A DNA stretch of 64,000 nt, taken from a virus (lineage: Duplodnaviria; Heunggongvirae; Uroviricota; Caudoviricetes). Below the pieces are notes generated by a model, which was given only the letters and a program-made list of their open reading frames with translations, was not told the origin of the DNA and searched no databases. Every line of letters begins with the position of its first letter. The stretch's first letter is position 1. The position numbers were made by a program, and so were the translations under genes. The stretch is from the IMG/VR virus record IMGVR_UViG_3300029705_000029. The stretch is one strand, 5' to 3'. This document shows positions 1 through 64,000 of this stretch, piece after piece.

Positions 1-1120
1 GATTAGACTATATCTTCACCATGTTGTTCATGGGACTAGCACTTCCACTACCATAAGTTTGTAGTGTACTCCCTTGTGGGATAGTCGTTGAGGTTAATCT
101 ATTTAACTTGGTCAGAGTTAAACTATTCTACTCTTTCTAATTTTATCCAATCCTTATGTCTGCTGCCATTGCTGGCGTCCATTATTTTGATTGTTCCATC
201 AGGCAATTTCCATTTATACTTTGGCTTTGGTTTCCGCAATGCAGCTTTATGTGCTTCAGATTTAGGTTTGTCACGCAAGCTTTCACTAACTTTCTCGTTC
301 CATTCCTTTGTGTGAATCACATTCTTAAGACCATTCGAAATACGCTTGTTCATGTCATCGCTATTTCGATATCCCGCTCTGCTTTTGTTTCCAATGCCAT
401 ATGTGTTGCCTAGGCTTCTTTGTCTTAGTTTTTCTTTATTTGAGTCAGACATTGGTGTGCCTTTTCTTCCAGTAAGCGTTTCTGAAATATGTTTTTTCCA
501 TTCATCGCTTTTGTTGGTCACGGCTTCTAATAATTTCTCTTTAACTTCTGGTCGACGCATCGCTTCTTTTGTTGCTTCGGATATCTTTTGCTTCCAGTTT
601 TCTTTTTCTTCGTCCGTATATCCAGCAATCAAACATCCACCTTCGCCGCCGCTTGCAATGTTATATCCGTTGGGTCGAATTGTATTATATTTTTTTATAT
701 AATACTTTTCAAGTTCACAAAGTTCTGACTCGTTTTCGCATATATGCAAAATGGTTTTTTCATAATATTTATATACTTTATTTTGCTCATAAACCCACTT
801 ATGATGCGTTTTTTTGCTACTATCTAGATCATTTCTATTAAATCTTTTTCTATAGGATTGCCATAATAGAATGCCGCTTCCCATATACTTAGTATTATCA
901 TTTTGATCTTTTCCAATGTAGCTTAATCCTGTTATTAAATTTGTAATTTTATATACTTGCACATGTCATCACCAATACTTGCGTTTTAGATTAACCTGCT
1001 GATTGACTCTATTTGACAAATTTTTAGGGTAAGTGACCAAACTTACATTAACCTCCTATTGTCAACCTAACGAGTTGTCCCAGCATTTCACTAGTTTTAT
1101 AGAGCCCCCACCAGCAACTA
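1..1120 (-). mobile_element. Group I intron (partial; 3' end and downstream exon lie beyond the window start) carrying a GIY-YIG homing-endonuclease ORF
   Basis: The RNR ORF stops at 1121 right after the active-site NPCAEEP codons. A 160-nt structured leader then precedes the HEG ORF at 123..962. Beyond the HEG the minus strand reads AACGACTATCCCACAAGGGA (P7/P8-like) and GAAGATATAGTC (P7'-like; RC of 1-20), which resembles a group I core. Confidence 0.45.
123..962 (-). CDS. GIY-YIG homing endonuclease with NUMOD3-like repeats
   Basis: N-terminal VYKITNLITGLSYIGKD is a GIY-YIG motif. The C-terminal part has repeated basic motifs. The ORF sits between RNR exon 1 and the intron core. Confidence 0.8.
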   Translation of the reverse strand: MQVYKITNLITGLSYIGKDQNDNTKYMGSGILLWQSYRKRFNRNDLDSSKKTHHKWVYEQNKVYKYYEKTILHICENESELCELEKYYIKKYNTIRPNGYNIASGGEGGCLIAGYTDEEKENWKQKISEATKEAMRRPEVKEKLLEAVTNKSDEWKKHISETLTGRKGTPMSDSNKEKLRQRSLGNTYGIGNKSRAGYRNSDDMNKRISNGLKNVIHTKEWNEKVSESLRDKPKSEAHKAALRKPKPKYKWKLPDGTIKIMDASNGSRHKDWIKLERVE

Positions 1121-1936
1121 TTAAGGCTCTTCGGCACATGGGTTTGTGCCAGCATAATGGAAATCATTGAATCCACTTAGCAAATTCCAGTTATCAATTC
1201 GATCCCAGAAAAGCATTCCAGGCTCTCCCATATTCCAATTGTTCTTCGCAATCTTATGGAATAGCTCCTTGGCCTTTACAACCTTCTTGATCTCTTCTCC
1301 AGTCTCTTGGCGCACAAATGACAGCTCATAGTCTTCGTCGGCAATTACAGCTTTCATGAAATCGTCTGTAATACGAATTGAAATGTTAGCCTTTGTAACA
1401 CGGTTTAGGTCGTTTTTGATGTCAATGAATTCTTCAATATCTGGATGGTCGCAAGATAGTGAAATCATAAGTGCGCCTCTGCGACCATTTTGTGAGATGA
1501 GCCCAGTAACCAAAGAATAAAGGTCCATAAATGATACCGCACCAGAAGATTCTTTTGCGGCGTTTCTAACCTTGGCACCATTTGGAGCAAGCTTAGATAG
1601 GTCTACGCCAATGCCACCGCCATAGCTGTATGTTCTTGCAATCTTCTTTGCACATTCAAAAATTGATTCGAGATTGTCCTCTGGAGGCTCACATACATAG
1701 CAATTTGACATGCTAACCTTCCTACCAGAATGTTCTAGTCCTCTATTAGATAGGATTCTTCCACCAAATAGAAACTTTTTATCAATAATAAGATCTCTTA
1801 CAGCATTGTTGCCACCAGAAATACGATCTAGCCACTGGTCAAATGTTTCGTCTTCATAACGATACTTTCTTTCCCAAATATCAATGCCAAGCTGATTATC
1901 AGCACCTAACCACTCTTGAACGTTCAATATAATCAC
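1121..1936 (-). CDS. Ribonucleotide reductase catalytic subunit, 5' exon (class II-like; ends at the active-site TNPCAE)
   Basis: The 271-aa product has an RNR N-terminal region and terminates immediately after TNPCAEEP, so the gene is truncated by the downstream intron and HEG. Its start overlaps the upstream gene (ATGA). Confidence 0.6.
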   Translation of the reverse strand: MIILNVQEWLGADNQLGIDIWERKYRYEDETFDQWLDRISGGNNAVRDLIIDKKFLFGGRILSNRGLEHSGRKVSMSNCYVCEPPEDNLESIFECAKKIARTYSYGGGIGVDLSKLAPNGAKVRNAAKESSGAVSFMDLYSLVTGLISQNGRRGALMISLSCDHPDIEEFIDIKNDLNRVTKANISIRITDDFMKAVIADEDYELSFVRQETGEEIKKVVKAKELFHKIAKNNWNMGEPGMLFWDRIDNWNLLSGFNDFHYAGTNPCAEEP

Positions 1937-2523
1937 TCCAATTCATTATCTTTATTCATATAATATAGAACCTGCTCAAGCACATTCTCTATATTCTCAT
2001 TAGCATCAATTTTATGTAATTCAACGTTTAAACCATTGATGTTTTTATGATGCCATACAAGTTTGTCCAACTCTCTATACCAGTCATTTTTGGTATCATC
2101 ATGATGCAGTCTAGAAATAACTTCCATATCACTCGCACCTCTATCAATCATACGATCAATACGAGTTGCAACGGCTGCATCAAAATAAATAATGCACATC
2201 GCAAGACATTTATCGTGCGCTCTATTAAGCAAATACTCAACCCCTGGCACATCAATTACGTAAATATTGCATTCTTCAAGCTGTGCAAAAGTTGTACCGT
2301 AATGATGGTTGTTATAGAACGTGTAGCCAGCAAGCTCACCCAAATTGCAAAACTCATCTTTACTGATAAAAATATGACCAGTTTCTCCATCAAATCTTGG
2401 TTGTCTCGTGGTATATGAGTAAACTTGTTTATGGCCATACTTTTCTTCTAATAGATTTGCGATAGTTGTCTTTCCGCTGGCGCTCTTGCCAACGAACAAG
2501 AACAATTGATCCATACCATTCAC
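1933..2523 (-). CDS. Guanylate-kinase-like (d)NMP kinase
   Basis: P-loop GKSASGKTT plus an SYTTRQPRFDGETGHIF motif matching guanylate kinase. Confidence 0.65.
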   Translation of the reverse strand: MNGMDQLFLFVGKSASGKTTIANLLEEKYGHKQVYSYTTRQPRFDGETGHIFISKDEFCNLGELAGYTFYNNHHYGTTFAQLEECNIYVIDVPGVEYLLNRAHDKCLAMCIIYFDAAVATRIDRMIDRGASDMEVISRLHHDDTKNDWYRELDKLVWHHKNINGLNVELHKIDANENIENVLEQVLYYMNKDNELE

Positions 2524-2524
2524 C

Positions 2525-3271
2525 TCAATTCTTGATTTTCAACAGAAGATCTCTATTAATAAAACCAAGACTAGCAGCTTCTATTTTATCCGTTACCTTT
2601 TCAATACAAGTCTTAACTTCAGGATTGGCCGTGCCGTTCGTGTTGCGTTCTTTAAAAATATGAGCATATTCCGTAAGGTTAACCTTAAAAATGAAATTAG
2701 ACGGAATAGAGAGCATATAAAGACCGCGCTTAACATCCTTGTTATTCTCCATACCTTTTAGAATGTAACCATTAACTCCACGAACATAAGTATTTTCTGC
2801 ACATTCAATTTCGGTAGGAAGCTCGATGCCGAGATACTCAAGTGCTTCGTCAGTTGGAATGATTTTGTCCTGATAATATTCGGACATTTCCCCGTCGGAG
2901 AAATCTGCTAGTCTGGTAGAAGAACGAATAATACGATTTTCCATACGTTTTGCGTGCGAATCAAGATCGTCCTGACCACCTCTATGTAGCCCATAAACAC
3001 TAATACTAAAATCAAGGAATCTTCCCATTGTGATATGCTTAGGGCACCACTTGAAAAGAATCTTTAGCCAATCGTTGAGCTTTTCAGTAGTATGACTTAG
3101 CGCACCTACCGGTCCATGCTCTGGATTAGTATTAATGCACTTTGCAACTTCTGCTCTAATATCCATCTCAAGCTCACGTGTTAGTGTACGCTTTGATAGA
3201 AACATTGAAATAATTGCGTCATCCCATCCATCAATTCTATTTAGATATGCTTCCATTAAGCTTACCTCCAT
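2525..3271 (-). CDS. Hypothetical protein (possibly a nucleotide-metabolism enzyme)
   Basis: 248-aa ORF tiled with neighbours. A weak resemblance to ThyX-like proteins is not established. Confidence 0.5.
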   Translation of the reverse strand: MEVSLMEAYLNRIDGWDDAIISMFLSKRTLTRELEMDIRAEVAKCINTNPEHGPVGALSHTTEKLNDWLKILFKWCPKHITMGRFLDFSISVYGLHRGGQDDLDSHAKRMENRIIRSSTRLADFSDGEMSEYYQDKIIPTDEALEYLGIELPTEIECAENTYVRGVNGYILKGMENNKDVKRGLYMLSIPSNFIFKVNLTEYAHIFKERNTNGTANPEVKTCIEKVTDKIEAASLGFINRDLLLKIKN

Positions 3272-3576
3272 TAATTTTGTACTGTTTCTTCTTCAGTATT
3301 CTTTTCTTCCTGCTTGAGCGCCTTACCGCAAAATTCCTCAACCTTCTTGAAGATACGTTCGTATTCACGATGGCTGCAGTTAGGCTTATGCCAACCAGAA
3401 ATCATCTGCATAATTGTCATGCAAGCGGTGCGATAACCTAGGATCATATTCTGAGTACGGATTCTTTCTAGTGTGCCATTAATAGCTTCCTTGAGCTCGT
3501 CGTCATTCATTGGAATGGTTTCATCGACCTCAGCGACTGCCTCGTCAACTTCGTTGATGTTCTTGTTCTCTTCCAT
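3271..3576 (-). CDS. Hypothetical acidic protein
   Basis: ORF track; start-stop overlap with the downstream gene; conserved motif upstream. Confidence 0.45.
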   Translation of the reverse strand: MEENKNINEVDEAVAEVDETIPMNDDELKEAINGTLERIRTQNMILGYRTACMTIMQMISGWHKPNCSHREYERIFKKVEEFCGKALKQEEKNTEEETVQN

Positions 3577-3617
3577 AGTATCATTCCTTCCTTTTATTGG
3601 ATATTATTATTATAACA

Positions 3618-3637
3618 CATTAATTTTGTATTGTCAA
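3618..3637 (-). promoter_or_regulatory. Conserved motif copy (gene strand: TTGACAATACAAAATTAATG); class 1, where the motif supplies the -35 and TATAAT lies 17 nt downstream
   Basis: Minus strand TTGACA-atacaaaattaatgtgt-TATAAT upstream of 3271..3576; an 8-bp inverted repeat GGCTCTGA/TCAGAGCC abuts the -35. Confidence 0.6.
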
Positions 3638-3679
3638 GGCTCTGAGTGCAATTATTTTACAGTCAGAGCCATACAATTG

Positions 3680-6600
3680 TTAGAATTTTAGTCCATACCT
3701 TTTCTTAGCAACATCATCAAGCCATTGTGAATAAGGTTTAATTTTATCTACAATCATGCTATCTTCGCCTTCTTTTTTGCCAAGAATAGCTACCTGCTTG
3801 CCCTTTGCGATCAGATCTTGGAATTTTTGTAATGCATCAGGCCAGATCGTAACCTCTATGAGGCCATCTCCAGAATAGATATTTGCAAAAGCAAACTGAC
3901 TGCCAGTCTTTGTTTTCTTCTTCTGGATCTTAGATATAATGCCTACAATAACGCACTTATCGCCATTCTCATAAGACGTAAAATCATCAAGAATTTCATA
4001 TGCTTTGGCGAATGGATTTTCATCTGATACAAAGATTTGTAAAGTCTCAAACTCCCAGAATGCTTCATCTTGTAAGTATTTTGTATTGCACTCTTCAATA
4101 TATGTTTGGTATTTAAGCTTTTGCTCTTCATCAAACTTGGCTTTTTTCTTAGCGTTGTAGATTTCTAGCACTCGTTCTTTATCTACTTTGCGGCCAATCA
4201 TATATTCCGTTGTGTCAATGTCCCAGTCTAATAGTAGTTTTTGTTTCGTAGGCAAAGTTGCAACAGGCTTGTATTCACTTTGCTGATACATTGAACTGAG
4301 ATATTTAATTAGAAACTTCTTCTTGTTCTTGGTGGGAATTGCGCCTGATTTTACAAGATTGATAATCTGCGCTTTTGTTGGTTGCACTCTTTCAATAAAA
4401 TTATTCAGGTCTACAAATTTGCCATTAGCATTACGTTCATCAATAATTGATTCAGCTAACGTTTCGCCAATGCCAGTAATTGCAGAATATCCAAATAGAA
4501 TTTTATCGTTAGCAACGGAAAAATTCATTTCAGATTTATTGATGTTTGGAGGCAACACTTCTACGTCAAACTGCTTTGCATCTAGAATGTGCTTGTTGAT
4601 CATGCCAGGTTTGTTTTTGTTCATGTTAAAAAGCGCACTGAAGAAGTATTTACTATAATGACATTTCAAGTATGCAGTTTGCAGACATAGAACTGCATAA
4701 CTATATGAATGCGACTTGTTAAAGAGGTAGCCGCCTTTAGTTGAAAGATCATCGCTGATCTGTTGTGCAAGTTCTTTGCTGTAGCCATTGTCAATAATTT
4801 CCTGATACAGTTTCGCAGACTCTTGCTTGACTAGTTCAATATTCTTTTTACCAATGGCCTTTCTAAATAGGTCAGCACCGCCATAACTTCTACCACCAAA
4901 TTTTCTAACAATATCTAGCAATTGCTCCTGATAAATCATACACCCAAACGTTTCTTTGAGAATTGGTTCCATATCTGGATGAATGTATGTTACTCTTTCA
5001 GGATGTTTGCTGCATTCAATATATTCTTCAAGCGCACCCATAGAGTCTGGCCTATATAGTGCTAGAACTGCAGAAACCTGAGACAAGTCAGAAGGCTGAA
5101 GTCTTAAAAGCAGATCCTTCATACCAGCGCTTTCTACCTGAAAAACACCATTTGTCATTGCGCTACTAAGCAGCTTATATGAATCCACATCATATTCAAA
5201 TTTTGGGTTGTTAATGTCAATTTCCCAATCAGACACATGCGCCTCATTTTGTGTTTCTTGAACAAGACCAAGTGACGCAACGCCAAGAATATCGTACTTA
5301 ATAATGCCAACTTCTTCAACAACGCGCTTATCAACCTGAATTACGTGCTCGCCATCTTGTCCAAGTTTCATTGGCATAAAGTCTGTAACTTTGCCATCAA
5401 CAATACCAACGCCACCTGCGTGAATAGATGTTGTTTTTACACGACCAGAAAGATGACTTGCAATATCAAACAATTCTTTGTACTTTGGATTGTCAGCAGC
5501 TTCCTTATTGTTTTCCAAACACTCCTCAAATGTTGCATACACAAAACCCTTGCTGAGCTTGTCCATTTCTTTATATGGAAATCCAAGCACTTTGCCGACG
5601 TCTTTAAGTGCCACAACAGGTGTGATAAAAGAAAAGTTAATAATCTGACAAACACGATCTTCACCATATCTTTCAATAAGATAATTAACAACAGCTCCTC
5701 TATCAAATACATCTGTATCTGTATCTGGCATAGATACTCGTTCAGGATTTAGGAATCTCTGAAAAATTAGACCATATTTGATAGGATCAATGTCGGTAAT
5801 TTCAATGGCAAAGCATACAAGGCTTCCAGCACAACTACCTCTGCCAGCGCCAACTTTGTTGCCATTTTCTTTACACCATTTAATAAAGTCTGCAACAATC
5901 AAAAAGTAACCGTCAAATCCCATCTGATGAATTACGTCAAGTTCATAGTCAAGTCGCTCACGATAGATTTTTTGCTTTTCTTCGTCAAACTCATTAAACT
6001 TGCGCTTCTTCCAGCCTTCTTCGATAGAATGTCTAAGATACTCATAGTTATCATTAAATCCATCAGGAAGCGGGAACGTAGGTAGCTTTGGAGACTGAAA
6101 TGGCATGCCAACAATCTCGCACATGTCAGCTATTTCATTAGTGTTGGCTAGGCCAATATTTACTGCTTCAACACCAATGTGCTCGTCAAGTACGTTGTGG
6201 ATTTCTTCCTCTGACATCAGATAACAGTCATTATAGCTTTCAGACATTGTTTCTGAATCATGTGCAATCTGTACTAGACGGCCTTGATAGTACAGATCCT
6301 CTTTTGTCGCGGCGTGAGAATCTGTGGTTATAATCCATTTAGTATTGGTGTCTTTGGCGAGTTCCAGAATCTTGGCGTTATATTCTTCTTGATCCTGATT
6401 ATTGCCATGCGCTTGTAGTTCTAGATAAAAATGAGGGAACAATGCGCGATATTCGTTCACATATTCTAAGCACTTATTGTAATCTGACTCTCTGGACAAT
6501 TTTGATGCCAAACAAGCAGATGTAATTACTAGATCATTCGCATATGGGGCAATATCATGGATTGTCACACGTGGACGATAGTATTTGCCATGAAGTTCTG

Positions 6601-6913
6601 ATAGAGTGATGAGTTCATTGAGTGCAACACGACCTCGCTCGTTTCTTGCAATTGCAATAAGGTGGAAATATTTTGTATCCTTATTCTTCTCGTTGCGATC
6701 AAAACATTCGTAAAATTCTACACCATAAAGCATTTTTACCTCTGGATAGTCTTTTTTGAGCTTGTCAAAATAGCACCAAGAATAGGCGTTACCATGCTCG
6801 GTAATACAAAATGCCTTGAGGCCAATTTCTTTAGCACGTTTAAGATACTCTTCTGGTTTCGCGTAACCGTCAAGCAAAGAGTACATGCTGTGGTTATGAA
6901 GACTACTGTACAT
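3680..6913 (-). CDS. dnaE: DNA polymerase III alpha subunit (DnaE-type replicative polymerase with PHP domain)
   Basis: 1077 aa. N-terminal PHP motifs (HNHSMYSLLDG, CITEHGN) and the palm motif GRGSCAGSLVCFAIEITDIDP...PDTDTD. Confidence 0.85.
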   Translation of the reverse strand: MYSSLHNHSMYSLLDGYAKPEEYLKRAKEIGLKAFCITEHGNAYSWCYFDKLKKDYPEVKMLYGVEFYECFDRNEKNKDTKYFHLIAIARNERGRVALNELITLSELHGKYYRPRVTIHDIAPYANDLVITSACLASKLSRESDYNKCLEYVNEYRALFPHFYLELQAHGNNQDQEEYNAKILELAKDTNTKWIITTDSHAATKEDLYYQGRLVQIAHDSETMSESYNDCYLMSEEEIHNVLDEHIGVEAVNIGLANTNEIADMCEIVGMPFQSPKLPTFPLPDGFNDNYEYLRHSIEEGWKKRKFNEFDEEKQKIYRERLDYELDVIHQMGFDGYFLIVADFIKWCKENGNKVGAGRGSCAGSLVCFAIEITDIDPIKYGLIFQRFLNPERVSMPDTDTDVFDRGAVVNYLIERYGEDRVCQIINFSFITPVVALKDVGKVLGFPYKEMDKLSKGFVYATFEECLENNKEAADNPKYKELFDIASHLSGRVKTTSIHAGGVGIVDGKVTDFMPMKLGQDGEHVIQVDKRVVEEVGIIKYDILGVASLGLVQETQNEAHVSDWEIDINNPKFEYDVDSYKLLSSAMTNGVFQVESAGMKDLLLRLQPSDLSQVSAVLALYRPDSMGALEEYIECSKHPERVTYIHPDMEPILKETFGCMIYQEQLLDIVRKFGGRSYGGADLFRKAIGKKNIELVKQESAKLYQEIIDNGYSKELAQQISDDLSTKGGYLFNKSHSYSYAVLCLQTAYLKCHYSKYFFSALFNMNKNKPGMINKHILDAKQFDVEVLPPNINKSEMNFSVANDKILFGYSAITGIGETLAESIIDERNANGKFVDLNNFIERVQPTKAQIINLVKSGAIPTKNKKKFLIKYLSSMYQQSEYKPVATLPTKQKLLLDWDIDTTEYMIGRKVDKERVLEIYNAKKKAKFDEEQKLKYQTYIEECNTKYLQDEAFWEFETLQIFVSDENPFAKAYEILDDFTSYENGDKCVIVGIISKIQKKKTKTGSQFAFANIYSGDGLIEVTIWPDALQKFQDLIAKGKQVAILGKKEGEDSMIVDKIKPYSQWLDDVAKKRYGLKF

Positions 6914-6919
6914 ATCTAA

Positions 6920-6939
6920 CCACCCCTTTCATTAATTTT
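6920..6939 (-). promoter_or_regulatory. Conserved motif copy (GTGACAATACAAAATTAATG) immediately upstream of the dnaE ribosome-binding site
   Basis: The motif is followed by AAAGGGGTGG...ATG. Confidence 0.5.
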
Positions 6940-6945
6940 GTATTG

Positions 6946-8085
6946 TCACTTCACTACAACTAACATTTTACTAGCCCTTGTCACAGAAGTGTACAACCAT
7001 TTCTTATGATATTCCCTGTCGCCGAGCCACTCGTCATACACAACAACTTTATCAAACTCAGAACCTTGAGCCTTGTGGGTGGTAATTGCATATCCATAAT
7101 CAAATTCATAAGCCTTATGAACATCTTTGAACTTCCACCAATTGTCCTTATTTATAGTGCTTTCTTTGTCAATGAAGATTTTATAATCCATTTGCAAATT
7201 ATTGTATACTCCACCACTATTAGAAGTAAATTTAGCAATCATCTTTGGATTATACAACTTATCACTGCATAATTCAATGTCACTTACAATGCCTATCATG
7301 CCATTAATCAATGGTTCTTCATTACTACCAATTTCTTGCCATTCATTATGAAGACAAATAATTTTATCACCACCAATTGGCACACTAGCGCACTGATCTC
7401 CAAACTTAATTTTGCGCAACTTATCGTTCAAATAATGTCTGGTTGTATTTTTACCGCACAAAACTTGATCTGCACCCAACAAAAGTTTGTCAGATACGCT
7501 TTCCTGTGGAATTATCCTACACTCCTTTGGACCACCGTAATTAATCCATTTGCCATCACGAATATCCATACTAAGTCTAATAATAGGATTGTCTTGCGCC
7601 TGTCGCACGACTTCATCTAGCATTACGTGAGGATTATCTAGAATTGTACTAATACCATCTATTGGCGGCAACTGCCCAGGATCACCTAATGCAATAACAT
7701 GAACATGGTGAGATAGGAGCAATTCCCACATTTCTTGTGGTAACATACTGCACTCATCTAGTACAACAATCTTATAATTGTAATCTAAACTTTTCTTAGG
7801 TTTAAATTCATACGTTCTGTCTGGTTTTTCTTTGGCGTTATACAATAACCTGTGCGCAGTCATTGAGTTGTTACATCCCTTACTTCTCAGCACCAATGAA
7901 GCCTTGCCAGTGTAAGCAATATATACAACACTCGCTTCGTCAACACATAGTGCATCAATAATAAATTGTACGAGAGTAGACTTGCCGCTACCAGCATAGC
8001 CAGCAATCACCGTATACGGTTCTTTATTCTTATACCTCTCAACCGCTATTCTCAAACCTTTTTCTTGTCCGCTAGTTAAAACCAC
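6946..8085 (-). CDS. Dda/RecD-like SF1 DNA helicase
   Basis: Walker A GYAGSGKST, Walker B VVLDECSM and the C-terminal TTHKAQGSEFDKVVV motif. Confidence 0.75.
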   Translation of the reverse strand: MVLTSGQEKGLRIAVERYKNKEPYTVIAGYAGSGKSTLVQFIIDALCVDEASVVYIAYTGKASLVLRSKGCNNSMTAHRLLYNAKEKPDRTYEFKPKKSLDYNYKIVVLDECSMLPQEMWELLLSHHVHVIALGDPGQLPPIDGISTILDNPHVMLDEVVRQAQDNPIIRLSMDIRDGKWINYGGPKECRIIPQESVSDKLLLGADQVLCGKNTTRHYLNDKLRKIKFGDQCASVPIGGDKIICLHNEWQEIGSNEEPLINGMIGIVSDIELCSDKLYNPKMIAKFTSNSGGVYNNLQMDYKIFIDKESTINKDNWWKFKDVHKAYEFDYGYAITTHKAQGSEFDKVVVYDEWLGDREYHKKWLYTSVTRASKMLVVVK

Positions 8086-8089
8086 CTAA

Positions 8090-8602
8090 TCACTTCCTCA
8101 ACTTCCCACCGCGCATTGTAATTTTAGTCTTATTAAACTCGGCAAGCATATCTTCAAACGGCCTATTGGCACTAGAGTGTTTGTTAGTACAAGTCAAATC
8201 ACTTCTCTGCCTAGGAGTGTAAGTTCTAGATTCCTGCGTGGCTCTCAGCTTAACTGAATTGCCCTGAAGAGACTGAATCTTGCTCTTAAACGACTGCCCC
8301 TGAGTGCTTTGAAAATACTCATACATATCTTTCAGCAATTCGTTTTCCTCCTTTGCGGTTCTCCTACGAATACGAGCTTCACGAATAGCTTTATAAATCA
8401 AATAGCCCTTGTACATATCCTTAGGCTCGGATAGTTCACATTCATGATAAAGATCATTGAGCTCACCTTCGGTTTGTTTAATAACATCAAGATTCATTTC
8501 ATAGTTCCTAACAACATCCTTGAAAATAGTCACAATAGTACTACTGTAATTGTTCACAATATTTGCCATCTTTTTGTTCCTTTCGCTATTCACCGTTTGC
8601 AA
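8090..8602 (-). CDS. Hypothetical protein
   Basis: 170-aa ORF with a long 5' leader that contains the conserved motif. Confidence 0.5.
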   Translation of the reverse strand: MQTVNSERNKKMANIVNNYSSTIVTIFKDVVRNYEMNLDVIKQTEGELNDLYHECELSEPKDMYKGYLIYKAIREARIRRRTAKEENELLKDMYEYFQSTQGQSFKSKIQSLQGNSVKLRATQESRTYTPRQRSDLTCTNKHSSANRPFEDMLAEFNKTKITMRGGKLRK

Positions 8603-8688
8603 TTATCCATGCCATCACAAAAAAGCCAAACAATATGCCAATGGATAACCCATTTAATAGATTTTCCACATATATCACCCCCCGCCCC

Positions 8689-8707
8689 ATTAATTTTGTA
8701 CTGTTGT
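8689..8707 (-). promoter_or_regulatory. Conserved motif copy located in the transcribed leader (class 2)
   Basis: Upstream TTGACA-N16/17-TATAAT at about 8712-8740 (minus strand); the motif lies downstream of the -10. Confidence 0.5.
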
Positions 8708-8787
8708 TATTATAACACAAACTCATGCTTTGTCAAGCGCAAAAAGAGTGCATAGCTAAGCCACACACTCTTTTTACAATAATTAAT

Positions 8788-8937
8788 TCACAGTACATCC
8801 TCCAGTTCAAACAGCGCCATGCGGTCATTGTTATATACCGCTTCAACAACATAGTCCACAAATTCATCATCTTCACATGTGTCCAACATGTTTAGTAGTA
8901 GGCTTGCGGCTTCAAGAATTTCAAACTTCAATTTCAT
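8788..8937 (-). CDS. Small hypothetical protein (49 aa, hand-called)
   Basis: ATG at 8937 preceded by GGAGGA at a spacing of about 9 nt; acidic product; not in the ORF track. Confidence 0.3.
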   Translation of the reverse strand: MKLKFEILEAASLLLNMLDTCEDDEFVDYVVEAVYNNDRMALFELEDVL

Positions 8938-9280
8938 GACATTGTTCCTCCAGTACGTTAATTAAGTATTTCCAGAACCAAGGGAGCGCTTTTTTGATTT
9001 GTTTGTTTCTTCTTAACGTATATCCATTGAGTTTCAACCAATTGTTTGATACGGGCCATCGCCATGAACGGCCATAAGTTAACGTCCAAAAGAATTTTCG
9101 ATTTAGATTTACATTGTTAAACTCAATTGTTGCTTCATCCCACTTTGGTAGAATAATTGGATTATTAGCAGGAATCTCCCAATAATCGAAATTTGGTGTA
9201 GATTCTTCCAACTCAAAAACAATATCGCTATTCAAGTCTCGTATTGACATTGTTCCAGTGATAAATTTTATGTTATTCAT
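8921..9280 (-). CDS. Hypothetical protein
   Basis: ORF track; tiled. Confidence 0.45.
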   Translation of the reverse strand: MNNIKFITGTMSIRDLNSDIVFELEESTPNFDYWEIPANNPIILPKWDEATIEFNNVNLNRKFFWTLTYGRSWRWPVSNNWLKLNGYTLRRNKQIKKALPWFWKYLINVLEEQCHEIEV

Positions 9281-9289
9281 AATTACTAT

Positions 9290-9637
9290 TTATTCTCTAG
9301 CTCCGCGCCATTCAAAGTTGTTTTTTCTACTCCCGCATCCTAAACACATGCCGAATATATCATATACGTTATCATTGTACATGTAATATTTACACAGAGC
9401 ACATTCTTTATACACAGATAGGTCTTTAATCGCTGCATCTCTTTCGAGTTTAACACGTTCAAGTTCTTCTGACAATTCTTCTATAATATCAGCCGCATTA
9501 AGCTCGTTCTGACATGGAAAGCCAGGATTGTACACAGGACACTGTTCGCATTTAAAATCTGAATCTGGACAACGTCTTAACGCTTTTACAGTCCGTTTTG
9601 CTTCGTTAGTCATCATTATCTCTCCCATCACTTGCAA
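9290..9637 (-). CDS. Hypothetical Cys-rich protein
   Basis: CxxC clusters (CEQCP, CALCK, CLGCGS). Confidence 0.45.
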   Translation of the reverse strand: MQVMGEIMMTNEAKRTVKALRRCPDSDFKCEQCPVYNPGFPCQNELNAADIIEELSEELERVKLERDAAIKDLSVYKECALCKYYMYNDNVYDIFGMCLGCGSRKNNFEWRGARE

Positions 9638-9719
9638 CCTTACACAATGCGTAGACGAAAAAGCATACAGCCACTACAATAATACTGATGAAAGCAGTTG
9701 CTAATATCTTCATCAATCA

Positions 9720-10151
9720 CTACTCCTTCGGCGGTTCTGGAAGTGGCATCCAGTGCGTGATCGTATGGTCGTAAAAGAAATATTGCCACGGAGAACGCCA
9801 ACCCTCTATGTTGTACCCGTGCATGTTGTGCGTGTAGCTTGTCATTGCGATAGCGTCATCTCCAATGGTAGCGGGAGCAAAAACCAGTACATTCACATCG
9901 TCATCGGGCAATCTATCATCTACACTAATCCACTTCGGAATACTTTTTAAGATGGTTTTAATATGCTGCGAAACTTTGTGCTTGACTTCTGCAAACTCGC
10001 TAATGGCATATGTGGCATTGAGCTGTTCTGCGTCACATCTTTTCTCAAGCTCCGATACATTTTCATATATAATGTCAATCAACTTATCAATTCTTTCGTT
10101 CGGACTCATATAACTGCACCATCCTATTCCATTCATCGATTGCTTCATCAT
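9720..10151 (-). CDS. Hypothetical protein
   Basis: ORF track; tiled. Confidence 0.45.
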   Translation of the reverse strand: MMKQSMNGIGWCSYMSPNERIDKLIDIIYENVSELEKRCDAEQLNATYAISEFAEVKHKVSQHIKTILKSIPKWISVDDRLPDDDVNVLVFAPATIGDDAIAMTSYTHNMHGYNIEGWRSPWQYFFYDHTITHWMPLPEPPKE

Positions 10152-10350
10152 GAGATTGCCAAGGACGATAATTTGCGCCCTTAACTTCTGCGTGAGTCTT
10201 TTTAAACAGCGGTTTGCACTTTATTGTAACGACATATCCTCCATAAGAAGGTACACAAGTTATTTCTGGCATTCTATTACACACTGGGCAAGGTTTAATA
10301 ACTGGCACTATATTGTTCCCCCTTCTGTATGTTCCCAAAATGGACAGCAA
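10087..10350 (-). CDS. Lar-family restriction-alleviation-like zinc-ribbon protein (start uncertain)
   Basis: CPVC...ITC...VTIKC...HAEV.G....W.S.DEAIDEWNR matches the Lar signature (CxxC ... AWNRR). The ORF overlaps its upstream neighbour by about 65 nt, so the true start is probably internal. Confidence 0.45.
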   Translation of the reverse strand: MLSILGTYRRGNNIVPVIKPCPVCNRMPEITCVPSYGGYVVTIKCKPLFKKTHAEVKGANYRPWQSHDEAIDEWNRMVQLYESERKN

Positions 10351-10580
10351 ATATAAAAATGAGAAACGTTCCCATTAGACTTTATATATTTTTCACATCC
10401 AACTCTATTATCACATAGGTCACATGATGCTCCATGATTATGCTTGTTCATATATTTTATGTACGTTTTATGAAGGTCTGCATATCTACTTTTATAATAT
10501 TCAATTTTTTGTTTGGCGTATAACCACACAAAAAATAATGCAATTATAAAGCATATGCTAACCACTACAACTTCTAACAA
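10308..10580 (-). CDS. Small membrane protein with Cys-rich C-terminus (TTG start in the ORF track)
   Basis: N-terminal transmembrane helix; CDLCDNRVGCEKY cluster; promoter TTGAAA-N18-TATAAT plus the conserved motif upstream. Confidence 0.4.
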   Translation of the reverse strand: MLEVVVVSICFIIALFFVWLYAKQKIEYYKSRYADLHKTYIKYMNKHNHGASCDLCDNRVGCEKYIKSNGNVSHFYICCPFWEHTEGGTI

Positions 10581-10597
10581 AATTACAACCTCTTCTC

Positions 10598-10615
10598 ATT
10601 AATTTTGTACCGTGA
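10598..10615 (-). promoter_or_regulatory. Conserved motif copy (class 2) overlapping an 8-bp inverted repeat
   Basis: Upstream TTGAAA-N18-TATAAT; inverted repeat GTACCGTG/CACGGTAC. Confidence 0.5.
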
Positions 10616-10672
10616 TACAATTATAGCACCACGGTACGTTGCTTTTCAATTGACCGAATAGACAAAGTTTGT

Positions 10673-12625
10673 TCACTCATTTTTGTCAATCATGCTCAAA
10701 AATTCTTCCTCTGTGATAATTGGCACTCCAAGCTCAACCGCTTTCTTGTACTTAGAAGATCCACTCTGTTCATTTGTGATAAGGTAGTCAGTCTTCTTGG
10801 ATACAGAGCCAACTGCTTTTGCGCCAAGAGATGCAATCTTTTCATTGATAGAATCTCTGGTGAAGTGGTTAAGTTTGCCTGTAACACAAATAGATTTACC
10901 GTTAAATTGGCTGTTACTTACACTTTTCTTTTCAGGAACAATAAAGTGCATCTCGTCAGCAAGCCTGAGAATATCCGAATAATTATATTCTAAATAATTA
11001 TCAAGAGTTGTAGCCATTGTTTCACCAAAATCGTCCAACGTGTCCCATGGGAATCCATGAGAATATGCATCCGCCCAATCGTGAAAACTCCCATTAAACT
11101 TCTGCGAGATGGTTTTAGCGGCAGACAAACCAATGTTGGGGATACCAAGTGCTGCAATGAAGTTCTCAAGCTTCACATTGCGTGATTTCTCTATGCTAGA
11201 CAATAGTTTTTCAACCGATTTAGCTCCTAAACCATCTAGCTTGATAAGTTGGTTACGGTAGTTTGAAAGCTTATAAATGTCCAAAAAACTATTGATATAA
11301 TTAAGAGAAATCAACCTTTCAAGCAAAGCCTCTGCAAGACCTTCGATGTTCATGCACTTGCGACTTACAAAATGTACAAACTGCGCAATCTTCTTGGCAG
11401 CACAATCTGGATTTACACACATAAGTACTTGGCTATTGTCGGTATTTTTAACAACCGTCTCTGACCCGCAACAAGGACATTTCTTTGGAGCTTCAAGAGT
11501 GTTACTTCTGGTAAGATTATCATCAATCTTAGGAATAACCATATTGCTGCGATAAACAGTAATAGTATCACCAATACCAAGTTCAAGCTGCTTAATGATA
11601 GACAAATTATGTAGTGTTGCTCTTGTGGTTAAAGCTCCATCGAGATCAATTTCAGAAAACACGGCAGTCGGCGCAATTAAACCCGTTCTAGTCGGATTCC
11701 ACTCCACATCAAGTAACGTAGTTTCATATGTACTATCCGCCCACTTAAGAGCCATTCTACAGCCCTCATGATGTGATGTTGCAGTGAGAGATTTAGAATA
11801 TTCCTTCATACACATCTCGAAAATTAGACCGTCGACAGGATAACTATAAGATTCTGGCGTCATTTCTGTTACGCAAGCTTCAACTTCCCCAAGACACCTA
11901 TCCACAGTTTCAAAACCAAGATAATCTAGATATCCAAGTTCATCCCACTTAGAATCATATTTGCCGTTTTCGTCATATAGATCAGATACACACTCAAATA
12001 CTATATAGGAAAGGTTTCTAACCTTAGTGATATTTGTATCAAGATTACGAAGACTGCCTGCAGCCAAATTACGAGGATGGGAATATTTATCCTCAAGAGT
12101 TTCATTAATCTTGTTGAAATTATCCCAAGAAACAACACATTCTCCACGAAGTTCAAGATCCATATCGTATGGAATATTCATGGGAAGGTTGCTAATCATC
12201 TTGGCCTGTTCGGTGACATCTTCTCCAATTGTACCCGTTCCCCTCGTAACAGCCTGTACAAACTTACCATTACTGTACCGAACGACGAGTGTCAATCCAT
12301 CAAGTTTGTAACTACAATAAAACGCATTATTACCAATGAACTTTTTGATTTCATTGATATCCTTAGTTTTTGCTGCGGATAGCATTGGTTTAGTGTGTTC
12401 TACTTTAGTAAAGCCATCTAGCACAGCGCCTTGCACTTTACGCGTAGGGCTGTTGGCAAGCCAGAAATTTGCTTCGTTTTCCAGCTGTTCAAGCTCGTTA
12501 TACTTTTTATCGTAAGCCGCATCACTAATAGTAGGATTGTCCATGACATAATATTCATGACAATACCGCAGAAGCTCTACAGTTAGTTCTTTGATTCTCT
12601 CAATTCTATTCATCGCGCACTTCAC
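10673..12625 (-). CDS. ligA: NAD-dependent DNA ligase
   Basis: KLDG adenylation motif (YKLDGLTLVVRY), Cys4 zinc finger (CPCCGSE...CVNPDC), helix-hairpin-helix region and a C-terminal BRCT domain. Confidence 0.85.
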   Translation of the reverse strand: MKCAMNRIERIKELTVELLRYCHEYYVMDNPTISDAAYDKKYNELEQLENEANFWLANSPTRKVQGAVLDGFTKVEHTKPMLSAAKTKDINEIKKFIGNNAFYCSYKLDGLTLVVRYSNGKFVQAVTRGTGTIGEDVTEQAKMISNLPMNIPYDMDLELRGECVVSWDNFNKINETLEDKYSHPRNLAAGSLRNLDTNITKVRNLSYIVFECVSDLYDENGKYDSKWDELGYLDYLGFETVDRCLGEVEACVTEMTPESYSYPVDGLIFEMCMKEYSKSLTATSHHEGCRMALKWADSTYETTLLDVEWNPTRTGLIAPTAVFSEIDLDGALTTRATLHNLSIIKQLELGIGDTITVYRSNMVIPKIDDNLTRSNTLEAPKKCPCCGSETVVKNTDNSQVLMCVNPDCAAKKIAQFVHFVSRKCMNIEGLAEALLERLISLNYINSFLDIYKLSNYRNQLIKLDGLGAKSVEKLLSSIEKSRNVKLENFIAALGIPNIGLSAAKTISQKFNGSFHDWADAYSHGFPWDTLDDFGETMATTLDNYLEYNYSDILRLADEMHFIVPEKKSVSNSQFNGKSICVTGKLNHFTRDSINEKIASLGAKAVGSVSKKTDYLITNEQSGSSKYKKAVELGVPIITEEEFLSMIDKNE

Positions 12626-12628
12626 CTC

Positions 12629-12934
12629 TTACTCCCCATCCATTTTTAATTCTCCAAAACTACAAAAGTCATCTGGCTCCATTTTTACATCATGTCCACA
12701 AGTAAAAGGATCAGGATCTTCTGAAAGTAGCTTGCACCTATGATATGTTCCGTCATACTCTACACAATCCTTGCAGTTAATAACTTCGCGCACTTCTTTT
12801 TCTTCATACGCATCAAACCAAAAATCTGCTTCGTAATTTAACTCTGGCACAACAACAGTTACCTTATACATGCCCATGCTTTTATAGTAATCGGCGGCGA
12901 AATCTTCATTTTCTGCAACTCTAATTAAATCCAT
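12629..12934 (-). CDS. Hypothetical protein
   Basis: ORF track; tiled. Confidence 0.45.
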   Translation of the reverse strand: MDLIRVAENEDFAADYYKSMGMYKVTVVVPELNYEADFWFDAYEEKEVREVINCKDCVEYDGTYHRCKLLSEDPDPFTCGHDVKMEPDDFCSFGELKMDGE

Positions 12935-12946
12935 ATACTCACCTCT

Positions 12947-13153
12947 TTATATTCCATAAACCTTCGGCAACTTATCCATACACTCATCAAACGTCATGCT
13001 CTGATCAATAAACAAATTGTACCAACCACTATAAGGGAAGAACCATCTAAGTTCTATGATGCAGCTTTCTTTGTCAACGATTTCCAAACATTCCACAATC
13101 TCTTCTTCTGATGGTCTAGCACCATCGCACAAGTATTCTTTAATTAGTTTCAT
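12947..13153 (-). CDS. Hypothetical protein
   Basis: ORF track. Confidence 0.4.
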   Translation of the reverse strand: MKLIKEYLCDGARPSEEEIVECLEIVDKESCIIELRWFFPYSGWYNLFIDQSMTFDECMDKLPKVYGI

Positions 13154-13166
13154 ATGTTGTCACCTC

Positions 13167-13418
13167 TTAAGTTTTGCTAAAAATTCTCTCTATACAATCA
13201 TTCCATCCCTCTGCATATTCGTCTCCATTAAAAGATATCAAACGCTCTACCGATTTCAATGGACACCAATCAGGTTTGCTATTTGGCTTTACATCTTGAT
13301 TATCCATCGGAGAACACCAATATTCTCTAGGTGACAAGGCACTTTCCGAATATGATGCGCAAACAGGACATTCTCTACAACAACTTGGCATATCAATTAC
13401 TAAAATTGCTTTGCTCAT
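13167..13418 (-). CDS. Cys-rich small protein; paralogue of 14003..14221
   Basis: Shares the SKPDWCPLK motif and a CCxxC cluster with 14003..14221. Confidence 0.45.
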   Translation of the reverse strand: MSKAILVIDMPSCCRECPVCASYSESALSPREYWCSPMDNQDVKPNSKPDWCPLKSVERLISFNGDEYAEGWNDCIERIFSKT

Positions 13419-13430
13419 AATTACCTCTTT

Positions 13431-13643
13431 TTATGCATCCAACTTTCTGCCACACATAGGACAATAATAAACTTCTACTGGCTTTATGCTGGGATATTTG
13501 GTCAAATATTCACCAAGAGGATATTCGACTTCTAAAAAGTATTTAAACCCATCGTATTTATATGAACTGCATCGATATAAATTTATCTCCCATGTATTTG
13601 GTTCTTGGTGAAAATCGCAAAACTTACAATCGCTTGCTTCCAT
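13431..13643 (-). CDS. Zinc-ribbon protein
   Basis: CKFCDF...CPMCGRK. Confidence 0.45.
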   Translation of the reverse strand: MEASDCKFCDFHQEPNTWEINLYRCSSYKYDGFKYFLEVEYPLGEYLTKYPSIKPVEVYYCPMCGRKLDA

Positions 13644-13666
13644 ATGTAATTACCTCTTAAACTTTT

Positions 13667-13942
13667 CTAATAATCAAAACAATTTGCTATCTTCTCTGCA
13701 AATCTATCAATTATTTTTTCAGCAATATGTTCTTTGCACAATTTATTGCAAGCTTCTTTTGCAAAATCATCAGTAATAACCTTACGCACTTCGCTCATCG
13801 CACAATCATGATACATATCCCAAATCCAATACGTATTATTTTTTGTGCGCTCAGAAATATACTGATTAACTCTTGCTTTAACTTGTTCTTTTACCATGTT
13901 TTCAATGATTTCATCTGAAATATTTATATCCATTTTTATCAC
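13667..13942 (-). CDS. Hypothetical protein
   Basis: ORF track. Confidence 0.45.
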   Translation of the reverse strand: MIKMDINISDEIIENMVKEQVKARVNQYISERTKNNTYWIWDMYHDCAMSEVRKVITDDFAKEACNKLCKEHIAEKIIDRFAEKIANCFDY

Positions 13943-14002
13943 CTGTTAAAAGTATATTTTTATGTATCTATAATTTGTTCTACGCAACTGTTATATCCTT
14001 TT

Positions 14003-14221
14003 TCACCAATCTTGCTCATCGCTACCATACGATATTTCCATCTTATTTGGCATTGGTTTTAACGGACACCAATCTGGCTTGCTATCTATGGTTATTACAT
14101 CATCATATTTATGACAATGATACAACAGAATGCAGTCTTCGCATTTTTCAGGCGTGTCGATTAATAGAATGGATTTGCTCATAATTATTTCACCCTCTCC
14201 ATATAAGCCACTTCTCCACAC
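14003..14221 (-). CDS. Cys-rich small protein; paralogue of 13167..13418
   Basis: CEDCILLYHCH...SKPDWCPLKP. Confidence 0.45.
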   Translation of the reverse strand: MWRSGLYGEGEIIMSKSILLIDTPEKCEDCILLYHCHKYDDVITIDSKPDWCPLKPMPNKMEISYGSDEQDW

Positions 14222-14370
14222 TTACCGCACTTTGTCCTACGCTTACCAAACCAATGAAAAGGAGTATGCAAGATCCAACTCCAGTAATTCTTGTAGACCA
14301 TCATATTGCCACATTTAGGACAAATTACTTTTACTTCTTTCATGCTGTTTGCCTCTCTAAGACTTATCAA
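14185..14370 (-). CDS. Trp-rich zinc-ribbon protein; paralogue of 14732..14920
   Basis: CPKCGN...W.W..TP.HWFGK...CGKCG. Confidence 0.4.
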   Translation of the reverse strand: MISLREANSMKEVKVICPKCGNMMVYKNYWSWILHTPFHWFGKRRTKCGKCGEVAYMERVK

Positions 14371-14557
14371 TTAAATCACAATACCTATTCGTTAAAATGT
14401 CAAAGCTATCTTTCAGACTGTCAAATCGAACCATTACGGACTCCAATGTGTCCAATACAATTGTTAAATTGTCTTGATATTCAGAATAGCTATCAAAATT
14501 AAGAAGAAATTCTATTACTTCGCGCAATTCTTTGGTTCTTAAATCTTCAGTTGTCAT
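14357..14557 (-). CDS. Hypothetical protein
   Basis: ORF track. Confidence 0.4.
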   Translation of the reverse strand: MTTEDLRTKELREVIEFLLNFDSYSEYQDNLTIVLDTLESVMVRFDSLKDSFDILTNRYCDLIDKS

Positions 14558-14731
14558 ATAATCACCATTTAAAACTTATTTTATTGTGTTCTCATATCTG
14601 CCCATTGTTCCAATATATCTGGAATAAAAACAATTCCGAAAATTGTAATTACCAATGCCAAACAAATTAATCCCATTATTATATCTAAAACAATATTCTT
14701 CATAATATCATCATTTAAAACTCTATTTTTA

Positions 14732-14920
14732 TTACTTATACCAATCAAACCACCAAGGCTTGTTCCAATCTTGTCTAGTCATAAAGTGCTTCTTTGCATC
14801 GCAGTGCTTGCACTTAATCCACTTCTTAGAACCGAAATGAGGTGTCCAAAGCCACTTCCAAAATGTCATAATTGTATTTGTTTTGCCACAATAACGGCAA
14901 GTGTATTTTATTTCTTTCAT
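14732..14920 (-). CDS. Trp-rich zinc-ribbon protein; paralogue of 14185..14370
   Basis: CRYCGK...FWKWLWTPHFGSKKWIKCKHCD. Confidence 0.45.
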   Translation of the reverse strand: MKEIKYTCRYCGKTNTIMTFWKWLWTPHFGSKKWIKCKHCDAKKHFMTRQDWNKPWWFDWYK

Positions 14921-14954
14921 ACGTTTTAACCTCTTAAAACTCTATTTTTATATG

Positions 14955-15170
14955 TTAACTTTCTGTACTTAAACCACAATGCTCAAGGATTGCTTTTGCT
15001 TCTTCAATAGTGAATGTTGCATATTCGGTATAACCATTGCCATTACATGCTTTGCAAACAACCTCTTCTCTTTCCATAGTGCCAGAAACATCGTCCATAT
15101 AGACTGTTTTCCAATTATAATGCTTGCCAATTCCTGCACAATTTCCACATGTTACTTGTATCACATTCAT
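14955..15170 (-). CDS. DnaJ-type CxxCxGxG zinc-finger-like small protein
   Basis: CGNCAGIGK...CKACNGNG. Confidence 0.45.
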   Translation of the reverse strand: MNVIQVTCGNCAGIGKHYNWKTVYMDDVSGTMEREEVVCKACNGNGYTEYATFTIEEAKAILEHCGLSTES

Positions 15171-15199
15171 AATTTTTACCTCATAAAAGTTTGTTTTTA

Positions 15200-15469
15200 T
15201 TAACTGCTCATTTCTTCATCTAGTAAAGTGGTTGACCTCGACAATACAATTGCAGGTTTATCACCAATATAACCATGCATAAATCCTCGTTTACCACACC
15301 AGACATCACGTAAGGAATTCCAGTCACCATTTGGATGCTCAATTGTCACATATGGGTCGCACCCAAAAGTTTTAATTTCTTTTTGTAACAGTTTAATTAA
15401 TTCCGACGCCTTCATTTGCGTTACACCCCATAAAATTCGTATTCTATGTGTCAATCCTCTCTCCTGCAA
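15200..15469 (-). CDS. Hypothetical protein
   Basis: ORF track. Confidence 0.45.
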   Translation of the reverse strand: MQERGLTHRIRILWGVTQMKASELIKLLQKEIKTFGCDPYVTIEHPNGDWNSLRDVWCGKRGFMHGYIGDKPAIVLSRSTTLLDEEMSS

Positions 15470-15636
15470 CCATACCTCTTCAGCTCCGCAACAAGCTCAC
15501 TCACTTCTTTGCGCAACCTCTTTAATTCACGCTCATATGTACCATCGTTATTATCCCATGATAAATTTTCAACTATTTCATCATAGTCATTGAACGCTTC
15601 AATAATTCTTTCAAGTCTTGTCATTTTCTTTGTCAC
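15451..15636 (-). CDS. Hypothetical protein
   Basis: ORF track. Confidence 0.4.
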   Translation of the reverse strand: MTKKMTRLERIIEAFNDYDEIVENLSWDNNDGTYERELKRLRKEVSELVAELKRYGCRRED

Positions 15637-15911
15637 CTTTCTTGTTTTAACTCTTCAAGATGTGTACAACCACTAGCCCAATCATCTGAAAGTCCAGAGC
15701 ATAAAGAGTTGCAATTTTTACAATACTTTTCAGTGTATTCTTCTCTTGTAAGCCTTTTGTTGTTATCAACTTGTATAGGTGTGCAAAATATGCTTGAAAC
15801 CCATTCCCAATGATTGTTGATATAAATCAAGAAATCTGGATCAAAACCGTCATTGTCTCGGATGCTATGCACATTATATTTGCCAAATTGATTGTAAAAA
15901 ACCTCAAACAT
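15633..15911 (-). CDS. Hypothetical Cys-containing protein
   Basis: ORF track. Confidence 0.45.
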   Translation of the reverse strand: MFEVFYNQFGKYNVHSIRDNDGFDPDFLIYINNHWEWVSSIFCTPIQVDNNKRLTREEYTEKYCKNCNSLCSGLSDDWASGCTHLEELKQER

Positions 15912-15924
15912 GTTATTTACCTCG

Positions 15925-16518
15925 TCAGTTTTTATTTAATGAATATAATACCTTTAGTGGGCAATTTTCATCAAGCGCATTCTTGTTAACTTTATAGTCT
16001 TCTTCTTTTAAATCCCACATCAGTTCACAACAACAGTGGGGATTACGACGATATGGACCATCTTCATAATGTCCAATAAACTTACATTCTCCACATGTAT
16101 TAGGCACCTTTGGCAATGAATCTAAAATCTTAAATATAGAATTAAAAATTCTATCAATAGTCTCCTCAGTATATCTGTCGTCATAACCAAAGTATTTTCT
16201 TTCGCATTTGCCGACGAATGTATCCAGTTTTGAAGACTTCTTTTTCTCGCGATCATACCATTCTTTATAGTTCTTAAGCCAATAGTTATCTGCAATCGCC
16301 CACATCTGGAGCAATTCATTGTCAGTAGCATCGGTTAATGGAAGATGTCCTTTGCTTCGTGCGTACTCTGTAATTTTATCCTCTTCAAACCAATGCCAGC
16401 CTTCGCATATGCCATAAATGCCCATTCCGTATCTACCATATAGGTCTGGATATTCGTCTTCAGATCCAGGCCATGGTATGCAATTCCTGACCTTGTTTAG
16501 CAGTTCTTCTCTATTCAT
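15925..16518 (-). CDS. Hypothetical protein
   Basis: 197-aa ORF. Confidence 0.5.
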   Translation of the reverse strand: MNREELLNKVRNCIPWPGSEDEYPDLYGRYGMGIYGICEGWHWFEEDKITEYARSKGHLPLTDATDNELLQMWAIADNYWLKNYKEWYDREKKKSSKLDTFVGKCERKYFGYDDRYTEETIDRIFNSIFKILDSLPKVPNTCGECKFIGHYEDGPYRRNPHCCCELMWDLKEEDYKVNKNALDENCPLKVLYSLNKN

Positions 16519-16708
16519 GCTTAAACCTCTTCATCTCTTCGATATCTTTCAATATCTGTCTATAGTTTTCTTCATTTTCCAGATCTTCATCGCAGTATTC
16601 ACACAAATATAATTGCTCAACCCGCCCTAAAACAACTGGACAATATTCATCACCATATTTACAACCATGCCATTTACAACAATGGCTTGCGTGAACACCA
16701 ATATTCAT
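16511..16708 (-). CDS. Cys/His-rich small protein
   Basis: ORF track. Confidence 0.4.
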   Translation of the reverse strand: MNIGVHASHCCKWHGCKYGDEYCPVVLGRVEQLYLCEYCDEDLENEENYRQILKDIEEMKRFKHE

Positions 16709-16720
16709 TTGCCACTCCTA

Positions 16721-17065
16721 TCATCTACACTTTGCGCGAAAAGTATAATTAGATCCGTTAGTAGACGTATATAATCTACAAACAAACCCATCATCATGCC
16801 CATTGTTGGTGTAATCATATGGCTCGTTTGCTTTAATATTCTCTATATCAGATGTAGGTATGAGAACTGTATTAACACACCAATCATCGTTACGACAATT
16901 ATTGCACATTGTCCAGAGTCGATCTGGACACGCGGACTTACAAGTAACTTTAATAATGGTCCAGTGCTCTGGTTTTAATTCACAATTTTCTTCGTGTATA
17001 TAGCAGCGAGTCTCATCATTTTCAAACTGCTTGCCACAGTATTCGCAAATATAAAGCCTTTTCAT
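16721..17065 (-). CDS. C2H2-like zinc-finger protein; paralogue of 18250..18516
   Basis: N-terminal YICEYCGKQFENDETRCYIHEENC. Confidence 0.45.
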   Translation of the reverse strand: MKRLYICEYCGKQFENDETRCYIHEENCELKPEHWTIIKVTCKSACPDRLWTMCNNCRNDDWCVNTVLIPTSDIENIKANEPYDYTNNGHDDGFVCRLYTSTNGSNYTFRAKCR

Positions 17066-17075
17066 TCAAATCTCC

Positions 17076-17366
17076 TTATTTCAACCTTTCATCATGTTCT
17101 TCGTACCACGCTAATTTTTGAACACATTCTGCTTTCCAGAGCACAGCATCTAAGCAATGTTCGCACGGCTTAGTGATTTCTTCTTGTAAGCCGCCAGACA
17201 TTTGAATTTCATATTGACGAGCCATCAGCTCCTTGCTCACTTCACAAGTGTTACAAGGGCATATAGCTGACAATTTTACATCTTGCCACTTGTTATGAGG
17301 GCGAAATGTTGCATCAAATGAACTCAAAGTGTCGAATACGTTTCTTTGGTATGTTTTCCAGTCCAT
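17076..17366 (-). CDS. Hypothetical Cys-containing protein
   Basis: ORF track. Confidence 0.45.
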   Translation of the reverse strand: MDWKTYQRNVFDTLSSFDATFRPHNKWQDVKLSAICPCNTCEVSKELMARQYEIQMSGGLQEEITKPCEHCLDAVLWKAECVQKLAWYEEHDERLK

Positions 17367-17468
17367 GTTTTATGTCTCCCCATTGCCCATATTGTGCAGT
17401 ATCTAATGTGACCAGGCGTCCAATCAGGATGTTTGGCACGAATGCGTGAGTAAATGAAAGAATATCTG

Positions 17469-17810
17469 TTAAATTTTTTCTTCATGCGCATATCTCCACA
17501 GCATTACGTTGCTTGCGCTAATGTCAGTAGGCATTGAAGTAAATACGATTTCCATCTCTTCTCCGCTAAAATCACAGACAATAATTCTATCTCCAATTTC
17601 TGGCATCTTATCTTCTGGATCAAACCACTCATGCTCTTCGTACTCAACATATTCGCGTTCAACTTTATAGCCAAGCATCTCAATTAGTCTAATCCACTCA
17701 TGATCTGGGACATTGTGTCCTTCGAAATGAAAATCTTCTCCGCAATTAACATCTAGAACTACCCAGTCGCCAATACCGTCAATAGTATATTTAATATAAG
17801 GTTTACTCAC
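17469..17810 (-). CDS. Hypothetical protein
   Basis: ORF track. Confidence 0.45.
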   Translation of the reverse strand: MSKPYIKYTIDGIGDWVVLDVNCGEDFHFEGHNVPDHEWIRLIEMLGYKVEREYVEYEEHEWFDPEDKMPEIGDRIIVCDFSGEEMEIVFTSMPTDISASNVMLWRYAHEEKI

Positions 17811-18235
17811 TTCAACATATCTCCAACAATTTTACTTGCAATGCTCATATCCATCTTGCCCTTGAAGTTTGCGCTCAGATACTTCATAATTTTACCCTTA
17901 TTCATTTCTACACCAGAGTTGCGAATAATTTCAGCAATCTCATCCTCATTAGTGATCAGACTGGGCGCAAACTCACAAATAATCTCCATCTGCTTCTTGT
18001 AATCTTCAAGTAGATCATGACGAGATTCTGGACAAGTGTCAATCATTTCCTGTGCGGTCTTCTTGGCTTTTAGGAGAACTTCATTAACAAGCGCTTCTGG
18101 AATATTATCTCTGCATCCATTGTCAATGGCTGCGTTCTTAATCTGTGCAATTGTAGTGGAGATAACGTTTTTGCGGAACTTGTCTCCTGATTTCATAGCG
18201 GCAATCATTGCCTGCTGTAGTGCTTCTAGTGTCAT
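17807..18235 (-). CDS. GatB/YqeY-domain protein
   Basis: MTLEALQQAMIAAMKSGDKFRK... N-terminus and overall pattern match the YqeY family. Confidence 0.6.
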   Translation of the reverse strand: MTLEALQQAMIAAMKSGDKFRKNVISTTIAQIKNAAIDNGCRDNIPEALVNEVLLKAKKTAQEMIDTCPESRHDLLEDYKKQMEIICEFAPSLITNEDEIAEIIRNSGVEMNKGKIMKYLSANFKGKMDMSIASKIVGDMLK

Positions 18236-18249
18236 AATTTATTCCTCCA

Positions 18250-18516
18250 TTAAAATATATAATCTTCCACGTCATATGGTCTAAAATCTCTGTAGTTGTT
18301 GTGCTTATTACAACTGTACTCATACATACATGTCAGTTCACAGCCGTATACATAGAACGAATTTACACAGCATCGACACATATCCCTGTCTGTCATATTC
18401 GCAATATAGTACTTGATCTTTTCTACATCTTCAAGGTGCAAAATCTCATGATAAGCACAACATGTTTTATCTGAGAATTGCTTGCCACAGTGCTCACATT
18501 CATAGATTGTTTTCAT
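18250..18516 (-). CDS. C2H2-like zinc-finger protein; paralogue of 16721..17065
   Basis: YECEHCGKQFSDKTCCAYHEILH. Confidence 0.45.
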   Translation of the reverse strand: MKTIYECEHCGKQFSDKTCCAYHEILHLEDVEKIKYYIANMTDRDMCRCCVNSFYVYGCELTCMYEYSCNKHNNYRDFRPYDVEDYIF

Positions 18517-18865
18517 GATGTTCTTTCACCTGCTTAAAATATTCTGGCCACGAAAACCATTTATCTTTCATTAAGTGCCCAATCTTAGTGATTTTAGCAC
18601 CCCAGCCTTCACTTTCAACTCTGCAATACTGACCAACAAGATCTTCCCAGCATTCTACTTCAAAGGTCTTCATTAGTTCAATAATCGCACCATAGCCATC
18701 AGAGGAATAATACTCGCCTGGTTTGCAGAACCAATGGTCTAAGCAATAGCCGCCTGGTGTGCAGCCCCAACCATCACCTTCGATTGTAATGTATGCAGTG
18801 AGACAGCCGTGATCTTCGCCAAGTCTAGTGTGAGTGATTTTGGCGTTTAGAATTTCTGTAGACAT
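18500..18865 (-). CDS. Hypothetical protein
   Basis: ORF track. Confidence 0.45.
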   Translation of the reverse strand: MSTEILNAKITHTRLGEDHGCLTAYITIEGDGWGCTPGGYCLDHWFCKPGEYYSSDGYGAIIELMKTFEVECWEDLVGQYCRVESEGWGAKITKIGHLMKDKWFSWPEYFKQVKEHHENNL

Positions 18866-18876
18866 ATTAAAGCTCC

Positions 18877-20097
18877 TTAATTCCCAATCTCAATCAAATA
18901 CTTAATAGTCATCTGATCATTTCTATAAAACACAATTTCGTCATTTATCAGCATCCCCTTGTCCGCTTTTGCATGCAGACAATTACATTTAGGATTCTTG
19001 TTCTGCAGTACATTGTAGTTCAAATGATAACAACTACTATCATGCTGGTATACAACATAAGGAGTTCCATAGGCCACTTCAAACAACGCCATGTAAGCGA
19101 CATTGTTTCCACCATGTGCCCAATAAGAACCAGACAGCGAGGTGTATCCAATGGACTTTTGACACTTAGGGGCAAAGTAGATTCCATCTGAAAACATGGA
19201 GCCTGTGTATACAGCATTACTAGGACGAATCATAAGGCCAGTTTTAATAATGGAAAACCAATTCTCACTGCGGCTACCATGAAACAGCAATCTGGTGTCC
19301 TGAATATCATTCTCAGCAATAAACTTATCAAAGCGTTCCTGAGTCTTAAGGTTCTTAACTCTCCAAGCCCTTCTAAACTTGCCAGCGGATTCATTCATAA
19401 GCTTCTTAATGAGCGCAATATCATCCGCAGTAGTTTCTTCCATTTCAAGTCCAAGTTCTTCAAGAATAGTTTGCTGTTTCTTTTCTACATGCTCAACAGG
19501 TTCATGCTCAGGTTTCACATAAATCTGACCGCGCATAACGTCAAGAAGATCCTGTTCTTTGGAAATAATCTGTGCAAAGTCTTCTACTTTATCAGCTAGA
19601 TAATCTCTGACATTGCCCATCTTTCTCGGAATTACCGTAAACAGTTTGAGCAGCTTGTCATTGAACGCTTCGATTGTAGCATCGCCATTTGCCAGCTCAT
19701 CAATGATCTTCTGAGCCGCATCAACCATATCCTGAGTAACAGCAGATGCTTGAACGGTATAGTTCTTCTGAATGGTTTCGCGAGCTAGACCCTGAAGCTT
19801 TTCTACGATAGCTTTGATTGCTGCGTTTTCAATGTCTCTGTAATGGCTTTCAGGATTGGCAGAAGAGATTTTCTCTACCAAATCCTGCTTTAGGTCTGTT
19901 ACATCTTGATATCCCTTATTAAGCTTACTGGAAATTTGCGTGTTCCATTTAGACATGGGATAATATCTTGTGGTTTTAGTTGCATCAACTCGTCCGTACT
20001 CGACTCTAAACTGGTCACCTTCTGGAAAAAGATTATAATACTTATTGTTATTCGCAGTTGTAACCATAATAAGATAAGTGGGTCTAATCTCTGCCAT
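18877..20097 (-). CDS. Poly/mono-ADP-ribose polymerase-like protein (WGR domain plus PARP catalytic domain)
   Basis: The N-terminus has a WGR-like FRVEYGRVDATKT segment. The C-terminus reads LLFHGSRSENWFSIIKTGL...YTGSMFSDGIYFA...YMALFEVAYG, matching the PARP H-G-S / Y / E catalytic signature. Confidence 0.7.
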   Translation of the reverse strand: MAEIRPTYLIMVTTANNNKYYNLFPEGDQFRVEYGRVDATKTTRYYPMSKWNTQISSKLNKGYQDVTDLKQDLVEKISSANPESHYRDIENAAIKAIVEKLQGLARETIQKNYTVQASAVTQDMVDAAQKIIDELANGDATIEAFNDKLLKLFTVIPRKMGNVRDYLADKVEDFAQIISKEQDLLDVMRGQIYVKPEHEPVEHVEKKQQTILEELGLEMEETTADDIALIKKLMNESAGKFRRAWRVKNLKTQERFDKFIAENDIQDTRLLFHGSRSENWFSIIKTGLMIRPSNAVYTGSMFSDGIYFAPKCQKSIGYTSLSGSYWAHGGNNVAYMALFEVAYGTPYVVYQHDSSCYHLNYNVLQNKNPKCNCLHAKADKGMLINDEIVFYRNDQMTIKYLIEIGN

Positions 20098-20112
20098 AAC
20101 TCAAACCTCCAA

Positions 20113-20538
20113 TTAGAGTTCGCAAATTACAATCTCAACGTCCATGTCTTCAAATACTTCGCAAATGATTTCATAAACCTTGCTCCAATCTAAACGATCC
20201 AAGCCAGAAGCAATGCGTGGCATGGCCAGCTTGGCTACATTCAGAAACTCCATAAATTCTTTCATCATTTCCAGTGCGGCTCTTACGGTTTCATAAGTAG
20301 GCTTGTGCCAATATTTCTGCTTAGTAACAAGATTAAAAACGTTGTCTACTGGTAGCGCATCGCCACCACAATACTCATAATCAGGATAATTTCTGAACAG
20401 CTTAAATCGCATATTATAAACACTATCAAAAGTCTTTGCGATACCAGCTCCGAGTGCAAAGTCGGCAGAGATACAATGTGCTAGATAATAACCCTGGGGC
20501 ATAGTAAATAGGTCACGCTTTTCAGTAGTAATAGTCAT
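20113..20538 (-). CDS. Macrodomain ADP-ribosyl hydrolase of the TARG1/OARD1/DarG-like clade
   Basis: YLAHCISADFALGAGIAKTF...HKPTYETV...AMPRIASGLDRLDWSKVYEIICEVF matches the TARG1 motifs (AHCISxD..MGAGIA; MPRIGCGLDRLxW). Confidence 0.75.
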   Translation of the reverse strand: MTITTEKRDLFTMPQGYYLAHCISADFALGAGIAKTFDSVYNMRFKLFRNYPDYEYCGGDALPVDNVFNLVTKQKYWHKPTYETVRAALEMMKEFMEFLNVAKLAMPRIASGLDRLDWSKVYEIICEVFEDMDVEIVICEL

Positions 20539-20560
20539 AAATCATTTCTCCTTTATAATT

Positions 20561-20580
20561 CATTAATTTTGTATTGTTAC
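20561..20580 (-). promoter_or_regulatory. Conserved motif copy, upstream of the DHH gene
   Basis: Motif followed by TATAAAGGAG. Confidence 0.5.
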
Positions 20581-22181
20581 CAAACGTCTTCAAATTTAAA
20601 ATCATTCAAGATTAACTGTCTGTAATAAGTTCTTCCAAAATATCCACTATCAAGCTGTCCCACTCCATAAAATTCTTTATCTTCTAGGTCCCACATATCA
20701 TCCCATCCATTAAAATTCCACTTAATAAATGTGACATTTGGGGTTGTAATTTTGAGGTGTTTGCCGCCCGACATATTGCCAACTTCGTAATCAGATACCT
20801 CTCCAATCATAACCGTAATTGGAGCAAATCCAGAGCCAGAAATTTTATTAATATCCTTAATCTGTTTAATTAGGATATCTGTAACTTGCTCTGCGTCAAG
20901 CTGAATATCAATATCACAAGACTGAACAAATTCGACGTCTCTCAGTACATCTTCTATTTTGTTTTTAAATTCTTCAAATCTATTAATTGGTATAAATGCG
21001 CCTGCGGCCAGCTCATGGCCCACACAAGATCCAATTCCAGTATCATTTACTATCTTGGTAAAATTATCTATACCAATTGCTCTCATAGACCCAGCGTAAC
21101 TATTGCCTACAGTTCTGAGCACAAACAATGGACGCTGATATTTTTCTAGCAATTTGTTACCCATCAAACCTGCGACTTCTGCATCAACATCGACAAAGAA
21201 GTACATACACTTTTGGTCTAGCTGTGCGTCTCCTTGTCTAATTAGCTCTTCCATCTGATCCGCCACAATATCGTTTTGCTTTTCTTTGCATTTCTTTAGA
21301 TCACGAATAAGAGCATTTACTTCTTTTGCATCGTCAGATAGAAACATCCTCATGGCCTTTTTGTTTTCACTCATTCTACAGGCAGCGTTCGCAAGAGGGG
21401 CCAGACCAAAACTGACAGCTTTGGAATCAAACCCATAAGAACCATTAATTTTTGAAATAGCAAGGTTTCTTTGGTGGTTGAAACCCTGATAACAAATATA
21501 TCTGTTTTCTGCCGACTGTTCGGAAACATCGCACATATCAGCAATAATACCTGCCGCTGCTAGATCCCAGAATTCTTCTGAATAGTCGTTCCAAGTTACT
21601 TCATCAATGTACTGACAAAACTTGAATACGACACCTGCACCACTTAGTGCTGGATTTGGGTAGTTGTTAGCAGAACTTATCAGACAAAATGGTAAATTTG
21701 CATCAATCAGTCGCTGCTCAATTAGGTGATGGTCACACACAATCAGCTTTGCACCTGTGTTTAGGATATTTTTATATACTTCTGGATCGTTGTTAAGAGA
21801 GTCAACAATAATTAGTGTGGTATTTTTGTCCAACATTTCAATCGGAAAATCTTCCGCACCATGCTTTTTACCTTCATTAATATATGTATCAATATTGTCA
21901 GTAAAATTTCGCAAGTATCTCGTCATAATTGTACCAGATGATAGACCATCCTGATCAACGTCGAAGAATACCACAAAACGATTGTTATCTTCGATTGTTT
22001 TTAATACAATATTACATCCCTCTTCAAGCCCTTGCATTTCTTCAAAAGGGACCATTGAATCTTCTGGTGGAGTCATAAAGGTTTTGTAATTTTTAATACC
22101 TCTGCTTTCCATAAGAGCTTCAATGATTTCAAGATGATCCATGTCTCTGCCATCTATTTTAATGTTCCAATTTTTCTTCAA
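20577..22181 (-). CDS. DHH/DHHA1 phosphoesterase (RecJ-like exonuclease or nano-RNase family)
   Basis: DHH motifs FFDVDQDG, IVCDHH and DHHA1 GHELAAGA. Confidence 0.7.
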   Translation of the reverse strand: MKKNWNIKIDGRDMDHLEIIEALMESRGIKNYKTFMTPPEDSMVPFEEMQGLEEGCNIVLKTIEDNNRFVVFFDVDQDGLSSGTIMTRYLRNFTDNIDTYINEGKKHGAEDFPIEMLDKNTTLIIVDSLNNDPEVYKNILNTGAKLIVCDHHLIEQRLIDANLPFCLISSANNYPNPALSGAGVVFKFCQYIDEVTWNDYSEEFWDLAAAGIIADMCDVSEQSAENRYICYQGFNHQRNLAISKINGSYGFDSKAVSFGLAPLANAACRMSENKKAMRMFLSDDAKEVNALIRDLKKCKEKQNDIVADQMEELIRQGDAQLDQKCMYFFVDVDAEVAGLMGNKLLEKYQRPLFVLRTVGNSYAGSMRAIGIDNFTKIVNDTGIGSCVGHELAAGAFIPINRFEEFKNKIEDVLRDVEFVQSCDIDIQLDAEQVTDILIKQIKDINKISGSGFAPITVMIGEVSDYEVGNMSGGKHLKITTPNVTFIKWNFNGWDDMWDLEDKEFYGVGQLDSGYFGRTYYRQLILNDFKFEDVW

Positions 22182-22927
22182 ATCATGTCATCCTCCAGTA
22201 CTACACAATTAATTTTTCCACTATGAGCGCAACAAGCATCAAGCGCAATAAAACCATCACCATAAAATGGGTCAAACTTTGCATCTGCTCCGAACTCACT
22301 GCGGCCTTCAAGTTTTGCCCAGCCAGTGCTGCAATGCCAATGGCCAAAAACAAGTGTTTTATTAGGAAGCAAACCGCATTCTGCAAGCTCAAACGGATCA
22401 CCCCATCTTGCATCATCCCACTGTGTTGCATGAGCTTCACGCCAATTTTCCATCTTTGTGTAGTTTTTGCCCCGAAGATAATACGGAGGTAGAATACTAT
22501 CACATTCAAGCGGGACAAAGCTGTGAACGAAGATGTAATTCTTAGTTTCTAAATAATTTACCATGCCGTCAACAAACTTTAAAACCTTTGGATAGATTGC
22601 TATACAAGCTTCTTCAAATGTATTGGCGCTTGGGGCAAGATCAATAATTGTTTGGGCGGTACCATTGCTCCAATCGTGCCCCTGTGGATATTCGCGTGCA
22701 AGACAATCCATTATGAGATCTTCGTGATTTCCGCGTATTAGAATTTTGCGCTCCAGAGACGCAAGATAGTCTATAACTTTATGTGGCTGTCTGCCCCTAT
22801 CGGTATAATCTCCAAGCCCTACCAGAAAATGATTTTTATTATTTTGATCAAATCCCGCTTCATCAAGCGCTTTGCACATTTCATCATAGAACCCATGCAC
22901 GTCACTGATGCAAAACAACTTTGCCAT
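22178..22927 (-). CDS. Calcineurin-like metallophosphoesterase (lambda-PPase/ApaH-like)
   Basis: Motifs DVHG, GDYTDRG and GNHE. Confidence 0.75.
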   Translation of the reverse strand: MAKLFCISDVHGFYDEMCKALDEAGFDQNNKNHFLVGLGDYTDRGRQPHKVIDYLASLERKILIRGNHEDLIMDCLAREYPQGHDWSNGTAQTIIDLAPSANTFEEACIAIYPKVLKFVDGMVNYLETKNYIFVHSFVPLECDSILPPYYLRGKNYTKMENWREAHATQWDDARWGDPFELAECGLLPNKTLVFGHWHCSTGWAKLEGRSEFGADAKFDPFYGDGFIALDACCAHSGKINCVVLEDDMI

Positions 22928-22960
22928 CTATATCTCCTCCCATCTATAGCTATTATACAC

Positions 22961-22980
22961 CATTAATTTTGTATTGTCTA
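22961..22980 (-). promoter_or_regulatory. Conserved motif copy, class 1 (TAGACA-N17-TATAAT)
   Basis: Upstream of the metallophosphatase gene. Confidence 0.55.
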
Positions 22981-23034
22981 TTGACGCATTAAACAAATAT
23001 GGGCCGCAGTTTTACTACGACCCATACAATGTTA

Positions 23035-23232
23035 TCACTCCTGTCTAATGTGATAATAAAATTCTCCAGAGTTAGGATTCTCAACAGTCACAACACTACC
23101 GCCAAGCAGCATCATGTCTAGAGCGGCCAAAACGCGAACAGTGGGAAGATCAAGATCATACGAGATTTCTCTGGGCGTCTTATCTGCGTTGCCCTTAAGA
23201 TAGCTATAAATTTTATTAATAATATTTTCCAT
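23035..23232 (-). CDS. Small putative winged-helix DNA-binding protein
   Basis: 65 aa; pattern PREISYDLDLPTVRVLAALDMM. Confidence 0.4.
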   Translation of the reverse strand: MENIINKIYSYLKGNADKTPREISYDLDLPTVRVLAALDMMLLGGSVVTVENPNSGEFYYHIRQE

Positions 23233-23242
23233 TTTTCATTCT

Positions 23243-23260
23243 CCTTAATTTTGTATTGTT
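23243..23260 (-). promoter_or_regulatory. Conserved motif copy
   Basis: Upstream of 23035..23232. Confidence 0.45.
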
Positions 23261-23312
23261 GTTTGCAAACGTATTCATTATACTGTATTGCGGCGTGTAT
23301 GTCAAGTTAAGT

Positions 23313-24194
23313 TTAGTGTGCGGCTTTATCTGCTTCGTGGAGCAAATCAATGTACTGCTTAAGATATGTAGGTAGATTGTTGTAATACTTACTATTAAAG
23401 AATGGTTCCATATGGTTACAAATTAACCAAGCTACAAACGGAGTAACATTTCTAATTCCATAAGACATCCATGCTCCATAGTTGTTATGAAAGTAAAAAT
23501 GCGCTATATCACAAGGATTACCCTTCGCATCCACAAACGCTTTCACTGCAGGCTTGCCAATGTCATGTAGCCATGCGGCCCATTGTAGTTCAAAATCATT
23601 GGTGGTCTTTAGCATATATTGGTAAGCTGCTTGGCAATGATCATAAATGTTCAGAGTATGATGAGGATTGTCATGTGGAATCTTCATTTCATCTACCAAT
23701 ATCATTTCATAAATACCATCATCATATTTAACAGATTTTACAACTTCAATGTGGTCAATACCTTCGTCGTACCATGGAGCCTGAAAACGCTTGAGCATCC
23801 TGCCAATTACTTCTGGACCAACAGTACGCTCTCTTTCGGCATCTCTTCTAATACAATCTTCAACAGGTGCCCAGATAATATGTGCCTCAATTTTTACAAA
23901 CTTTGGACATGCTGAAATGATATAAGCGCGATCTTTGCGAGTGATGTTCGTTGCGTCATACAGCACATTCTGACCATTGTTTAGTGCTTCGATTGCTCTG
24001 GACTGCATTAGAGAGAACACTTCATGGTTATCACCCTGAATCGCTTCATTCCCCCACAGTTCTTTTCTGATAGAATCAGAAGAAAGATGAATTACATTGT
24101 CGTGAAACTTTGCGTATTCTTTGGCATAGTAGGTTTTACCTGAACCAGGGATTCCTACGAGTAGAATTAGGGTTGGTCTGTTCATTTTAATCAC
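23313..24194 (-). CDS. Polynucleotide kinase (P-loop) fused to an HD-domain phosphohydrolase
   Basis: N-terminal GIPGSGKTYYA, as in the T4 Pnk kinase domain. C-terminal HD motifs (HLNIY..H...WLHDIGK). Confidence 0.6.
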   Translation of the reverse strand: MIKMNRPTLILLVGIPGSGKTYYAKEYAKFHDNVIHLSSDSIRKELWGNEAIQGDNHEVFSLMQSRAIEALNNGQNVLYDATNITRKDRAYIISACPKFVKIEAHIIWAPVEDCIRRDAERERTVGPEVIGRMLKRFQAPWYDEGIDHIEVVKSVKYDDGIYEMILVDEMKIPHDNPHHTLNIYDHCQAAYQYMLKTTNDFELQWAAWLHDIGKPAVKAFVDAKGNPCDIAHFYFHNNYGAWMSYGIRNVTPFVAWLICNHMEPFFNSKYYNNLPTYLKQYIDLLHEADKAAH

Positions 24195-24206
24195 CTACTT
24201 GTTCTA

Positions 24207-24228
24207 TTAAAAATTGTGTTGTTTCTAA
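24207..24228 (-). promoter_or_regulatory. Degenerate motif copy (ATTAAAAATTGTGTTGTT)
   Basis: Upstream of the Pnk gene. Confidence 0.3.
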
Positions 24229-24326
24229 TTGTAAGTCATCAATACATATTTTAGAAAAATATGTATACGGGATTCGTATTAATGGAACATTAGCATATTT
24301 TATTCCTCATTAAAACATTTTGTTAT

Positions 24327-25772
24327 TTATTCTTCCTGTGCTTCTTCTAGGTCTGGTTCAAGTGCTTCGTCCTTGATAATGCCCTCAAGAACCTTGAAAG
24401 AGAAGTTCTTATGCTTGTAGACCGCAATATTGGGACGATTTACGATACGAGCCACTACACCTTCGCGAATATGAGTCTTACCAATTGGGTCGGGGCCATC
24501 AAAGTATTCTTCAACCTTACGCAGGACATATTCGCCAGGGTTAACATGGATGCGCCTAGTTGCAACCCAGTTTTCAGCGAAATCAACAGCAGAATATTCT
24601 TTAATATATTCAGGAATAATGAATCGTTCAAATACGGGCACAGCATTTACGCCCATCTGTTCACAACGCATGCGCATCTGATCAGGAGACATCTCTACGA
24701 CATCACCGTCTTCGTTAGTCATAGTCATGCGGTAAACATAAACTTCGCACTTAGGAGGAAATACCTCAGTTGGAGATCCATTAGCAACATAAAAGCCATC
24801 TGGCTCAACAGAGTGAGGTTCCCAGCCACCAAGAGGTTCGCAACCATAAGAGAATACTGTTTCTTCACCGTACTGCTTAGAGAATTCTTTGTCCTTAATC
24901 TTGGAATTCTTTACAGATGCCATGATAGGGGTATCCTCGTTTACGAAGCCTACGATTTCGTAGTAGACCGTTTCGTTTTTACGTAGCTTACCTTCAAACT
25001 TCTTTGCCATCTCTAGTCTGAAATTGTTATCATCATAATATCCACCATCATGCTTGTCATCAAGAACAACACGACGAGTACCAGTTACATAACCATATTC
25101 CACATATTCCTTGCCAGGGCGACGACGAATCTTATCCCATAGAGTCTGCGGCTTACGATGATGCAGCGGCAGATAACCAGTACGACCGCTAGTTCCATGC
25201 ATCTTGAGCGTTAGCTCTACAATGTCTCCAGCCTTAAACTCACCCAGATTGTATGCCAGCTGTGCAGTATCAACATGCTCATAGAAAGTAGGTGCAAAAT
25301 TAGCCTTTGCTCTCTTGCCGCCACCACCATGATAAGTATGAGATGCATGATTGCGCCTTGGAATATACTTCTTGCAGATCTCCTTACCATTTAGCATAGA
25401 AATTGTATCGCCTTCCTTGAGATCAGAAATCTTACAGAAGTCAGCTAGGCAAGTTAGCGGAAGGAATAGTCCATCAGACTTTTCACCGCGAAGCTTTAGT
25501 GCCTTAATGTTGCGCTTTTCAGGGTCTAGATAACCACCACATAGATTGCCATTTTCATCCTTGCGACGCACAAGATCATTCGCCTTGCAAAATTCCTCAG
25601 ATAGCTGACCATCTACAGGGAAGTAAACGCCAAGCTGTCCTTCCATATAATCCATGGATACGATTACAGAGTTTCCAAAACATTCGCCAATCTGTAGGCG
25701 ATCTGCGTTAGAATGCTTGCGCACATTCTTTAGAATAGTAACAAAACCAGTGTATGCCATAATTCTTGCCAC
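24327..25772 (-). CDS. RNA ligase (Rnl2-like KxHGT nucleotidyltransferase) with an N-terminal tRNA-binding OB domain
   Basis: The N-terminus (KNVRKHSNADRLQIGECFG) resembles the Myf/CsaA tRNA-binding domain. Motif I is TLKMHGTSGR (KxHGT). Confidence 0.6.
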   Translation of the reverse strand: MARIMAYTGFVTILKNVRKHSNADRLQIGECFGNSVIVSMDYMEGQLGVYFPVDGQLSEEFCKANDLVRRKDENGNLCGGYLDPEKRNIKALKLRGEKSDGLFLPLTCLADFCKISDLKEGDTISMLNGKEICKKYIPRRNHASHTYHGGGGKRAKANFAPTFYEHVDTAQLAYNLGEFKAGDIVELTLKMHGTSGRTGYLPLHHRKPQTLWDKIRRRPGKEYVEYGYVTGTRRVVLDDKHDGGYYDDNNFRLEMAKKFEGKLRKNETVYYEIVGFVNEDTPIMASVKNSKIKDKEFSKQYGEETVFSYGCEPLGGWEPHSVEPDGFYVANGSPTEVFPPKCEVYVYRMTMTNEDGDVVEMSPDQMRMRCEQMGVNAVPVFERFIIPEYIKEYSAVDFAENWVATRRIHVNPGEYVLRKVEEYFDGPDPIGKTHIREGVVARIVNRPNIAVYKHKNFSFKVLEGIIKDEALEPDLEEAQEE

Positions 25773-25786
25773 CTTTTATATTTTGT

Positions 25787-26293
25787 TCAATTAAACGTCC
25801 AATAAAATTTTCCCTGTCCAACAAGATCCCAGCTGTCTGAGTGCACATAAGAGAAAACGCCCTCAATTGTTTCAATTTCTTCTGCAGAACTCAGGTCTGT
25901 GTCTGCGATATAATCAATACTAATTGACCCTTTAACCTTCTTATTTGCCATTACTTCTTCTGCGTATCCGTTTAGCGTCCAACCATTGACTGCAATTTCT
26001 GCAAACATGCACTGGATATTGCTATTTGTGTAGTTTTCAATAATTACGTCAATGTACATTGTTCCATAATCATCGTCAACACCCCAATATTCATCAAAAT
26101 AAGGAGCTCCAATCGCAGTCATTTTGACATTCTCGTCTTCGTACAGCACAGTTCCATCTACAACAGGGGGATAGAACTGCATAAGTTCTAGTCTAGCCTG
26201 GTCAATAATACTAATAAGTTCTTCTGGTGTGGCCGCAAAGGCGTAACTAGAAAGGCACATGATAAGAACAACACAAACAACAAGCTTCTTCAT
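25787..26293 (-). CDS. Secreted protein with signal peptide
   Basis: N-terminal MKKLVVCVVLIMCLSSYAFA. Confidence 0.5.
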   Translation of the reverse strand: MKKLVVCVVLIMCLSSYAFAATPEELISIIDQARLELMQFYPPVVDGTVLYEDENVKMTAIGAPYFDEYWGVDDDYGTMYIDVIIENYTNSNIQCMFAEIAVNGWTLNGYAEEVMANKKVKGSISIDYIADTDLSSAEEIETIEGVFSYVHSDSWDLVGQGKFYWTFN

Positions 26294-26310
26294 TTTGAAT
26301 TTCCTTCTTT

Positions 26311-26330
26311 CATTAATTTTGTACTGTTAG
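26311..26330 (-). promoter_or_regulatory. Conserved motif copy (class 2)
   Basis: Upstream TTGTTT-N17-TATATT; motif directly before the AAGAAGGAAA ribosome-binding site. Confidence 0.5.
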
Positions 26331-26346
26331 TACCTGGTAATAATAT

Positions 26347-26404
26347 ACCATAGAGCCATATAAAAAACAATTGACAGAATGGCCAAGAATTTCCTGATCA
26401 TTCT
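26347..26404 (-). terminator. Rho-independent terminator (11-bp stem TTGACAGAATG/CATTCTGTCAA followed by TTGTTTTTTAT on the minus strand)
   Basis: A perfect inverted repeat at 26365-26404 followed by a minus-strand T-run (plus aaaaaacaa, 26350-26358), directly downstream of 26421..26831. Confidence 0.5.
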
Positions 26405-26420
26405 GTCAACTTTTCACATA

Positions 26421-26831
26421 TTACCCCTCGTAAATTTCAAATAGCCGTCCCATTGACATACCATTTGCTCTTCCAAGATCTACAGCCAAAGCACACATAT
26501 TGGACTCCATACCAACACCAAGACCTTTGTTAAAATAATCAATCAAAGAATCATATGTGTCGTTGCCGTCCCGCGTCTCCCACCCAATCATAAACTGTCC
26601 GTTCACTGTAAAGAAATCTGCAGGAGTTCCCATATTGCTGCCCTTGGAACTGCGCCACCAACCGAACTCTTCTGGCCACTCAATAACATCTTCAAGAGTC
26701 TTAAGATCCTTCTTGTTGATCTCCCAAACCTCATAATAGGGCTTATGTGAACTCTTATAAGTTCTTTTTGCGTCAATCTTTAGCACTTTAAATGCTCTAT
26801 GTAGTCCATCTCCACCAAAAAGTTCTGCCAT
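26421..26831 (-). CDS. Hypothetical protein
   Basis: ORF track; TAATG overlap with the upstream gene. Confidence 0.45.
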   Translation of the reverse strand: MAELFGGDGLHRAFKVLKIDAKRTYKSSHKPYYEVWEINKKDLKTLEDVIEWPEEFGWWRSSKGSNMGTPADFFTVNGQFMIGWETRDGNDTYDSLIDYFNKGLGVGMESNMCALAVDLGRANGMSMGRLFEIYEG

Positions 26832-27610
26832 TACTTATTCTCCTTTACCTTTAGATATTCTCTCATTGCCTTAATCATGTTGAGAATTTCTTTTTTATGT
26901 ACATTATTTTCCACCCAGTCAAAATAATCTGGCTCACTATTATAAACATCAAGATAGCGCTTGCCCTTATGCTTGCCAAAATCGATCACGGTGTCCTCAC
27001 TAAAAGTAATCGCCGCAGGCTGTTCTACAACAATATTGTCAAAGTCCAAGCTAATACTCTTTCTAGAAGCAAGATAGTCTGCCACATGAACCATTCTTGC
27101 ATACTTGTTGTTGGGCTTCGGAAGCTCAACATTACTCTTCTTATCCGTGTTCCACTGACCCATATGCTTTGAGATTGTATCTGCTACTAGTTCAAGTTCA
27201 TCATGATTTAGATACTTGCCATCAAAACTTCTAATAACATCTGCCATTAGCACTGGATGATCGAACTTAGTGTACTTAGACTTTTCATAGTCTTCCTGAG
27301 ATCCACTCTTGCGTCCGTCATGAATTAGTCCCGAAAGTCTAATAAGATCTCGTTCTCTACTTGTGAGCTTGCTGTTATACTGCTCTAGTTCCAAAAAGAA
27401 ATTCAAGAATCTTACTACTGCAACCTGATGTCTCATAAGCCCCATTTCACCAAGTGAGTACGCTGGATGATACTTGCCTGTACTAGACGCTCCTACGCGC
27501 CAAATATAATCAGGGAGATCTTCAAGTAACACCATGGCAAATTCCTTGATGTCTTCGTTTTCAAACGTGTTTAAAATCGGTTGCACAAAATCGAGTCTTT
27601 CTTGCGTCAT
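26831..27610 (-). CDS. HD-domain phosphohydrolase
   Basis: H...LSGLIHDGRKSG...D pattern; C-terminal FGKHKGKRYLDV motif. Confidence 0.55.
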   Translation of the reverse strand: MTQERLDFVQPILNTFENEDIKEFAMVLLEDLPDYIWRVGASSTGKYHPAYSLGEMGLMRHQVAVVRFLNFFLELEQYNSKLTSRERDLIRLSGLIHDGRKSGSQEDYEKSKYTKFDHPVLMADVIRSFDGKYLNHDELELVADTISKHMGQWNTDKKSNVELPKPNNKYARMVHVADYLASRKSISLDFDNIVVEQPAAITFSEDTVIDFGKHKGKRYLDVYNSEPDYFDWVENNVHKKEILNMIKAMREYLKVKENK

Positions 27611-27783
27611 TATTCTTTCTCCTTAATGTCAATGTCGATTACTAGTCGGTCCATTTTGCCGCAACATGCACAAGGCTCCTTGCCATATGACAGAACTATG
27701 TGTTTAACTAACTTCTTGGGTGGCTTACATTCTTTGATGTAGCATTGCTTACAGTACTCGTATAGGTGTTCTACGTTCTCCAT
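27610..27783 (-). CDS. Small Cys-rich protein (57 aa, hand-called)
   Basis: ATG at 27783; CKQC...C...CACCGK; its stop overlaps the next start (TAATG). Confidence 0.3.
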   Translation of the reverse strand: MENVEHLYEYCKQCYIKECKPPKKLVKHIVLSYGKEPCACCGKMDRLVIDIDIKEKE

Positions 27784-27796
27784 AAATGTTCCTTCC

Positions 27797-28213
27797 TTAC
27801 TCTAAAATGTTTTCATGGGAATAACCTTCATTTGTTGTATAATAAATGTCTCTGATTCCGAGTTCTGTAATCAGCTTCATGCAGCTTGGACAAGGACGCG
27901 CAAGTAGTGCATTTCCTTTTTGTCCAGTTCTATATACATATAGACTAACATGTTTAAAGTCAATATCTCCACGTCCAATTAGCGGCTTAAGACATGCTAG
28001 TTCTGCGTGTATGCAGTGCATACTATCCTCGGAGAATCTATAGACATTATATTTCTTTTGAATAGGTGCAGTCTTACGTGAGTTAAATCCGCTTGAAATA
28101 ATGCGATGTTTGTAAACAGCTACCGCACCAATTTTAATTCTAGGAAAATCAGCAAGCTGAGAGACGGCTTTCGCCGCCTCAAAATATGCCTTGTGAGTCT
28201 TACTCAGTCTCAT
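27797..28213 (-). CDS. dCMP/cytidine-family deaminase
   Basis: HAELACL (H-A-E) and PCPSC zinc-ligand motifs. I trimmed the start to the internal Met (MRLSK) at 28213, which follows a GAGGAG ribosome-binding site. Confidence 0.7.
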   Translation of the reverse strand: MRLSKTHKAYFEAAKAVSQLADFPRIKIGAVAVYKHRIISSGFNSRKTAPIQKKYNVYRFSEDSMHCIHAELACLKPLIGRGDIDFKHVSLYVYRTGQKGNALLARPCPSCMKLITELGIRDIYYTTNEGYSHENILE

Positions 28214-28397
28214 CCAACGACTCCTCGTCCACAATATCAGGTTCATAATCATAAAGGCGCTTATCTTTGCGATCCTTGCCCCTATCATATGCGTTAAACT
28301 TCTTAAATACTTTTGCTACATGGTTAATTGGCCAGCTGGCACGTTCTTCTGCAGTAGGTTCCTGTGGTACATTCTTCTTATCAGTCATCGTATTCAA
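28200..28397 (-). CDS. Hypothetical acidic protein
   Basis: ORF track; 14-nt overlap with the trimmed deaminase start. Confidence 0.35.
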   Translation of the reverse strand: MNTMTDKKNVPQEPTAEERASWPINHVAKVFKKFNAYDRGKDRKDKRLYDYEPDIVDEESLDETE

Positions 28398-28575
28398 CCC
28401 TTTCTAGTAGTTCCTGGATACAATCAATACATAATTCACTTGAACCAAAGTAGTAAAGTTCGTCTTGTTCTTGTTCGCATCTATCGCATATATATCTTAT
28501 TACTTTATAAAATCTACATGCTTCGTAAGTGCATGGTAAGCCACAATCGCAGCAATCTGTATCTATTACCCTCAT
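28381..28575 (-). CDS. Cys-rich small protein
   Basis: CCDCGLPCTYEACRF...CDRCEQE...CIDC. Confidence 0.4.
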   Translation of the reverse strand: MRVIDTDCCDCGLPCTYEACRFYKVIRYICDRCEQEQDELYYFGSSELCIDCIQELLERVEYDD

Positions 28576-28587
28576 AGAACCACCACC

Positions 28588-28606
28588 TATTAATTTTGTA
28601 TTGTTA
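28588..28606 (-). promoter_or_regulatory. Conserved motif copy
   Basis: Upstream of 28381..28575. Confidence 0.45.
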
Positions 28607-29617
28607 TTTTAGTTTAAATACACAATCCTTGTATAGCCTCTCCCAGACATCTTGTCTATCCATTGGACTTTCTTTTTCATCAAGCAGGTTGTCTTTGTCG
28701 ATTACTGCGTATACATTAATTCCATCTATAAACATGTTGGCAATATCTTGCAGTTCATCTTCTTCGACATCTTTGTCAAACGCGAGAATAGGTGCACACC
28801 CAGTGCGCGTGATAAGTTCAACTTGATATTTGCTAATTGTTTTGCCACCAGTTGAGACGGCATTTCTATAGCCATATTCCGCAAGTTTTAGTACACTCTT
28901 TTCGCTTTCAACTACGATAATACACTTATTGTTTTTGATAAACTCTCTATTTTGCCAATAGCCATACAACACTCTACTTTTGTTGCATTTTTCGAGATAC
29001 ATAAAACGAGGATGCTGTTCGTCTGAATCTCCAAAGTATCTGCCTTTTACACCAACAAGTGAACCAATTGAATCAAAGATTGGAATTGCTATATAATTTG
29101 TTTGTTCATCATATGCTATCCTAAATTCAGCTTGAGTTGCAAGACTTATGCCTTCATCTGTCCACATTTTATTGCCATATGGAAGGTAATACGAAAGCAC
29201 TTGTTCCGAAATCGGTTTTAAAGGTATGTCATCTTCGTTGTGACAATCTTTATTAAGTTCTATTAACATTTTTAGCACCTGTAATTCTTCTAGTACATTG
29301 GCGTTTTCTGAATAATAATCTAGCCCCAATATATTGTGTACATACCTAAGTGCTTCAGGGAATGAACAATCTTGATAGAAAGAAATTAGATCAAAGATAT
29401 CAGCGACACGTTTGTTCTTGGTAATATTGCGAGTGTAATTTACAGTAATAAGAGTTTCGTTGTTGTACACTGTGATTGCTGAACTGTTATCCCCATCAGG
29501 GTTAGATGCAGTAAAATAGCCGTCATGCTCTCGAATATTACCACAGCCCAAATCTTCTAGAATTGTCTCTATGTAATTATTGTCAACAATATACTCCTTA
29601 AGCTCGTCAACTCGCAT
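28604..29617 (-). CDS. DnaG-like DNA primase (TOPRIM domain)
   Basis: TOPRIM motifs IIVVESEKSVLKL (E) and PILAFDKDVEEDE (DxD). Confidence 0.55.
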   Translation of the reverse strand: MRVDELKEYIVDNNYIETILEDLGCGNIREHDGYFTASNPDGDNSSAITVYNNETLITVNYTRNITKNKRVADIFDLISFYQDCSFPEALRYVHNILGLDYYSENANVLEELQVLKMLIELNKDCHNEDDIPLKPISEQVLSYYLPYGNKMWTDEGISLATQAEFRIAYDEQTNYIAIPIFDSIGSLVGVKGRYFGDSDEQHPRFMYLEKCNKSRVLYGYWQNREFIKNNKCIIVVESEKSVLKLAEYGYRNAVSTGGKTISKYQVELITRTGCAPILAFDKDVEEDELQDIANMFIDGINVYAVIDKDNLLDEKESPMDRQDVWERLYKDCVFKLK

Positions 29618-29657
29618 TTTTGTCCACCTGCTATAGTTTTATATGAATATTGTACCA

Positions 29658-29678
29658 CATTAATTTTGTATTGTCAAG
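29658..29678 (-). promoter_or_regulatory. Conserved motif copy, class 1 (TTGACA-N17-TACAAT)
   Basis: Upstream of the primase gene. Confidence 0.55.
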
Positions 29679-30294
29679 AGTCTTTTTCAATTAATAGCCA
29701 AACGCCGCCAGATGTAACACCCATTGATAGCGCATCAGAATGAGTTTCAACTGCGATATCAATTTGCTTATTCTTCACTGCACCACCGCAGTCATCTGCT
29801 GTGCGCCATCCATAACCTTCGATATATACTTTACTTCCATATGGAATTACCGTTGGGTCCACCGCAATAGTGCGTCCAGCTGTTACTTGTGTGCCTGTTG
29901 CGGTAATACCATCACCTGTGCCGCAAATATGAGATCGTAGTTCGCAACAGTAGTGAGTCAGCTTAAACTCTCCAATATAAACTAATTCATATTCAATATA
30001 TTTTAGCGCTAAAATCGTCTCATTTGCTTCGCCTAAGGATTTGGTCGCGGAGTCCAATTCGGCGGCTAATTTCTCTGATTTTGTATACTCTAACTGTAAG
30101 TTTTCGGTAACAGAAGCGAGCTCTTCCTGTGTCGCTTGCAATAAAGTGCTCTGTTCGTTCAGCTTATTGGTCGTATCTGCCAGCTCACTTCTTGATGAAG
30201 CGCACCAAGCGAACACAGAAAGTACAGCTACAGCTGCAGTAACTCCAATTATACTAAATATTGTGTCTTTAACCATCATGTCTAATCCTTTCAA
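29674..30294 (-). CDS. 3D-domain (MltA/YocH-like) cell-wall-active protein with N-terminal TM and coiled coil
   Basis: THYCCELRSHICGTGDGITATGT...AGRTIAVDPTVIPYGSKVYIEGYG...ADDCGGAVK. Confidence 0.65.
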   Translation of the reverse strand: MKGLDMMVKDTIFSIIGVTAAVAVLSVFAWCASSRSELADTTNKLNEQSTLLQATQEELASVTENLQLEYTKSEKLAAELDSATKSLGEANETILALKYIEYELVYIGEFKLTHYCCELRSHICGTGDGITATGTQVTAGRTIAVDPTVIPYGSKVYIEGYGWRTADDCGGAVKNKQIDIAVETHSDALSMGVTSGGVWLLIEKDS

Positions 30295-31402
30295 CCAATT
30301 TTGTTATAATGTCTGCTGCGGTGTCAATTTCTTGCTCTGTGTTTTCGCGTCCAAGAGTAATACGAACGCTACTCAGTGCTTCTTTGTTTGACAAACCAAT
30401 TGCCTTGAGCACATGAGATGGCGTTGGCTCATACGATTGGCATGCGGATCCTTTGCCGATATATAAATCATATAGCCCACACAGCGTTACCAATCTTTCA
30501 GCGTCAACTCCATCAATAGTAAGATTAATGTTATTCGCAAGCCTGCTTGATCCAACTGAGACCCCATTTAAAGTTGTACCTGAAATTTGCAGTAGTTTGT
30601 TTAATAGTTTGTCACGCAAACTTGTAATGCGATCCTGTACGCCAAACATATTATGGTTGCGAGTAATACTTAGCGCCTCGCCCATTCCTGCAATAGCTGC
30701 TGTGTCATATGTTCCTCCGCGCAGTTCATTTTCCTGTGATCCATAAATAATTGGTGTCAGTTCAATTCCATTTTTAACGTATAAAAATCCTGCACCACGA
30801 GGTCCACAAAACTTTTGAGCAGATACGGATACCATGTCAACACCAAGTTCTTTTACGTCAATACGCTGCTCTGGGTACAACTGAGTTGCGTCTGTGTGTA
30901 AAATGCAATTACAATCATGCACAGTTTGCGCAATAGCTTTAAGATCTTGTATTGTGCCAATTTCTCCGTTTGCCGCACCGATAGATACTAGAGATTTATG
31001 AGCTGGAAACTTAGTGAGGCTGCGAGAGTATTTTAGAAATGTTGGTCGAAGTTTTACATAACCTTGCTCATCATTTTCTATAAACATTGCGCGTGGCATT
31101 TTATAAATAGATGCATGTTCCATACGCGTAGTCCACCAACGAGCACCATTATGTGCTTTGAGATAGCCCTGAATTGCCATACTATTGGATTCGCATGCGC
31201 CGCTTGTGAAGATAATTTCTGTTGGGTCTGCGTTAATATCTTCTGCAACTTGCACTCTCACACCTTCAATAATTTTCCTAGCGCTATCACCAATTGCATA
31301 TGGACTTGACGGGTTGCCCCAACATGTTTTCATAACATGAGCCATAGTAGCAATAACTGACTCATATGGTTTTGTAGTCGCTGCATTGTCAAGATAAATC
31401 AA
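30269..31402 (-). CDS. Cysteine desulfurase (NifS/IscS class V aminotransferase)
   Basis: YLDNAATT N-terminus, SVSAQKFCGPRGAGFLYV (PLP lysine region) and the active-site loop GKGSACQS. Confidence 0.75.
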   Translation of the reverse strand: MIYLDNAATTKPYESVIATMAHVMKTCWGNPSSPYAIGDSARKIIEGVRVQVAEDINADPTEIIFTSGACESNSMAIQGYLKAHNGARWWTTRMEHASIYKMPRAMFIENDEQGYVKLRPTFLKYSRSLTKFPAHKSLVSIGAANGEIGTIQDLKAIAQTVHDCNCILHTDATQLYPEQRIDVKELGVDMVSVSAQKFCGPRGAGFLYVKNGIELTPIIYGSQENELRGGTYDTAAIAGMGEALSITRNHNMFGVQDRITSLRDKLLNKLLQISGTTLNGVSVGSSRLANNINLTIDGVDAERLVTLCGLYDLYIGKGSACQSYEPTPSHVLKAIGLSNKEALSSVRITLGRENTEQEIDTAADIITKLVERIRHDG

Positions 31403-31428
31403 ACATATTTCCCCTTTCCATTAATTTT

Positions 31429-31446
31429 GTACTGTTATTATACCAT
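31429..31446 (-). promoter_or_regulatory. Conserved motif copy
   Basis: Upstream of the cysteine desulfurase gene. Confidence 0.45.
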
Positions 31447-31490
31447 ATATTTGCATTTTGTCAACATAAAAAAATAAAAGGGTGGGAGGA

Positions 31491-32483
31491 TTACTCCTCT
31501 CCACCCATTGGAATATCAATAATTGGAAGTGCGCCAGAACCCATCATATAAGTTGGAAGGTTGCCAGTCCAGTTCTGTGCGTACTCATAAGCAACAACTT
31601 CGTTTGTGATAGCTTCTGCAAGAGCCTTAGTAGCTTCCGCTTCCTTTTCGCCCTTGTAAGCAATTGCATCAGCCTCAAGCTGTGCTACTTCAAAGTCGGC
31701 CTGAGCCTTAATGCGAGCGGCTTCAGCTTCTGCGTTTGCGTTAATTTCACGAATTGCAGCATCATTTTCGGCCTGAATCTTAGTGCGCTCAGCAGACTGT
31801 CGAGTACGCTCTGTTTCCATCTGCTGCTGAGTCTTGTCACGAAGAGCTTCCTGCTCGGCCACCTGCTTTGCTTCGATTGCAGCAGTGTAAGCATCAGAGA
31901 AATCAAAGTCATCAATTACAACAGCGACTTCAATACCATACTTAGACGCGAAAGTAGAAACCGTGGCATCAATGTTACTCTGCAGCTGAGTGCGTAGTTC
32001 AGTCATGTTTTCTGCCTCAACAAGACCAAATTCTGCCTTGATTGCGTTGTTAACCTGCGGCTTAATTAGAATGTTGAAATAATCAATACCAACAGTCTTG
32101 TAGATATTAGGCGCGGAAGATGAAAGCAGATTGTACTTTACAGTGTAAGTGTAAACAACTTCCTGTAGGTCAGAAGAAAAGCACACGTTTCGTTCAGTAA
32201 AAATCTGTTCCTTGTTCGTCATAGTCGTGATATTCTGCCATGGCGCGTGAATGTTCATGCCTTCTGGTAGGTTTCTATCTTCTACGCGACCAAAGGTGGT
32301 AAGAATACCAGTATGACCAGTAGGCACCGTAGAGATACAAGAACTACCAATAATAACCACCGCAAGAATTACTGCGATTACGCTTGCAATACCACCGATG
32401 CGGCTACATTCGAGCTTGGATGCAACAATGGGGATTACAATTGCGGCGATTAGAAGTAGGATACCGATTACGACACTAAACAT
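31491..32483 (-). CDS. SPFH/band-7 (prohibitin/HflK-like) membrane protein
   Basis: N-terminal TM, TGHTGILTTFGRV SPFH core and an Ala/Glu-rich coiled-coil C-terminus. Confidence 0.7.
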   Translation of the reverse strand: MFSVVIGILLLIAAIVIPIVASKLECSRIGGIASVIAVILAVVIIGSSCISTVPTGHTGILTTFGRVEDRNLPEGMNIHAPWQNITTMTNKEQIFTERNVCFSSDLQEVVYTYTVKYNLLSSSAPNIYKTVGIDYFNILIKPQVNNAIKAEFGLVEAENMTELRTQLQSNIDATVSTFASKYGIEVAVVIDDFDFSDAYTAAIEAKQVAEQEALRDKTQQQMETERTRQSAERTKIQAENDAAIREINANAEAEAARIKAQADFEVAQLEADAIAYKGEKEAEATKALAEAITNEVVAYEYAQNWTGNLPTYMMGSGALPIIDIPMGGEE

Positions 32484-32639
32484 AAGGACACCCTTTCTTT
32501 TTGTGTTTTATTTTAAGGCTTGTGCAGTGGCGTCCCACCGTATTAACCTGGGTTGAAAAAACCAATACTCTAAATGTTTCCATCCGTTATTGGTGAAAGT
32601 TATACCCCTTTTTCACGCACAATTTAATAATACCTTACC

Positions 32640-32713
32640 TGGAGCATCGTACCAGATTCGGACTGGCACTCCAACCTTGGAAGGGTTGTGTGCTACCATT
32701 ACACCAACGATGC
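32640..32713 (-). tRNA. tRNA-Gly (anticodon TCC)
   Basis: Minus-strand GCATCGT...anticodon loop CTTCCAA...T-loop TCCGAAT...ACGATGC-T-CCA. Confidence 0.8.
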
Positions 32714-32774
32714 ATATTTGCATAAGCTCTAGTTTAAACACCTACACGACGTGAACATACTTATGCTGGTAGGC

Positions 32775-32910
32775 TTGTCCCTCTGGGACTCGAACCCAGA
32801 CTATGCCTTGCTAGGGCCTACGGCTTATTGGTGACAGATTGTAGATTTGCACTACAATATCCTAAATGAATCTGCCAAGGCCGTGGCTCTCACCATTGAG
32901 CTAAGGGACA
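32775..32910 (-). tRNA. Atypical ~136-nt tRNA-like gene with a ~50-nt insertion in the anticodon arm (type II-like long variable arm)
   Basis: Canonical 7-bp acceptor (TGTCCCT/AGGGACA), U8, A14, D-arm GCTC/GAGC and T-arm CTGGG-TTCGAGT-CCCAG. The anticodon-stem halves ACGGC and GCCGT are separated by about 55 nt that fold into an extended hairpin (ATTGTAG-TGCAAAT-CTACAAT). Confidence 0.5.
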
Positions 32911-33446
32911 TTATAAAGCGGTTTTTCTTTCGGACATCTCCTATTGAGGTATGGATTACCGAAAACCACTAAGGTAGGCACATGTGCGTCACTTTCCTCA
33001 ACAAGCTAAAACACTTTAAAAGCCTTGGTGGGCAAGGTTGGTGCCGCCCCAACTACTCCCGAAGGAAACGGGTTTACAGCCCGTCGCGTTTGCTGATTCG
33101 CTACTTGCCCAAGGTGTCACGCCATTTTGAGACTAACGTGCTGTCTTGGCTTTTTGTTGTCGTTGTTTCACAGGTGCCATAACCAACGCCTTTCTCATGT
33201 TGCCACATATTAAGCCTGTGTTATTGAGAAATAGTAAGAGTCAATACCAGCTTGGTGCACGTGGAGGGCCACGATCCCTCAATCCCTTACGGGCACTGGT
33301 TTTTGAGACCAGCTTGTATGCCAATTCCAACACACGTGCGCATGCCCAACACTTGTCCATGCACCCACGAAAATTCGCACGTCAGCTGTTGGCACTGAAC
33401 AGAAACCATTTGAGCTCAGAGGCCGTTTACTGTCATATTACCTCTC

Positions 33447-33583
33447 TGGTGCTGGATACCAGACTTGAACTGGTACGGTATATTTCAACCAGCGGATTTT
33501 TTGTGATAGGCATGAGTGATGACCTCACTACTGCTCTGGCAACCCACCAAGTCCGCTGTGTCTGCCGATTCCACCAATCCAGC
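33447..33583 (-). tRNA. Atypical ~137-nt tRNA-like gene with a ~55-nt insertion in the anticodon arm; CCA encoded
   Basis: Perfect 7-bp acceptor GCTGGAT/ATCCAGC followed by A-CCA; T-arm ACCAG-TTCAAGT-CTGGT; 3-bp D-stem; anticodon-stem halves GCGGA and TCCGC separated by about 55 nt. Confidence 0.5.
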
Positions 33584-34232
33584 ATATCGGGCAGTTTTAC
33601 ATCTTGCCCAGGATGCCGATTAAAACTTCGGACCATCCTCCAAGTTGGAATAAGCAAATACAATCATAAGCAATTTCCTCCTTTGGATTATTTACTGCTG
33701 CTAACTAGAACGTCGAAACATAACTCCAATTACGAATAAGGAGCGACCTTTGTCCAGCGGACGCTATGCCCGAAATCCTTACAACCTAACAGTGTGGGAG
33801 CGACCTCGGTTAAAACTTTTTATTATATTGAGCTTGCTACTTACCAGCCACGGAGACAACCTATGGGCCTTGACCACCAACCCAAACTCTTTATCGTGGA
33901 TTTGGTAAATCTTTTGTGGACTACGCATTCTTCTGCGATCTTAGCCCTCTTTACAACCTTAATAAACGACCTTTGATCAAATCAATCTTTGAAGTTTGAA
34001 CGTTAAATTTTGAACCTTGATCCTTAATCTTTACAGCAACACTTATAATATATATCATATATTTTAAATCTTTATCATGCCTAAAAGATTTACAGTATAA
34101 GATTCTTGCTTAACGGGCAAGTCTTCTATTAATTGAAGATACTTTCTTTAACTTATTAATATCACTCTAAGTATCAAAAAGAAGAGATAAGCAGTCGTTT
34201 AAGGTTTCCGATAAGTAGCAAGCAAGTTTGCC

Positions 34233-34979
34233 TTAGTACTCGAACTCGATAACAGTTACAGCGTTGGAAACACTGAGAGCTGCATCAACTTCAGTTTCAA
34301 ACTCATTAATCTCGTCCATGAGATTTTCCATAAGGTTAGTGACGCCAAGCGGGTCAATTAGGTCATAAGTATTGTTCGTAATGTAATCCTTGCGAAGAGC
34401 CTTCATTGCATCACTATCGATAGCCATCTTAGAATCCTTAGGCTGAGCCTGGATTACAGACAGCACATACTGTTCAGCTCGCTTTTCAATGGCTTCGCCA
34501 CTATTACGATCAAGCTCAACATATGCTGCGCGATAGTTGTCTACAATGCGCTGACGAAGAATCTTCTTGTATTCCATGCCGTGATTCTTCTCTTCGATAG
34601 CCTCAGCGACCGTCATTTCCTTTTCGCCAACTACAACCTTGGTGGTTGCATTGGAAATCACAACAGCTCGCTTCATTGCGTCACGACGCGCAATTAGAGA
34701 CTGAACCTTCTGGTAAGCACTCTTGATGTTTTCCTTGAACTCGGCCACGGTAACTCCGTTAACCTTTTCTGCTGAGTGCTTAACTGCCATCGCGTAAGGA
34801 TGTGCGTTAATTGCCTTTAGGATGCGATCATCCATAGTCTTGAGTTCTGCAAGTGCCTTGTGAACCGTCATCTTTTCCTGAGTCATTTTCTTGTACCCCC
34901 TAATAAGCTTTGAATCATTAATTTTGTACTGTTTCCCTTGAACTGGAATTAGTATATCACACATTCCATATTCTGTCAA
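34233..34979 (-). CDS. Hypothetical protein
   Basis: 248-aa ORF; sigma-70-like promoter TTGACA-N17-TATACT at 34950-34980 plus the conserved motif upstream. Confidence 0.5.
   Translation of the reverse strand: MTEYGMCDILIPVQGKQYKINDSKLIRGYKKMTQEKMTVHKALAELKTMDDRILKAINAHPYAMAVKHSAEKVNGVTVAEFKENIKSAYQKVQSLIARRDAMKRAVVISNATTKVVVGEKEMTVAEAIEEKNHGMEYKKILRQRIVDNYRAAYVELDRNSGEAIEKRAEQYVLSVIQAQPKDSKMAIDSDAMKALRKDYITNNTYDLIDPLGVTNLMENLMDEINEFETEVDAALSVSNAVTVIEFEY
34917..34937 (-). promoter_or_regulatory. Conserved motif copy (class 2)
   Basis: Upstream TTGACA-N17-TATACT at about 34950-34980. Confidence 0.5.
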
Positions 34980-35003
34980 TAGAGTTTTTAAATCTTAACA
35001 AAA

Positions 35004-35080
35004 TGGCGTCCCAGGAGAGATTCGAACTCCCGACACACGGCTTAGAAGGCCGTTGCTCTATCCTACTGAGCTACTGGGAC
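35004..35080 (-). tRNA. tRNA-Arg (anticodon TCT)
   Basis: GTCCCAG...CTTCTAA...TTCGAAT...CTGGGAC-G-CCA. Confidence 0.8.
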
Positions 35081-35329
35081 ATAATATGGTAGGGTATCTC
35101 CAACCTACCGCGAACTACTAACAACATCACTTGCGTTTATTCTTTAGCAAGCATCCAATCAAGGCTGTGATGAACCCTGCTTGCCGCCGAAGACTAACTT
35201 GAATTATAAAGCCTAATAGTTTGTGGACTTGAACCACACAGCGCTCTTCCACTGGCCATCCTGCAACGTACCATATAACTTTTCGAGCAGTTTCTTCTCA
35301 ACTGGTTTAACGTGCGAAGTCAGCACGGC

Positions 35330-35405
35330 TGGTGGAGATGATGGGACTCAAACCCACGACTTTTACCTTGCAAGGGTAACACTCTATCAACTGAGTTACA
35401 TCCCC
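35330..35405 (-). tRNA. tRNA-Ala (anticodon TGC)
   Basis: GGGGATG...CTTGCAA...TTTGAGT...CATCTCC-A-CCA. Confidence 0.8.
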
Positions 35406-35821
35406 ATAAAATGTGTATACCAGTTTTGATTGGGACGAAGACTGGAAACTTCTTTTCTCTCGACTCGCTCCGTAGAGTCGGCTTAACCGACGTACTATTC
35501 TGTCTCGCATACACTTTCTGAGACTTGTGAAGAGAGCATTCACAATAGCGACCTAAGCCTTTTTGCCGTTAGAAAGCATTATCTTGTCGCCTGGATAGGT
35601 GGACTTTTGGAACGTGCACCACCATACACTCCGTCCTATATCTAACTGGACATTTCGCTTTTCTTTCAGATAAAAATCTTAGCTGCTTTGTGGTTTTGCG
35701 ATAACCCATAGTGTTCTCCATCAAGTACCGCATGGCAGCACGGGATTGACTTCACAGAACGAGCCTAATCTCAAGTATTAGGCAAAACACGTGTATGATA
35801 TTCTAAGTGTCATACCCGCTG

Positions 35822-35912
35822 TGGCGGAGATGGTGAGCTTTGAACTCACGCGCCAATTTCTTGACCTAATCGGTTAGCAACCGATCCCCTTCAACCGCTT
35901 GGGTACATCTCC
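35822..35912 (-). tRNA. tRNA-Ser (anticodon GCT), type II
   Basis: GGAGATG...TTGCTAA, long variable arm, TTCAAAG T-loop, CATCTCC-G-CCA. Confidence 0.75.
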
Positions 35913-35915
35913 ATG

Positions 35916-36006
35916 TGGCGACTGGTTTCGGACTTGAACCGAAACACCCTTTCGGGTTACTGGCAGATTTCGAATCTGCTGCCTTACCAATTAGGCTTAA
36001 CCAGCC
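35916..36006 (-). tRNA. tRNA-Ser (anticodon CGA), type II
   Basis: GGCTGGT...TTCGAAA, long variable arm (CAGTAACCCGAAAGGGTGT), TTCAAGT, ACCAGTC-G-CCA. Confidence 0.7.
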
Positions 36007-36016
36007 GCATGATTGA

Positions 36017-36139
36017 TTACTTCTGCTCCAGCTGTCTAATCTGACGCTTTAGCTTATTAATGATGTTTGCGTTGCCAACAGGATCTCTCTGCTGTAGAAG
36101 GTTAATACGTGCCTGAAGTCGTTCAACAGTCTTAGTCAT
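36017..36139 (-). CDS. Small basic coiled-coil protein (40 aa, hand-called) embedded in the tRNA array
   Basis: ATG at 36139 after GGAGGTATAAAATC; product MTKTVERLQARINLLQQRDPVGNANIINKLKRQIRQLEQK. Confidence 0.35.
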   Translation of the reverse strand: MTKTVERLQARINLLQQRDPVGNANIINKLKRQIRQLEQK

Positions 36140-36214
36140 GATTTTATACCTCCATTATTAATTAAATATGGTAGCAGTGTTTTTAGTCCATATTAAACTA
36201 GGCACCCACCTCTG

Positions 36215-36248
36215 TGGATCCCGCCAGGATTGAACTGACATCTCTGCT
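36215..36248 (-). other. Orphan tRNA 3'-half-like fragment (T-arm plus acceptor 3' strand) abutting tRNA-Thr
   Basis: Minus-strand GTCAG-TTCAATC-CTGGC followed by GGGATCC-A, with no matching 5' half nearby. Confidence 0.3.
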
Positions 36249-36324
36249 TGGAGCCGAGTATCGGACTTGAACCGATAGCCTGCTGATTACAAATCAGCTG
36301 CTCTGCCAATTGAGCTAACTCGGC
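36249..36324 (-). tRNA. tRNA-Thr (anticodon TGT)
   Basis: GCCGAGT...TTTGTAA...TTCAAGT...ACTCGGC-T-CCA. Confidence 0.8.
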
Positions 36325-36432
36325 ATAAAATAGTCTAAGACTCTTCCGTCCTGTCAAGGATAGGTCATCGCTTGTTTCTAGCCAAACCAAGAATCAATTA
36401 ACTCGAAAACGCTTTTACATTCTTAGACTATA

Positions 36433-36507
36433 TGGCTGGGAACCAGGGTAACGCTCCCCGTCTTCATGGGTCAAAGCCATGCGTACCAACTTTTATACGA
36501 GTTCCCA
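36433..36507 (-). tRNA. tRNA-Gln-like (anticodon TTG) with a non-canonical T-loop
   Basis: TGGGAAC acceptor pairing with GTTCCCA-G-CCA; D-arm GTAT/GTAC; anticodon arm CATGG-CTTTGAC-CCATG; T-arm CGGGG-AGCGTTA-CCCTG lacks the TTC. Confidence 0.45.
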
Positions 36508-36625
36508 TCATTGACCCAACTTTCTGCTCCTTGTATGCTTGCATCAGAGGCCAGGACGCTCTCTCCGTATTGGGTCGGAGTACGTATATTTCACTACTCA
36601 CGTGTCTGTTCGCGAAACAGCATGT

Positions 36626-36700
36626 TGGCGGTCACGGTGTGACTCGAACACACAACCTAGCGGTTAACAGCCGCTTGCTCCACCATTGAGCTACGTGACC
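36626..36700 (-). tRNA. tRNA-Asn (anticodon GTT)
   Basis: GGTCACG...CTGTTAA...TTCGAGT...CGTGACC-G-CCA. Confidence 0.8.
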
Positions 36701-36871
36701 ATATGGTGTCTCTACAGGCGGGGCCAGTGCAGCGACCCTATATGAGGGCTTTCCACGAACTACTTTTGCAACATTTTGTATGTCTGTTAATCTTACTGCC
36801 GTCAGCTAATTGGCAGTCGTTGCTATCCTTGTTCCGTACTAACACCTATACATTGCACTACCTGTAGAGAG

Positions 36872-36947
36872 TGGTGGGTGATTGGAGAATCGAACTCCAG
36901 ACGCCATGATTAAAAGTCATGTGCTCTACCAACTGAGCTAATCACCC
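36872..36947 (-). tRNA. tRNA-Lys (anticodon TTT)
   Basis: GGGTGAT...CTTTTAA...TTCGATT...ATCACCC-A-CCA. Confidence 0.8.
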
Positions 36948-36962
36948 ATATCGTGCGCCAGT

Positions 36963-37037
36963 TTATAGTCTTGGCGCAGGACTTCCCTTAACGGGTGGAC
37001 TATCCAGATCATTGCCGATTTCACGAATTCTCTTCAT
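36963..37037 (-). CDS. Candidate leader mini-ORF (24 aa) between the conserved promoter motif and tRNA-Lys
   Basis: GGGAGGATGATTCAT-ATG; product MKRIREIGNDLDSPPVKGSPAPRL; lies directly upstream of the tRNA array. Confidence 0.25.
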   Translation of the reverse strand: MKRIREIGNDLDSPPVKGSPAPRL

Positions 37038-37051
37038 ATGAATCATCCTCC

Positions 37052-37072
37052 CATTAATTTTGTACTGTCTTG
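37052..37072 (-). promoter_or_regulatory. Conserved motif copy (class 2) heading the tRNA array
   Basis: Motif followed by GGGAGG and the 24-aa mini-ORF, then tRNA-Lys. Confidence 0.5.
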
Positions 37073-37144
37073 CTTCGTTTGAAGTGTATTTATTATAACA
37101 CATCTTCCAGCATTTGTCAATACCTTTTTTCAAAAAACTTTATG

Positions 37145-37489
37145 TTAAGTATTTTCCTTGAACGTTTCACTTACTCGATCATTAAGTCGTTCAAGCGCCT
37201 TCTTGAACATCGCAATCTTAGAATCAAAGCACTTGTAATACTTCTTCATAAGCTTTGCCTTAGCGATCCGCTCACCAGTTGCTTCATCATAAACATCGTC
37301 ACCATGGCAGTGAGTTTCTACCCTAAAAGTATCTGGCATCATGTACTTATCATCAAACATGAAATCATCAGTTCCAAATTCGCTTGTTAGCTTTAGGATC
37401 TTATTACAAGCATCAAACTGAGTGCCGTTTAGCACAGCTACCGTCTTCTTCTGTTCTGGAACGTGATAATAATTAATTGCCATTTTCAT
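37145..37489 (-). CDS. Hypothetical protein
   Basis: ORF track. Confidence 0.45.
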   Translation of the reverse strand: MKMAINYYHVPEQKKTVAVLNGTQFDACNKILKLTSEFGTDDFMFDDKYMMPDTFRVETHCHGDDVYDEATGERIAKAKLMKKYYKCFDSKIAMFKKALERLNDRVSETFKENT

Positions 37490-37505
37490 TGTCTCCTTTG
37501 TTGCT

Positions 37506-37526
37506 CATTAATTTTGTTTTGTTCAA
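37506..37526 (-). promoter_or_regulatory. Conserved motif copy (variant)
   Basis: Upstream of 37145..37489. Confidence 0.4.
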
Positions 37527-37561
37527 CCGTGTATATATAATACCATATATTTCCATATATG

Positions 37562-38248
37562 TCAAGTGGTTTCTGAAATATTTTTTTCATTTCTTTTTTC
37601 AACCAGATAATCGTACAGATCTTCTGCACTCGCAAGCAGCTTACCATCAACAGTACGATCACTTTCGAGCCCAGTCAACCAGCGCATAATCAGCGGATCT
37701 TCATCAATATTGAAATACAGCTCAGGATCATAGAACTGTGGTTCAAGCTCCTCTTCTAGCGCATCAACAACTCTATCAATAATATCCATCATCATGCCGC
37801 GCTCAAAATAAACATTAAGAATGCCCTCTAGCGCCCTTAGGTTGGTCCAATAGCTTTCCAGCGCATTTACAACTTCACAAAACGACTTCTTTGTAATCAC
37901 AAACTTTTCACTGCTTTCTTCATTGGTGTAATCCTTTAATGTTTTCAGTTCGCTTAAAGAAATATTGTCCAAACGTGCAGAATACTCGTCGCAAACATTG
38001 CCTAGAATTCCATATACCCATTTCTTGAACGGAATCTCTTTTGGATGACACTCATTTACATATGCTCTCCAACCAGTTAAAGTTGGGACAAAGTAAAATG
38101 GGCTCATATACAGAAAATACTGGTCAGTGTCTTCTTCGTAGTAGAATTTAATTGGTTCGTTTGAAACAAAATCTGTAAATGTGTAGCCGTCTTCTGGTCG
38201 TAACAGTTTGTGAACTAGGCGTTTGCGTAGATTTTTAAATAGATTCAT
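37562..38248 (-). CDS. Hypothetical protein (start moved to the ATG at 38248; the track start at 38263 is TTG)
   Basis: GAGGAAAAG ribosome-binding site before the ATG (MNLFKN...). Confidence 0.5.
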   Translation of the reverse strand: MNLFKNLRKRLVHKLLRPEDGYTFTDFVSNEPIKFYYEEDTDQYFLYMSPFYFVPTLTGWRAYVNECHPKEIPFKKWVYGILGNVCDEYSARLDNISLSELKTLKDYTNEESSEKFVITKKSFCEVVNALESYWTNLRALEGILNVYFERGMMMDIIDRVVDALEEELEPQFYDPELYFNIDEDPLIMRWLTGLESDRTVDGKLLASAEDLYDYLVEKRNEKNISETT

Positions 38249-38372
38249 TTTTCTTTTCCTCAATCATATCAATAATCTTGTACTGAGTTGGATCTGTTTC
38301 ACAAATTTCAACTCTAAAGCCAACCTGGTTGAAAATCTCATTAAGCTCTTCGATACTCATATTGTTGTTCAT
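38235..38372 (-). CDS. Small acidic protein (45 aa, hand-called)
   Basis: AAAGGAG about 9 nt before the ATG at 38372; overlaps the next start. Confidence 0.3.
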   Translation of the reverse strand: MNNNMSIEELNEIFNQVGFRVEICETDPTQYKIIDMIEEKKNESI

Positions 38373-38410
38373 AAATTGCATCTCCTTTATTGTTTTTATT
38401 GATTATACCA

Positions 38411-38430
38411 CATTAATCTTGTATTGTCAA
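38411..38430 (-). promoter_or_regulatory. Conserved motif copy, class 1 (TTGACA-N17-TATAAT)
   Basis: Verified spacing on the minus strand. Confidence 0.55.
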
Positions 38431-38439
38431 TAGTTGGAA

Positions 38440-39981
38440 TTATTGTTTTTTAATGATATAACCAATATGATTCCAAATATTGTAGTCCAAATTATAATCA
38501 AACAGCATAATTTTATCTTTATCTCCAAGCCTATTCTTGTCCACTTTGATCGCGAAATATTTCTTCTTTGGATCTAAGTCATGAGCAACTTCCTCTCCCC
38601 AATCGTCATTAATTGCCATATATTGATAGTTATTATACTCATCAATATTGATTCTCTTACCAAGCGTCAGCAAGTCTACAGGGTGCTTAATGCCCTTTGC
38701 CGCACCAATGTTATTTGAGCTAAGATCAAACACACTATCAAACACTGTTGCATCGGTAAGCTGAAAAGTACAGACACCAAACAGCTTCAATTCCTTTCCA
38801 AGCTCAACAATCTTTGTGGCTGTCATCTTTACCTTAACCCAATCCTCTGCGCCCCATGCCTTTAATGTATCTACCGCAAAACAATTGCAGTCATAAACCA
38901 ATTTCGCTCTTCTAATCTCAAGCTCAATTGCCTCGTCACTATAGTCAGCAGTAATATCATTAAAATAAAACTTACCTTCCAACTGCGCTTCCATCCAGCG
39001 AGTCACTGCAATAACATCCTGATATTCCTTAGTGCTCTTAACTCTATTCAGAAAATCTTCATCGCTTTCAAGCCAATTACCATCTGCATCTCTAACTCTT
39101 TCAATAAACTCATGCGTTACGTCGTCCCTGAATAGGCCCATTGTAATTTCCTTTTCAGGTTTAATCAGCTCAACACCGTGAAGCTCCTTAAACTCCTTGC
39201 AATTCAGTACAGTAGTAATTAAGCAATTCTTAATTGCCTTCTCAGTCATCTCATTGCTAAGGAGCATAAATTTTTGTTTCTTAATCAATGTGACATACGC
39301 AATAAGATTTACCAAATTTCTTGATTTACCCTCATTTGACAAGAAGCCCTGAAACAAAACGTTCTCAGGAAGTAATCCTCTAAAATATTCATTATACCCA
39401 TCCCAGTGAGTTTGAATACCAAACTGTGGTGCAAGCAAATAAGAATCTATTACATCAGACACTCCCTGAGTCAGCAACACAGGCTCTTCAATAACATTAA
39501 TTTTTGTATTAATTTTATCTGCCTTACTGCGCATGTAACGATACACATCGCCTGCTGTCATATATTGAAAACTCTTTTTTGACAATATCTTTTCTGCGGG
39601 AAAACCTTGCTTATCATATTCTCGCACAAGTGAAAACTTTTTTACCGTATTAAAAACATTTTTAAAATCACTAGGGTCTGCAATATCCATCATGTGCTGA
39701 ATAGTCTTCCATCCACCATATGATTTGTATAACTTAAGCCTTTCCGAATTCTGTGTTGCAAAATTATTGACTTTATTTTGAGACATATCCTGGCTAAAAG
39801 TCAAATAACACTCTTCAAATAAATCGTAAAAAAATCTAGTTGATTCTCCAGAAAAATCATATTTAGACTTTGTAGATTCTCCATAGCTTAAATAAAGATC
39901 TGGATCTTTATACATGCAACCACAGAACAATAATTCTGCTTGATAGTTTGTTTTTTCAAATTGAATTACATTTTCATCCAT
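38440..39981 (-). CDS. DnaB-like replicative helicase (degenerate Walker A)
   Basis: 513 aa; DnaB-like N-terminal region; GFLSNEGKSRNLVNLIAY P-loop-like; located in the replication module. Confidence 0.45.
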   Translation of the reverse strand: MDENVIQFEKTNYQAELLFCGCMYKDPDLYLSYGESTKSKYDFSGESTRFFYDLFEECYLTFSQDMSQNKVNNFATQNSERLKLYKSYGGWKTIQHMMDIADPSDFKNVFNTVKKFSLVREYDKQGFPAEKILSKKSFQYMTAGDVYRYMRSKADKINTKINVIEEPVLLTQGVSDVIDSYLLAPQFGIQTHWDGYNEYFRGLLPENVLFQGFLSNEGKSRNLVNLIAYVTLIKKQKFMLLSNEMTEKAIKNCLITTVLNCKEFKELHGVELIKPEKEITMGLFRDDVTHEFIERVRDADGNWLESDEDFLNRVKSTKEYQDVIAVTRWMEAQLEGKFYFNDITADYSDEAIELEIRRAKLVYDCNCFAVDTLKAWGAEDWVKVKMTATKIVELGKELKLFGVCTFQLTDATVFDSVFDLSSNNIGAAKGIKHPVDLLTLGKRINIDEYNNYQYMAINDDWGEEVAHDLDPKKKYFAIKVDKNRLGDKDKIMLFDYNLDYNIWNHIGYIIKKQ

Positions 39982-39996
39982 CGTACACGTCCTCCA

Positions 39997-40659
39997 TTAA
40001 TCATCGTCGTCATCCAACAAATCAGAAATATCTCCCAGTCCTTCATGCTTAATTTCTGTTCTTTGCATGTTGTTATAGTTAATACGAGGAGTTGGCGTTT
40101 TAATTTCTGCCTGAAACGCATCTTGTTTTGCTTTATAAGCTAAAAATTCTGGTATTTTTCCTACAATAATAGCAAGATCATAAACAAGTCTTGTGTCATC
40201 ATTTCTATGGCCATTATGATTCATTTTCTTTTTATTATTAATTTTGTTTAGAGTTACTTGTCCCCATTGCCATGCTCCCAACAGCACCTCCATGGAAACA
40301 GGCTTACATCTTCTGCTTTGGTAGATTCCTCGTTCAAGGTCTGCAAGTCTTTGCCAGAATGAACATGGTACTTTTGTAATATTGTAATGATTTAGCAACC
40401 ATTCATTTAAGTTGTCCCGAGCAAATGAATGCTTAATTTTTTCTTTTGCTTCTGCTTTGAGGTTTTGTATATTGTAAAGGGCGTCTCGCCACATTTCTGG
40501 TTTTCCACGCTTTGAACATGCTTTCTTAGTAGCCATTTCTTCGAAACATGCAATATGATAATACTTGTCTTTAAAAGATATCACTCCAGTGATATTGTTT
40601 ATATTAACTTCTATTGTATTTTTACAATAAGCACACTTATATTCCTGTTTATCTACCAT
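39997..40659 (-). CDS. Hypothetical protein with N-terminal Cys cluster and poly-Asp C-terminal tail
   Basis: CAYCKN...HIAC; ends in DLLDDDDD. Confidence 0.45.
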   Translation of the reverse strand: MVDKQEYKCAYCKNTIEVNINNITGVISFKDKYYHIACFEEMATKKACSKRGKPEMWRDALYNIQNLKAEAKEKIKHSFARDNLNEWLLNHYNITKVPCSFWQRLADLERGIYQSRRCKPVSMEVLLGAWQWGQVTLNKINNKKKMNHNGHRNDDTRLVYDLAIIVGKIPEFLAYKAKQDAFQAEIKTPTPRINYNNMQRTEIKHEGLGDISDLLDDDDD

Positions 40660-40694
40660 GTTGCCACCTCCACTTTCTGTCGGTATTATACTCC

Positions 40695-40715
40695 ATTAAT
40701 TTTGTATTGTCAAGC
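40695..40715 (-). promoter_or_regulatory. Conserved motif copy, class 1 (TTGACA-N17-TATAAT)
   Basis: Upstream of 39997..40659. Confidence 0.55.
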
Positions 40716-40773
40716 ACCTACGCGTACAAAAATAAAAAAATAGGGAGGCACGTGGCCTCCCTTTATATTCATA

Positions 40774-41952
40774 TTATTCTGAAACAATCTCAAGGATGTG
40801 TTCAAGCACGCTTACGTCAGTTACTTTCTGATACGCAACAGGCAAACCAGCAGCCTTAAGCTTCTGTTTCATTTCCTGAACCTGAGGAGGAGTCATCGCC
40901 TTAGTAATTGGCCTAATCTGTTCAATAAGAGATTCAGCAGTTACAGGACTATCGCCTTCTGTCACCTTACTCATTTCCTTGTCCATATCATCCTTACTAA
41001 TGGGCGCAGACGCTCTGCCCATAACTTCACGTGCATATAGCTCCTGTTCGGTTGCTGCGGCATCAGAAAGATCATTTCTTAGCACGAACTTCTTCTTGCC
41101 CTTAGAACGGTCAATCACAACCTGCCAATCCAACAGCTGCGGGTCAACGAGAGTTTCCTTTGGATGCACACCAGTTCTATCCTTTTCCACATATGCTACA
41201 ACATCATCATCTTCGTTTCTATAGAATCTTACAACAGTATCTGCGTTATAGCTAATGTTCTTAAATCCAGCAGGAATCTTTTTGCCAGTAGAAATACTAG
41301 TAGTATTTCCCTGAGAATCTACATATGTTTCCTTTTCATCAGTTTCGCGACAAGTTACTACAGAATGCACACCTGCGCCCTGTAGAGATAGAATTAGATT
41401 CTGTCCCTTATATGAAATAGATCCCCAATCCTTGGTTTCCAGGGAGCTTCCCTCAATAGCAACTAGTCTTTCTTCACCAACCTGTCCCTTCTTGTCAGCA
41501 CGAACTCTTGCTCTCTTCTTAGAGAACTCAAGAAGTCCCTGCTGTACAGACATATGAAGAATAGATGCTCCGTCAACTACCATTGCATCTGCTCTAAATG
41601 GATTTCCGTTAGCATCAACAACAACTTCATCAGTTTCGTTGCCTTCATCGTCCAAGACATAGAAATCAGAACCATTCTTTACCTTGTCTACGTACTCAAG
41701 CACCTCTGCAAGGCTAGAAGTGTACACAATAAAAATATTCTCAAGGTCAACGCCATTAGCTTCCATTTCATCAATATAATTATCAATAGAACCTGCTTCG
41801 CAGTCAATATATAAAATTCTTAGCGGACTACCATCTTCATTTCGCATGTATGCTAGTTGAGATGCAAATGTACTTTTACCAGTAAATGATTCTCCATATA
41901 GAATCATATTTAGCTTTTTCTGAATAGCCGCAGCCTTACGTGCCTTTGCCAT
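40774..41952 (-). CDS. Sak4-like / AAA_24 recombination ATPase
   Basis: ILYGESFTGKSTFA Walker A; RecA-like core. Confidence 0.6.
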   Translation of the reverse strand: MAKARKAAAIQKKLNMILYGESFTGKSTFASQLAYMRNEDGSPLRILYIDCEAGSIDNYIDEMEANGVDLENIFIVYTSSLAEVLEYVDKVKNGSDFYVLDDEGNETDEVVVDANGNPFRADAMVVDGASILHMSVQQGLLEFSKKRARVRADKKGQVGEERLVAIEGSSLETKDWGSISYKGQNLILSLQGAGVHSVVTCRETDEKETYVDSQGNTTSISTGKKIPAGFKNISYNADTVVRFYRNEDDDVVAYVEKDRTGVHPKETLVDPQLLDWQVVIDRSKGKKKFVLRNDLSDAAATEQELYAREVMGRASAPISKDDMDKEMSKVTEGDSPVTAESLIEQIRPITKAMTPPQVQEMKQKLKAAGLPVAYQKVTDVSVLEHILEIVSE

Positions 41953-41978
41953 ATATATTCAATCTCCTTTTATGTCAT

Positions 41979-41996
41979 TATTAATTTTGTATTGTT
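41979..41996 (-). promoter_or_regulatory. Conserved motif copy
   Basis: Upstream of the Sak4-like gene. Confidence 0.45.
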
Positions 41997-42028
41997 AGGA
42001 GTGAGCTGTCGCCCACTCCTTGCTTGAT

Positions 42029-43102
42029 TTATTCAGCGTCCCATGGATCTTCATCGTCATCGTCATAATCATCGCCCCAGCCGCTAGTGTCTGCGCTTGA
42101 GGTTGCCTTGCCAGAGAAGTTCTGTTCTGCAGTCTGAGACGCACGGATCTTCTTGATTGCTTCAGCAACATTCTTTTCGGTATAGCTTTCCCTATCAATA
42201 CTAGAAGGCTTAGCACCAGTAACAACCAGTTCAGTTCTAGTGGGCGCAGACACACTATTCATTGCGTTTGCTTCGCCCCAACAATCATCTTCGGTTACTT
42301 CCTGAACACTATGAGTCACCTCAATCTTACCATGCACTTCAATAGCAGTATAAGGCTTAAGGTTCTTCTTAAATAGACCAGCAAGCTTGGTGTCAACAAT
42401 AATGAACTGAGTGTCAACAATATCAGAATAGGTTACAATCTTTGCAGAAAGCACAAATCTTCCAGTGTCCTTACCATTTTCCTGTTCCTTTTCAATACCA
42501 GTGAACACAATAGCCTGAGTAAAGTCATGAGTTGGCTTAACATCAACACCATCATATGCGCTATAATCAATATCCTTGCATAGAGAAATCTGATTTGGCA
42601 CATACTTAATGCTTCTGCGAATATTTCCATCTCCATCCATAAAGCTACTAAAATCAAGATTGCCTCGAATAAAAGTTGACATATCATCCTTTAGATGCGC
42701 ATTAATATAATCACATGCGTCAAACTGCGTCATTGTCTTTTTGTCATTAACTGTCTTACCATTACTGTCTACTGTCTTAGTAAGACCAAGATTAACACCA
42801 ATCATTCGCCAGCCTTCTGCATTAAACTTGTTTCTATTTGCCCAATCTACAGCCTGTGTTTCGGTCTTGCCAGACTCCTGATCTCTCTTAGAAAAATATA
42901 CCTTCTGCTGTGGCATGCCATTTAGGCTCATATACACACTCTTCTTGTCATCATAAGCACAACCGAAATTTACAGCTCTAAAATCCTTCCCAGTCTTTGT
43001 CTTCTTACTGGTATAAAACTTATCTCTTTCGGTGCCGTTAATAATACCTGCTACCTGAAATGTACCCTTAGTTTCTGGAAGCTCAAAAATCCTATTCGCC
43101 AT
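42029..43102 (-). CDS. Putative single-stranded DNA-binding protein (acidic C-terminal tail)
   Basis: C-terminus DDYDDDDEDPWDAE; sits between the Sak4-like ATPase and a downstream hypothetical gene; no strong motif. Confidence 0.35.
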   Translation of the reverse strand: MANRIFELPETKGTFQVAGIINGTERDKFYTSKKTKTGKDFRAVNFGCAYDDKKSVYMSLNGMPQQKVYFSKRDQESGKTETQAVDWANRNKFNAEGWRMIGVNLGLTKTVDSNGKTVNDKKTMTQFDACDYINAHLKDDMSTFIRGNLDFSSFMDGDGNIRRSIKYVPNQISLCKDIDYSAYDGVDVKPTHDFTQAIVFTGIEKEQENGKDTGRFVLSAKIVTYSDIVDTQFIIVDTKLAGLFKKNLKPYTAIEVHGKIEVTHSVQEVTEDDCWGEANAMNSVSAPTRTELVVTGAKPSSIDRESYTEKNVAEAIKKIRASQTAEQNFSGKATSSADTSGWGDDYDDDDEDPWDAE

Positions 43103-43131
43103 AATTACGTCTTCTCCTTTTAGTCCTTAAA

Positions 43132-43473
43132 TTATTCCTTGCAATTGCAATGTTCACAATTGCCATCACAGTCACATTCATCTTCAACTAGAATGTCTGC
43201 AAATCCATCCTTGAACATTTCGTCCAGTACATTAAGCAGTTCGTAAACGTCATCACATTCAAAAACCTGCTCCATAATGTTAAATTTTACGCGTTCGTAA
43301 TCAGAAGGGGTGCTCATATCAAACTCATAAACCCAAGTAGGATCACAGCAACAACTTACCCTAAACATAGATTCATCACAATGCTTCTGAAGCTCAATAC
43401 AGTACATGTCTTCATAGATGCCAGCAGTGTGAAAAGTGATTACCTCAGCAGTATAAGTTCCGTTGTACACCAT
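43132..43473 (-). CDS. Hypothetical Cys-rich acidic protein
   Basis: ORF track. Confidence 0.4.
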   Translation of the reverse strand: MVYNGTYTAEVITFHTAGIYEDMYCIELQKHCDESMFRVSCCCDPTWVYEFDMSTPSDYERVKFNIMEQVFECDDVYELLNVLDEMFKDGFADILVEDECDCDGNCEHCNCKE

Positions 43474-43495
43474 ACCATTAATCTCCTTTTACGCC

Positions 43496-43513
43496 ATTAA
43501 TCTTGTGTTGTTA
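43496..43513 (-). promoter_or_regulatory. Conserved motif copy (variant CTTGTGTTG)
   Basis: Upstream of 43132..43473. Confidence 0.4.
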
Positions 43514-43720
43514 ATATATGAATCGATCCATATTAGGATTCATATATAAATAAATATCTTCCTGGTCTTCGCCCAAGTTCAAACCTGTAGTTATACCACA
43601 ATTTGGACAATTAGCTTTCACAAACGTCTCGTCAATTGGGATATCGTGCGGGGTTATATATATTACTCCACATGTTTGACATTGGATATAACAACTTTCT
43701 CTTTTCCATTCCGTACTCAT
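43511..43720 (-). CDS. Zinc-ribbon protein
   Basis: CQTCG...CPNCG. Confidence 0.4.
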   Translation of the reverse strand: MSTEWKRESCYIQCQTCGVIYITPHDIPIDETFVKANCPNCGITTGLNLGEDQEDIYLYMNPNMDRFIY

Positions 43721-43757
43721 TATTCATGTTTGGCCTCCTTCCATACCGTCTCAATAC

Positions 43758-43776
43758 CATTAATTTTGTGTTGTAA
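43758..43776 (-). promoter_or_regulatory. Conserved motif copy
   Basis: Upstream of 43511..43720. Confidence 0.45.
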
Positions 43777-43850
43777 TCTTACATCATGTAAGCATTATAT
43801 CATATATTTTCCAGCTTGTCAAGTGTTTCCCCGCCCCAACCGCCATATTT

Positions 43851-44117
43851 TTATAATATAGTATAATCAATATATAATTCCATTACTTCACTTTTCAAAC
43901 AACATGCTTTGTCATCAATGCTTATCTCACAAAGCTCGTCCATAGTGATATATCTCTCTTCGTCTTCAATAATAAGGCCGATGCGACCCTCGTCCACAAA
44001 AGGATGAAGGACACATCTGTTCATTTTTTGGTTACCATACAGCAAATGATTGATTCGCAAATTTGCGTTCTTATTTTCTAGTGCCATAAATTTCTCTATA
44101 AAATCTCTTGTCAACAT
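43851..44117 (-). CDS. Hypothetical protein
   Basis: ORF track. Confidence 0.4.
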   Translation of the reverse strand: MLTRDFIEKFMALENKNANLRINHLLYGNQKMNRCVLHPFVDEGRIGLIIEDEERYITMDELCEISIDDKACCLKSEVMELYIDYTIL

Positions 44118-44141
44118 TTGTTATACCCCCTAGGCTGTCAA

Positions 44142-45110
44142 TTACACAAAATCCTTAAAGCGATGTGCTAAATTATCTACGTAGCTATCTGACTGAAATC
44201 CATACTTTTCAGCTAACTGCCTACCATCTTCAGATCTTAAAAAGCTTTTAAGCTCAAGCCCTGTTTCTTGCATGCCTTGAACTAAATAATGGTACATGCC
44301 GCTGATGTGTATGTTTTTCATTGTTAGGCTGGGGATACCAACTAGATCTCTGAAGTTTTGCAGTTTTCTATACACCCATCTAAAATTGCGGTCATCAGAA
44401 TCTGCGGCATGTGCATTATCTCTTTCCTTGTATAGTCTGCCAACTCCAATGAGTTTTTTAACTCTCAAGGATTCTCCATAACACATATATTCAACTTCAT
44501 CGAACGCTTTTGTCAAAAGTTCATACAGTCTATCTGTCAATTGAACCACTCTTCCGTCAGAGAAATATAATGATTTCTCCCTTGAATTGACCATAGATCT
44601 ATCAATCTTCACCAAGTCATTCATACTTGGTCCAGAAATGCCCTCCCATAAGCACTCTAAGATTGCCTTGTCAGTCCAATTGTATAACTGACCCTCGATT
44701 TCAGTTATTTCTTCTCTACTTAAGAATTTCATGCTATCAGGTGGAACGCATGGCTTTAATAAATCTATTGTAATACTATTATATGAGTCCGTTGTTTTAT
44801 CTTTATGATAATACTTTCTCCATGCGCAATATGCTTTTAGAATTACGTTGTAATTCATAAGCACATAAACCGATTTTGCCTTAAATTCTTTATACATTTC
44901 TAAAGATTCTGCGTTATTGAACTGACTGCAATCTTTATTATTTTTTTCTTCAAAAGGTTCTGTTTTTCTGAATAGACTATATAAAGACGTTCTGGCTACC
45001 ACCCTTGACCTTAAATAATCGTTTATAAAACCTTCTTTCATGTCAGATTGATACATTGATATTGCCACCCCTTTGTGGATTATTATATATGACGAACATG
45101 TGTTTGTCAA
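44142..45110 (-). CDS. Hypothetical protein (possible divergent integrase-like fold)
   Basis: 322 aa; lies adjacent to a tyrosine recombinase; the catalytic motifs are not clearly retained. Confidence 0.45.
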   Translation of the reverse strand: MTNTCSSYIIIHKGVAISMYQSDMKEGFINDYLRSRVVARTSLYSLFRKTEPFEEKNNKDCSQFNNAESLEMYKEFKAKSVYVLMNYNVILKAYCAWRKYYHKDKTTDSYNSITIDLLKPCVPPDSMKFLSREEITEIEGQLYNWTDKAILECLWEGISGPSMNDLVKIDRSMVNSREKSLYFSDGRVVQLTDRLYELLTKAFDEVEYMCYGESLRVKKLIGVGRLYKERDNAHAADSDDRNFRWVYRKLQNFRDLVGIPSLTMKNIHISGMYHYLVQGMQETGLELKSFLRSEDGRQLAEKYGFQSDSYVDNLAHRFKDFV

Positions 45111-45130
45111 TTTGTAATTGTTGGAATATT

Positions 45131-46156
45131 TTAAATCATACCATCCAAAATATTCGCTGCCTTTTTCTGCTTTTCCTTGGACAGTTCAGCATATCTTTGC
45201 GTGGTTGATACATTTTTATGATGCAGCTGTTTAGCGCACAAATAAATATCACCAGTCGCTTCGTACAAGTTAGTCGCGCAAGAATGTCGCATTACGTGAG
45301 GCGTAACATGCTTATCGGTTGCCCCTTTTGCATATTTGTCCATCATGTCCTTGACTGTTCTTACGTCCAGTCTTGTGTTTCGCTGAGTGACAAACAATGC
45401 ATCATTGTCCGCAGCATTAAAATACAGTTCACGATCTTTAAGCCACAATTTGATTTGTGTTTTAAGATTATCGCCGATTACTACGCAAGCGTCATGATCA
45501 CCCTTTTCTGTAATATAGATTTGATTATGCTCCAAATCCAAATCGCTAATATCGATTTGTACAATAGCAGAAATTCGTAGACCAGTTGCAAACCCAAGTT
45601 TCAAAAGACACAAATCTCTATTTATTAGCTTTTCGTTTGCTGTCTGTTCTACATTTTTCAGAATTTTTGCGATTTCTTCTGAGGTCAAAAAAGTTACATT
45701 AGGATTGTCTTTCATCTTCGGTCTTGATGTATTGCTTACTGGATTTGTGTCAATATAATCAGGCACCAAAAACTGAAAAAACGAGTTAAGCGCGGACCAA
45801 TTCGTTGTCTTATAGCTATCGGATGTCCTTTCGGTTTTTCCATTAGTTGATTTAGTTCTCAAAGAAGAAATGTACCTGTTAATATGGCTAGTATTTACAT
45901 CAAGATAGAATTCTTCTGGACATTTCACCTTAAATGTAAATTTAATAAATCGAATTACACTTGAAATGTATTCTTTTGCCGTTCTATATGATTTGCCTGC
46001 ACCAATTAGACTGTACCAGTAATCAGTCAAAATAGACGGCATACCTTGTATATTTTTCATAACATTTTGTTCAATCTGCATTTCATTTTCAAATCTACCA
46101 CTCAACGTAACGGCCTCCTTTTTCGATCTTCTTCTTTCTCCAGCTGAAAAAAACAT
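45131..46156 (-). CDS. Tyrosine recombinase (XerC/XerD / phage-integrase family)
   Basis: GLRISA (box I Arg), HVMRHS (HxxR) and LHHKNVSTTQRY (Tyr nucleophile). Confidence 0.7.
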   Translation of the reverse strand: MFFSAGERRRSKKEAVTLSGRFENEMQIEQNVMKNIQGMPSILTDYWYSLIGAGKSYRTAKEYISSVIRFIKFTFKVKCPEEFYLDVNTSHINRYISSLRTKSTNGKTERTSDSYKTTNWSALNSFFQFLVPDYIDTNPVSNTSRPKMKDNPNVTFLTSEEIAKILKNVEQTANEKLINRDLCLLKLGFATGLRISAIVQIDISDLDLEHNQIYITEKGDHDACVVIGDNLKTQIKLWLKDRELYFNAADNDALFVTQRNTRLDVRTVKDMMDKYAKGATDKHVTPHVMRHSCATNLYEATGDIYLCAKQLHHKNVSTTQRYAELSKEKQKKAANILDGMI

Positions 46157-46529
46157 ATGAAATCAAACACCACAGTATAATATTTCCTTTGAAAATCGTC
46201 GCGACAATCATAAGGAAAATATACCATACCCACCCAATGGTGAGTCCGTCAATCATTGAATCTGGCAACACTTTTTCTTCTGGAAAATGTACATTACTAT
46301 TTGTTTTACTTGTTATTTTAATAAAACAGTTATCAAAATGTTCCTGATACGCATGATACCTTGCGTGGCCAAGTTTATACACATACACTTCACGTTTCGT
46401 ATCATAACAAATAAACGTAGCTTCCGTTTCTTCAAGGCCATCTTTAACAATAAATACTGTACCAGTATAATATTTTTGCCCATCAACAACAAAATAATTT
46501 TGAAACCTCATTGAATTTCCTCCAAGCAA
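46095..46529 (-). CDS. Membrane-anchored hypothetical protein
   Basis: C-terminal transmembrane helix. Confidence 0.4.
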   Translation of the reverse strand: MLGGNSMRFQNYFVVDGQKYYTGTVFIVKDGLEETEATFICYDTKREVYVYKLGHARYHAYQEHFDNCFIKITSKTNSNVHFPEEKVLPDSMIDGLTIGWVWYIFLMIVATIFKGNIILWCLISYVFFSWRKKKIEKGGRYVEW

Positions 46530-46726
46530 GAAATCGCTTCTTCGAGCGCATCAATCGCTGCTTCCAAGTTTTCTTGTGCCTCCTCAGATTCCATTCCTCT
46601 GTCAGATCCCTGCAAACTTTCGGGCATGTTGTCAAACGCTTCCTGTTCATCATCGAGAATGTTCTGTACCAGTTCTTCGATGCGCTCAATTGCCTGTTTG
46701 ATTTGCTTTCTTCTTGCCTTATTCAT
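46508..46726 (-). CDS. Small acidic helical protein
   Basis: ORF track. Confidence 0.4.
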   Translation of the reverse strand: MNKARRKQIKQAIERIEELVQNILDDEQEAFDNMPESLQGSDRGMESEEAQENLEAAIDALEEAISCLEEIQ

Positions 46727-46989
46727 GCCTGTACTCCTCCAGTTACTTCCATAATATATTCGTTGATCATAATCTTTCTAGCTTTACGCTTCTGTTTAAC
46801 CAATTCCCGCTGTCTCCAATACTGGTGTTCTTCATTCTTAACAAGATGCTTGCACTCTTTCTGAAGACAGTTCTTGCACTTCATCTGCTTTACAGTCATA
46901 GATGCGTGATGGTGTCGGCAGTACGCAGCTACATTGTTTGAGCAGGTATTAAACAGACATTCCTTCATAGTATACCACCTTTCCTGCAT
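46723..46989 (-). CDS. Cys/His-rich small protein
   Basis: ORF track. Confidence 0.4.
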   Translation of the reverse strand: MQERWYTMKECLFNTCSNNVAAYCRHHHASMTVKQMKCKNCLQKECKHLVKNEEHQYWRQRELVKQKRKARKIMINEYIMEVTGGVQA

Positions 46990-46997
46990 TATACCTC

Positions 46998-47018
46998 ATT
47001 AATTTTGAATTGTCAAGA
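46998..47018 (-). promoter_or_regulatory. Conserved motif copy, class 1 (TTGACA-N17-TATAAT; duplicated TTGACAAT)
   Basis: Upstream of 46723..46989. Confidence 0.55.
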
Positions 47019-47044
47019 TTGTCAATTTTGAATATTTCAACTAT

Positions 47045-47560
47045 TTATGCGATCTTTTTACGCTTTTCAAAAGTTCTCTTGTATGGTTCAAATTCTTTTG
47101 TCTCATCATATCCAATGCTTTTAAGAATCTGGATCCTTTCTGTTTCATCAATAATTCTAGTAATTTTAATCTTATCCGTAATAATCCATATGCGATTGCA
47201 TCCAGTCTCTCTAAACCTGTAAAATCCGTTCTCTGGGATATGATCTACAAAACATTTTTTAGGTAGTTGCGCAACCACGTCAGTATAATCTACTGCTGTG
47301 TTACATTCTACTTCACACCAAACTCTTTTCCATGTTTTACCCCTTTGTGACTTATACATTCCATTGGCAGACATAAGCCATGGTGCAGAACAAATCTGGC
47401 CTACATGAATACCAGGTCTTTTTGCGAAGCCTGCAGTTGGATGATTTTCTGCTTGAATCCATTGTCCAATTGGATATACAGTTTTCTTATCAATAAACAA
47501 CGGATACAAATTGCCGAACCTATCCATTTCAAATAACTTGTAGTATTTCTGTTTGCTCAT
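47045..47560 (-). CDS. Hypothetical protein
   Basis: ORF track. Confidence 0.45.
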   Translation of the reverse strand: MSKQKYYKLFEMDRFGNLYPLFIDKKTVYPIGQWIQAENHPTAGFAKRPGIHVGQICSAPWLMSANGMYKSQRGKTWKRVWCEVECNTAVDYTDVVAQLPKKCFVDHIPENGFYRFRETGCNRIWIITDKIKITRIIDETERIQILKSIGYDETKEFEPYKRTFEKRKKIA

Positions 47561-47574
47561 ATATTATACCTCCC

Positions 47575-47748
47575 TTATTCCTCTGTATCAAACAGCATTT
47601 CAATTGTATTATTTTCTTCATCAATATTAAATTCCTGAAAATATGTTTCAAACCATTCCTGTTTATTTCCATCTACAAAATAGATTTCTGCATTTGGATA
47701 TATTTCTTGCAATTTTAACAAATTCTTAACGAGTTCTTTAATTTTCAT
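47575..47748 (-). CDS. Small hypothetical protein (57 aa, hand-called)
   Basis: AAAGGAGATGGAAGT-ATG. Confidence 0.35.
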   Translation of the reverse strand: MKIKELVKNLLKLQEIYPNAEIYFVDGNKQEWFETYFQEFNIDEENNTIEMLFDTEE

Positions 47749-47763
47749 ACTTCCATCTCCTTT

Positions 47764-48093
47764 TTAATTATCATACTTTGAACAATGCCCACTTGCGCAC
47801 ACCAGATCTTCAATAAAAGGTTCATATGCCTTAATAAACCTAATTAGTCTACCAACATCAGATCGCCATGTCTTGCGTTCATCTTCGTATTCGCTATGCC
47901 TCATTTCTTCATTGCAATGCCCAACCTCATAATAAGTACTAAGCACATAATCGCACTCAGCAACCATATCACGCAAATTCCATTCGCTTGTATTTTCACT
48001 AAGCGTTTCTCCAATTGTGTTATGTTCATAGCAAAGTGAATACATGATATTGTTGTATCTTTTAAGCGCACTTTCCATGTTTAACTTCTTCAT
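47764..48093 (-). CDS. Hypothetical protein
   Basis: ORF track. Confidence 0.45.
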   Translation of the reverse strand: MKKLNMESALKRYNNIMYSLCYEHNTIGETLSENTSEWNLRDMVAECDYVLSTYYEVGHCNEEMRHSEYEDERKTWRSDVGRLIRFIKAYEPFIEDLVCASGHCSKYDN

Positions 48094-48308
48094 TATTCAA
48101 ACCTCCATTCGTCAGGAAACATCATCCAACCATTACGCATCATATCTTCAAACTGAATGCAATAGCATTGATTCTGTTCATATGCGTTAAGATTACACCA
48201 TAAAAATCCTGTGTGGTTGTATCTATCTTCTGCTTCTTTCCATACTGTATTTACAAACTCCAAATGACTCATACACTGTCCAGTTTTAACATTTATAAAT
48301 TTTAACAT
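48093..48308 (-). CDS. Hypothetical protein
   Basis: ORF track. Confidence 0.4.
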   Translation of the reverse strand: MLKFINVKTGQCMSHLEFVNTVWKEAEDRYNHTGFLWCNLNAYEQNQCYCIQFEDMMRNGWMMFPDEWRFE

Positions 48309-48321
48309 TATTTACTCCTCC

Positions 48322-48573
48322 TTATACGTTCAATGTTCCAGTTTCAATCATGATCACATGATAATTTTTAACAACAAAACTATACGAATAACCTACCGCA
48401 CCAGGAGCCACACTCCACCCCATAGATTCTCTTACTCCAAAATAATCACATCTCTCTTCAAAATTCATGCTTTCCAATTCCCAAAATTCATCATCGTTCT
48501 CAAGTTCAAAAACATGAATCTTTTCCGCAGTTTCATCCCAGCTGTTCCACTCAGATTCAAAAACCTTTTTCAT
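48322..48573 (-). CDS. Hypothetical protein
   Basis: ORF track. Confidence 0.4.
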   Translation of the reverse strand: MKKVFESEWNSWDETAEKIHVFELENDDEFWELESMNFEERCDYFGVRESMGWSVAPGAVGYSYSFVVKNYHVIMIETGTLNV

Positions 48574-48574
48574 A

Positions 48575-49045
48575 CTATTTCTCCTTAAGCTGCATTTTCA
48601 AGTGCGCAATTTCAAGTCTCAGCTCACAATTATCTCTTGTAAGCCTATTAATCAAGCTTTCATTTCTTTCAGCCTTCTGAAGTCGTTCTTGTTTAATCTC
48701 GTCTTCACTGTACATATCCCAATTTTCTTGAGTGTAATCGTGCATCACATCAAAGATGCTATAGTCAATGATTCCCTTGCTAATGATTTTATTAGTATCA
48801 CAATCTACAATTACATACGCATTCCCCTCAAAATACATATAAATTAAAGACAAGTCATAATCATTATCAAACTTAGTTCTTTCAATGCGCTCTCCATACA
48901 ACGGATCATCAGATAAATTTCTTATGTCTGTAATCAGCATGTCATACTGGCCGCGCTTCTTTGGTTTCCATTCGCTCTTAACAATAGTTAACCAATCTTC
49001 ATCAAATCCTAATCGTTCTAATTTTTTAATTGTTCTTATATCCAT
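48575..49045 (-). CDS. Hypothetical protein
   Basis: ORF track. Confidence 0.45.
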   Translation of the reverse strand: MDIRTIKKLERLGFDEDWLTIVKSEWKPKKRGQYDMLITDIRNLSDDPLYGERIERTKFDNDYDLSLIYMYFEGNAYVIVDCDTNKIISKGIIDYSIFDVMHDYTQENWDMYSEDEIKQERLQKAERNESLINRLTRDNCELRLEIAHLKMQLKEK

Positions 49046-49062
49046 TTAACATATCTCCTTTT

Positions 49063-49416
49063 TTAACAATATTTATCACAATACTTTTGAATCGCTTTTC
49101 TGTTTTCATTTGTGTCAATCCAGCCCAAATATTTTCTGTCAAAGTTTTCAGGAAGTTCTTCAATAGGAATAATTTTAACTCCATCTTTAATTGCTTGCTC
49201 TGTAGCCTTATCATCATCAAAACATCCTACATCACTAATTGCTTCAATCTCCAACATTCCAGTTCCATCAAAGTTAAAAACCTCATAGCCCTTATTGCAA
49301 CTTTCAGGTCCCCAATCATAAACTATATCTTTAATTGCTTCCTCGTCGTTTCCATAATATCTCATCATTTGTTCGTATCTTTCTTTTGTCAAACCAAATT
49401 TACTCATAATAGCCAC
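49063..49416 (-). CDS. Hypothetical protein
   Basis: ORF track. Confidence 0.45.
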   Translation of the reverse strand: MAIMSKFGLTKERYEQMMRYYGNDEEAIKDIVYDWGPESCNKGYEVFNFDGTGMLEIEAISDVGCFDDDKATEQAIKDGVKIIPIEELPENFDRKYLGWIDTNENRKAIQKYCDKYC

Positions 49417-49428
49417 CTCAATTAATTT

Positions 49429-49448
49429 TGTACTGTTTAATGCTGATG
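49429..49448 (-). promoter_or_regulatory. Conserved motif copy
   Basis: Upstream of 49063..49416. Confidence 0.45.
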
Positions 49449-50114
49449 AAACACAACTGCTTTGAGCGCTTTAGACCAACATGCGCCACAAGCCGAGCAA
49501 GTAGATTCTCTTCCAGGACATACGAACGCGTTCTTAGGAAAGTCAGGATTCAAACGCTTGTCGTTAAAATCTACATACGCAACACCCAGTCCATGAGGAT
49601 TAGGAACTTCCCACAGCTTGTCCCAAGCGGAAAACATGATATTAAGATTGTCAGGCAGTTTTCCGTTCTTGTCAATGTAGTCATTTACAAGTTCGTACTG
49701 CTTAGTAAACGCCATGTATTTAGTGCTAGGAGTTTTCTTACACAGATCCACAAGTCTTACCAGAAAAGCCATATCAGGGAAATCACCGCTATCGAAAATT
49801 CTCACCTTAGGAAGTCCAGAAAACTTTACCTTGTAATAAACCTGTTCAAAGAAATTGTCAGGATCGTCATAGTACAGTCTAAGGTTTCTGTAATATGCTG
49901 CCTGTACATTCGCCATTTGCTGAAATCCCTTACATGCATAGCAAGTTGACTTACAAGGTGCATCATTACGACAAGTACATACTGGAAATGCAAGATTCAA
50001 ACAAGCTGCGCCAGTCTTGCTGTTCTTATTAGCCATGTTAATTTCATTACTCTTGTTTGCGAGAAAATCAATATACTCCTGTTTAGTTGCAAAAAATTCT
50101 TTATTCTGTTTCAT
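49437..50114 (-). CDS. Hypothetical multi-Cys protein (start trimmed to the Met at 50114)
   Basis: Cys clusters CTCRNDAPCKSTCYAC and CSACGAC; GGGAGG ribosome-binding site before the internal ATG. Confidence 0.45.
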   Translation of the reverse strand: MKQNKEFFATKQEYIDFLANKSNEINMANKNSKTGAACLNLAFPVCTCRNDAPCKSTCYACKGFQQMANVQAAYYRNLRLYYDDPDNFFEQVYYKVKFSGLPKVRIFDSGDFPDMAFLVRLVDLCKKTPSTKYMAFTKQYELVNDYIDKNGKLPDNLNIMFSAWDKLWEVPNPHGLGVAYVDFNDKRLNPDFPKNAFVCPGRESTCSACGACWSKALKAVVFHQH

Positions 50115-50118
50115 GTTA

Positions 50119-50400
50119 TTATACCTCCCATTTTTCCATTTCTCTTTTAATTTCTCCATCAAACGGTTCATCTTCCAAGCTAACTCCATATGCCATGTAA
50201 ATAGCTTCAAGAATCATATCAGCAAACCCAATAAGTCCGTTCCAGCACAGATATTCTGCAAGAAATTCCTTACCAGACATGGATAAAATCTTTTCGTCTG
50301 GGGTAGTGTCATCTTCATCATAACCGAGGCGCTGACGCATATCCTTCATGACGAATTCGGGAATTCCAGGATGCTTGTCAATATAATAGTTAATATCCAT
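50119..50400 (-). CDS. Hypothetical protein
   Basis: ORF track. Confidence 0.4.
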   Translation of the reverse strand: MDINYYIDKHPGIPEFVMKDMRQRLGYDEDDTTPDEKILSMSGKEFLAEYLCWNGLIGFADMILEAIYMAYGVSLEDEPFDGEIKREMEKWEV

Positions 50401-50684
50401 TATTCTTCCTCCTTATATACTCCAATAATATGTTTGTGAGTATAATCCTCATCATCGGAATCTGCCCACACAAGACAATCTAGAACATCGTCATACGTTG
50501 CAAATTCCATTGTTCCATGTTTGACTTCATAGTGCGGCCTCACCAAACATACATCCTGAATAATTCTACCGTCCTTGTCCCGAATACAGATAATCATTTC
50601 TGGCGGAATTTCAGGTTGATTTCTGTCATCAATTTCTGCGACAATCTGATAGCTCCCAAACGGAATAATAAGTTTATTTTCCAT
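50400..50684 (-). CDS. Hypothetical protein
   Basis: ORF track. Confidence 0.4.
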   Translation of the reverse strand: MENKLIIPFGSYQIVAEIDDRNQPEIPPEMIICIRDKDGRIIQDVCLVRPHYEVKHGTMEFATYDDVLDCLVWADSDDEDYTHKHIIGVYKEEE

Positions 50685-51055
50685 TACTCTTCCTCCATTT
50701 CAACAAATACATAATCATCAATACCATTGATATCAGGGCAATGTCCTTTAAAATATTCCTTTACATATTGTGGGACAATATATTCATCATCACCGTCACT
50801 TCCGTTTTTATAACAATTGAGCGGAATCGCAAAAGCAGATTCTCCTCCAGCATAATCAATCAAAATAAACCTAGAAGTGTATTCTGGGATTTCAATTACT
50901 CTTGCAAAATACCATGCCTCTACGCTATGAGTATCTGGAATTTCGTCAGGCCAATCAACCCCTGGGTCGCATCCAAATTCAACCGTGTCTCCGTTTTTAA
51001 GAGTCAAAAGATGCTGGGCAAAATCATCGCACGTCATAGGCTGGATGTATTTCAT
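50684..51055 (-). CDS. Hypothetical protein
   Basis: ORF track. Confidence 0.45.
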   Translation of the reverse strand: MKYIQPMTCDDFAQHLLTLKNGDTVEFGCDPGVDWPDEIPDTHSVEAWYFARVIEIPEYTSRFILIDYAGGESAFAIPLNCYKNGSDGDDEYIVPQYVKEYFKGHCPDINGIDDYVFVEMEEE

Positions 51056-51558
51056 TCTTCTTCCTCCTCACAATCAAGCAGCTCTCCCCAACCAAAATAT
51101 TCAATTTCTTCGTCTGTAAGGTCAATATTTCTGAATTTGGCGAGCGTTTCTTCTTCATCAAGTCGATACGATCCATAACAATCTGCAATATAGCACAGAC
51201 AATCTCTAATGATTTGCATTGCTCGCTGGTAGTCAATTCCATCTCCACCAAGATAGATTTCTCTTGAAACATAAATCAGCAAATCATACGTTTCAACATG
51301 CGCCAATTCATTTGCGCATTGAAAAATTGCCTTTTCAAAGCTTCTTGTCATGAACAGAATTTTACCTACCGCTTCAGCTGCATCATGGCGATCATCTATT
51401 GCATTGAGCTGATCCTCGTACCATGCTTCGTCTCTAAATGCGTTCTGTCCGCATTCAACAACATACTGAATTGCTGTGCGGAAAATCACATCTCCTTTGC
51501 ATATGTACTTGGCGCGAATTTTATCTAACTTCTGTTTAGATTCTGTGTAATTGTTCAT
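51052..51558 (-). CDS. Hypothetical protein
   Basis: ORF track. Confidence 0.45.
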   Translation of the reverse strand: MNNYTESKQKLDKIRAKYICKGDVIFRTAIQYVVECGQNAFRDEAWYEDQLNAIDDRHDAAEAVGKILFMTRSFEKAIFQCANELAHVETYDLLIYVSREIYLGGDGIDYQRAMQIIRDCLCYIADCYGSYRLDEEETLAKFRNIDLTDEEIEYFGWGELLDCEEEEE

Positions 51559-51570
51559 AATTAAACCTCC

Positions 51571-51729
51571 TTAATGTGCGATCATTTTCCACAAATCAGA
51601 AATAATATCGTGAATTGCGTTCGTAATTGCTTCTTTGTCATCAAATTGTTCGTCTGTAATGTAACCGAAATCTCTTAGACTGATTTGTTCTTCGTCGTCA
51701 ATTGTAATAATCACTCTTGTGTCTGACAT
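51571..51729 (-). CDS. Small acidic protein (52 aa, hand-called)
   Basis: GAGGAGG before the ATG at 51729. Confidence 0.35.
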   Translation of the reverse strand: MSDTRVIITIDDEEQISLRDFGYITDEQFDDKEAITNAIHDIISDLWKMIAH

Positions 51730-51914
51730 GACCCATCCTCCTCACTTACATTCATAGGCTGAACATCAATTATAAACTCCTCTGTGTCACATGGACTGAT
51801 CGCACCAAGAAACACTAAATTTCTTGCGGCACTTTGTGCTTCTTTGGCGCTACCTGCAACAACTTTTGTGATATACTTAGCTACTACTTCTACTGTTACT
51901 TCTCTTAGTGCCAT
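51711..51914 (-). CDS. Hypothetical protein
   Basis: ORF track. Confidence 0.4.
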   Translation of the reverse strand: MALREVTVEVVAKYITKVVAGSAKEAQSAARNLVFLGAISPCDTEEFIIDVQPMNVSEEDGSCQTQE

Positions 51915-51926
51915 AATTAAACCCCC

Positions 51927-52421
51927 TTAGCCACCCCATCTCAAATTAGTCCACTTTCCATCATAGCAACCATATCGTCCGCCCACAATCATTTTATACA
52001 CTGCACACAATCCTTCGTTCCACTTGTCACGGCTACCCTTGAACACGGTCATAGGATAAATCTGTTCTTTATAACTATCACCGCTACCAACATAATCAAG
52101 AAACCAGATGTCTTCAATTTGCTTTGCCTTATATACCATTGCTGGTTCAAGCGCCAAAAAAATCTTTTGACCATTGATATCAATTACCTTTTGAAGTCCA
52201 AAGTCCAATTCAAACTTTGCGTTTCCAACATCTTCATCGTCGCAATCATAATCATTGTACTCTGCTTCTCCGTTTATAGTGGCGACGATCTCTGTTGCAA
52301 AAGTCCTCATTAAACTTGTATTGTTACATAGAATGATGATGTTTTCTGTGATTGGACACAAAAGATTATTGTCGTCTTTCGTATCAAATCTTTCGTGATT
52401 AAATTTGATGCCGTTTACCAT
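51927..52421 (-). CDS. Hypothetical protein
   Basis: ORF track. Confidence 0.45.
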   Translation of the reverse strand: MVNGIKFNHERFDTKDDNNLLCPITENIIILCNNTSLMRTFATEIVATINGEAEYNDYDCDDEDVGNAKFELDFGLQKVIDINGQKIFLALEPAMVYKAKQIEDIWFLDYVGSGDSYKEQIYPMTVFKGSRDKWNEGLCAVYKMIVGGRYGCYDGKWTNLRWGG

Positions 52422-52446
52422 GTTGTCACCTCTTCAAATTATCCTT

Positions 52447-52773
52447 TCACAAATTCTTGCAAGCATCAATGATTGCCTGTGCATTGTTAATCTGCGGCTG
52501 AAGATTTGCCTTTGCAGCTTCCTCAGTGAGCCACATCTCTCCACTAAGATATGTCTTCAGGTAAAATGCTTTTTCATTGGCAATACACTTTATCCTGCTG
52601 AGTTCTCTTACTTTTTCTCTAAGGGTATTATTAACGTCTGCCAACATTTCGCTAAGCTGTAATGCTGAAATATCGTCATAGCATACATAAAGATATCGCT
52701 TTAGAATATCTTCAATCGAATTCAGGCTATCGTTTCCATTCAGCATGCCCAGCAGTCTTTCTCTGTCTGTCAT
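52447..52773 (-). CDS. Hypothetical protein
   Basis: ORF track. Confidence 0.45.
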   Translation of the reverse strand: MTDRERLLGMLNGNDSLNSIEDILKRYLYVCYDDISALQLSEMLADVNNTLREKVRELSRIKCIANEKAFYLKTYLSGEMWLTEEAAKANLQPQINNAQAIIDACKNL

Positions 52774-52793
52774 ACTTTCACCTCATCAAATCG

Positions 52794-52967
52794 TCATTTT
52801 ATTTCCTTTTCTACATCAATTACAACAGTTACTTTTGAACCCACCTTTATATGCTTACCAATAAATCCATTTAAGCAAACTACTGAATATCCATACTCGT
52901 CATCTTGCGTATCAATATAGACATTATTTTCTGCTTTCCAGTATGTTCCTTCAAATACATATCTCAT
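52794..52967 (-). CDS. Small hypothetical protein (57 aa, hand-called)
   Basis: GAGGTGA before the ATG at 52967. Confidence 0.3.
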   Translation of the reverse strand: MRYVFEGTYWKAENNVYIDTQDDEYGYSVVCLNGFIGKHIKVGSKVTVVIDVEKEIK

Positions 52968-53034
52968 ATTATCACCTCATAAAATTATCCTTTCAAGTCG
53001 TTATTATTTCATATACACTCATGAATTCCGTAAG

Positions 53035-53139
53035 CTCTCTTTAACAGATTCATGTTTGAGCTGCATTGAACCTGGGAATGATCTCAGAACCGGGTGATAA
53101 CCGGGTGACGAGATCAGCGCCCAGGTGTTTGTGCAGCTC
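53035..53139. repeat. Structured repeat unit A1 (conserved box CTCTTTAACAGATTCATGTTTGA plus an 82-nt hairpin closed by GAGCTGCA/TGCAGCTC)
   Basis: Box homologous to units A2 and B0-B3. The hairpin core contains CCGGGTGATAACCGGGTGA. Confidence 0.5.
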
Positions 53140-53140
53140 G

Positions 53141-53325
53141 GCTGAATTGAATTCCCTTGTGTATATTGGCGCTTATACCAAATTAAAATGCACTCTGTAT
53201 TTCCGTAGATATTTCTTTACAAGTTCCATATTCGGATCAATCTGAGAAAGTTACCAGCAAGGAAGCCGGGTAGATAAACCGGCTGTAATGCTGGTAAATT
53301 GAGCTTGAGGATTGATCGGAGTTAA
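53141..53325. repeat. Structured repeat unit A2 (box ...TTTCTTTACAAGTTCCATATTCGG plus a hairpin closed by GATCAATC/GATTGATC)
   Basis: Hairpin core AGCCGGGTAGATAAACCGGCT. The box aligns with B2 (CCTTGT..AATTAAA..TTTCT.TA...TCATAT). Confidence 0.5.
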
Positions 53326-53367
53326 ATTGAAACACCTTATGCATTCGCAGTATCTATCTGCGTTATG

Positions 53368-54300
53368 TTAATAGCCCTTTACTCCAAGCTCATGCATTCT
53401 ATTAGCATAGTTGAAATTATTGTCCTTAATTACCTTCTTCATCAGCGCAAACATTCTCCAACCTTCTCCCCTATATTCGTTAAGCTTGTATTTAAGCTCC
53501 TGCATAGACCCATAATTGGTAAGCGTTCCATTGTTATCTTTAATTACACAGTCGTGATACATTACCAGATTCTTAAGCGTATAATAAGCACCTTCTCCCT
53601 TGAAAGCATCAACCCATGCCTTGCTTTTGCGAGTTTCATAAGGAAGCTTAATCATGTCCTTCATAAAGTCCTTAAGATAACCATACAGTGAAGCGTAACT
53701 AACTGCATACTTAAGATACACAATCTTACTCATCAGCGGACGATACAGTTTCTTGTTCAAATCCTCTACAAAGATGTCAATTCCATTTACTCTCTTGTAA
53801 GGAACTCCCTTGCACTTCTTAGTAGGAAGCTTATCAACATAATCCTTGAGTTTTTCCACATAATCACATGCCACATCAATAACAACTTCCTTGGTGAAGA
53901 AGTGGCTTCTTTCATCAAAGCTTTCCTTGTCGCTGATTTCAAGGCAGCTAAGCACTCTTACTTCTTCGAGCATCATATCGAAAGTGTACTGATAGCCGTA
54001 CATTCTATGAAGGTAATCAGTGTAGCCCTCATGCATTCCATCATAGGACTTCCAATTCAACATCTGGAACATCTGAGCCATTACGAACCTTCTGTGAAGC
54101 TTGGTGTTCCTTACATATCCATTGGCGATAATCTGTTCTACAATGGGATCGGGTTCTTTGCCATTAACCACCACAGGCTGTCCATTTTCATCAATAATCA
54201 GATGAATCTTGGTTCCATTGTCAAGGTCCACAGTGAAGTACTTGCTGGTGTTGATGCCTGCCTGGTTCAATTTTTCCATTCTTTCTTTCTTGTTCAACAT
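53368..54300 (-). CDS. Hypothetical protein (first gene of the cassette flanked by the repeat array)
   Basis: 310-aa ORF. Confidence 0.5.
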   Translation of the reverse strand: MLNKKERMEKLNQAGINTSKYFTVDLDNGTKIHLIIDENGQPVVVNGKEPDPIVEQIIANGYVRNTKLHRRFVMAQMFQMLNWKSYDGMHEGYTDYLHRMYGYQYTFDMMLEEVRVLSCLEISDKESFDERSHFFTKEVVIDVACDYVEKLKDYVDKLPTKKCKGVPYKRVNGIDIFVEDLNKKLYRPLMSKIVYLKYAVSYASLYGYLKDFMKDMIKLPYETRKSKAWVDAFKGEGAYYTLKNLVMYHDCVIKDNNGTLTNYGSMQELKYKLNEYRGEGWRMFALMKKVIKDNNFNYANRMHELGVKGY

Positions 54301-54320
54301 AATATCATTCTCCTTATCTT

Positions 54321-54818
54321 TTAATTATTTTCAATCCACTTTCTTAGAATTACTAGATCTTTATCATTCTTTGACTGGTAAAACCACTTACCCATAGTCT
54401 TTTCATCCCACACAAAGCTGCCTTCAAGCGCAATGCATAGGATAAATCCTTCAAGCCGTGCTTTTGTAATCTCCCTCCTGTTCGCCAAAAATAATCTTTC
54501 ATCAGGAATCTCTTCAATTGGCAGCGCTTTGAAGTATGTTCGTCTCTTATTATCACTCCTTTCACTTGGTAGAGAATACTTATATCTGTCATATAATACA
54601 TCAATCGTTCCAAGAACAAGTTCCATCGTTGTAGGATCTCCTTTACGATTAAACAAATTCCTTGAAGTATCATATTCTCCGTTCTTAATCAGATAATCAT
54701 TGCCGACTTTCATTGTTCGCTTCTCAAAGTCAATATGGAACGTCTCTCCGTTTTCAACTCTTAAAAGCAGCTCTTCATAAATTGTCATTGTCTTACCTCC
54801 TTTTTGATAGATGCTCAA
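54321..54818 (-). CDS. Hypothetical protein (second gene of the cassette flanked by the repeat array)
   Basis: 165-aa ORF; GGAGGTAAGACA ribosome-binding site. Confidence 0.5.
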   Translation of the reverse strand: MSIYQKGGKTMTIYEELLLRVENGETFHIDFEKRTMKVGNDYLIKNGEYDTSRNLFNRKGDPTTMELVLGTIDVLYDRYKYSLPSERSDNKRRTYFKALPIEEIPDERLFLANRREITKARLEGFILCIALEGSFVWDEKTMGKWFYQSKNDKDLVILRKWIENN

Positions 54819-54821
54819 CAG

Positions 54822-54937
54822 TTTTGGTATATATCTTTAGAAGTCTCATATATCCTGAAGCGAGGCTCGTATTGGAGGCAGCCCCTGAAAGATAATTCGG
54901 CTGGCAGCCTCCTAATGCGAGACGTTATAGCTTCAGG
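54822..54937. repeat. Structured repeat unit B0 (partial box TTTAGAAGTCTCATATATCC plus a hairpin closed by CCTGAAGC/GCTTCAGG)
   Basis: Hairpin core contains CTGAAAGATAATTCGGCTGGCAGCC. Confidence 0.45.
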
Positions 54938-55098
54938 AAATTGAATCAACTGCCTTGCTATCTACTGCTATACTGCATAGATTACTCATAATACTGGTGT
55001 GTTCCTTTACCTGTTTCATGTTTGACTGCGCATGCCAGATTTAAGGCCATGATGGCAGGATGATAACCCTGCGATCTGGCCTGTGATCTGGGTTAATG
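54938..55098. repeat. Structured repeat unit B1 (box ...ATTACTCATAATACTGGTGTGTTCCTTTACCTGTTTCATGTTTGA plus a hairpin closed by GACTGC/GCAGTC)
   Basis: Hairpin core GGATGATAACCCTGCGATCTGG. Confidence 0.5.
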
Positions 55099-55268
55099 AG
55101 CAGTCGTCTGAATTCTATTACCTTGTAATCCATCGTCACACTACGAATTAAATTACTCAACAACATTGGTGCATTTCTCTAGTTGTTTCATATAAGAGGC
55201 AAATGCCTGCGTGAGAGACGGGATAATTCTGAGGTCTCAGTGTGTTATCCCGTTGGGCACGCAGGTCT
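55099..55268. repeat. Structured repeat unit B2 (box ...ATTACTCAACAACATTGGTGCATTTCTCTAGTTGTTTCATATAAGAGG plus a hairpin closed by CCTGCGTG/CACGCAGG)
   Basis: Hairpin core GGGATAATTCTGAGGTCTCAG. Confidence 0.5.
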
Positions 55269-55470
55269 ACTTGCCTTCTATTGAATCTAGTTGTCTTGTA
55301 ATTCACTGTTGCACTACATCATTACTCATAGCCATTGTGCGTTTCTTTAACTGTCTCATATTGGGGAATTATTTCAGCGACCTGGCATGGGAGCTGGAGC
55401 AATTTGAAACTTGCGTGCGCCTTCAAAGTGATAGCGACTAGGCGCAGCCAGTTTCAATGCGTAATAATTC
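55269..55470. repeat. Structured repeat unit B3 (box ...ATTACTCATAGCCATTGTGCGTTTCTTTAACTGTCTCATATTGGGG plus a ~104-nt hairpin closed by GGAATTATT/AATAATTCC)
   Basis: Hairpin core contains GTGATAGCGACTAGGCGCAGCC. Confidence 0.5.
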
Positions 55471-55526
55471 CCCAGTTGAATCTCGGCTACATTGTAATTT
55501 GCTTTTGTCGCACTCCAAAATGTCAA

Positions 55527-56786
55527 TCACATGCTTCTCACCAAAGTGTCATAAACTGCTCTGTTTGTGAGGATTGCATTCTGCATGCAGCGGATTGACA
55601 GATAACCGTCAATTTCCTTGTCGGTTTTATTTCTGTTCGCCGCTACATTTTTGCCCGTCCCTCTTAAGATGGTGTAATCTTCTTTATCACTTACACTACC
55701 AAGACCTCCAATCTTTTTCTTATTTGTTGCACAGGCTCTAATGCAATCCATTACGAACTGATTCAAAATGTCAATATCTTTTTGTACATTAATGATGGGA
55801 AGCACTGAAGTTGCCCACGAATACTTGCCATCTCCTTTATACAAATAAGATTGAACTTGATTGAGCGCTCGCTTCATGGAAATATTGCGCTGCTTGATTG
55901 TCCGAGATTCAATCTCTTTTTGAAAACTCTTTACGCGAGACTTGGCAAGTGTAATTTGATTTCCTTTGATATAGAAACCAAGGAACTTAAACCACCTGTC
56001 TTTCGTAAGAATCTCAACTTTCTTTGGATTCAATTCGAGTTCCATTTCATCAAGCATTCTCTTAATGGCTGCGTATGCTTGCTCCCACTCATTTCCTAGT
56101 GCCAACAAATCATCTGAATATCTAACATAGTAAACATTCATATCACTTATTGCCTTGTCAATGGGATACAACACTGCATCAGCCAAGAAGCTTGCCACAG
56201 CGCAACCTTGTTTCAAAGACTGATAATGTTCAATCAGTTCTCCATTGAAGTCAAAGCACAAATCTGCATGATAGTATTTCCTTACAACATCAATGATCTT
56301 TGACTTACCAACTTTCGATTCCATTCTGTCAAAGATGTCATCAATGTATCTGATAGGAACCCTATCAAAATACTTGGTCAGGTCTGCTTTCAGTCCAACC
56401 TCGCGAGTCTTTGTATTAATCACCTGCCTTGATACTTCCTGTACAATCTTGCCGCAACCAATGCCGCTTTGGTATGATTTGCAACTCTTATGAACGAACT
56501 CAGGAAACATCTCAAAGAACAAATTGTTTGCAATGGATAAGAAGATTCGGTCTACATTTTCATTAACGTAAACAATTCTCATATCTCCATTGTCTTTAGG
56601 AATCTGTGCTTGGTGCGGCGGAGCGATTTCGTAATTATCAGTGATAATTGCATTGTACAGCGCAAGTCTAACTTCTGGAGATGTAAGTTTTCTTAATTCT
56701 CCCTTGTCGATGTGCTTGTCGACACCAACTTCAAGTGCCTGCTCCCAGCGTTCAGTTTCAAAAAACTTCTTCAACAAAATGTCCAA
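55527..56786 (-). CDS. Reverse transcriptase (group II intron/DGR-like RT domain; no maturase or endonuclease domain evident)
   Basis: IPKDNGDMRIVYV (RT motifs 1-2), LKQGCAVASFLADAVL (motif 4), YVRYSDDLLALG (motif C, YxDD) and WFKFLGFYI (motif 7). Confidence 0.8.
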   Translation of the reverse strand: MDILLKKFFETERWEQALEVGVDKHIDKGELRKLTSPEVRLALYNAIITDNYEIAPPHQAQIPKDNGDMRIVYVNENVDRIFLSIANNLFFEMFPEFVHKSCKSYQSGIGCGKIVQEVSRQVINTKTREVGLKADLTKYFDRVPIRYIDDIFDRMESKVGKSKIIDVVRKYYHADLCFDFNGELIEHYQSLKQGCAVASFLADAVLYPIDKAISDMNVYYVRYSDDLLALGNEWEQAYAAIKRMLDEMELELNPKKVEILTKDRWFKFLGFYIKGNQITLAKSRVKSFQKEIESRTIKQRNISMKRALNQVQSYLYKGDGKYSWATSVLPIINVQKDIDILNQFVMDCIRACATNKKKIGGLGSVSDKEDYTILRGTGKNVAANRNKTDKEIDGYLSIRCMQNAILTNRAVYDTLVRSM

Positions 56787-56808
56787 ATTTTCACCTCCCG
56801 TATTAATT

Positions 56809-56828
56809 TTGTGTTGTTACTTTAATAC
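56809..56828 (-). promoter_or_regulatory. Conserved motif copy directly upstream of the RT gene
   Basis: Motif followed by GGGAGGTGA...ATG. Confidence 0.45.
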
Positions 56829-57382
56829 CATTCGTGATAGAACAGTGCTTCTTCGTCAGTCGGGTCTTCTTCGGAAACATGCTCATCAAATTCCGTGTTC
56901 ATTTCCGCAATCCGTTCTGCGTCAAGGATGTAATAACCACAATTGTCTACATCTTCGAGGTTGTCATAGAACCACTGCTGCAGTTCATAATGCTTGCGCC
57001 AGTACGCTTCCTCTTCTTCATACCAGATGTAAGTAGGAACAGATCTGGTAATTGTATATTTCTCTTCAATTTCCTCTCTAGAAATGAACTGGCCTACATA
57101 TTCGTCATTGTCATTTCTTCCAGAGATACGTATTCCTTCATAAGAATACATTCCAATGCGTGAATTTTTCGGCAGCTTGTAATCTTCAATCATCTTTTCT
57201 TTGTTGTAATATTCTGTAAGTACATTTCTTACAACAGTATATGGAATAAGCTGTTCAAAATTCTCTTCTACTTCTTCAACAGCAACCATTGCATAACCCA
57301 TGTTACTAATTTCTTCTACAGTGTACACCTTATCTTCAAGATCAGGTTTTCTTACACGTCTAACCCACATATCGAGTCCCAT
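56822..57382 (-). CDS. Hypothetical acidic protein
   Basis: ORF track. Confidence 0.45.
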   Translation of the reverse strand: MGLDMWVRRVRKPDLEDKVYTVEEISNMGYAMVAVEEVEENFEQLIPYTVVRNVLTEYYNKEKMIEDYKLPKNSRIGMYSYEGIRISGRNDNDEYVGQFISREEIEEKYTITRSVPTYIWYEEEEAYWRKHYELQQWFYDNLEDVDNCGYYILDAERIAEMNTEFDEHVSEEDPTDEEALFYHEWY

Positions 57383-57399
57383 AATTAATCTCCTTTCTT

Positions 57400-58344
57400 T
57401 TACACAGCAATCTTTTTATTTACCATGTTGTTAAACTGGTCAAAGATTGCATGTCCATCCATGATTTTGCTCCAGCGGTTTTCTTGATACGTTGCGGTGT
57501 TGCGTCGAGGTGCTGCGTGGGTAATAACATCACTCATTGCGTTAACTGCCTTCCATGCGCTGTCTTCAAACTTTGCAATATCTGGCATGTTGTATGCAGT
57601 CCAGTAGTTATTCTTAAACTGCTGTACATTGTTCTTTTTCTTCTGGCTTGCATCTTCCTTTACAGGGAACATTTCATCAAGAATCTGCTCAATCTGTTCA
57701 CGATAAAGCTTTGCGTTTGCAAGTCGGTCTGCCTCTTCATCAAGATTTACCATATAATCGTTAGCCAACTGCAAACACAATTTCGCTTCTTCAAGCTTAG
57801 ACTGCATATCGCCAACGTGCTTAGTGCTCCACTGACGCTTTGCACCATTAAGTGCCATACTTAAAGTGTTCTGACAAACCACTCGAATAGGAGTCATGGC
57901 AATTCTGATTGCGCCTGTGCCATCATGAGAATTTGTAAACACCATAAAAGGATCTACATCATCATCAAGCACCTTCTTTGTAGGCATCTTTGCGAGCAGC
58001 CAAATTCTCTTGCCTCCTGCGAGAGAGCCTGCGGTTTCATAGGTTACAACTCCGTCTTCCGTTTCACCAACAATTTCATCAGTAAACTCAAACGCTTCAA
58101 CGTTCTGTACAATCTTATAGCGGTCGCTTACAATACCAAGAATCGTGCCATCAGTGTCACGTCTGTTTGCCTTATATCCAGGAATCTCAATGCCAGAATC
58201 AGTGAACACAGGAGTCTGTTCTACGCGCCAATCAAGTCCAGCAAAATGCAATGCGTCTTCGCTCGTCGGTGCCTTTTCAACATTCACACCCAGTCCATGC
58301 CACGGTACCTGTCTTACATAAAACATAGATTCAACATTATGCAT
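57400..58344 (-). CDS. Hypothetical protein (DUF932-like phage/plasmid protein?)
   Basis: 314-aa ORF; the N-terminus FYVRQVPWHGLG is reminiscent of the DUF932 family. Confidence 0.5.
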   Translation of the reverse strand: MHNVESMFYVRQVPWHGLGVNVEKAPTSEDALHFAGLDWRVEQTPVFTDSGIEIPGYKANRRDTDGTILGIVSDRYKIVQNVEAFEFTDEIVGETEDGVVTYETAGSLAGGKRIWLLAKMPTKKVLDDDVDPFMVFTNSHDGTGAIRIAMTPIRVVCQNTLSMALNGAKRQWSTKHVGDMQSKLEEAKLCLQLANDYMVNLDEEADRLANAKLYREQIEQILDEMFPVKEDASQKKKNNVQQFKNNYWTAYNMPDIAKFEDSAWKAVNAMSDVITHAAPRRNTATYQENRWSKIMDGHAIFDQFNNMVNKKIAV

Positions 58345-58927
58345 TTTCCTTTTCTCCTTTTTCTTTATAGTAATTACTTACAGTTTCTTTCCACGATTTA
58401 CCAGACAAAATGCCATTTACCAACCCTCTGCTTAGACCGAGCATCTTGGCAATTTTCCTACATCCAAAGCCTGTATCATCTCTTATCTTCAAGATTGTAC
58501 ATACTATATCGCTTGTGATTATTGCATTATAGTGCTGCTCTTCTCTTGGTGCATATGTTGCTACATCCGCTGGATGTCTTAGCCCATTATCAAGCGCATG
58601 CTGATTGTTTTCAGATGGCGTCACATATTCAAGATTTTCAATTTTATTGTTATGCTTATTACCATCTTTATGATTAACAACATATCCTTCTGGACACTTG
58701 CCAAGAAATGCTTCTGCAACCGCTCTATGCACACGAATATTTATCACTTGATATTTCTGTGGCCTTGCTTGTAATGTCATATATCCATTTTTATTTTCGA
58801 ATTGCTTTAATGTACGCTTAGTGATTGCATTTCTGAATCTTCCGAAGTTGCTTGCTTCGTACATATTGTTCAGTGACGGAATTGGTTTCCATATTTCATT
58901 GCATAGATTTTCATCATTAGCTGCCAT
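58337..58927 (-). CDS. HNH homing endonuclease with NUMOD4-like N-terminus
   Basis: EIWKPIP...YEASNFGRFRN (NUMOD4-like) and NHKDGNKHNNKIENLEYVTPSEN (HNH). Confidence 0.7.
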   Translation of the reverse strand: MAANDENLCNEIWKPIPSLNNMYEASNFGRFRNAITKRTLKQFENKNGYMTLQARPQKYQVINIRVHRAVAEAFLGKCPEGYVVNHKDGNKHNNKIENLEYVTPSENNQHALDNGLRHPADVATYAPREEQHYNAIITSDIVCTILKIRDDTGFGCRKIAKMLGLSRGLVNGILSGKSWKETVSNYYKEKGEKENA

Positions 58928-58940
58928 TGTTTTATACCTC

Positions 58941-58960
58941 CATTAATCTTGTACTGTCCA
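58941..58960 (-). promoter_or_regulatory. Conserved motif copy upstream of the HNH endonuclease gene
   Basis: Variant CATTAATCTTGTACTGTCC. Confidence 0.45.
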
Positions 58961-59266
58961 CTCATCTACGCAAATCTGATGACTTTCATAGTTCTCATCT
59001 GCACCATATGAGATGCAATAATAACCATGTTCGTAATCTTCTTCAATCCACAGCGCACCACTATCCCAGTCATCATCTGGATACAACTCTTTATTTGAAT
59101 ACTTCTTCATTTCATCAGCATACGCTTCTTTTATCTCTTCAAAACCCTCCTTCGCGCACTGAAGTGCTTTGTTTCTGTCGTAAAAACAACCATGTTTTCG
59201 TTGTTCAAACGATATGTCATAGTCTATTTTGTCTGTGCTTGTTACCGTATATACTTTATTCATCAT
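58943..59266 (-). CDS. Hypothetical protein
   Basis: ORF track. Confidence 0.4.
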   Translation of the reverse strand: MMNKVYTVTSTDKIDYDISFEQRKHGCFYDRNKALQCAKEGFEEIKEAYADEMKKYSNKELYPDDDWDSGALWIEEDYEHGYYCISYGADENYESHQICVDEWTVQD

Positions 59267-59481
59267 TAATCATCCTCCAACACATCATAATAACTAAGTT
59301 CATTTTCTTTCGCTTCTCTTAGAGCGCTAATATCATATCCGTCATAATCGTCAACGTCAATACAAAACACACCTTCGTTGTAAGCAGCTTCTACTTTCTT
59401 TTCTGCATCACTTGCGTTTTCTGCGGCCACTACAACTGTTCTTGCCAGTGTTTCTTCAATGCGCACAACATAATGCTTCAT
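59266..59481 (-). CDS. Hypothetical protein
   Basis: ORF track. Confidence 0.4.
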   Translation of the reverse strand: MKHYVVRIEETLARTVVVAAENASDAEKKVEAAYNEGVFCIDVDDYDGYDISALREAKENELSYYDVLEDD

Positions 59482-59493
59482 AGTTACAACTCC

Positions 59494-60090
59494 TTACTCA
59501 ATCAAGTCGTAAATTTCATTTCCGTATCTGCAAACAAAGTTTACCTTATTCATTTCCTCAATGACATAATCAATATCTTCAATTGCAATCTCTCCAAGGT
59601 CATATCCAATATCGGTTATGTTGTCAAGCGTTTTCGGTTCAAATTCATCGCCATATTCTGCGATTTCTTCGTTGTAATGTTCAATGCAATCGTAATAATA
59701 GAATACGCTGTTATGAATCACCTCGTCATCAAGGTCAATTTCAATATCGCCCTCACTCCAATACTGAAGTTCTTCCATTCCCTTTTCACTTAGTGCAATG
59801 AGACCGCGGTTTCTGCTATAGTCTTCCTTTTTGAAAGTTTCATTCGGATAAAGTTTCTGAATGTAATCAAACTCATAAGCGTCACCTCGAATGCCGCCAC
59901 CATTATCTTCGCAGAATCGAATCAGTCTGAGCAAGAGTGCGCTTTCGCTTTCATCTTCGCTGTTGTAAATGCAGTTTACTATGTCTCTTGCTTCCATCAG
60001 TGCACTGTGACTGTATGCGCTCCAATGAAAGTAAATCTTGCACAAGTCCTTGCCACATCTATTAACTGTTACAACCAATCTCTGTCCCAT
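59494..60090 (-). CDS. Hypothetical acidic protein
   Basis: ORF track. Confidence 0.45.
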   Translation of the reverse strand: MGQRLVVTVNRCGKDLCKIYFHWSAYSHSALMEARDIVNCIYNSEDESESALLLRLIRFCEDNGGGIRGDAYEFDYIQKLYPNETFKKEDYSRNRGLIALSEKGMEELQYWSEGDIEIDLDDEVIHNSVFYYYDCIEHYNEEIAEYGDEFEPKTLDNITDIGYDLGEIAIEDIDYVIEEMNKVNFVCRYGNEIYDLIE

Positions 60091-60092
60091 AT

Positions 60093-60275
60093 TTATTCTC
60101 CTTTCTTTGCACCATCAATAATTTCCATTATATCTTCAAATGGATCTCTAAAATGTTCGGTGGTATCAAGTCTTGCGCAGTATGTGTCAACACCATCGTA
60201 GAACTTGTCTCTTAATCGTTGTATTTTTTTATATTCTTTTTCTGTTATTGTTATCACGCACTTCGCTCCTTTCAT
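60093..60275 (-). CDS. Hypothetical protein
   Basis: ORF track. Confidence 0.35.
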   Translation of the reverse strand: MKGAKCVITITEKEYKKIQRLRDKFYDGVDTYCARLDTTEHFRDPFEDIMEIIDGAKKGE

Positions 60276-60291
60276 TAATTTTGTACTGTTT
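60273..60291 (-). promoter_or_regulatory. Conserved motif copy
   Basis: Upstream of 60093..60275. Confidence 0.45.
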
Positions 60292-60497
60292 CATTATATC
60301 ACTTTCCTTACTAATTTGTCTTTCTATTTTTTCAATCCTTTATTTTAAATGTTCGTAAGTAGCAAGTGACCCGATGTTTCCTATGCATATGAGAATAAAC
60401 CCTATTCTCATCATCATTTCGGAATCTCCTGCACACATCCACGTTAAAATGCCTACAATGCTTGTTTGTATAAATGCTATCATTCGATCACTCTCCT

Positions 60498-60692
60498 TTA
60501 ATACATCATGAATCTTCCTTCTTCGTCCTCGGCATTGGCTACATTCCAGTTGATGTTTTCAAGCCGACCAAAGTTAATCTCACATACCATGTCGTTTGCC
60601 TTATCTGCCGCTTCATCAAAACTATTAGCTTCAACTTCAATGTACACTCTGCCATCTACGGCAACGCCTACTGTGTACTTCATTTCATCCAC
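60498..60692 (-). CDS. Hypothetical protein
   Basis: ORF track. Confidence 0.35.
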   Translation of the reverse strand: MDEMKYTVGVAVDGRVYIEVEANSFDEAADKANDMVCEINFGRLENINWNVANAEDEEGRFMMY

Positions 60693-61015
60693 TCTCCAAA
60701 TCCGTTAATGTACATATCACCATTCTTTACTCGAATCGAACGAAAAGCAAGCGCAATTCTTTCTCCAAGACTTACACTGTCGAAGTAATTGTCCACCTCC
60801 ATTAGACATCTTATAAATGCGCTTGGCTTGTCACAGCTGTCAAGATAATCAAACATTGCGGTTTTCATAATCTTTGACATTTGGGATTGAGTGTATTCTT
60901 CAATAGGAACATCACATTCTTTTGACATGTATTCTTTAGCGGCTTCAATTACATCTCCATACGCTACCTTTTTACATGCCATGATTATGTTGTAGGTTCT
61001 TTCGGTCATTTGCAT
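60680..61015 (-). CDS. Hypothetical protein
   Basis: ORF track. Confidence 0.45.
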   Translation of the reverse strand: MQMTERTYNIIMACKKVAYGDVIEAAKEYMSKECDVPIEEYTQSQMSKIMKTAMFDYLDSCDKPSAFIRCLMEVDNYFDSVSLGERIALAFRSIRVKNGDMYINGFGEWMK

Positions 61016-61275
61016 CTCCTTAAAATTTCGTCTCTCAAAAGATTCACAGCCCTGTTAATTGTATCCTCATATCCTTTTCGGCATACACCACCATACCACC
61101 ATCTATTAGACATGAGCCTTCCAATATCACTTTCATTATCAAAGCGAATGTCAGTTTCCTTTCGTTTATGAATTCGGTGGCATTCCTCGCAAATGTAACA
61201 ATGGTCGAATGTAACAAGTCGGACAATAAGGTTGGGTAGCTGTTTAAGTTTCCATTTAATGTGATGCAGTTTCAC
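61006..61275 (-). CDS. Cys/His small protein
   Basis: CYICEECHRIH. Confidence 0.4.
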   Translation of the reverse strand: MKLHHIKWKLKQLPNLIVRLVTFDHCYICEECHRIHKRKETDIRFDNESDIGRLMSNRWWYGGVCRKGYEDTINRAVNLLRDEILRRCK

Positions 61276-61581
61276 TTATATCACCCTCTCAACAATGCCA
61301 AGGTTGTAAATGTGAATATCATTTGGATTGATTTCATTGCTCTCGCCAATAACTGATTCAAATGTAGAACGATGGAATTTGTGAATCTTATCAAAGTCTC
61401 CTTTAATTTGATCCACAATATCTCTTGCGTTAGCAAGTCCAACAATAATACTTTGATCATCAATATAAGGCATTTTAGGTTGAATACCCCATACGTGACC
61501 TCTATCTATATAAAGACAGATTAGTTCGTTTGGTGCTGTTCCGAGTACGTAGAGGTTGCTTCGCGGTTTTGTTTTGTACAT
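61276..61581 (-). CDS. Hypothetical protein
   Basis: ORF track; AACGGAGG ribosome-binding site. Confidence 0.45.
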   Translation of the reverse strand: MYKTKPRSNLYVLGTAPNELICLYIDRGHVWGIQPKMPYIDDQSIIVGLANARDIVDQIKGDFDKIHKFHRSTFESVIGESNEINPNDIHIYNLGIVERVI

Positions 61582-61595
61582 TTAAGTTACCTCCG

Positions 61596-61751
61596 TTAAT
61601 CAAATCCATATTTAATAAACGTACCACATTCAGCAATTACTACGCATACGAGTAGCGCCCAAAATGCCGCTCCATCAATTCCGTTCTTGCGTGCGATTAT
61701 ACCAAAAAGAATGTATCCGAGTGAACTGATGATTTGTCCAATTACTTTCAT
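61596..61751 (-). CDS. Small membrane protein (51 aa, hand-called)
   Basis: GGAGGTAAAGTAA-ATG; two predicted transmembrane helices; TAAATG junction with the upstream gene. Confidence 0.35.
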   Translation of the reverse strand: MKVIGQIISSLGYILFGIIARKNGIDGAAFWALLVCVVIAECGTFIKYGFD

Positions 61752-62021
61752 TTACTTTACCTCCGTACAGTCATTTTCCCAAACAACACCATTATTTTCA
61801 ACTATAAGCCTGCAATTCAATGGGATTACCATGTCACTCGGGCGAAAAATTCTTGTAAGTCCATGTGAGATAGTAACTGCGTTACACATAATTGTTCCAA
61901 GTGAGTTTTCTACTGGACCAATTACCATAAACATTGCTCCACCATGTTCAAATACAGTTCCGCTACTAAGATTTCTGAATTCTACACTGGGAATCTTGGA
62001 TCTGTTATCAGCAACTACCAT
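61752..62021 (-). CDS. Hypothetical protein
   Basis: ORF track. Confidence 0.4.
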   Translation of the reverse strand: MVVADNRSKIPSVEFRNLSSGTVFEHGGAMFMVIGPVENSLGTIMCNAVTISHGLTRIFRPSDMVIPLNCRLIVENNGVVWENDCTEVK

Positions 62022-62022
62022 G

Positions 62023-62280
62023 TTATTTTACCTCAGTCCTCTCTACGGCTTCATTCCACTTTTCTCTTGCTTCACGAATAGTCTTACCACGTTCGCTTCT
62101 GAGACCACACGTGCATTTGTAAATATAACCAGATTCTTTTGCGACCGAATCGTATGTTACGTAGTTGTCAATGCGCTTGCGACCACAAACACAAGGAAGT
62201 AGCTTCACTGGTTTAGGTGGAATCTTGATGATGTTGTAGCCCAGCTTTTTCGCTTCGAGTTTGAGTTCTTCAACTGTCAT
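62023..62280 (-). CDS. Lar-family restriction-alleviation-like protein
   Basis: CVCGRK...YKCTCGLRSERGKTIREAREKWNEAV matches the Lar signature. Confidence 0.5.
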   Translation of the reverse strand: MTVEELKLEAKKLGYNIIKIPPKPVKLLPCVCGRKRIDNYVTYDSVAKESGYIYKCTCGLRSERGKTIREAREKWNEAVERTEVK

Positions 62281-62295
62281 GGTGCACTTCCTTTC

Positions 62296-62496
62296 TTAGT
62301 AATGCTCTTTCAGCGTTTCGTCCAGATATGCAAATCCGTTGTGGTTTTCAATGATCTCATAGTCTTCAGGTTCAATATATCCACCACAACAGAAACACAG
62401 GATAAATCCGTTGTCGAAGAGAATACCGAAATGCTCTGTGGAGTTTTCTTCCAGAGTGTCTCTGAATTTTACGAGGCTTACTGCATTTTCACCCAT
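62296..62496 (-). CDS. Hypothetical protein
   Basis: ORF track. Confidence 0.4.
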   Translation of the reverse strand: MGENAVSLVKFRDTLEENSTEHFGILFDNGFILCFCCGGYIEPEDYEIIENHNGFAYLDETLKEHY

Positions 62497-62665
62497 TGTT
62501 ATTCTCCTTTACAAACTGTTGTTTTTTAAACTCAGGATTATGATGGATTTGTGAAACATAATATAACATTTCAATGAGTCCTTCTTCGTTTAGTTTTGAT
62601 GTTAAAAGGAGAATACACTTTATCAAGATTTCTTCGTCGCTTATAGTATGGTGTTTGGCACTCAT
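62489..62665 (-). CDS. Small hypothetical protein (58 aa, hand-called)
   Basis: GGAGAGTAGTT-ATG. Confidence 0.3.
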   Translation of the reverse strand: MSAKHHTISDEEILIKCILLLTSKLNEEGLIEMLYYVSQIHHNPEFKKQQFVKENNNG

Positions 62666-62677
62666 AACTACTCTCCT

Positions 62678-63046
62678 TTACAACTCATATGCACTCAACG
62701 ACCAACTGTAGCCATACTCAAAATATAGATTATACTTTGCGAATAGCTTCTGAAGCTGTTCTTCAAGCTTATAGCCGCCGCGCACATATCCGTTAAGCAC
62801 TGAGTACAGCGGCCCTTCAAAGCTCATTGTGATTGTGTCGGGATTTGCGTATTCGATGTATTTCAGAGGATCTTTGCCTTCGTACTGATATAGATCTTCA
62901 TCAATTTTCTTGCCAAGCACTCCCTCCCATTCGTCACAGTCTGCAAATGCCTTGCCATCGAAGTAGATTACAATGTCGCTCCAGAGATGATGCTTTTTGC
63001 ACCATGTGTATATGTCTATTGCAAGTGATTCGTTTCTGTTGGTCAT
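62678..63046 (-). CDS. Hypothetical protein
   Basis: ORF track. Confidence 0.45.
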   Translation of the reverse strand: MTNRNESLAIDIYTWCKKHHLWSDIVIYFDGKAFADCDEWEGVLGKKIDEDLYQYEGKDPLKYIEYANPDTITMSFEGPLYSVLNGYVRGGYKLEEQLQKLFAKYNLYFEYGYSWSLSAYEL

Positions 63047-63061
63047 TGTTTTATACCTCCT

Positions 63062-63361
63062 TTAATCAGTTGTTCTCCAATAATACTCAAGCTCTTCTCC
63101 CTTAAGCTTCTCCCATGCGTAGTTATTTGCTTCGTGATACAGGTTTGAATACAGCAGAGAGTATTCGTTATTTCCTGTATGGTAAAAGTCCCAGCATTTC
63201 CAGTTAAGCACCATTACAAGTTCTGTAAGATACTTGTGGTTTGACTTCCATTCGTTGAACGCTCTGGTGTATGTTTCCTTTATTGCGTGAATACCGAATC
63301 TGTCTGCGATGCTGAAATCCTGCCAGAAAGTGGTGATTGTTTCGTATCCGTTTATGTTCAT
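63062..63361 (-). CDS. Hypothetical protein
   Basis: ORF track. Confidence 0.45.
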   Translation of the reverse strand: MNINGYETITTFWQDFSIADRFGIHAIKETYTRAFNEWKSNHKYLTELVMVLNWKCWDFYHTGNNEYSLLYSNLYHEANNYAWEKLKGEELEYYWRTTD

Positions 63362-63373
63362 GATTTTACCTCC

Positions 63374-63514
63374 TTACATTTCATCAATTAGTTCAAGTAG
63401 ATCATTAAGTGCGGAAACTCTTCCATATTCAAAATCATTCATATGACGATTTTCTGTTGCATCATACACTTCTTTTAGCAACCGTTCAATTAGCAATCGC
63501 AATTTATTTTCCAT
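63374..63514 (-). CDS. Small hypothetical protein (46 aa, hand-called)
   Basis: GAGG...ATG at 63514. Confidence 0.3.
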   Translation of the reverse strand: MENKLRLLIERLLKEVYDATENRHMNDFEYGRVSALNDLLELIDEM

Positions 63515-63629
63515 GATTTTCAACCTCATTTATTGCTTCAATCATGCTGTCTGCGCTACAGTAGTATTCTCCATTGATGTAGACTTCGTAGTGTCCGTTG
63601 ACTTGTACGATGCGCAAGTTATCTGGCAT
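63504..63629 (-). CDS. Small hypothetical protein (41 aa, hand-called)
   Basis: AAAGGAAG before the ATG at 63629. Confidence 0.3.
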   Translation of the reverse strand: MPDNLRIVQVNGHYEVYINGEYYCSADSMIEAINEVENHGK

Positions 63630-63643
63630 TTGAATCACTTCCT

Positions 63644-63853
63644 TTATTTGATGGTGAATTCGTAATCAACGATGTAAACGATTGTTTCTTCATCAAAGTA
63701 ACATACATCTCCGTCATACAGGTTAACTGCATTGTTATTGCACATAGGGTCGTAAATTTTCATGTAGTATAGCCCACCACTTGTGGCGAAAACTGAACCA
63801 CATGTAAGGTCTTCAAGTTTTGCCGTGTTATTATGAGGTTTGTTAATGTACAT
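63644..63853 (-). CDS. Small protein; paralogue of 63869..63997
   Basis: Ends ...YEFTIK, compared with ...HELIIK in its neighbour. Confidence 0.4.
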   Translation of the reverse strand: MYINKPHNNTAKLEDLTCGSVFATSGGLYYMKIYDPMCNNNAVNLYDGDVCYFDEETIVYIVDYEFTIK

Positions 63854-63868
63854 ATGTAATTTCCTTTC

Positions 63869-63997
63869 TTACTTGATGATGAGTTCGTGGTCGAGAGTGA
63901 TAACAACAGCAGTTTCATATGCCATTTCAAGACTGCCGTTTGTCAAATCAACCACATTACACATGAAGTCACCAGTTTCAATTCTTTCAGTTTTCAT
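63869..63997 (-). CDS. Small protein (42 aa, hand-called); paralogue of 63644..63853
   Basis: ATG at 63997, close to the window edge. Confidence 0.3.
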   Translation of the reverse strand: MKTERIETGDFMCNVVDLTNGSLEMAYETAVVITLDHELIIK

Positions 63998-64000
63998 GAA

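Follow-up and report, generated by a model that had tools for sequence, protein, structure and literature searches.

What interrupts the ribonucleotide reductase (RNR) gene at the beginning of this phage sequence? In the stretch of 64,000 nt that was analysed (the window), an RNR open reading frame (ORF) on the minus strand (1936/1927..1121) reads ...YAGTNPCAEEP and is closed at once by a TAA stop codon (1123..1121). A spacer of 158 nt follows, and then a second minus-strand ORF (962..123). An earlier note on this DNA had pointed out the stop directly behind TNPCAEEP and an 840-nt ORF behind a leader of about 160 nt, both as found here, and had taken the region for a group I intron carrying a homing endonuclease. 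We are confident that the region is a mobile, phage-type IA group I intron of 1,190 nt in an nrdJ-type class II RNR gene.

The host gene and its completion

Exon 1 (1124..1927, minus strand) begins with TTG at 1927, the start chosen by the gene caller with GGAG 8 nt upstream, or with GTG at 1936, and its last base is the T (U in the RNA) at 1124. The ORF matches the Pfam model Ribonuc_red_lgC (E 2.8e-43) over model positions 1-215 of 523 only, indicating that exon 1 alone encodes a truncated barrel. The remainder was read on a 171-kb metagenome contig (L001), which is identical to the window base for base over 10,962 nt and runs on into exon 2. Positions 10963-11029 of this contig supply the missing last 67 nt of the intron (P9, P9.1, P9.2 and the terminal G). 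Exon 2, which begins LPAGGSCLL(GS...), therefore lies 67 nt past the window edge, in the direction where the earlier note had expected it.

Excision of the 1,190 nt in silico leaves an intact frame and a complete NrdJ protein of 757 amino acids. The spliced coding sequence (1-2265) aligns end to end with positions 1-2268 of the uninterrupted gene on a syntenic phage contig (L012), and the protein is collinear with the 120 full-length homologues listed of about 8,000, at 66-85% identity with one exception at 57%. It scores 517.4 bits with the class II model TIGR02504 (NrdJ_Z; cutoff 399.95) and 300.7 bits, below the cutoff of 341.05, with the class I model TIGR02506. A protein database search returned no sequence identical to the spliced product, the best match having 85% identity. 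The host gene is thus a class II (NrdJ, adenosylcobalamin-dependent) RNR of a human-gut phage of about 171 kb. The insertion falls after the Pro codon and before the Leu codon of NPCAEEP|LPAGG, and the thiyl-radical cysteine is encoded four codons before it. The predicted ligated junction is ...GCCGAAGAGCCT-TTACCAGCTGGAGG..., the intron-less L012 contig has ...GCCGAAGAACCC-CTCCCAGCTGG... at the insertion site, and uninterrupted homologues read NPCAEEPLPAGGSCLLGS across the junction.

Seven contigs carry this exact intron, all of them 100% identical. Megablast of window positions 1-4000 against 50,697 phage genomes (INPHARED) gave no match. Scanning IMG/VR with protein patterns recovered three loci only, one of which is the same phage, and searches with exact core patterns gave 1 and 4 matches in IMG/VR and 3 in JGI/ENA metagenomes, an ORF-less homologue (L026) being among the finds.

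Ribozyme architecture and covariation

The window holds the first 1,123 nt of the intron (1..1123, minus strand); the remainder and exon 2 lie past window position 1. The first three intron bases form the TAA stop (1121..1123) in frame with exon 1, an arrangement described as typical of group I introns in bacteria and phages (PMC3984707). The internal guide sequence (1101..1115) pairs with both exons. Its GGGCUCU part (1107..1101) and the exon bases AGAGCCU (1124..1130) constitute P1, which is 98.7% paired among the homologous copies and places the U at 1124 in a U.G pair at the 5' splice site in 11/11 copies. The adjoining GCUGGUGG (1115..1108) pairs with the first eight bases of exon 2, UUACCAGC, to give P10, in which two pairs show compensatory changes; P10 covaries with exon 2, for example as GGGAG with CUCCC in one homologue (L030). 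No P2 is found between P1 and P3, as P3 follows the P1 3' strand after just AUAAA in 11/11 copies.

The 5' strand of P3, ACUAGU (1090..1095), covaries with the 3' strand GCUAGU (35..40), with 100% pairing and compensatory changes at 3/6 pairs. A P4-P5 domain (997..1085) comprises P4 (UGCUG/CAGCA), P5 (ACUC/GAGU), P5a (UUGACAA/UUGUCAA), P5b (UAGG/CCUA) and P5c (GUAAGU/ACUUAC). P6 joins AGGUUAAUCUA (987..997) to UAGAUUAACCU (91..101), and 8/10 of its pairs are compensatory. The P7 5' strand GACUAU (81..86) is invariant in all copies. It is followed by the hairpins P7.1 (CCC-ACAA-GGG, 80..71; 2/3 pairs compensatory) and P7.2 (CACUAC...GUAGUG, 66..46; 5/6), by P3 3' and by P8 (CCAUG-AACAA-CAUGG, 19..33; all 5 pairs). 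J8/7 and the P7 3' strand, GAAGAUAUAGUC (6..17), represent the most conserved group I core motif. The intron ends ...UUAUG in bases read on L001, outside the window. The terminal G is invariant, and so are the last three bases, AUG, which are in frame with exon 2.

The earlier note had singled out AACGACTATCCCACAAGGGAG (89..69) and GAAGATATAGTC (17..6) as resembling a P7-P8-P7' core. Both motifs are present and belong to a group I core, and only the helix labels have to be changed: the CCC-ACAA-GGG after GACTAT is the hairpin P7.1 and not P3'/P8, with P3' at GCTAGT (40..35) and P8 at 33..19. Three further pairings were considered and rejected. P3' cannot be placed at UCCCA right after P7, as the CCC/GGG covaries as hairpin P7.1 in homologues; an alternative P3, UGGGAC/GUCCCA, gives way to the covarying ACUAGU/GCUAGU; and AGUAC/GUGCU, as an outer extension of P7.2, would overlap with P3' and is not conserved in L030.

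The architecture is of the phage IA type, with P7.1/P7.2 present and P2 missing, and we withhold a firm assignment to IA2. P7.1/P7.2 were reportedly recognized as a feature of subgroup IA by Michel and Westhof in 1990. Most described IA2 introns have P2. Both P7.1 and P7.2 are also mentioned as class features in PMC3984707.

The Rfam group I model (RF00028, gathering score 50 bits) gave no match, only noise, in window positions 1-2000, because the window stops at the first base of P9. The completed intron scores 33.8 bits (E 1.7e-6), as the earlier note's proposed Rfam check had anticipated, and stays under the gathering score since the 886-nt P6 loop breaks the alignment to the model. The 262-nt ORF-less homologue at the same site (L026) reaches 54.0 bits, above the gathering score, so the ORF in P6 accounts for the lower score of the completed copy. 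Intron regions of crAss-like, PBS1/AR9 and Twort-like phages share 68-75% identity with the 3' core.

Helices P1 to P10 were evaluated in 11 distinct, diverged copies from gut-phage contigs. Standard pairs occupy 97.0% of pair cells, and both sides have changed in 51/95 pairs. Every helix is 90-100% paired, and the core P3-P4-P5-P6-P7-P8-P9, including the P3/P7 pseudoknot, is present; P4 and P7 are invariant and therefore uninformative for covariation. None of 500 shuffles matched the observed percentage paired, the counts of compensatory changes or the covariation score, and 6/500 matched the number of further pair types. Slid controls were only 33-43% paired. The exon is constrained as well: positions -6..-1 read GAGCCT in 10/10 intron-bearing alleles and GAACCC, GAACCA or GAACCG in the intron-less alleles (n=3), a constraint at synonymous sites of the kind that P1 would impose. 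The proposal of a group I intron in an RNR gene is thus upheld by the two checks set out in the earlier note, the RNR frame beyond the window start and the Rfam match, and by covariation over 11 copies that supports every core helix, P1 and P10 included.

These data also bear on whether the intron might be a relic that has ceased to splice, leaving nrdJ inactive in this phage. P2 is absent, the Rfam score of the copy in the window is under the gathering score, and P8 has been lost in two homologues (L031 and L026), which shows that some core erosion is tolerated within the family. In the present copy, however, no core helix is missing, P10, the U.G pair and the terminal G are all in place, and the two exons and the ORF of the endonuclease are undamaged; the ORF in P6 explains the low score, as the ORF-less copy passes; and the substitutions across the family are compensatory and not random, which points to selection on structure. 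We consider decay very improbable.

Alternatively, a free-standing homing endonuclease could have split nrdJ into halves that would each be translated on their own and then join to form an active enzyme. Gene callers do annotate two separate RNR ORFs, and split RNR genes that function without an intron are documented (PMC3653736, PMC3045599). In Aeromonas phage Aeh1, nrdA is split by mobE and its halves are translated separately, without a ribozyme (PMC3653736); as here, a homing endonuclease gene divides an RNR large-subunit gene, which automatic annotation then shows as two ORFs. The invariant terminal AUG, in frame with exon 2, would even allow a Met-extended C-terminal fragment to be made from unspliced RNA. 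There is, however, no convincing ribosome-binding site before this AUG, the nearest GG (of UAUGG) being in the 3' strand of P9.2. In contrast to Aeh1, the present endonuclease ORF is surrounded by a complete ribozyme with covariation support: its non-coding flanks, 350 nt in all, make up an entire group I core that contains the compensatory pairs described above. P1 and P10 set an exact codon boundary, and the ORF-less element at the same site is inexplicable by insertion of a free-standing endonuclease. We therefore regard separately translated halves as scarcely credible for this locus. An intein is rejected because the stop is in frame and the inserted ORF has a different frame and its own start codon, and a group II intron because the only match (Plastid-ycf3, opposite strand) is at chance level, with 13 bits (gathering score 55.2) and E 7.4-9.9.

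The endonuclease and the proposed splicing and homing

The group I intron encodes a protein of 279 amino acids related to the I-TevI/Seg-like GIY-YIG homing endonucleases. Its ORF (123..962, minus strand; 840 nt with the stop codon) starts with GTG and is entirely within the P6 loop. A Shine-Dalgarno-like GGUGA motif (969..973) is located 6 nt upstream of the GTG and, judged by sequence, would serve as its ribosome-binding site (GGTGA, 973..969).

The earlier note had called this ORF a GIY-YIG/NUMOD3 protein, an assignment that appears to hold for the family of homologues and not for the window protein by itself. The latter scores 17.4 bits with Pfam GIY-YIG (PF01541; threshold 22.6) and has no NUMOD3 match at E up to 0.1. 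Among 22 family members (E-values up to 0.1), 13 match PF01541 and 9 match SegE_GIY-YIG. NUMOD3 is matched in 13/22 homologues at E up to 0.1 (best 4.3e-6), downstream of the nuclease domain. The family profile finds the I-TevI catalytic domain (1LN0) with E 1.5e-6, and the single sequence shows a remote similarity to I-TevI (E 0.028). A match to PHROG 314, 'homing endonuclease', has E 1.5e-24.

Residues Y4, Y15/G17, E85 and N101 are invariant in the 22 homologues, and E85 and N101 align with Glu75 and Asn90 of I-TevI in the profile alignment. The equivalence of Y4 with Tyr6 and of Y15 with Tyr17 follows from the motif pattern only, as the alignment starts at profile position 14 and puts Y15 one residue off Tyr17. 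The position aligned with Arg27 of I-TevI is a Ser, with an R-K-R cluster (38-40; K39 invariant) 2-4 residues away. This Ser and the sub-threshold Pfam score mean that endonuclease activity is not assured. We identified 176 homologues, with identity down to about 45% among the 120 listed, and in every contig inspected the endonuclease occupies the same site, flanked by the two halves of the RNR gene.

Splicing and homing of the nrdJ intron can be outlined from established group I chemistry and by analogy with I-TevI. A ribosome on exon 1 would halt at the TAA of intron bases 1-3, freeing the ribozyme to fold. Free guanosine bound in P7 would attack the bond after U(-1) while the guide sequence held both exons through P1 and P10. 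The terminal G would then enter the G-site, and the exons would be ligated to ...GAGCCU-UUACCAGC..., restoring one NrdJ of 757 amino acids. The endonuclease, translated from its own GGUGA/GUG signals, may cut intron-less nrdJ alleles of co-infecting phages near the conserved site, and repair off the intron-bearing copy would spread the intron and, with it, the GAGCCT codons beside it. Empty sites are found in syntenic relatives. The 100% identity of the seven contigs that have the exact intron gives no sign that this copy has moved recently.

Related systems and significance

The closest parallels are in phage T4, which reportedly has a td intron with I-TevI and an nrdB intron with I-TevIII. 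Like the td intron, the element described here belongs to subgroup IA of the group I introns and interrupts a phage gene of nucleotide metabolism in codons of conserved active-site residues, with a stop in frame at the intron start and an endonuclease ORF looped out of P6. Both endonucleases appear to be of the modular GIY-YIG kind, and the family profile obtained here matches the I-TevI catalytic domain. In contrast to T4, the host gene is class II nrdJ and not td or class I nrdB, and the host is an uncultured gut phage and not a T-even phage. The intron is also without P2, its endonuclease is only remotely similar to I-TevI, and past the nuclease domain the endonuclease family has NUMOD3-type motifs (13/22 members), I-TevI being known for a zinc finger and a helix-turn-helix.

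In Staphylococcus phage Twort (nrdE) and Bacillus prophage SPbeta (bnrdE/bnrdF), self-splicing introns are found beside RNR large-subunit residues that are highly conserved and important for catalysis (PMC3653736). These differ from the present intron in that they are in class Ib genes, have HNH or other endonucleases and occupy different insertion sites. The Twort-like phages Romulus and Remus have an intron region about 68% identical to the present 3' core, under annotations of RNR alpha subunit and HNH endonuclease. In the Bacillus cereus group, nrdF has a group IA intron whose GIY-YIG endonuclease is unconventional (PMC2248736). It resembles the present intron in subgroup, in residing in an RNR gene and apparently in encoding a GIY-YIG homing endonuclease, and differs in being bacterial, chromosomal and in the small subunit gene.

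The NPC-AEEP-LPAGG region is itself crowded. Within the same 20 nt of the gene in which the present intron is inserted (AEEP|L), relatives have an intein at NP|C, a second intron that breaks up the Cys codon and leaves behind a micro-exon of 14 nt, and, at NPCG|E, a third intron, which is of the GIY-YIG kind and unrelated. An Rfam scan of eight related loci for additional interruptions (LAGLIDADG-containing, the L010 intron and the upstream intron of L031) gave no match at E up to 0.01.

In the literature examined, split nrdJ genes are described and no group I intron in nrdJ. The intron might belong to the first group I intron family described in a class II (NrdJ) RNR, a large, diverged and partly mobile lineage of human-gut phages with a P2-less IA ribozyme, whose terminal AUG would let the C-terminal fragment be translated from unspliced RNA too, so that the gene is expressed either spliced or in pieces. 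Taken as a whole, we think this broader proposal unlikely.

The intron is a selfish element of a well-known type, seldom described in this class of genes, and it leaves the understanding of group I introns unchanged. In practice, annotation is affected: pipelines call the gene as two RNR fragments and a hypothetical protein, and a single functional nrdJ is recovered once the intron is recognized. Many gut-phage contigs coding for homologues of this endonuclease call for a like correction. The well-known association of homing elements with active-site codons of RNR is extended to the class II enzyme, and the crowded NPC-AEEP-LPAGG site offers a compact natural system for studying competition among selfish elements.

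Reconstruction of the interrupted nrdJ gene

The ribonucleotide reductase (RNR) reading frame of the window (1936/1927..1121, minus strand) ends in ...FHYAGTNPCAEEP, with a TAA stop codon directly after it. The match to the Pfam RNR barrel domain (E 2.8e-43) spans model positions 1-215 of 523 only, which leaves out roughly half of the barrel. The stop is followed, after 158 nt, by an 840-nt open reading frame (ORF) with a GTG start (962..123, minus strand; 279 aa). This is the arrangement that an earlier note had read from the sequence, with a stop right after the catalytic codons and a leader of about 160 nt before the ORF, and the two motifs that it had likened to a group I intron core are present at 89..69 and 17..6 (minus strand).

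Looking up the exact sequence of the endonuclease led to a 171,516-bp ENA metagenome contig, L001, in which no base differs from the window along the 10,962 nt that they share (subtracting an L001 coordinate from 10963 gives the window position). The element continues past the window edge, the window stopping inside it. The L001 junction reads ...GAATATTATG/TTACCAGCTGGAGGATCTTGT..., and the part after the slash translates as LPAGGSCLLGS, placing the downstream exon beyond the window start as had been anticipated. At the corresponding stretch, Clostridioides phage LIBA6276, whose RNR is uninterrupted, has NPCAEEPLPAGGSCLLGS. In silico excision of L001 9840-11029 (1,190 nt) yields a 757-aa protein that scores 517 bits on the NrdJ_Z equivalog model, above the cutoff of 399.95, and that is collinear from end to end (100% of its length) with the best 120 full-length homologues, nearly all at 66-85% identity. 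The spliced DNA aligns along its full length with nrdJ of L012, a syntenic phage contig in which the gene has no interruption (1-2265 to 1-2268, 77.8% identity). The intron-less loci L012, L013, L014 and L007 lack the intron DNA.

Structure and covariation of the ribozyme

The last base of the 5' exon is U and the final intron base is G. Exon bases AGAGCCU pair with GGGCUCU (intron bases 17-23) to form P1, in which a U.G pair marks the cleavage site. P10 forms between the eight bases directly upstream of the P1 guide, GCUGGUGG, and the start of exon 2, whose first eight bases are UUACCAGC. Intron-bearing alleles carry GAGCCT at -6 to -1 (10 of 10), and the only three intron-less alleles sampled carry the synonymous GAACCC, GAACCA or GAACCG. 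Over the 15 exon bases next to the splice site, intron-bearing alleles average 94% identity to one another and 74% to the three empty sites. The signature fits a requirement of P1, co-conversion during homing, or both.

We aligned 11 distinct intron copies, collected from contigs with endonuclease homologues and by three pattern scans, with the P6 loop trimmed, and used this alignment to evaluate a structure drawn from the window copy. Standard pairs form in 97.0% of pair cells, compared with 83.5% in shuffles and 33-43% after the pairing partners have been displaced by 1-3 columns. Both sides have changed in 51 of 95 pairs (25.9 expected), and none of 500 shuffles equalled the real alignment in percentage paired or in covariation score. 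Compensatory changes occur in all variable helices, including P3, P5, P5a, P5c, P6, P7.1, P7.2, P8, P9, P9.2 and P10, and P4 and P7 are invariant. The elements follow the order P1, P3, P4-P5(a-c), P6 (with the ORF in its loop), P7, P7.1, P7.2, P3', P8, P7', P9, P9.1, P9.2 and terminal G; except for the absence of P2 between P1 and P3, this is the layout of phage-type IA introns. The window holds the intron through the 3' strand of P7, its edge being the first base of P9.

The Rfam group I model, proposed in the earlier note as a check, found no match in the window sequence alone and scored the intron completed with the missing 67 nt at 33.8 bits (E 1.7e-6), below the gathering score of 50. A 262-nt ORF-less homologue of the intron, at the same site in gut-phage contig L026, reached 54.0 bits. 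In its 3' core the intron shares 68-75% identity with intron regions of crAss-like phages, of Bacillus phages PBS1/AR9 and of Twort-like staphylococcal phages; the region matched in the last of these groups is annotated as RNR alpha subunit and HNH endonuclease. The copies in L031 and L026 are devoid of any P8 hairpin (alignment columns 235-252), with the remaining core intact, and the L026 copy still exceeds the gathering score.

A free-standing endonuclease between two RNR fragments that are translated separately, as in Aeh1 nrdA, is contradicted by the conservation of the ribozyme and by the existence of an ORF-less copy. There is a slight possibility that exon 2 is additionally translated from unspliced RNA, because the last three intron bases, AUG, are invariant and in frame with it. 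A dead intron is contradicted by the intact core and the compensatory pattern of substitutions.

The intron-encoded endonuclease and its predicted homing

The ORF (L001 10001-10840) lies entirely between the P6 strands (9966-9976 and 10862-10872), with a GGUGA motif 6 nt 5' of its GUG start. The GIY-YIG/NUMOD3 identity suggested earlier holds only at family level, the window protein itself giving a weak GIY-YIG signal (17.4 bits; Pfam cutoff 22.6): among 22 family members, GIY-YIG and NUMOD3 were each detected in 13 and SegE_GIY-YIG in nine (E-values up to 0.1), and the 22-homologue profile matches the I-TevI catalytic domain (PDB 1LN0; E 1.5e-6). The protein also matches PHROG 314 'homing endonuclease' (E 1.5e-24) and, by tblastn, Seg-like and other homing endonucleases of T4-like phages (27-32% identity). 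Residues Y4, Y15, G17, E85 and N101 are invariant across the 22 homologues. The profile alignment pairs E85 with I-TevI Glu75 and N101 with Asn90; by sequence pattern, Y4 and Y15/G17 probably represent the Tyr6 and Tyr17/Gly19 motifs, and the counterpart of Arg27 is uncertain. Database homologues number 176, with identity down to about 45% among the 120 listed, and in all contigs inspected the endonuclease lies between two RNR halves at this site.

The best explanation is a mobile phage-type IA group I intron, which would be removed by textbook group I chemistry, restoring nrdJ, and may home along the I-TevI paradigm; endonuclease activity and target site are predicted by analogy only. According to a review (PMC3984707), introns often begin with an in-frame stop, and in phages they are usually found in genes for RNR, polymerase and terminase.

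Other elements and the place of the intron among known examples

Several relatives carry further elements in nrdJ. L031 contains a second, ORF-less group I-like intron of 218 nt (2117-2334) within the catalytic Cys codon (AAT CCC T/GT). By eye, it has P1 (AAUCCCU/GGGGAUU), P10 (GUGCA/UGCAU), a UAGUC P7' motif and a terminal G; Rfam did not detect it. It is separated from the GIY-YIG intron solely by a 14-nt micro-exon, GTGCAGAAGAGCCT (2335-2348), which also occurs in L026. An IMG/VR relative, L010, has a different GIY-YIG ORF, downstream of an AUAGUC motif, in a different intervening sequence 9 nt upstream (2037-3160; NPCG/EKPLP), and another, L009, has an in-frame intein at NP/C (973-4083; CFTGD...VHN/CAEEP). 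About 20 nt of nrdJ host four different selfish elements, the L031 intron included. Further upstream, L019-L022 are interrupted again (~1030-2010 in each locus) by a LAGLIDADG_3 ORF of 264-301 aa flanked by RNR fragments of 151-159 and 115-144 aa, leaving nrdJ in three pieces with two different endonucleases. This interruption is presumably another intron, with no Rfam match.

Upstream of nrdJ, the window encodes a nucleotide-metabolism and replication module (1933-6913, minus strand), including a guanylate-kinase-like protein, a weak Thy1 (ThyX)-like protein and a 1,077-aa DnaE-type polymerase, in a gene order syntenic with related ~160-173 kb gut-metagenome contigs. A cluster of 11 tRNA genes (32640-36947, minus strand; Gly, Tyr, Leu, Arg, Ala, two Ser, Thr, Gln, Asn and Lys) contains a 'drum RNA' (RF02958; 35651-35760, minus strand; 68.6 bits, gathering score 43). 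A second, sub-threshold copy (32914-33025, minus strand; 33.3 bits, E 2.4e-4) adjoins a tRNA-like gene that ARAGORN did not call (32775-32910, minus strand; 48.6 bits on Rfam tRNA). In this gene the acceptor, D and T arms are normal, the variable region measures 17 nt and a ~57-nt hairpin-forming insert stands in place of the anticodon loop (folding z-score -2.95); it may be a phage tRNA that contains an intron or is non-canonical.

In phages, RNR genes are those most frequently interrupted by introns. Group I introns in RNR genes are thoroughly known, as RNRdb had curated more than 100 by 2009, and split nrdJ genes (phiYS40, P60) and nrdJ inteins have been described. No group I intron in nrdJ was found in the literature searched, a partial coverage that is not proof of absence. 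The original call of a group I intron splitting the RNR gene was correct, and the intron is a further example of a familiar type, of modest significance.

Follow-up and report, generated by a model that had tools for sequence, protein, structure and literature searches.

An uncultured phage carries a short sequence that recurs in front of its genes, and the question is which factor reads it. The stretch of DNA analysed, 64 kb long and hereafter called the window, is, judged from its sequence, part of an SPbeta-like temperate phage genome. Its gene order mirrors that of SPbeta and phi3T, a contig overlapping the window start codes for a SprA-like large serine recombinase, and the host probably belongs to the Clostridia. 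Our preferred answer, held with moderate confidence, is that the motif is an SPBRE-type operator of a lysogeny master repressor related to MrpR, YopR and SroF, equivalent to the SPBRE of SPbeta and the box of phi3T. If this is true, the motif is where the master repressor keeps lytic genes off.

Census and spread of the motif

A search of the gene (minus) strand with ACA(R)TACAAAATTAATG, allowing up to two mismatches, returned 26 copies in the window, whereas dinucleotide-preserving shuffles gave 0.08 on average and never more than 1. This bears out an earlier note on this DNA, which had reported about 25 repeats upstream of minus-strand genes and had placed individual copies correctly to within 1 nt. 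With CATTAATTTTGTAYTGTY and the same tolerance, all 26 matches were on the plus strand, antisense to the genes, and the copies in the window share a single orientation. The conserved block spans positions 2-18 (ACA-R-T-ACAAAATTAAT-G), is 17 nt long and asymmetric, and has sharp edges. No conservation was found on either side of it, except for a purine-rich ribosome-binding site just 3'. This site had been described as following 5-12 nt after the motif, but the distance is mostly -1 to +5 nt, as in most of the 262 instances of classes 2 and 3 (see below).

The copies, listed in Table 1, cluster in the region of early and replication functions. Contigs of related uncultured phages, mostly 150-170 kb long, also contain the exact 17-mer, in over 110 stretches altogether. 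It stays the same between contigs with MrpR-like proteins of just 48-82% identity, while the flanks diverge. The copy at 3269..3286 is kept at the orthologous site in four relatives (L023, L047, L066 and L085), and the function of the degenerate copy at 52308..52325 is doubtful.

Table 1. Motif copies, repressor gene and neighbouring features in the window
Feature	Position	Strand	Context
Motif, no sigma-A promoter	3269..3286	-	Intercistronic; TAA within motif is stop codon of upstream ORF 3271-3576; GGAGG next, then thymidylate-synthase-like gene
Motif, class 1	3618..3635	-	TTGACA-N17-TATAAT; hairpin just upstream
Motif	6930..6947	-	
Motif, class 2	8688..8705	-	TTGACA-N16-TATAAT upstream; motif 4 nt past -10
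Motif, class 2, 2 mismatches	10597..10614	-	TTGAAA-N18-TATAAT upstream; motif 6 nt past -10
Motif, no strong promoter	20561..20578	-	TATAAA in class 1 register, no TTG before ACA; upstream of phosphatase-like gene
Motif, class 1	22961..22978	-	TAGACA-N17-TATAAT; terminator-like hairpin upstream
Motif, class 2	23243..23260	-	TTGACA-N17-TATAAT upstream; motif 17 nt past -10; ribosome-binding site overlaps 3' end of motif
Motif, weak upstream promoter only	26311..26328	-	TGgTATATT, poor -35; ribosome-binding site 4 nt downstream
Motif, no promoter at 10/12	28588..28605	-	TAAAAT abuts motif; ribosome-binding site directly 3'
Motif, class 1	29658..29675	-	TTGACA-N17-TACAAT; upstream of primase-like gene 28604-29617
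Motif, class 2, tight register	31419..31436	-	TTGACA-N16-TATAAT, 1 nt, ACA; predicted sigma-A start inside motif; upstream of NifS-like gene
Motif, class 2	34916..34933	-	TTGACA-N17-TATACT upstream; motif 18 nt past -10
Motif, class 2	37052..37069	-	TTGACA-N17-TATAAT upstream; motif 23 nt past -10; heads small ORF and tRNA cluster
Motif, class 2	37506..37523	-	TTGACA-N17-TATTAT upstream; motif 14 nt past -10
Motif, class 1	38411..38428	-	TTGACA-N17-TATAAT
Motif, class 1	40694..40711	-	TTGACA-N17-TATAAT; intrinsic terminator immediately before
Motif, no promoter	41979..41996	-	Hairpin directly before; upstream of AAA_24 (yorG-like) gene
Motif, 2 mismatches, no promoter at threshold	43495..43512	-	Intercistronic, downstream of repressor gene
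Motif, class 2, 2 mismatches	43758..43775	-	TTGACA-N17-TATAAT upstream; motif 19 nt past -10
MrpR/YopR/SroF-like integrase-fold protein gene, 304 aa	44145..45056	-	Candidate motif binder
Repressor gene's own strong promoter	45082..45110	-	TTGACA-N17-TATAAT, without motif
Canonical tyrosine recombinase (yopP-like) gene	45131..46156	-	Pfam Phage_integrase, E 1.2e-35
Motif, class 1	46997..47014	-	TTGACA-N17-TATAAT; heads operon running into recombinase and repressor genes
Motif, no promoter	49420..49437	-	Starts at stop codon of ORF 49437-50210; GAGG directly 3'
Degenerate motif, 2 mismatches	52308..52325	-	Within ORF 51927-52421; no ribosome-binding site after
Motif, 2 mismatches, no promoter	56801..56818	-	Upstream of UG27-type reverse transcriptase gene
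Motif, no promoter	58941..58958	-	GGAGG directly 3'; upstream of HNH endonuclease gene
Motif, class 2, weak -35	60273..60290	-	AAGACA-N18-TATAAT; motif 3 nt past -10

Promoter association

The motif is tightly linked to promoters. The gene strand has 17 strong sigma-A-type promoters, and 14 of them carry it, either filling the -35 and spacer or just 3' of the -10. The first arrangement, class 1, comprises six copies in a fixed register, with TTGACA or TAGACA, a 17-nt spacer, and TATAAT or TACAAT; the motif supplies the ACA of the -35 plus most of the spacer. These six are exactly the copies that the earlier note had assigned to class 1. By eye, some class 1 copies are followed by non-coding sequence and not by a ribosome-binding site and ORF.

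At the other motif-bearing strong promoters (class 2), the motif begins 1 to 23 nt past the -10. The commonest register, -10, 1 nt, ACA (30 of 59 cases), puts the predicted start inside the motif. Of the class 2 copies proposed earlier, those at 8688, 10597, 34916 and 37052 hold, while 26311 has a weak promoter only; the description also applies to 23243, 31419, 37506, 43758 and 60273. A third group, not described as such in the earlier note, consists of 11 of the 26 copies, which lack a promoter with a score of 10/12 or more and abut ribosome-binding sites. Promoter-less copies are retained at orthologous sites although their flanks diverge. Some motif copies are followed by terminators instead of ribosome-binding sites. 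One conserved copy, with no promoter nearby, lies between an intrinsic terminator and the stop codon of a Zn-ribbon ORF, itself 3' of the polymerase gene.

A candidate repressor

The protein encoded at 44145-45056 matches YopR/MrpR in a PDB sequence search (E about 4e-12; chain 9rd5_H at 2e-10) and also matches Pfam MrpR_N_CB (43.3 bits, cut-off 27); the Pfam search gave no Phage_integrase match for it. Its entire sequence aligns with YopR and phi3T_97, the yopR-like ORF of phi3T and presumably SroF, and all three lack Arg at the expected active-site positions in this alignment. The adjoining recombinase, by contrast, shows the R..HxxR..Y residues, and the two genes are neighbours in SPbeta as well. 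The repressors of SPbeta and phi3T have a degenerate tyrosine-recombinase fold, and each binds in monomeric form to a long, non-palindromic box found at many scattered places. Motif-free promoters are found 5' of the repressor gene not only in the window but also in five relatives (L130-L133 and L089).

We infer that this protein binds the motif and that binding represses. The observed basis is the census, the tight promoter association, the repressor homologue, and an architecture matching the experimentally defined SPBRE. In a lysogen, the repressor would be produced from its own motif-free promoter and would occupy the 17-18 bp box wherever this overlaps a sigma-A promoter, lying either over the -35 and spacer or over the transcription start and the first part of the transcript. 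Host polymerase would thereby be blocked, leaving the replication and early lytic operons silent. Simple promoter occlusion leaves 11 of the 26 copies unexplained, because none of these has a promoter that reaches 10/12. More speculatively, the promoter-less intercistronic copies before ribosome-binding sites might hinder read-through transcription as additional roadblocks.

Several observations count against an operator. Nearly all copies are co-oriented with transcription, an arrangement not strictly necessary for an operator in double-stranded DNA, and the conserved copy after the Zn-ribbon ORF has no promoter to occlude. The density of 26 copies in 64 kb far exceeds that in SPbeta, where 134 kb hold roughly 10 MrpR ChAP-seq peaks and about a dozen SPBRE copies (PMC10516654). 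Finally, the likeness to SPBRE (GACAAATACAAATAATATG compared with GACAATACAAAATTAATG) scored no better than column-shuffled controls; 424 of 2000 shuffles scored as high, so box-to-box homology with SPBRE is not supported.

Weighing of alternatives

The class 1 copies are perfect sigma-A promoters, and on their own could be explained without any dedicated factor, if the motif were an extended promoter consensus or had been copied around by recent duplication or gene conversion. We regard this as highly improbable. One sequence conserved in different promoter registers (at least three) points to a sequence-specific factor rather than plain polymerase recognition, as the earlier note had argued; the 11 copies without a strong promoter show that the motif is not simply an extended consensus, and its constancy amid diverging flanks also speaks against this reading. 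Among the factors suggested in that note, a phage transcription factor is supported, more precisely as the MrpR/YopR/SroF-type repressor encoded in the window. Nothing favours an anti-sigma factor or sigma appropriator, and for most copies no -10 stands at a constant distance from the motif. An element acting in the mRNA leader, as translational operator or enhancer or as processing site for a sequence-specific ribonuclease, would suit the closeness to ribosome-binding sites, the strict co-orientation with genes and the conservation of promoter-less copies. We nevertheless find it quite improbable, since class 1 motifs lie upstream of the predicted start and would be missing from that promoter's RNA, and the commonest class 2 register has the start within the motif. 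Some class 1 copies seem to precede non-coding sequence, other copies precede terminators, and the Rfam matches in the window (tRNAs and one drum RNA) miss all motif copies.

Two further explanations invoke other proteins. The motif could be the promoter used by a phage-encoded single-subunit RNA polymerase of the YonO kind, or by host polymerase that a phage factor has redirected, with transcription starting near its 3' end and the sigma-A overlap giving dual early and late expression. Relatives with the motif do have a gene for a YonO homologue of 944 aa (Pfam RdRP, E 4.7e-15; tblastn matches to yonO), and a contiguous, co-oriented 17-mer before ribosome-binding sites resembles a single-subunit polymerase promoter. 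This idea would account for the promoter-less copies, including the conserved one where the late region begins, just 3' of the genes for the polymerase and the Zn-ribbon protein; the YonO start site in SPbeta is similarly placed, and the YonO promoter sequence is still undefined (PMC5467207). However, YonO is needed in SPbeta for the late operon only, with a single start site (PMC5467207), whereas the motif sits mainly among early and replication genes. Where the late operon begins, a strong intrinsic terminator directly follows the motif, and beyond it lies CAAAATAGTAATGATATAAG, an invariant, single-copy 20-mer distinct from the motif and a better late-promoter candidate. The fixed fusion with sigma-A hexamers, moreover, matches SPBRE, an experimentally defined operator. 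The polymerase idea is thus weakened, and we consider it rather improbable. It is also unlikely that the motif serves another DNA-binding regulator (repressor, activator or nucleoid-type) and not the MrpR-like protein. Promoter association proves no more than a likely DNA-level factor, SPbeta-like phages encode several helix-turn-helix regulators, and many window ORFs are without annotation. Against this, the MrpR/SroF operator is the sole family-specific precedent for a dispersed asymmetric box, and the window holds an MrpR homologue whose own promoter is free of the motif.

Comparison with known systems

Like the motif, T7-type and YonO promoters are uninterrupted conserved stretches, about 17-23 nt long, that lie just upstream of genes and in their orientation, and relatives of the window phage encode a phage polymerase. 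Here, in contrast, the motif is fused in fixed register to host-type hexamers, sometimes stands directly before a terminator, and is concentrated in the early region. In phage P1, the C1 repressor has asymmetric operators of 17 bp at scattered places in the genome. They resemble the motif in length, in asymmetry and in their presence at numerous dispersed promoters of a temperate phage with a large genome, but the repressor fold is unrelated, both orientations occur, and the host lineage is another.

The operator of phi3T is closer. There, monomeric SroF recognises an asymmetric box of 24-26 bp that occurs at many dispersed sites, and the structure of monomeric SroF was solved with the box Phi3TRE, CAGTAATTTTATTTTTATTCTTAATG (bioRxiv 10.1101/2025.11.27.690993). 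A monomer on an asymmetric box fits the non-palindromic motif. By our own count, the phi3T genome has about 20-30 copies of the box core, co-oriented with genes, and several stand directly before a ribosome-binding site with no obvious promoter, like class 3 here. The phi3T box differs in its unrelated sequence, its greater length, and its usual position abutting the upstream edge of the -35, whereas the motif fills the spacer.

The SPbeta repeated element, SPBRE, is the box experimentally bound by MrpR (PMC10516654). Differences are a conserved box of 17-18 nt here against about 22, sequences only loosely and not significantly alike, the higher density, and the large share of copies without a promoter; the present phage is also uncultured and from a probably clostridial host. 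Likenesses extend to the promoter architectures. Among the promoter regions with MrpR ChAP-seq peaks (PMC10516654), yonP, yorE, yorZ and yosX have a TAGACA -35 that merges with the box, which in turn extends into TATAAT, and in those of yonX, yopM and yopV a promoter is followed by the box and directly by the ribosome-binding site. Both boxes are dispersed, non-palindromic, A-rich and co-oriented with genes, in SPbeta-like genomes with a YonO-type polymerase and a homologous integrase-fold repressor gene beside a yopP-like recombinase. Most likely, the motif system is a new example of a kind already known in Bacillus phages.

A repeated motif on the gene strand

All plausible genes of the window lie on the minus strand. 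The pattern CATTAATTTTGTAYTGTY, searched in the 64-kb window with up to two mismatches, gave 26 matches, all on the plus strand, compared with a chance expectation of 0.08 on average in dinucleotide-preserving shuffles. Read on the gene strand, the motif is (A/G)ACA(A/G)TACAAAATTAATG. Tabulated by position, the 26 copies share a conserved block with sharp edges, from position 2 to position 18. This block is 17 nt long, asymmetric and non-palindromic. Upstream of it there is no conservation, and downstream only a purine-rich ribosome-binding site. The same sharp bounds and the same flank pattern were found across 262 distinct instances from the window and related contigs. The motif is thus a solid observation, and the repeat that the earlier note had described in front of the minus-strand genes is borne out. 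A recurrent variant, with G instead of T at position 14 (...ACAAAATGAATG, also given as ...AAATGAATG), is present in several copies in each of five fetched contigs (L095, L032, L067, L027, L065), and could be a specificity shift that has spread across copies.

The motif is closely tied to promoters. Under strict criteria, the strong sigma-A-like promoters of the window number 17 on the gene strand, of which 14 carry the motif, and one on the opposite strand. Six copies form class 1 exactly as the earlier note had claimed, TTGACA or TAGACA being separated by 17 nt from TATAAT or TACAAT. Class 2, in which a separate promoter lies upstream of the motif, is also real and has more members than were first listed. 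Altogether, 15 of the 26 copies have a sigma-A-like promoter scoring at least 10/12, and the other 11 have none. These promoter-less copies are located between cistrons, with the ribosome-binding site -1 to +5 nt past the motif.

A homologue of the SPbeta master repressor

The master repressor of SPbeta-family phages, MrpR/YopR/SroF, has a tyrosine-recombinase fold. In phi3T, SroF binds as a monomer to an asymmetric box of 24-26 bp, which is distributed genome-wide (bioRxiv 10.1101/2025.11.27.690993). By its sequence, the minus-strand ORF 44145-45056 of the window is a homologue of this repressor. It matches Pfam MrpR_N_CB with 43.3 bits (cut-off 27), and a phmmer search against PDB sequences retrieved YopR/MrpR (E ~4e-12) and chain 9rd5_H (2e-10). 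No Phage_integrase match was found in this ORF with Pfam. End-to-end alignment with SPbeta YopR and phi3T_97, annotated as yopR-like, gave 20-22% identity. In this alignment the active-site Arg is missing at the expected positions in all three proteins alike; as in YopR, EGISG and NIHISG stand in its place. The adjoining ORF 45131-46156, also on the minus strand, is a canonical integrase.

Of the three strong gene-strand promoters that lack the motif, one belongs to the repressor gene itself; it reads TTGACA-N17-TATAAT and lies about 25 nt before the start codon. A motif-free promoter also precedes the repressor gene in five relatives, whereas in a sixth the spacer contains an imperfect copy in reverse orientation. 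A motif-free repressor promoter, together with the motif on the other promoters, is the pattern expected of a master repressor, since a repressor of this kind is made in the lysogen and acts on operators at the lytic promoters.

Imperfect copies reversed with respect to the nearest genes were seen in two fetched loci (L074:6618-6634 and L001:6563-6579). Both are contained in, or preceded by, sigma-A promoters of genes on the opposite strand, and are too few (n=2) to draw on. One of the two fills the promoter spacer of an MrpR-like gene, which may reflect autoregulation in that phage.

What reads the motif

Most likely, the motif is an operator of the SPBRE type (SPbeta repeated element) for the MrpR/YopR/SroF-like repressor. 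The earlier note's central inference, a sequence-specific factor behind the motif, was right, and the pair of motif and repressor would be a known kind of system, here in an uncultured clade. We infer repression by box binding from homology and architecture. The MrpR-like protein would be made from its own unregulated promoter and, probably in monomeric form, would bind the 17-18 bp box. With the box placed either at the -35 and spacer, or over roughly -5 to +35, binding would exclude or trap the host polymerase, and the early and replication operons would thereby stay silent in the lysogen.

Alternatively, the motif could act in the RNA leader, as a translational operator or a processing site. 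This reading cannot explain class 1, in which the motif lies upstream of the predicted start and is missing from the transcript of the local promoter; for these copies, the RNA-level element proposed earlier does not fit. Nor can it explain the commonest class 2 register, where the predicted start falls inside the motif. An Rfam scan of the window at gathering thresholds returned only tRNAs and one drum RNA, with no match at any motif copy. Another reading, at first favored, takes the motif as the promoter of a phage-encoded RNA polymerase. YonO is the single-subunit two-barrel RNA polymerase of SPbeta, and its promoter is undefined in the literature (PMC5467207). PHROGs and Pfam searches of the window ORFs revealed neither a sigma factor nor a polymerase; a YonO homologue of 944 aa (Pfam RdRP, E 4.7e-15) is encoded outside the window, in the relatives. 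A tblastn search with this polymerase retrieved yonO of SPbeta-like phages, Clostridium phage c-st and Enterocloster phages. Furthermore, each of the 13 fetched polymerase loci has a conserved motif copy where the late region begins, just past the genes for the polymerase and the Zn-ribbon protein.

However, only a few bases separate this late-region copy from a strong intrinsic terminator downstream, whose stem is kept by compensatory changes. A hairpin and T-run within ~5 nt after the motif were found in at least ten contigs, which does not fit an element that heads productive transcription units. Past the terminator there is a separate invariant block of 20 nt, CAAAATAGTAATGATATAAG, which occurs once per genome while its surroundings diverge. 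It is located ~25-30 nt past the terminator that follows the YonO-like and Zn-ribbon genes, and the first late gene (ClpP-like) follows after ~45-60 nt. A single-copy block suits the picture of a late promoter better than a motif with 26 copies in the early and replication region. The polymerase-promoter reading was downgraded, given the MrpR homologue, the match with the SPBRE architecture and the separate late block. CAAAATAGTAATGATATAAG is a concrete candidate for the late promoter, possibly one of the YonO type. In phi3T and in the SPbeta-like phage Goe12, CAACATAAAAACTTG occurs twice in the yonN-yonK spacer, and one of these copies is followed by ATATATAAG. The published YonO start site is at B. 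subtilis coordinate 2225998, whose placement on the SPbeta record is uncertain.

Under the preferred operator reading, the copies without a promoter need an account of their own. They are kept at orthologous sites while the flanking coding sequence diverges, and therefore are probably functional. Nearly all copies are oriented with transcription, and one conserved copy is flanked by a stop codon on one side and a terminator on the other. Roadblocking of read-through transcription by the promoter-less copies is a reasonable guess; read-through from the constitutive repressor promoter would meet the copies at 43758, 43495 and 41979. We consider it rather unlikely that these copies are a second kind of functional site. 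In one version, the promoters would be only part of how the MrpR-like repressor silences a prophage of ~150 kb, dozens of oriented roadblocks inside operons, or RNA-level operators, contributing as well. In the other, the element would have two readers, the repressor during lysogeny and the YonO-like transcription machinery during lytic growth.

The phage, its relatives and its host

The window encodes a yor-type replication module, and its gene order parallels that of SPbeta and phi3T (yopP-yopR, yorG, yorI, yorK, yorL, then nucleotide-metabolism genes). DnaE, an SF1 helicase, an NAD-dependent ligase, a RecJ-like DHH protein, a primase, DnaB and an AAA_24 protein are present, as are two integrase-like proteins, and thymidylate synthase and ribonucleotide reductase (RNR) fragments with a homing endonuclease. 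The contig L085 is identical to window 1-4833 and extends upstream of the window start, where it encodes a large serine recombinase (see table), likely the SprA-like integrase of the window phage. The parallel gene order, the YonO homologue in the relatives and the upstream serine recombinase identify the phage as SPbeta-like and temperate.

Close cultured relatives were not found: megablast with 10 kb of window sequence returned nothing from cultured phage genomes, and the motif was absent from cultured phages at the sensitivity used, a search with the 34-nt class 1 consensus giving only generic sigma-A promoters. In IMG/VR contigs, at least 110 stretches contain the exact 17-mer. Many of these contigs are 150-170 kb long and have genes in common with the window at 65-83% nucleotide identity. 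A scan of bacterial genomes with the class 1 27-mer pattern matched only two metagenome-assembled contigs and recovered no integrated prophage with a named host. Weak indications point to a probable host among the Clostridia, from a ruminant or gut community. A class 1 motif-promoter sequence also occurs in a 94-kb contig (L136, JAFUOX010000026.1) of a Kiritimatiellae metagenome-assembled genome bin from roe deer rectum, which is probably a mis-binned phage contig of the same clade.

Several further features are listed in the table. The homing endonuclease ORF next to the RNR fragment suggests that the RNR gene is split or intron-interrupted, as in SPbeta (window 123-1936). The window RNAs are 11 tRNAs and one drum RNA, and an additional long tRNA match may be an interrupted tRNA. 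The reverse transcriptase (RT) and its two associated proteins indicate that the phage carries a DRT-type system, and the gap between their genes could hold a non-coding RNA.

Features of the window phage and of its relatives. L numbers are fetched loci or contigs; positions without an L number are those of the window.
Feature	Location	Strand	Remarks
GIY-YIG-type homing endonuclease ORF	123-962	minus	adjoins RNR large-subunit fragment 1121-1936
PARP catalytic domain protein, 406 aa	18877-20097	minus	Pfam E 1.2e-21; in a block of small ORFs without motif copies
tRNA cluster, 11 genes	32640-36947	minus	
Rfam tRNA match, 136 nt	32775-32910		not called by ARAGORN
drum RNA, Rfam RF02958	35651-35760		in minus-strand tRNA cluster; 68.6 bits
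RT-associated protein RTas337	53368-54300	minus	
RT-associated protein RTas346	54321-54818	minus	
Gap between RT and RTas genes, ~700 nt	54819-55526		no minus-strand ORF ≥60 aa
UG27-class defence-type reverse transcriptase	55527-56786	minus	PADLOC RT_UG27, E 2.7e-204
Large serine recombinase, 662 aa	L085:1988-3973		3.1-5.1 kb beyond window position 1; Resolvase, Recombinase and Zn_ribbon_recom domains
CAAAATAGTAATGATATAAG block	L112:13787-13806		invariant, single-copy; equivalent site in L113, L116, L117, L119, L120, L123, L124, L040, L049, L057, L102

Comparison with SPbeta and phi3T

For the comparison with SPBRE, the SPbeta record supplied the promoter regions with MrpR ChAP-seq peaks. In those of yonP, yorE, yorZ and yosX, the box ACAAATACAAATAATATGTATA is joined to a TAGACA -35 and runs into TATAAT, as in our class 1. 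At yonX, yopM and yopV, the promoter is followed by the box and then immediately by the ribosome-binding site, as in our class 2. The SPBRE GACAAATACAAATAATATG and the window motif GACAATACAAAATTAATG look alike by eye, at 14 of 18 positions with one gap, but the profile score is no better than that of column-shuffled controls (424 of 2000 shuffles reach the observed score). What is shared with the SPBRE system is therefore the architecture and the protein family; homology of the boxes themselves is not claimed.

A 17/17 match to the aimR-type SPBRE ACAAATACAAAAAATAT lies on the minus strand of the SPbeta record (L128, NC_001884, ~61378-61399), inside the 3' end of yonO and ~20 nt before the stop codon and the annotated terminator stem-loop. 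Its position parallels the copy that precedes the terminator after the polymerase operon in the relatives of the window phage.

The core of the phi3T box, the operator of SroF, occurs in ~20-30 copies co-oriented with the genes. Several of these lie directly before ribosome-binding sites with no evident promoter, so the behavior of the promoter-less copies is not peculiar to the window phage. Such boxes beside ribosome-binding sites are thus found in SPbeta-family phages too, and their role is a lead that the motif provides. An apparent match between the motif and the ends of the phi3T box (CAGTA...TTAATG) was discarded, since relative to the genes the two run in opposite directions.

If the operator reading is true, master repression by an integrase-fold protein of the SPbeta type reaches beyond Bacillus phages, and the clade gained would be a large set of uncultured gut phages of ~150-170 kb, which probably infect Clostridia. 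The operator consensus and its pairing with a repressor would also provide a system for how monomeric SroF-type proteins read DNA, with a 17-bp site here as opposed to the 24-26 bp box of phi3T.

Follow-up and report, generated by a model that had tools for sequence, protein, structure and literature searches.

The two genes under study lie side by side in a stretch of 64,000 nucleotides (hereafter, the window) from an uncultured phage of ~170 kb. One encodes a 406-aa PARP and the other a 141-aa macrodomain protein (hereafter, the macro), and both are on the minus strand, exactly where the original prediction had placed them (Table 1). The macro gene, which had been described as immediately downstream of the PARP gene, is on the coding strand immediately upstream of it, with a 15-nt gap in between. 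The window contains one PARP and one macro, and no second copy of either was found within it.

Table 1. Coordinates of the genes, predicted domains and putative transcriptional signals in the window.
Feature	Position	Strand	Basis or remark
NAD-dependent DNA ligase LigA	10673..12625	-	Pfam DNA_ligase_aden 1e-42; 6.2 kb downstream of PARP
YqeY-like protein	17807-18235	-	Downstream of PARP
88-aa Cys-rich protein	18250-18516	-	Downstream of PARP
121-aa phrog_30930 protein	18500-18865	-	Downstream of PARP
PARP gene, 406 aa (predicted WGR + helical regulatory + ART)	18877..20097	-	ORF, Pfam PARP, phrog_23333, profile alignment
ART catalytic domain, residues 242-404	18886..19374	-	Pfam stretch 242-404
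E387 codon	18937-18939	-	ART triad
Y307 codon	19177-19179	-	ART triad
H273 codon	19279-19281	-	ART triad
Helical regulatory (HD-like) region, about residues 85-240 (boundaries approximate)	19378..19845	-	Sequence alignments
Predicted WGR domain, about residues 1-70	19888..20097	-	Profile A2 matches; residue mapping from PARP2 alignment
Intergenic spacer macro/PARP, 15 nt, GGAGG ribosome-binding site	20098..20112	-	Sequence read directly
TARG1-type macrodomain gene, 141 aa	20113..20538	-	PDB TARG1, phrog_335, conserved dyad
Macro D114	20197-20199	-	Catalytic dyad
Macro K73	20320-20322	-	Catalytic dyad
Macro GAGIA loop, residues 30-34		-	
RecJ-like DHH exonuclease, same putative unit	20577-22181	-	Pfam DHH/DHHA1; TIGR00644 recJ 7.7e-78, below cut-off
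Metallophosphoesterase, same putative unit	22178-22927	-	Pfam Metallophos 3e-14
Putative unit boundary: terminator-like hairpin 23027-22997, then promoter-like site 22980-22952	22952..23027	-	Consensus scan
Polynucleotide kinase (AAA_33)+HD protein	23313-24194	-	Pfam and NCBIfam
RNA ligase	24327-25772	-	Pfam and NCBIfam

The 406-aa protein falls inside the PARP superfamily, the point on which the original prediction had been staked. Pfam PF00644 was matched at 77.5 bits (cut-off 26.7; E 1.2e-21) over residues 242-404, phrog_23333 was matched over the full length (E 1.6e-62), and a phmmer search of PDB recovered PARP1 and PARP2 at 6e-11. Moreover, a full-length profile of 21 sequences with identities down to 24% (profile A4) was colinear, in a single stretch, with residues 132-582 of human PARP2 (E 2.3e-38). 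The H273-Y307-E387 triad is invariant in A4 and in two further alignments, A1 and A3 (5 and 32 sequences, respectively), with E387 being the counterpart of PARP1 E988 in the phmmer alignment. The three motifs previously read as catalytic (HGS, GIYFA and ALFEV) are all present, as are those quoted for the macrodomain, yet 'ALFEV' is not the motif of the catalytic Glu, as E387 sits in 'NDEIVFY'.

A WGR-like N-terminus had also been proposed, and profile searches bear this out. The single 406-aa sequence gave no Pfam match for WGR; a profile built from the first 100 residues of 24 homologues (profile A2) matched the WGR domains of PARP3 (2eoc; 3.2e-6) and PARP2 (6f1k/6f5b; 2e-3) in PDB, as well as a Bacteroides fragilis entry deposited as an uncharacterized protein (2ra8; 3.3e-3). 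The WGR motif reads YGR (Y34-G35-R36) in the clade of the source phage, so that the position of PARP2 W151 is taken by another aromatic residue, Y34, which is not invariant in A4. N16, N18, K19, R36 and K58, which are invariant in A4, are identical to PARP2 N127, N129, K130, R153 and K183, respectively. As these PARP2 residues read the 5′-phosphorylated break and relay activation (PMC8190142), their conservation points, if indirectly, to activation of the phage PARP by DNA breaks.

Between the WGR and ART domains, query residues 125-250 were aligned by phmmer with the HD of PARP1, and profile positions 86-399 with HD+ART fragments of PARP2 (E 1e-32). The region gave no separate significant match, and no Pfam match to PARP_reg was found in the 406-aa protein. 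An AlphaFold model based on 32 close homologues was poor overall (pLDDT 47.6), with the parts of usable confidence being helical; it was excluded from the fold search, and the HD fold is predicted from sequence alignment alone. On these alignments, the protein is predicted to have the minimal domain set of PARP2/PARP3, namely a WGR domain, a helical regulatory domain and an ART domain, and its H-Y-E NAD+ site is intact.

Over 4000 metagenomic homologues of the PARP were found, with many relatives located on contigs of ~155-178 kb. A near-identity DNA search of the phage collection gave no match to the source phage, the relatives of which come from metagenomes only. Bacterial homologues were confined to 10 loci, the best of them (34-36% identity) in Treponema MAGs; these were considered uninformative, and inference of a bacterial origin or a host from them was dropped.

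The 141-aa macro was matched over its full length by human TARG1/OARD1 in the phmmer search of PDB (E 3.7e-23) and by DarG macrodomains at only 1e-3, with no other recognised macro-domain chain at E <= 1. BLASTP gave 41% identity with human TARG1 over 140 aa, phrog_335 was matched at 2.7e-23 and Pfam Macro was sub-threshold (18 bits vs 22). K73 and D114 correspond, respectively, to K84 and D125 of human TARG1, the residues defined as its Lys84/Asp125 catalytic dyad (PMC8120803); both are invariant in 32 relatives, and the expectation that the catalytic Lys/Asp pair is kept is thus borne out. With a mediocre model of the macro (pLDDT 65.9) that served only as a consistency check, Foldseek placed TARG1 structures first, at ranks 1-8, with DarG next after them. 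The macro is classified from its sequence as TARG1-type with a Lys/Asp dyad, and as a predicted ADP-ribosyl hydrolase. Both genes are under purifying selection, with dN/dS of about 0.04-0.13 across the two (about 0.04-0.10 for the PARP gene against its relatives).

The initial assignment of the macro to a TARG1/OARD1/DarG clade stands for TARG1 but not for DarG. The macro scored 36.9 bits against the cut-off of 250 of the DarG equivalog model NF048014 (NCBIfam), covering only positions 71-146 of 338, and the PADLOC match to DarG (1.6e-12) is confined to the macro part. No PADLOC model of DarT was matched by the neighbours of the macro (the PARP and the RecJ-like gene). A DarTG system was thus rejected, given the score below the DarG cut-off and the lack of both a C-terminal DarT-binding domain and a DarT neighbour.

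A terminator-like hairpin followed by a promoter-like site (11/12 matches) lies upstream of the metallophosphoesterase gene, where the boundary of a transcription unit is inferred, and the consensus scan found no terminator-like site from there to position 16500. The short gap between macro and PARP genes, the ribosome-binding sites and the lack of an internal terminator-like site are putative signals of an operon. Genes for end-processing enzymes surround the pair, namely the RecJ-like exonuclease, the phosphoesterase, the polynucleotide kinase-HD protein (PNK-HD), the RNA ligase and LigA; of these, the metallophosphoesterase and the RecJ-like exonuclease are kept as neighbours only inside the ~80% clade. 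The genes of the 121-aa, 88-aa and YqeY-like proteins were rejected as components of the system, since their linkage stops at the ~80% clade, save for YqeY in Klebsiella phage FBKp34. No PARG was found in Pfam, PHROG and NCBIfam scans of the 13 surrounding ORFs (16721-25772). Elsewhere in the window, a 220-aa ORF (39997-40659) scored 21.8 bits with Pfam zf-PARP (cut-off 39.3), with no PDB or PADLOC support; a PARP-type zinc finger acting in trans was, at this sub-threshold score, set aside as a weak lead.

Of 80 related viral contigs (IMG/VR), 47 carry a macro gene directly upstream of the PARP gene and co-oriented with it, in 30 cases within 20 nt. The pairing spans PARP identities of 45-84% and four PARP clusters at the 70% level while the other neighbours reshuffle, and two loci carry another macro subtype in that upstream slot. 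The gene cluster that most often co-occurs with the PARP is the macro family, followed by DNA ligase, with ligase-macro-PARP cassettes included. PARP and macro are linked by evolution, and the adjacency in the 47 contigs strengthens the reading of the two as writer and eraser that had been put forward from the window. That such a pair is unusual had been overstated: phage PARPs and viral TARG1-like macros, both featured in surveys from 2014-2022 and annotated in phages in GenBank, are each already on record. Our search of the literature found no description of the conserved pairing of a phage PARP with a TARG1-type macro.

No macro was found within 6 kb of the PARP in the PARP clades at <=44% identity, Cellulophaga phage phi4:1, XacN1 and LR756500; the eraser is therefore not obligatory. 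Beside such macro-less PARPs, Pfam searches of 9 neighbouring proteins revealed no alternative eraser, and hhalign comparison of neighbour families with the macro profile revealed no hidden macro among the 30 listed of all those scored (probability <=1.1%). The adjacent macro of sister clades has lost either the Asp alone (type B) or the Lys and the GxG loop as well (type C), and these degenerate macros, as judged from the missing residues, do not fit a simple hydrolase role there.

In common with human PARP2 and PARP3, the phage PARP has a WGR domain, a predicted helical regulatory domain and an ART domain in the same order, and the H-Y-E triad. Unlike them, it has no disordered basic N-terminus, its WGR domain, at about 70 aa, is shorter and carries Tyr where the motif has Trp, no residue could be assigned as the equivalent of PARP2 Y201, and identity is about 25% or less outside the ART core. 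It shares the phrog_23333 family with Cellulophaga phage phi4:1 gp031, Klebsiella phage FBKp34 gp111 and Xanthomonas phage XacN1 ORF414, which are annotated as PARP (gp111 with WGR, regulatory and catalytic domains), are already in published surveys and match at 26-33% identity over 96-98% of the query with full-length architecture. A DNA ligase gene is found one gene downstream of the PARP in phi4:1, and the order PARP/hypothetical/YqeY is common to FBKp34 and the source phage. Unlike in the source phage, a TARG1-type macro is directly upstream of the PARP in none of the three: in FBKp34 the macro lies 2.4 kb upstream and is of a different subtype, while phi4:1 and XacN1, as well as LR756500, have none within 5-6 kb.

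The PARPs of Herpetosiphon aurantiacus and Clostridioides difficile CD160 are each reversed by their own PAR glycohydrolase (PMC8120803), and the phage pair resembles these bacterial systems in that a PARP with WGR, predicted regulatory and catalytic domains is paired with a predicted macro-fold hydrolase. It differs in its phage context and in its partner, a 141-aa TARG1-type macro rather than a PARG, and the nearest bacterial PARPs are only 22-36% identical to that of the phage. TARG1 cuts the protein- or phosphate-proximal bond, while PARG cuts ribose-ribose bonds. The phage macro is of the same size as human TARG1/OARD1 and FmTARG1 of Fusobacterium mortiferum, likewise carries no extra domains and retains the K84/D125 dyad and GAGIA loop of human TARG1; FmTARG1 belongs to a host without PARP and an operon with an immunity-51 gene, whereas the phage macro adjoins a PARP. 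The macro subfamily is related to that of DarG, yet a PARP stands beside the phage macro where DarTG has DarT.

On balance, we consider it probable that PARP and macro are transcribed together and form a writer/eraser module for ADP-ribose that responds to DNA breaks and lies in the region of DNA replication and repair genes. In such a module, the WGR domain would bind a 5′-phosphorylated nick or break in phage or host DNA that is damaged or being replicated, this binding would lift the autoinhibition exerted by the helical domain, and the PARP would then use NAD+ to ADP-ribosylate itself, nearby proteins and/or the DNA 5′-phosphate. The macro, translated first from the same transcript, would hydrolyse the Asp/Glu-ester or phosphate-linked ADP-ribose and reset the site, clearing the way for end processing and ligation. 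Both reactions expected of the macro have precedents, as TARG1 reverses the PARP3 modification of DNA 5′-phosphates and Glu/Asp-linked protein ADP-ribose (PMC8385414), and a bacterial TARG1 strips mono- and poly-ADP-ribose from PARP1 (PMC6397177). Against this reading, the proximity of the ligase may just reflect the clustering of replication genes, and RNA rather than DNA may be suggested by the neighbouring RNA ligase and PNK. A further proposal, which we regard as unlikely, is that the phage physiologically controls its DNA 5′-phosphate ends by reversible ADP-ribosylation: the WGR-PARP would cap nicks or ends in DNA that is being replicated or has been injected, which would keep RecJ-type exonucleases out or prevent ligation from occurring too early, the TARG1-type macro would uncap them for the linked DNA ligase, and the degenerate macros of the sister clades would be readers or regulators rather than erasers.

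Several other roles for the pair can be weighed against the break-responsive module. In the style of T4 Alt/ModA/ModB, the PARP may ADP-ribosylate host proteins such as RNA polymerase and translation factors for host takeover, with the macro limiting collateral modification of phage proteins. Such a role has been proposed for phage PARPs in surveys of jumbo phages (PMC7824862) and of viral NAD+-ADPr (PMC9503650), and proteins are readily modified by H-Y-E enzymes; yet a constitutive modifier has no need of a WGR + HD architecture with invariant break-contact residues, and the PARP is repeatedly linked to DNA ligase and located among replication and repair genes, not beside the head or packaging genes that about 44% of phage ARTs have been reported to adjoin (PMC9503650). 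We consider host takeover unlikely as well. Action on RNA is somewhat less likely still: the pair would work on RNA 5′-phosphates or by-products of RNA repair, in concert with the neighbouring RNA ligase and PNK-HD, which mend tRNAs cut by host anticodon nucleases. It would fit the flanking RNA ligase, PNK-HD and phosphoesterase genes, the RNA ligase directly upstream of macro-PARP in some relatives (L011, L015), the array of at least 11 tRNA genes in the source phage, and the capping of 5′-phosphate RNA by several PARPs and TRPT1, which is reversed by TARG1 (PMC8385414). However, this capping is documented for PARP10, PARP11, PARP15 and TRPT1 and not for the WGR-type PARP1-3 (PMC8385414), and the RNA-repair neighbours are kept only within the ~80% clade, whereas the linkage to DNA ligase recurs in more distant clades.

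Were the macro a counter-defence eraser that strips ADP-ribose placed by host defences (by DarT on DNA, or by other ARTs) or degrades ADP-ribose-derived signals, its adjacency to the PARP would be incidental or secondary. Other phages (LP65, Fnu1, Bacillus phage G and Aeromonas phages) do have TARG1-type macros but no PARP, the phage macro has the fold and the catalytic Lys of the DarG macro, and phage macros have been proposed to act mostly on soluble ADPr derivatives. An incidental adjacency is nevertheless hard to square with a macro that, in 47 loci and across four PARP clusters (70% level), stays close upstream of the PARP and co-oriented with it while other neighbours change, with its non-orthologous replacement by another subtype at the same position, or with a window that harbours just one macro and one PARP, and we hold this role to be improbable. 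More doubtful still is a toxin-antitoxin-like or superinfection-exclusion pair, in which a PARP toxic by NAD+ depletion or lethal modification would be held in check by the macro as antitoxin. The eraser-first order and tight coupling do resemble a toxin-antitoxin operon, and phage-encoded ART-Macro and Sirtuin-Macro toxin-antitoxin pairs have been described; but the PARP has a predicted autoinhibitory architecture of its own, the adjacent macro is absent in many PARP phages and has lost catalytic residues in some others, the pair belongs to a long series of replication genes, all in one orientation, in lytic-type genomes of ~170 kb, and the phage's own LigA requires NAD+. The original prediction had chosen none of its three functional options; the evidence favours a DNA-break-linked role over a counter-defence or toxin-antitoxin pair.

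No biological role is known for any PARP of phages or bacteria, and what DNA-end ADP-ribosylation by PARP1-3 means physiologically is still open (PMC8385414). The module described here is small (406 aa and 141 aa, with no zinc fingers or BRCT domain) and abundant in metagenomes, and gene order fixes its partners, namely a TARG1-type eraser and, often, a DNA ligase; these features make it a tractable minimal system in which to ask how a WGR-only PARP is activated, what it modifies and how a TARG1-type enzyme resets it. At least for the clade of the source phage, the pairing runs against the general proposal that soluble ADP-ribose derivatives are the main substrates of phage macrodomains. If the reversible capping of DNA ends were true, it would provide a natural role for DNA-end ADP-ribosylation, which has so far been mainly an in-vitro activity of PARP1-3.

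Every sizeable ORF of the window is on the minus strand, and the putative ADP-ribosylation writer and eraser of the original prediction coincide exactly with two of them, encoding 406 and 141 aa. For the 406-aa protein, a Pfam PARP catalytic domain was found at residues 242-404 (77.5 bits, E 1.2e-21; cut-off 26.7 bits) and PHROG 23333 matched at full length (E 1.6e-62), while phmmer against PDB retrieved PARP1 and PARP2 at 6e-11, in an alignment that begins at residue 125, within the putative helical regulatory domain. Pfam reported no WGR in the single sequence; a profile built from 24 diverse homologues (first 100 residues each), run against PDB, matched the PARP3 WGR domain (2eoc, 3.2e-6), PARP2 WGR-DNA structures (6f1k/6f5b, about 2e-3) and 2ra8, a Bacteroides fragilis chain deposited as uncharacterized protein, in agreement with the WGR-like N terminus originally proposed. 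Positions 7-399 of a full-length profile of 21 homologues formed a single continuous alignment with human PARP2 132-582 (E 2.3e-38), and PARP1 WGR-CAT constructs were matched at E about 1e-37. H273, Y307 and E387 are invariant across all PARP alignments. The proposed catalytic core stands except in one motif: ‘ALFEV' is a conserved structural motif without the catalytic Glu, which is E387 in ‘NDEIVFY', aligned to PARP1 E988. These profiles predict that the protein is a PARP made up of a WGR, a helical regulatory and an ART domain.

In PARP2, K130, W151, K183 and Y201 coordinate the 5′-phosphate, N127 and R153 bridge DNA and the regulatory domain, and N129 serves in the activation relay (PMC8190142). 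Via the full-length profile, PARP2 N127, N129, K130, W151, R153 and K183 correspond to N16, N18, K19, Y34, R36 and K58 of the phage protein, all invariant in that profile with the exception of Y34; no equivalent of Y201 was assignable in this alignment. The phage WGR thus appears to keep the predicted break-reading residues. In seven related IMG/VR loci (L014-L016, L027 and L048-L050) the match to the window protein extends well upstream of the start of the longest PARP ORF, and the N-terminal WGR part is seemingly missing, which could reflect frameshifts, assembly errors or genuine truncation.

The 141-aa protein scored below threshold for Pfam Macro. By phmmer against PDB, it matched human TARG1/OARD1 at full length (3.7e-23), with DarG macrodomains no better than about 1e-3; BLASTP against the human TARG1 sequence, consistent with the PDB alignment strings, gave 41% identity over 140 residues. 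In Foldseek, a mediocre AlphaFold model (pLDDT 65.9) had its best matches in TARG1 structures, with DarG ranked next. The catalytic dyad of TARG1, K84/D125 (PMC8120803), corresponds in the alignment to K73 and D114, both invariant in 32 relatives, so that the catalytic Lys and Asp are both kept. The PADLOC (1.6e-12) and NCBIfam (36.9 bits; cut-off 250 bits) DarG models matched in the macro part only, and with them neither a DarG C-terminal domain in the protein nor a DarT gene nearby was found; DarG identity was therefore rejected. Of the proposed TARG1/DarG assignment only the first half was retained, the protein being a predicted TARG1-type macrodomain.

On the coding strand the macro gene comes first, thus its placement ‘downstream' of PARP holds in plus-strand coordinates only. 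By consensus scan only, the order after a promoter-like site is metallophosphoesterase, RecJ-like exonuclease, macro, PARP, 121-aa gene, 88-aa gene and YqeY-like gene, with no terminator-like site from there down to 16500. The organisation of macro and PARP is operon-like. Other nearby genes encode PNK-HD (polynucleotide kinase plus HD), RNA ligase, dCMP deaminase, a Toprim protein, LigA, SF1 helicase, Pol III alpha and RNR.

Features of the window and of related loci (L, numbered IMG/VR loci with related PARP genes)
Feature	Coordinates	Strand	Basis or detail
PARP ORF	18877-20097	-	406 aa
Macro ORF	20113-20538	-	141 aa
Macro/PARP spacer		-	15 nt, with GGAGG ribosome-binding site; sequence read
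Terminator-like hairpin	23027-22997	-	consensus scan only
Promoter-like site (11/12), after hairpin	22980-22952	-	consensus scan only
Homing-endonuclease ORF and adjoining RNR fragment	123-962 and 1121-1936	-	phrog_314, 1.5e-24 (endonuclease)
136-nt tRNA match	32775-32910	-	Rfam 48.6 bits; no ARAGORN report
248-aa ORF, mid tRNA array	34233-34979	-	PHROG 1491 ‘tail fiber protein', 2.8e-53
‘drum RNA' RF02958, inside tRNA array	35651-35760	-	Rfam 68.6 bits (gathering score 43)
220-aa ORF	39997-40659	-	between DnaB-like helicase and AAA_24 gene
Two adjacent tyrosine-recombinase-like ORFs	44142-45110, 45131-46156	-	MrpR N-terminal domain; Phage_integrase 1.2e-35
Direct repeat, 42 nt	54981-55022 / 55321-55362		76% identity
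Reverse-transcriptase ORF	55527-56786	-	Pfam RVT_1 8e-21, phrog_1423
Type C macro, example	L026:5167-5886		239 aa
Second macro	L009:2420-2929, L014:6082-6555, L028:12823-13230, L054:12276-12749, L059:12278-12769		HQVNC...GxGIA motifs

The source element resembles a large tailed phage, with IMG/VR viral contigs as relatives, a tRNA array (at least 11 tRNA genes) and many PHROG matches. An insertion or intron within a tRNA gene may explain the 136-nt match. The 271-aa RNR large-subunit fragment matches no more than the initial part of the barrel domain, and a mobile element probably interrupts the RNR gene. The imperfect repeat lies just 3′ of the reverse-transcriptase ORF on the coding strand, with substitutions that on a quick look are not adenine-specific; the two could form a diversity-generating or other retroelement. 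The recombinase-like pair sits within an otherwise lytic-looking genome. The 220-aa ORF has CX2C-22-HX2C at its start, an acidic tail and a weak match to Pfam zf-PARP (E 3e-4, 21.8 bits; cut-off 39.3), and is a weak candidate for a nick-binding zinc finger; L044 has a 30% homologue 3 kb downstream of PARP.

An IMG/VR scan with the PARP alignment, with the macro profile run over all ORFs, yielded 80 loci (40-84% identity). A macro gene lies upstream of PARP on the same strand in 47 of them, with a gap of <=20 nt (30 loci), 21-130 nt (10) or one inserted gene (0.8-1.0 kb; 7); two contigs end without DNA upstream of PARP, and 31 loci have no macro. Most of the latter (26 of 31) form a consecutive block, L063-L088, whose PARPs are 40-46% identical to the window protein. 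Among the 30 neighbour families listed for macro-less loci, hhalign gave hidden macros beside PARP a probability of <=1.1%, and Pfam matched none of nine immediate neighbours. When PARPs were grouped at 70% identity, an adjacent macro was found in 4 of 15 groups. The pairing is conserved across related viral loci. The RecJ-like, phosphoesterase, PNK-HD, RNA ligase, 121-aa and YqeY genes are common to the ~80% clade only, and shift position even inside it.

Counted by gene cluster, PARP most often has the macro family as a neighbour (50 loci), followed by a cluster containing ATP-dependent DNA ligases (36 loci), with LigA accounting for 15 more; several loci carry a ligase-macro-PARP cassette, the L036 ligase being confirmed by Pfam PF01068 at 6e-10, and a full-length ligase (>=400 aa) is within 6 kb in 4 of the 15 groups. 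This link is suggestive only, as replication genes cluster anyway.

The macros next to PARP fall into four types: A (window clade and ~50% clade), with K and D both kept; B (L023, L024, L051), with K kept and D and the GxG loop lost; C (239 aa; the L026 sister clade, listed as L026-L031, L033, L052, L054-L057, L059, L061, L062), with an extra N-terminal region of ~95 aa and Lys, Asp and GxG loop lost; and D (L029, L053, and Klebsiella phage FBKp34 2.4 kb upstream), a different subtype in the same slot. Such replacement supports a functional link with PARP. The degenerate types show that not every clade is explained by hydrolysis alone; type C may serve in reading or regulation instead of hydrolysis. 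Several relatives carry, besides the adjacent macro, a second one of another subtype a few kb from PARP, unlike the window, which has one only.

Both genes are common and under maintaining selection. The PARP search returned 4253 homologues, the top 120 being >=81% identical and many on 155-178 kb contigs; a 171.5 kb JGI contig carries an identical protein and keeps the gene order of the window. Against relatives, dN/dS was 0.04-0.10 for PARP and 0.08-0.13 for macro, ratios that are approximate because dS is saturated.

In the proposed mechanism, binding of WGR to a 5′-phosphorylated break would release autoinhibition by the helical domain, ADP-ribose would then be moved onto PARP itself, nearby proteins or the DNA 5′-phosphate, and the TARG1-type macro would reverse the modification. 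There are precedents: PARP2 and PARP3 modify 5′-phosphates at nicks, and PARP3 DNA modification is undone by TARG1 (PMC8385414); bacterial TARG1 strips mono- and poly-ADP-ribose from PARP1 (PMC6397177). Host takeover, for which host-protein targets have been guessed for viral ARTs (Iyer et al. 2021, 2022), is unlikely here. More doubtful still is a macro acting as counter-defence eraser; phage macros have been proposed to act mostly on soluble ADPr derivatives (Iyer et al. 2021, 2022). An RNA-end module is equally doubtful, its RNA-repair neighbours being shared within the ~80% clade only. A toxin-antitoxin pair is the most improbable of these.

Components of the break-responsive pair proposed here are already catalogued: phage PARPs in Aeromonas phage Aeh1 and Cellulophaga phage phi4:1, and TARG1-like homologues in many viruses, few with all catalytic residues (Perina et al. 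2014); the PARP (‘PART') family among frequent viral ARTs (Iyer et al. 2021, 2022); and annotated PARPs in GenBank phages, one with WGR, regulatory and catalytic domains. A search of open-access text found neither a conserved phage gene pair of TARG1-type macro and PARP described, nor its ligase linkage, nor experiments with any phage PARP. PARGs reverse bacterial PARPs (PMC8120803); the window has a predicted PARP-plus-hydrolase system of this known kind whose partner is TARG1-type, within a phage replication/repair module. The original observation is confirmed and its identification supported, and macro-PARP offers a clean, testable minimal system.
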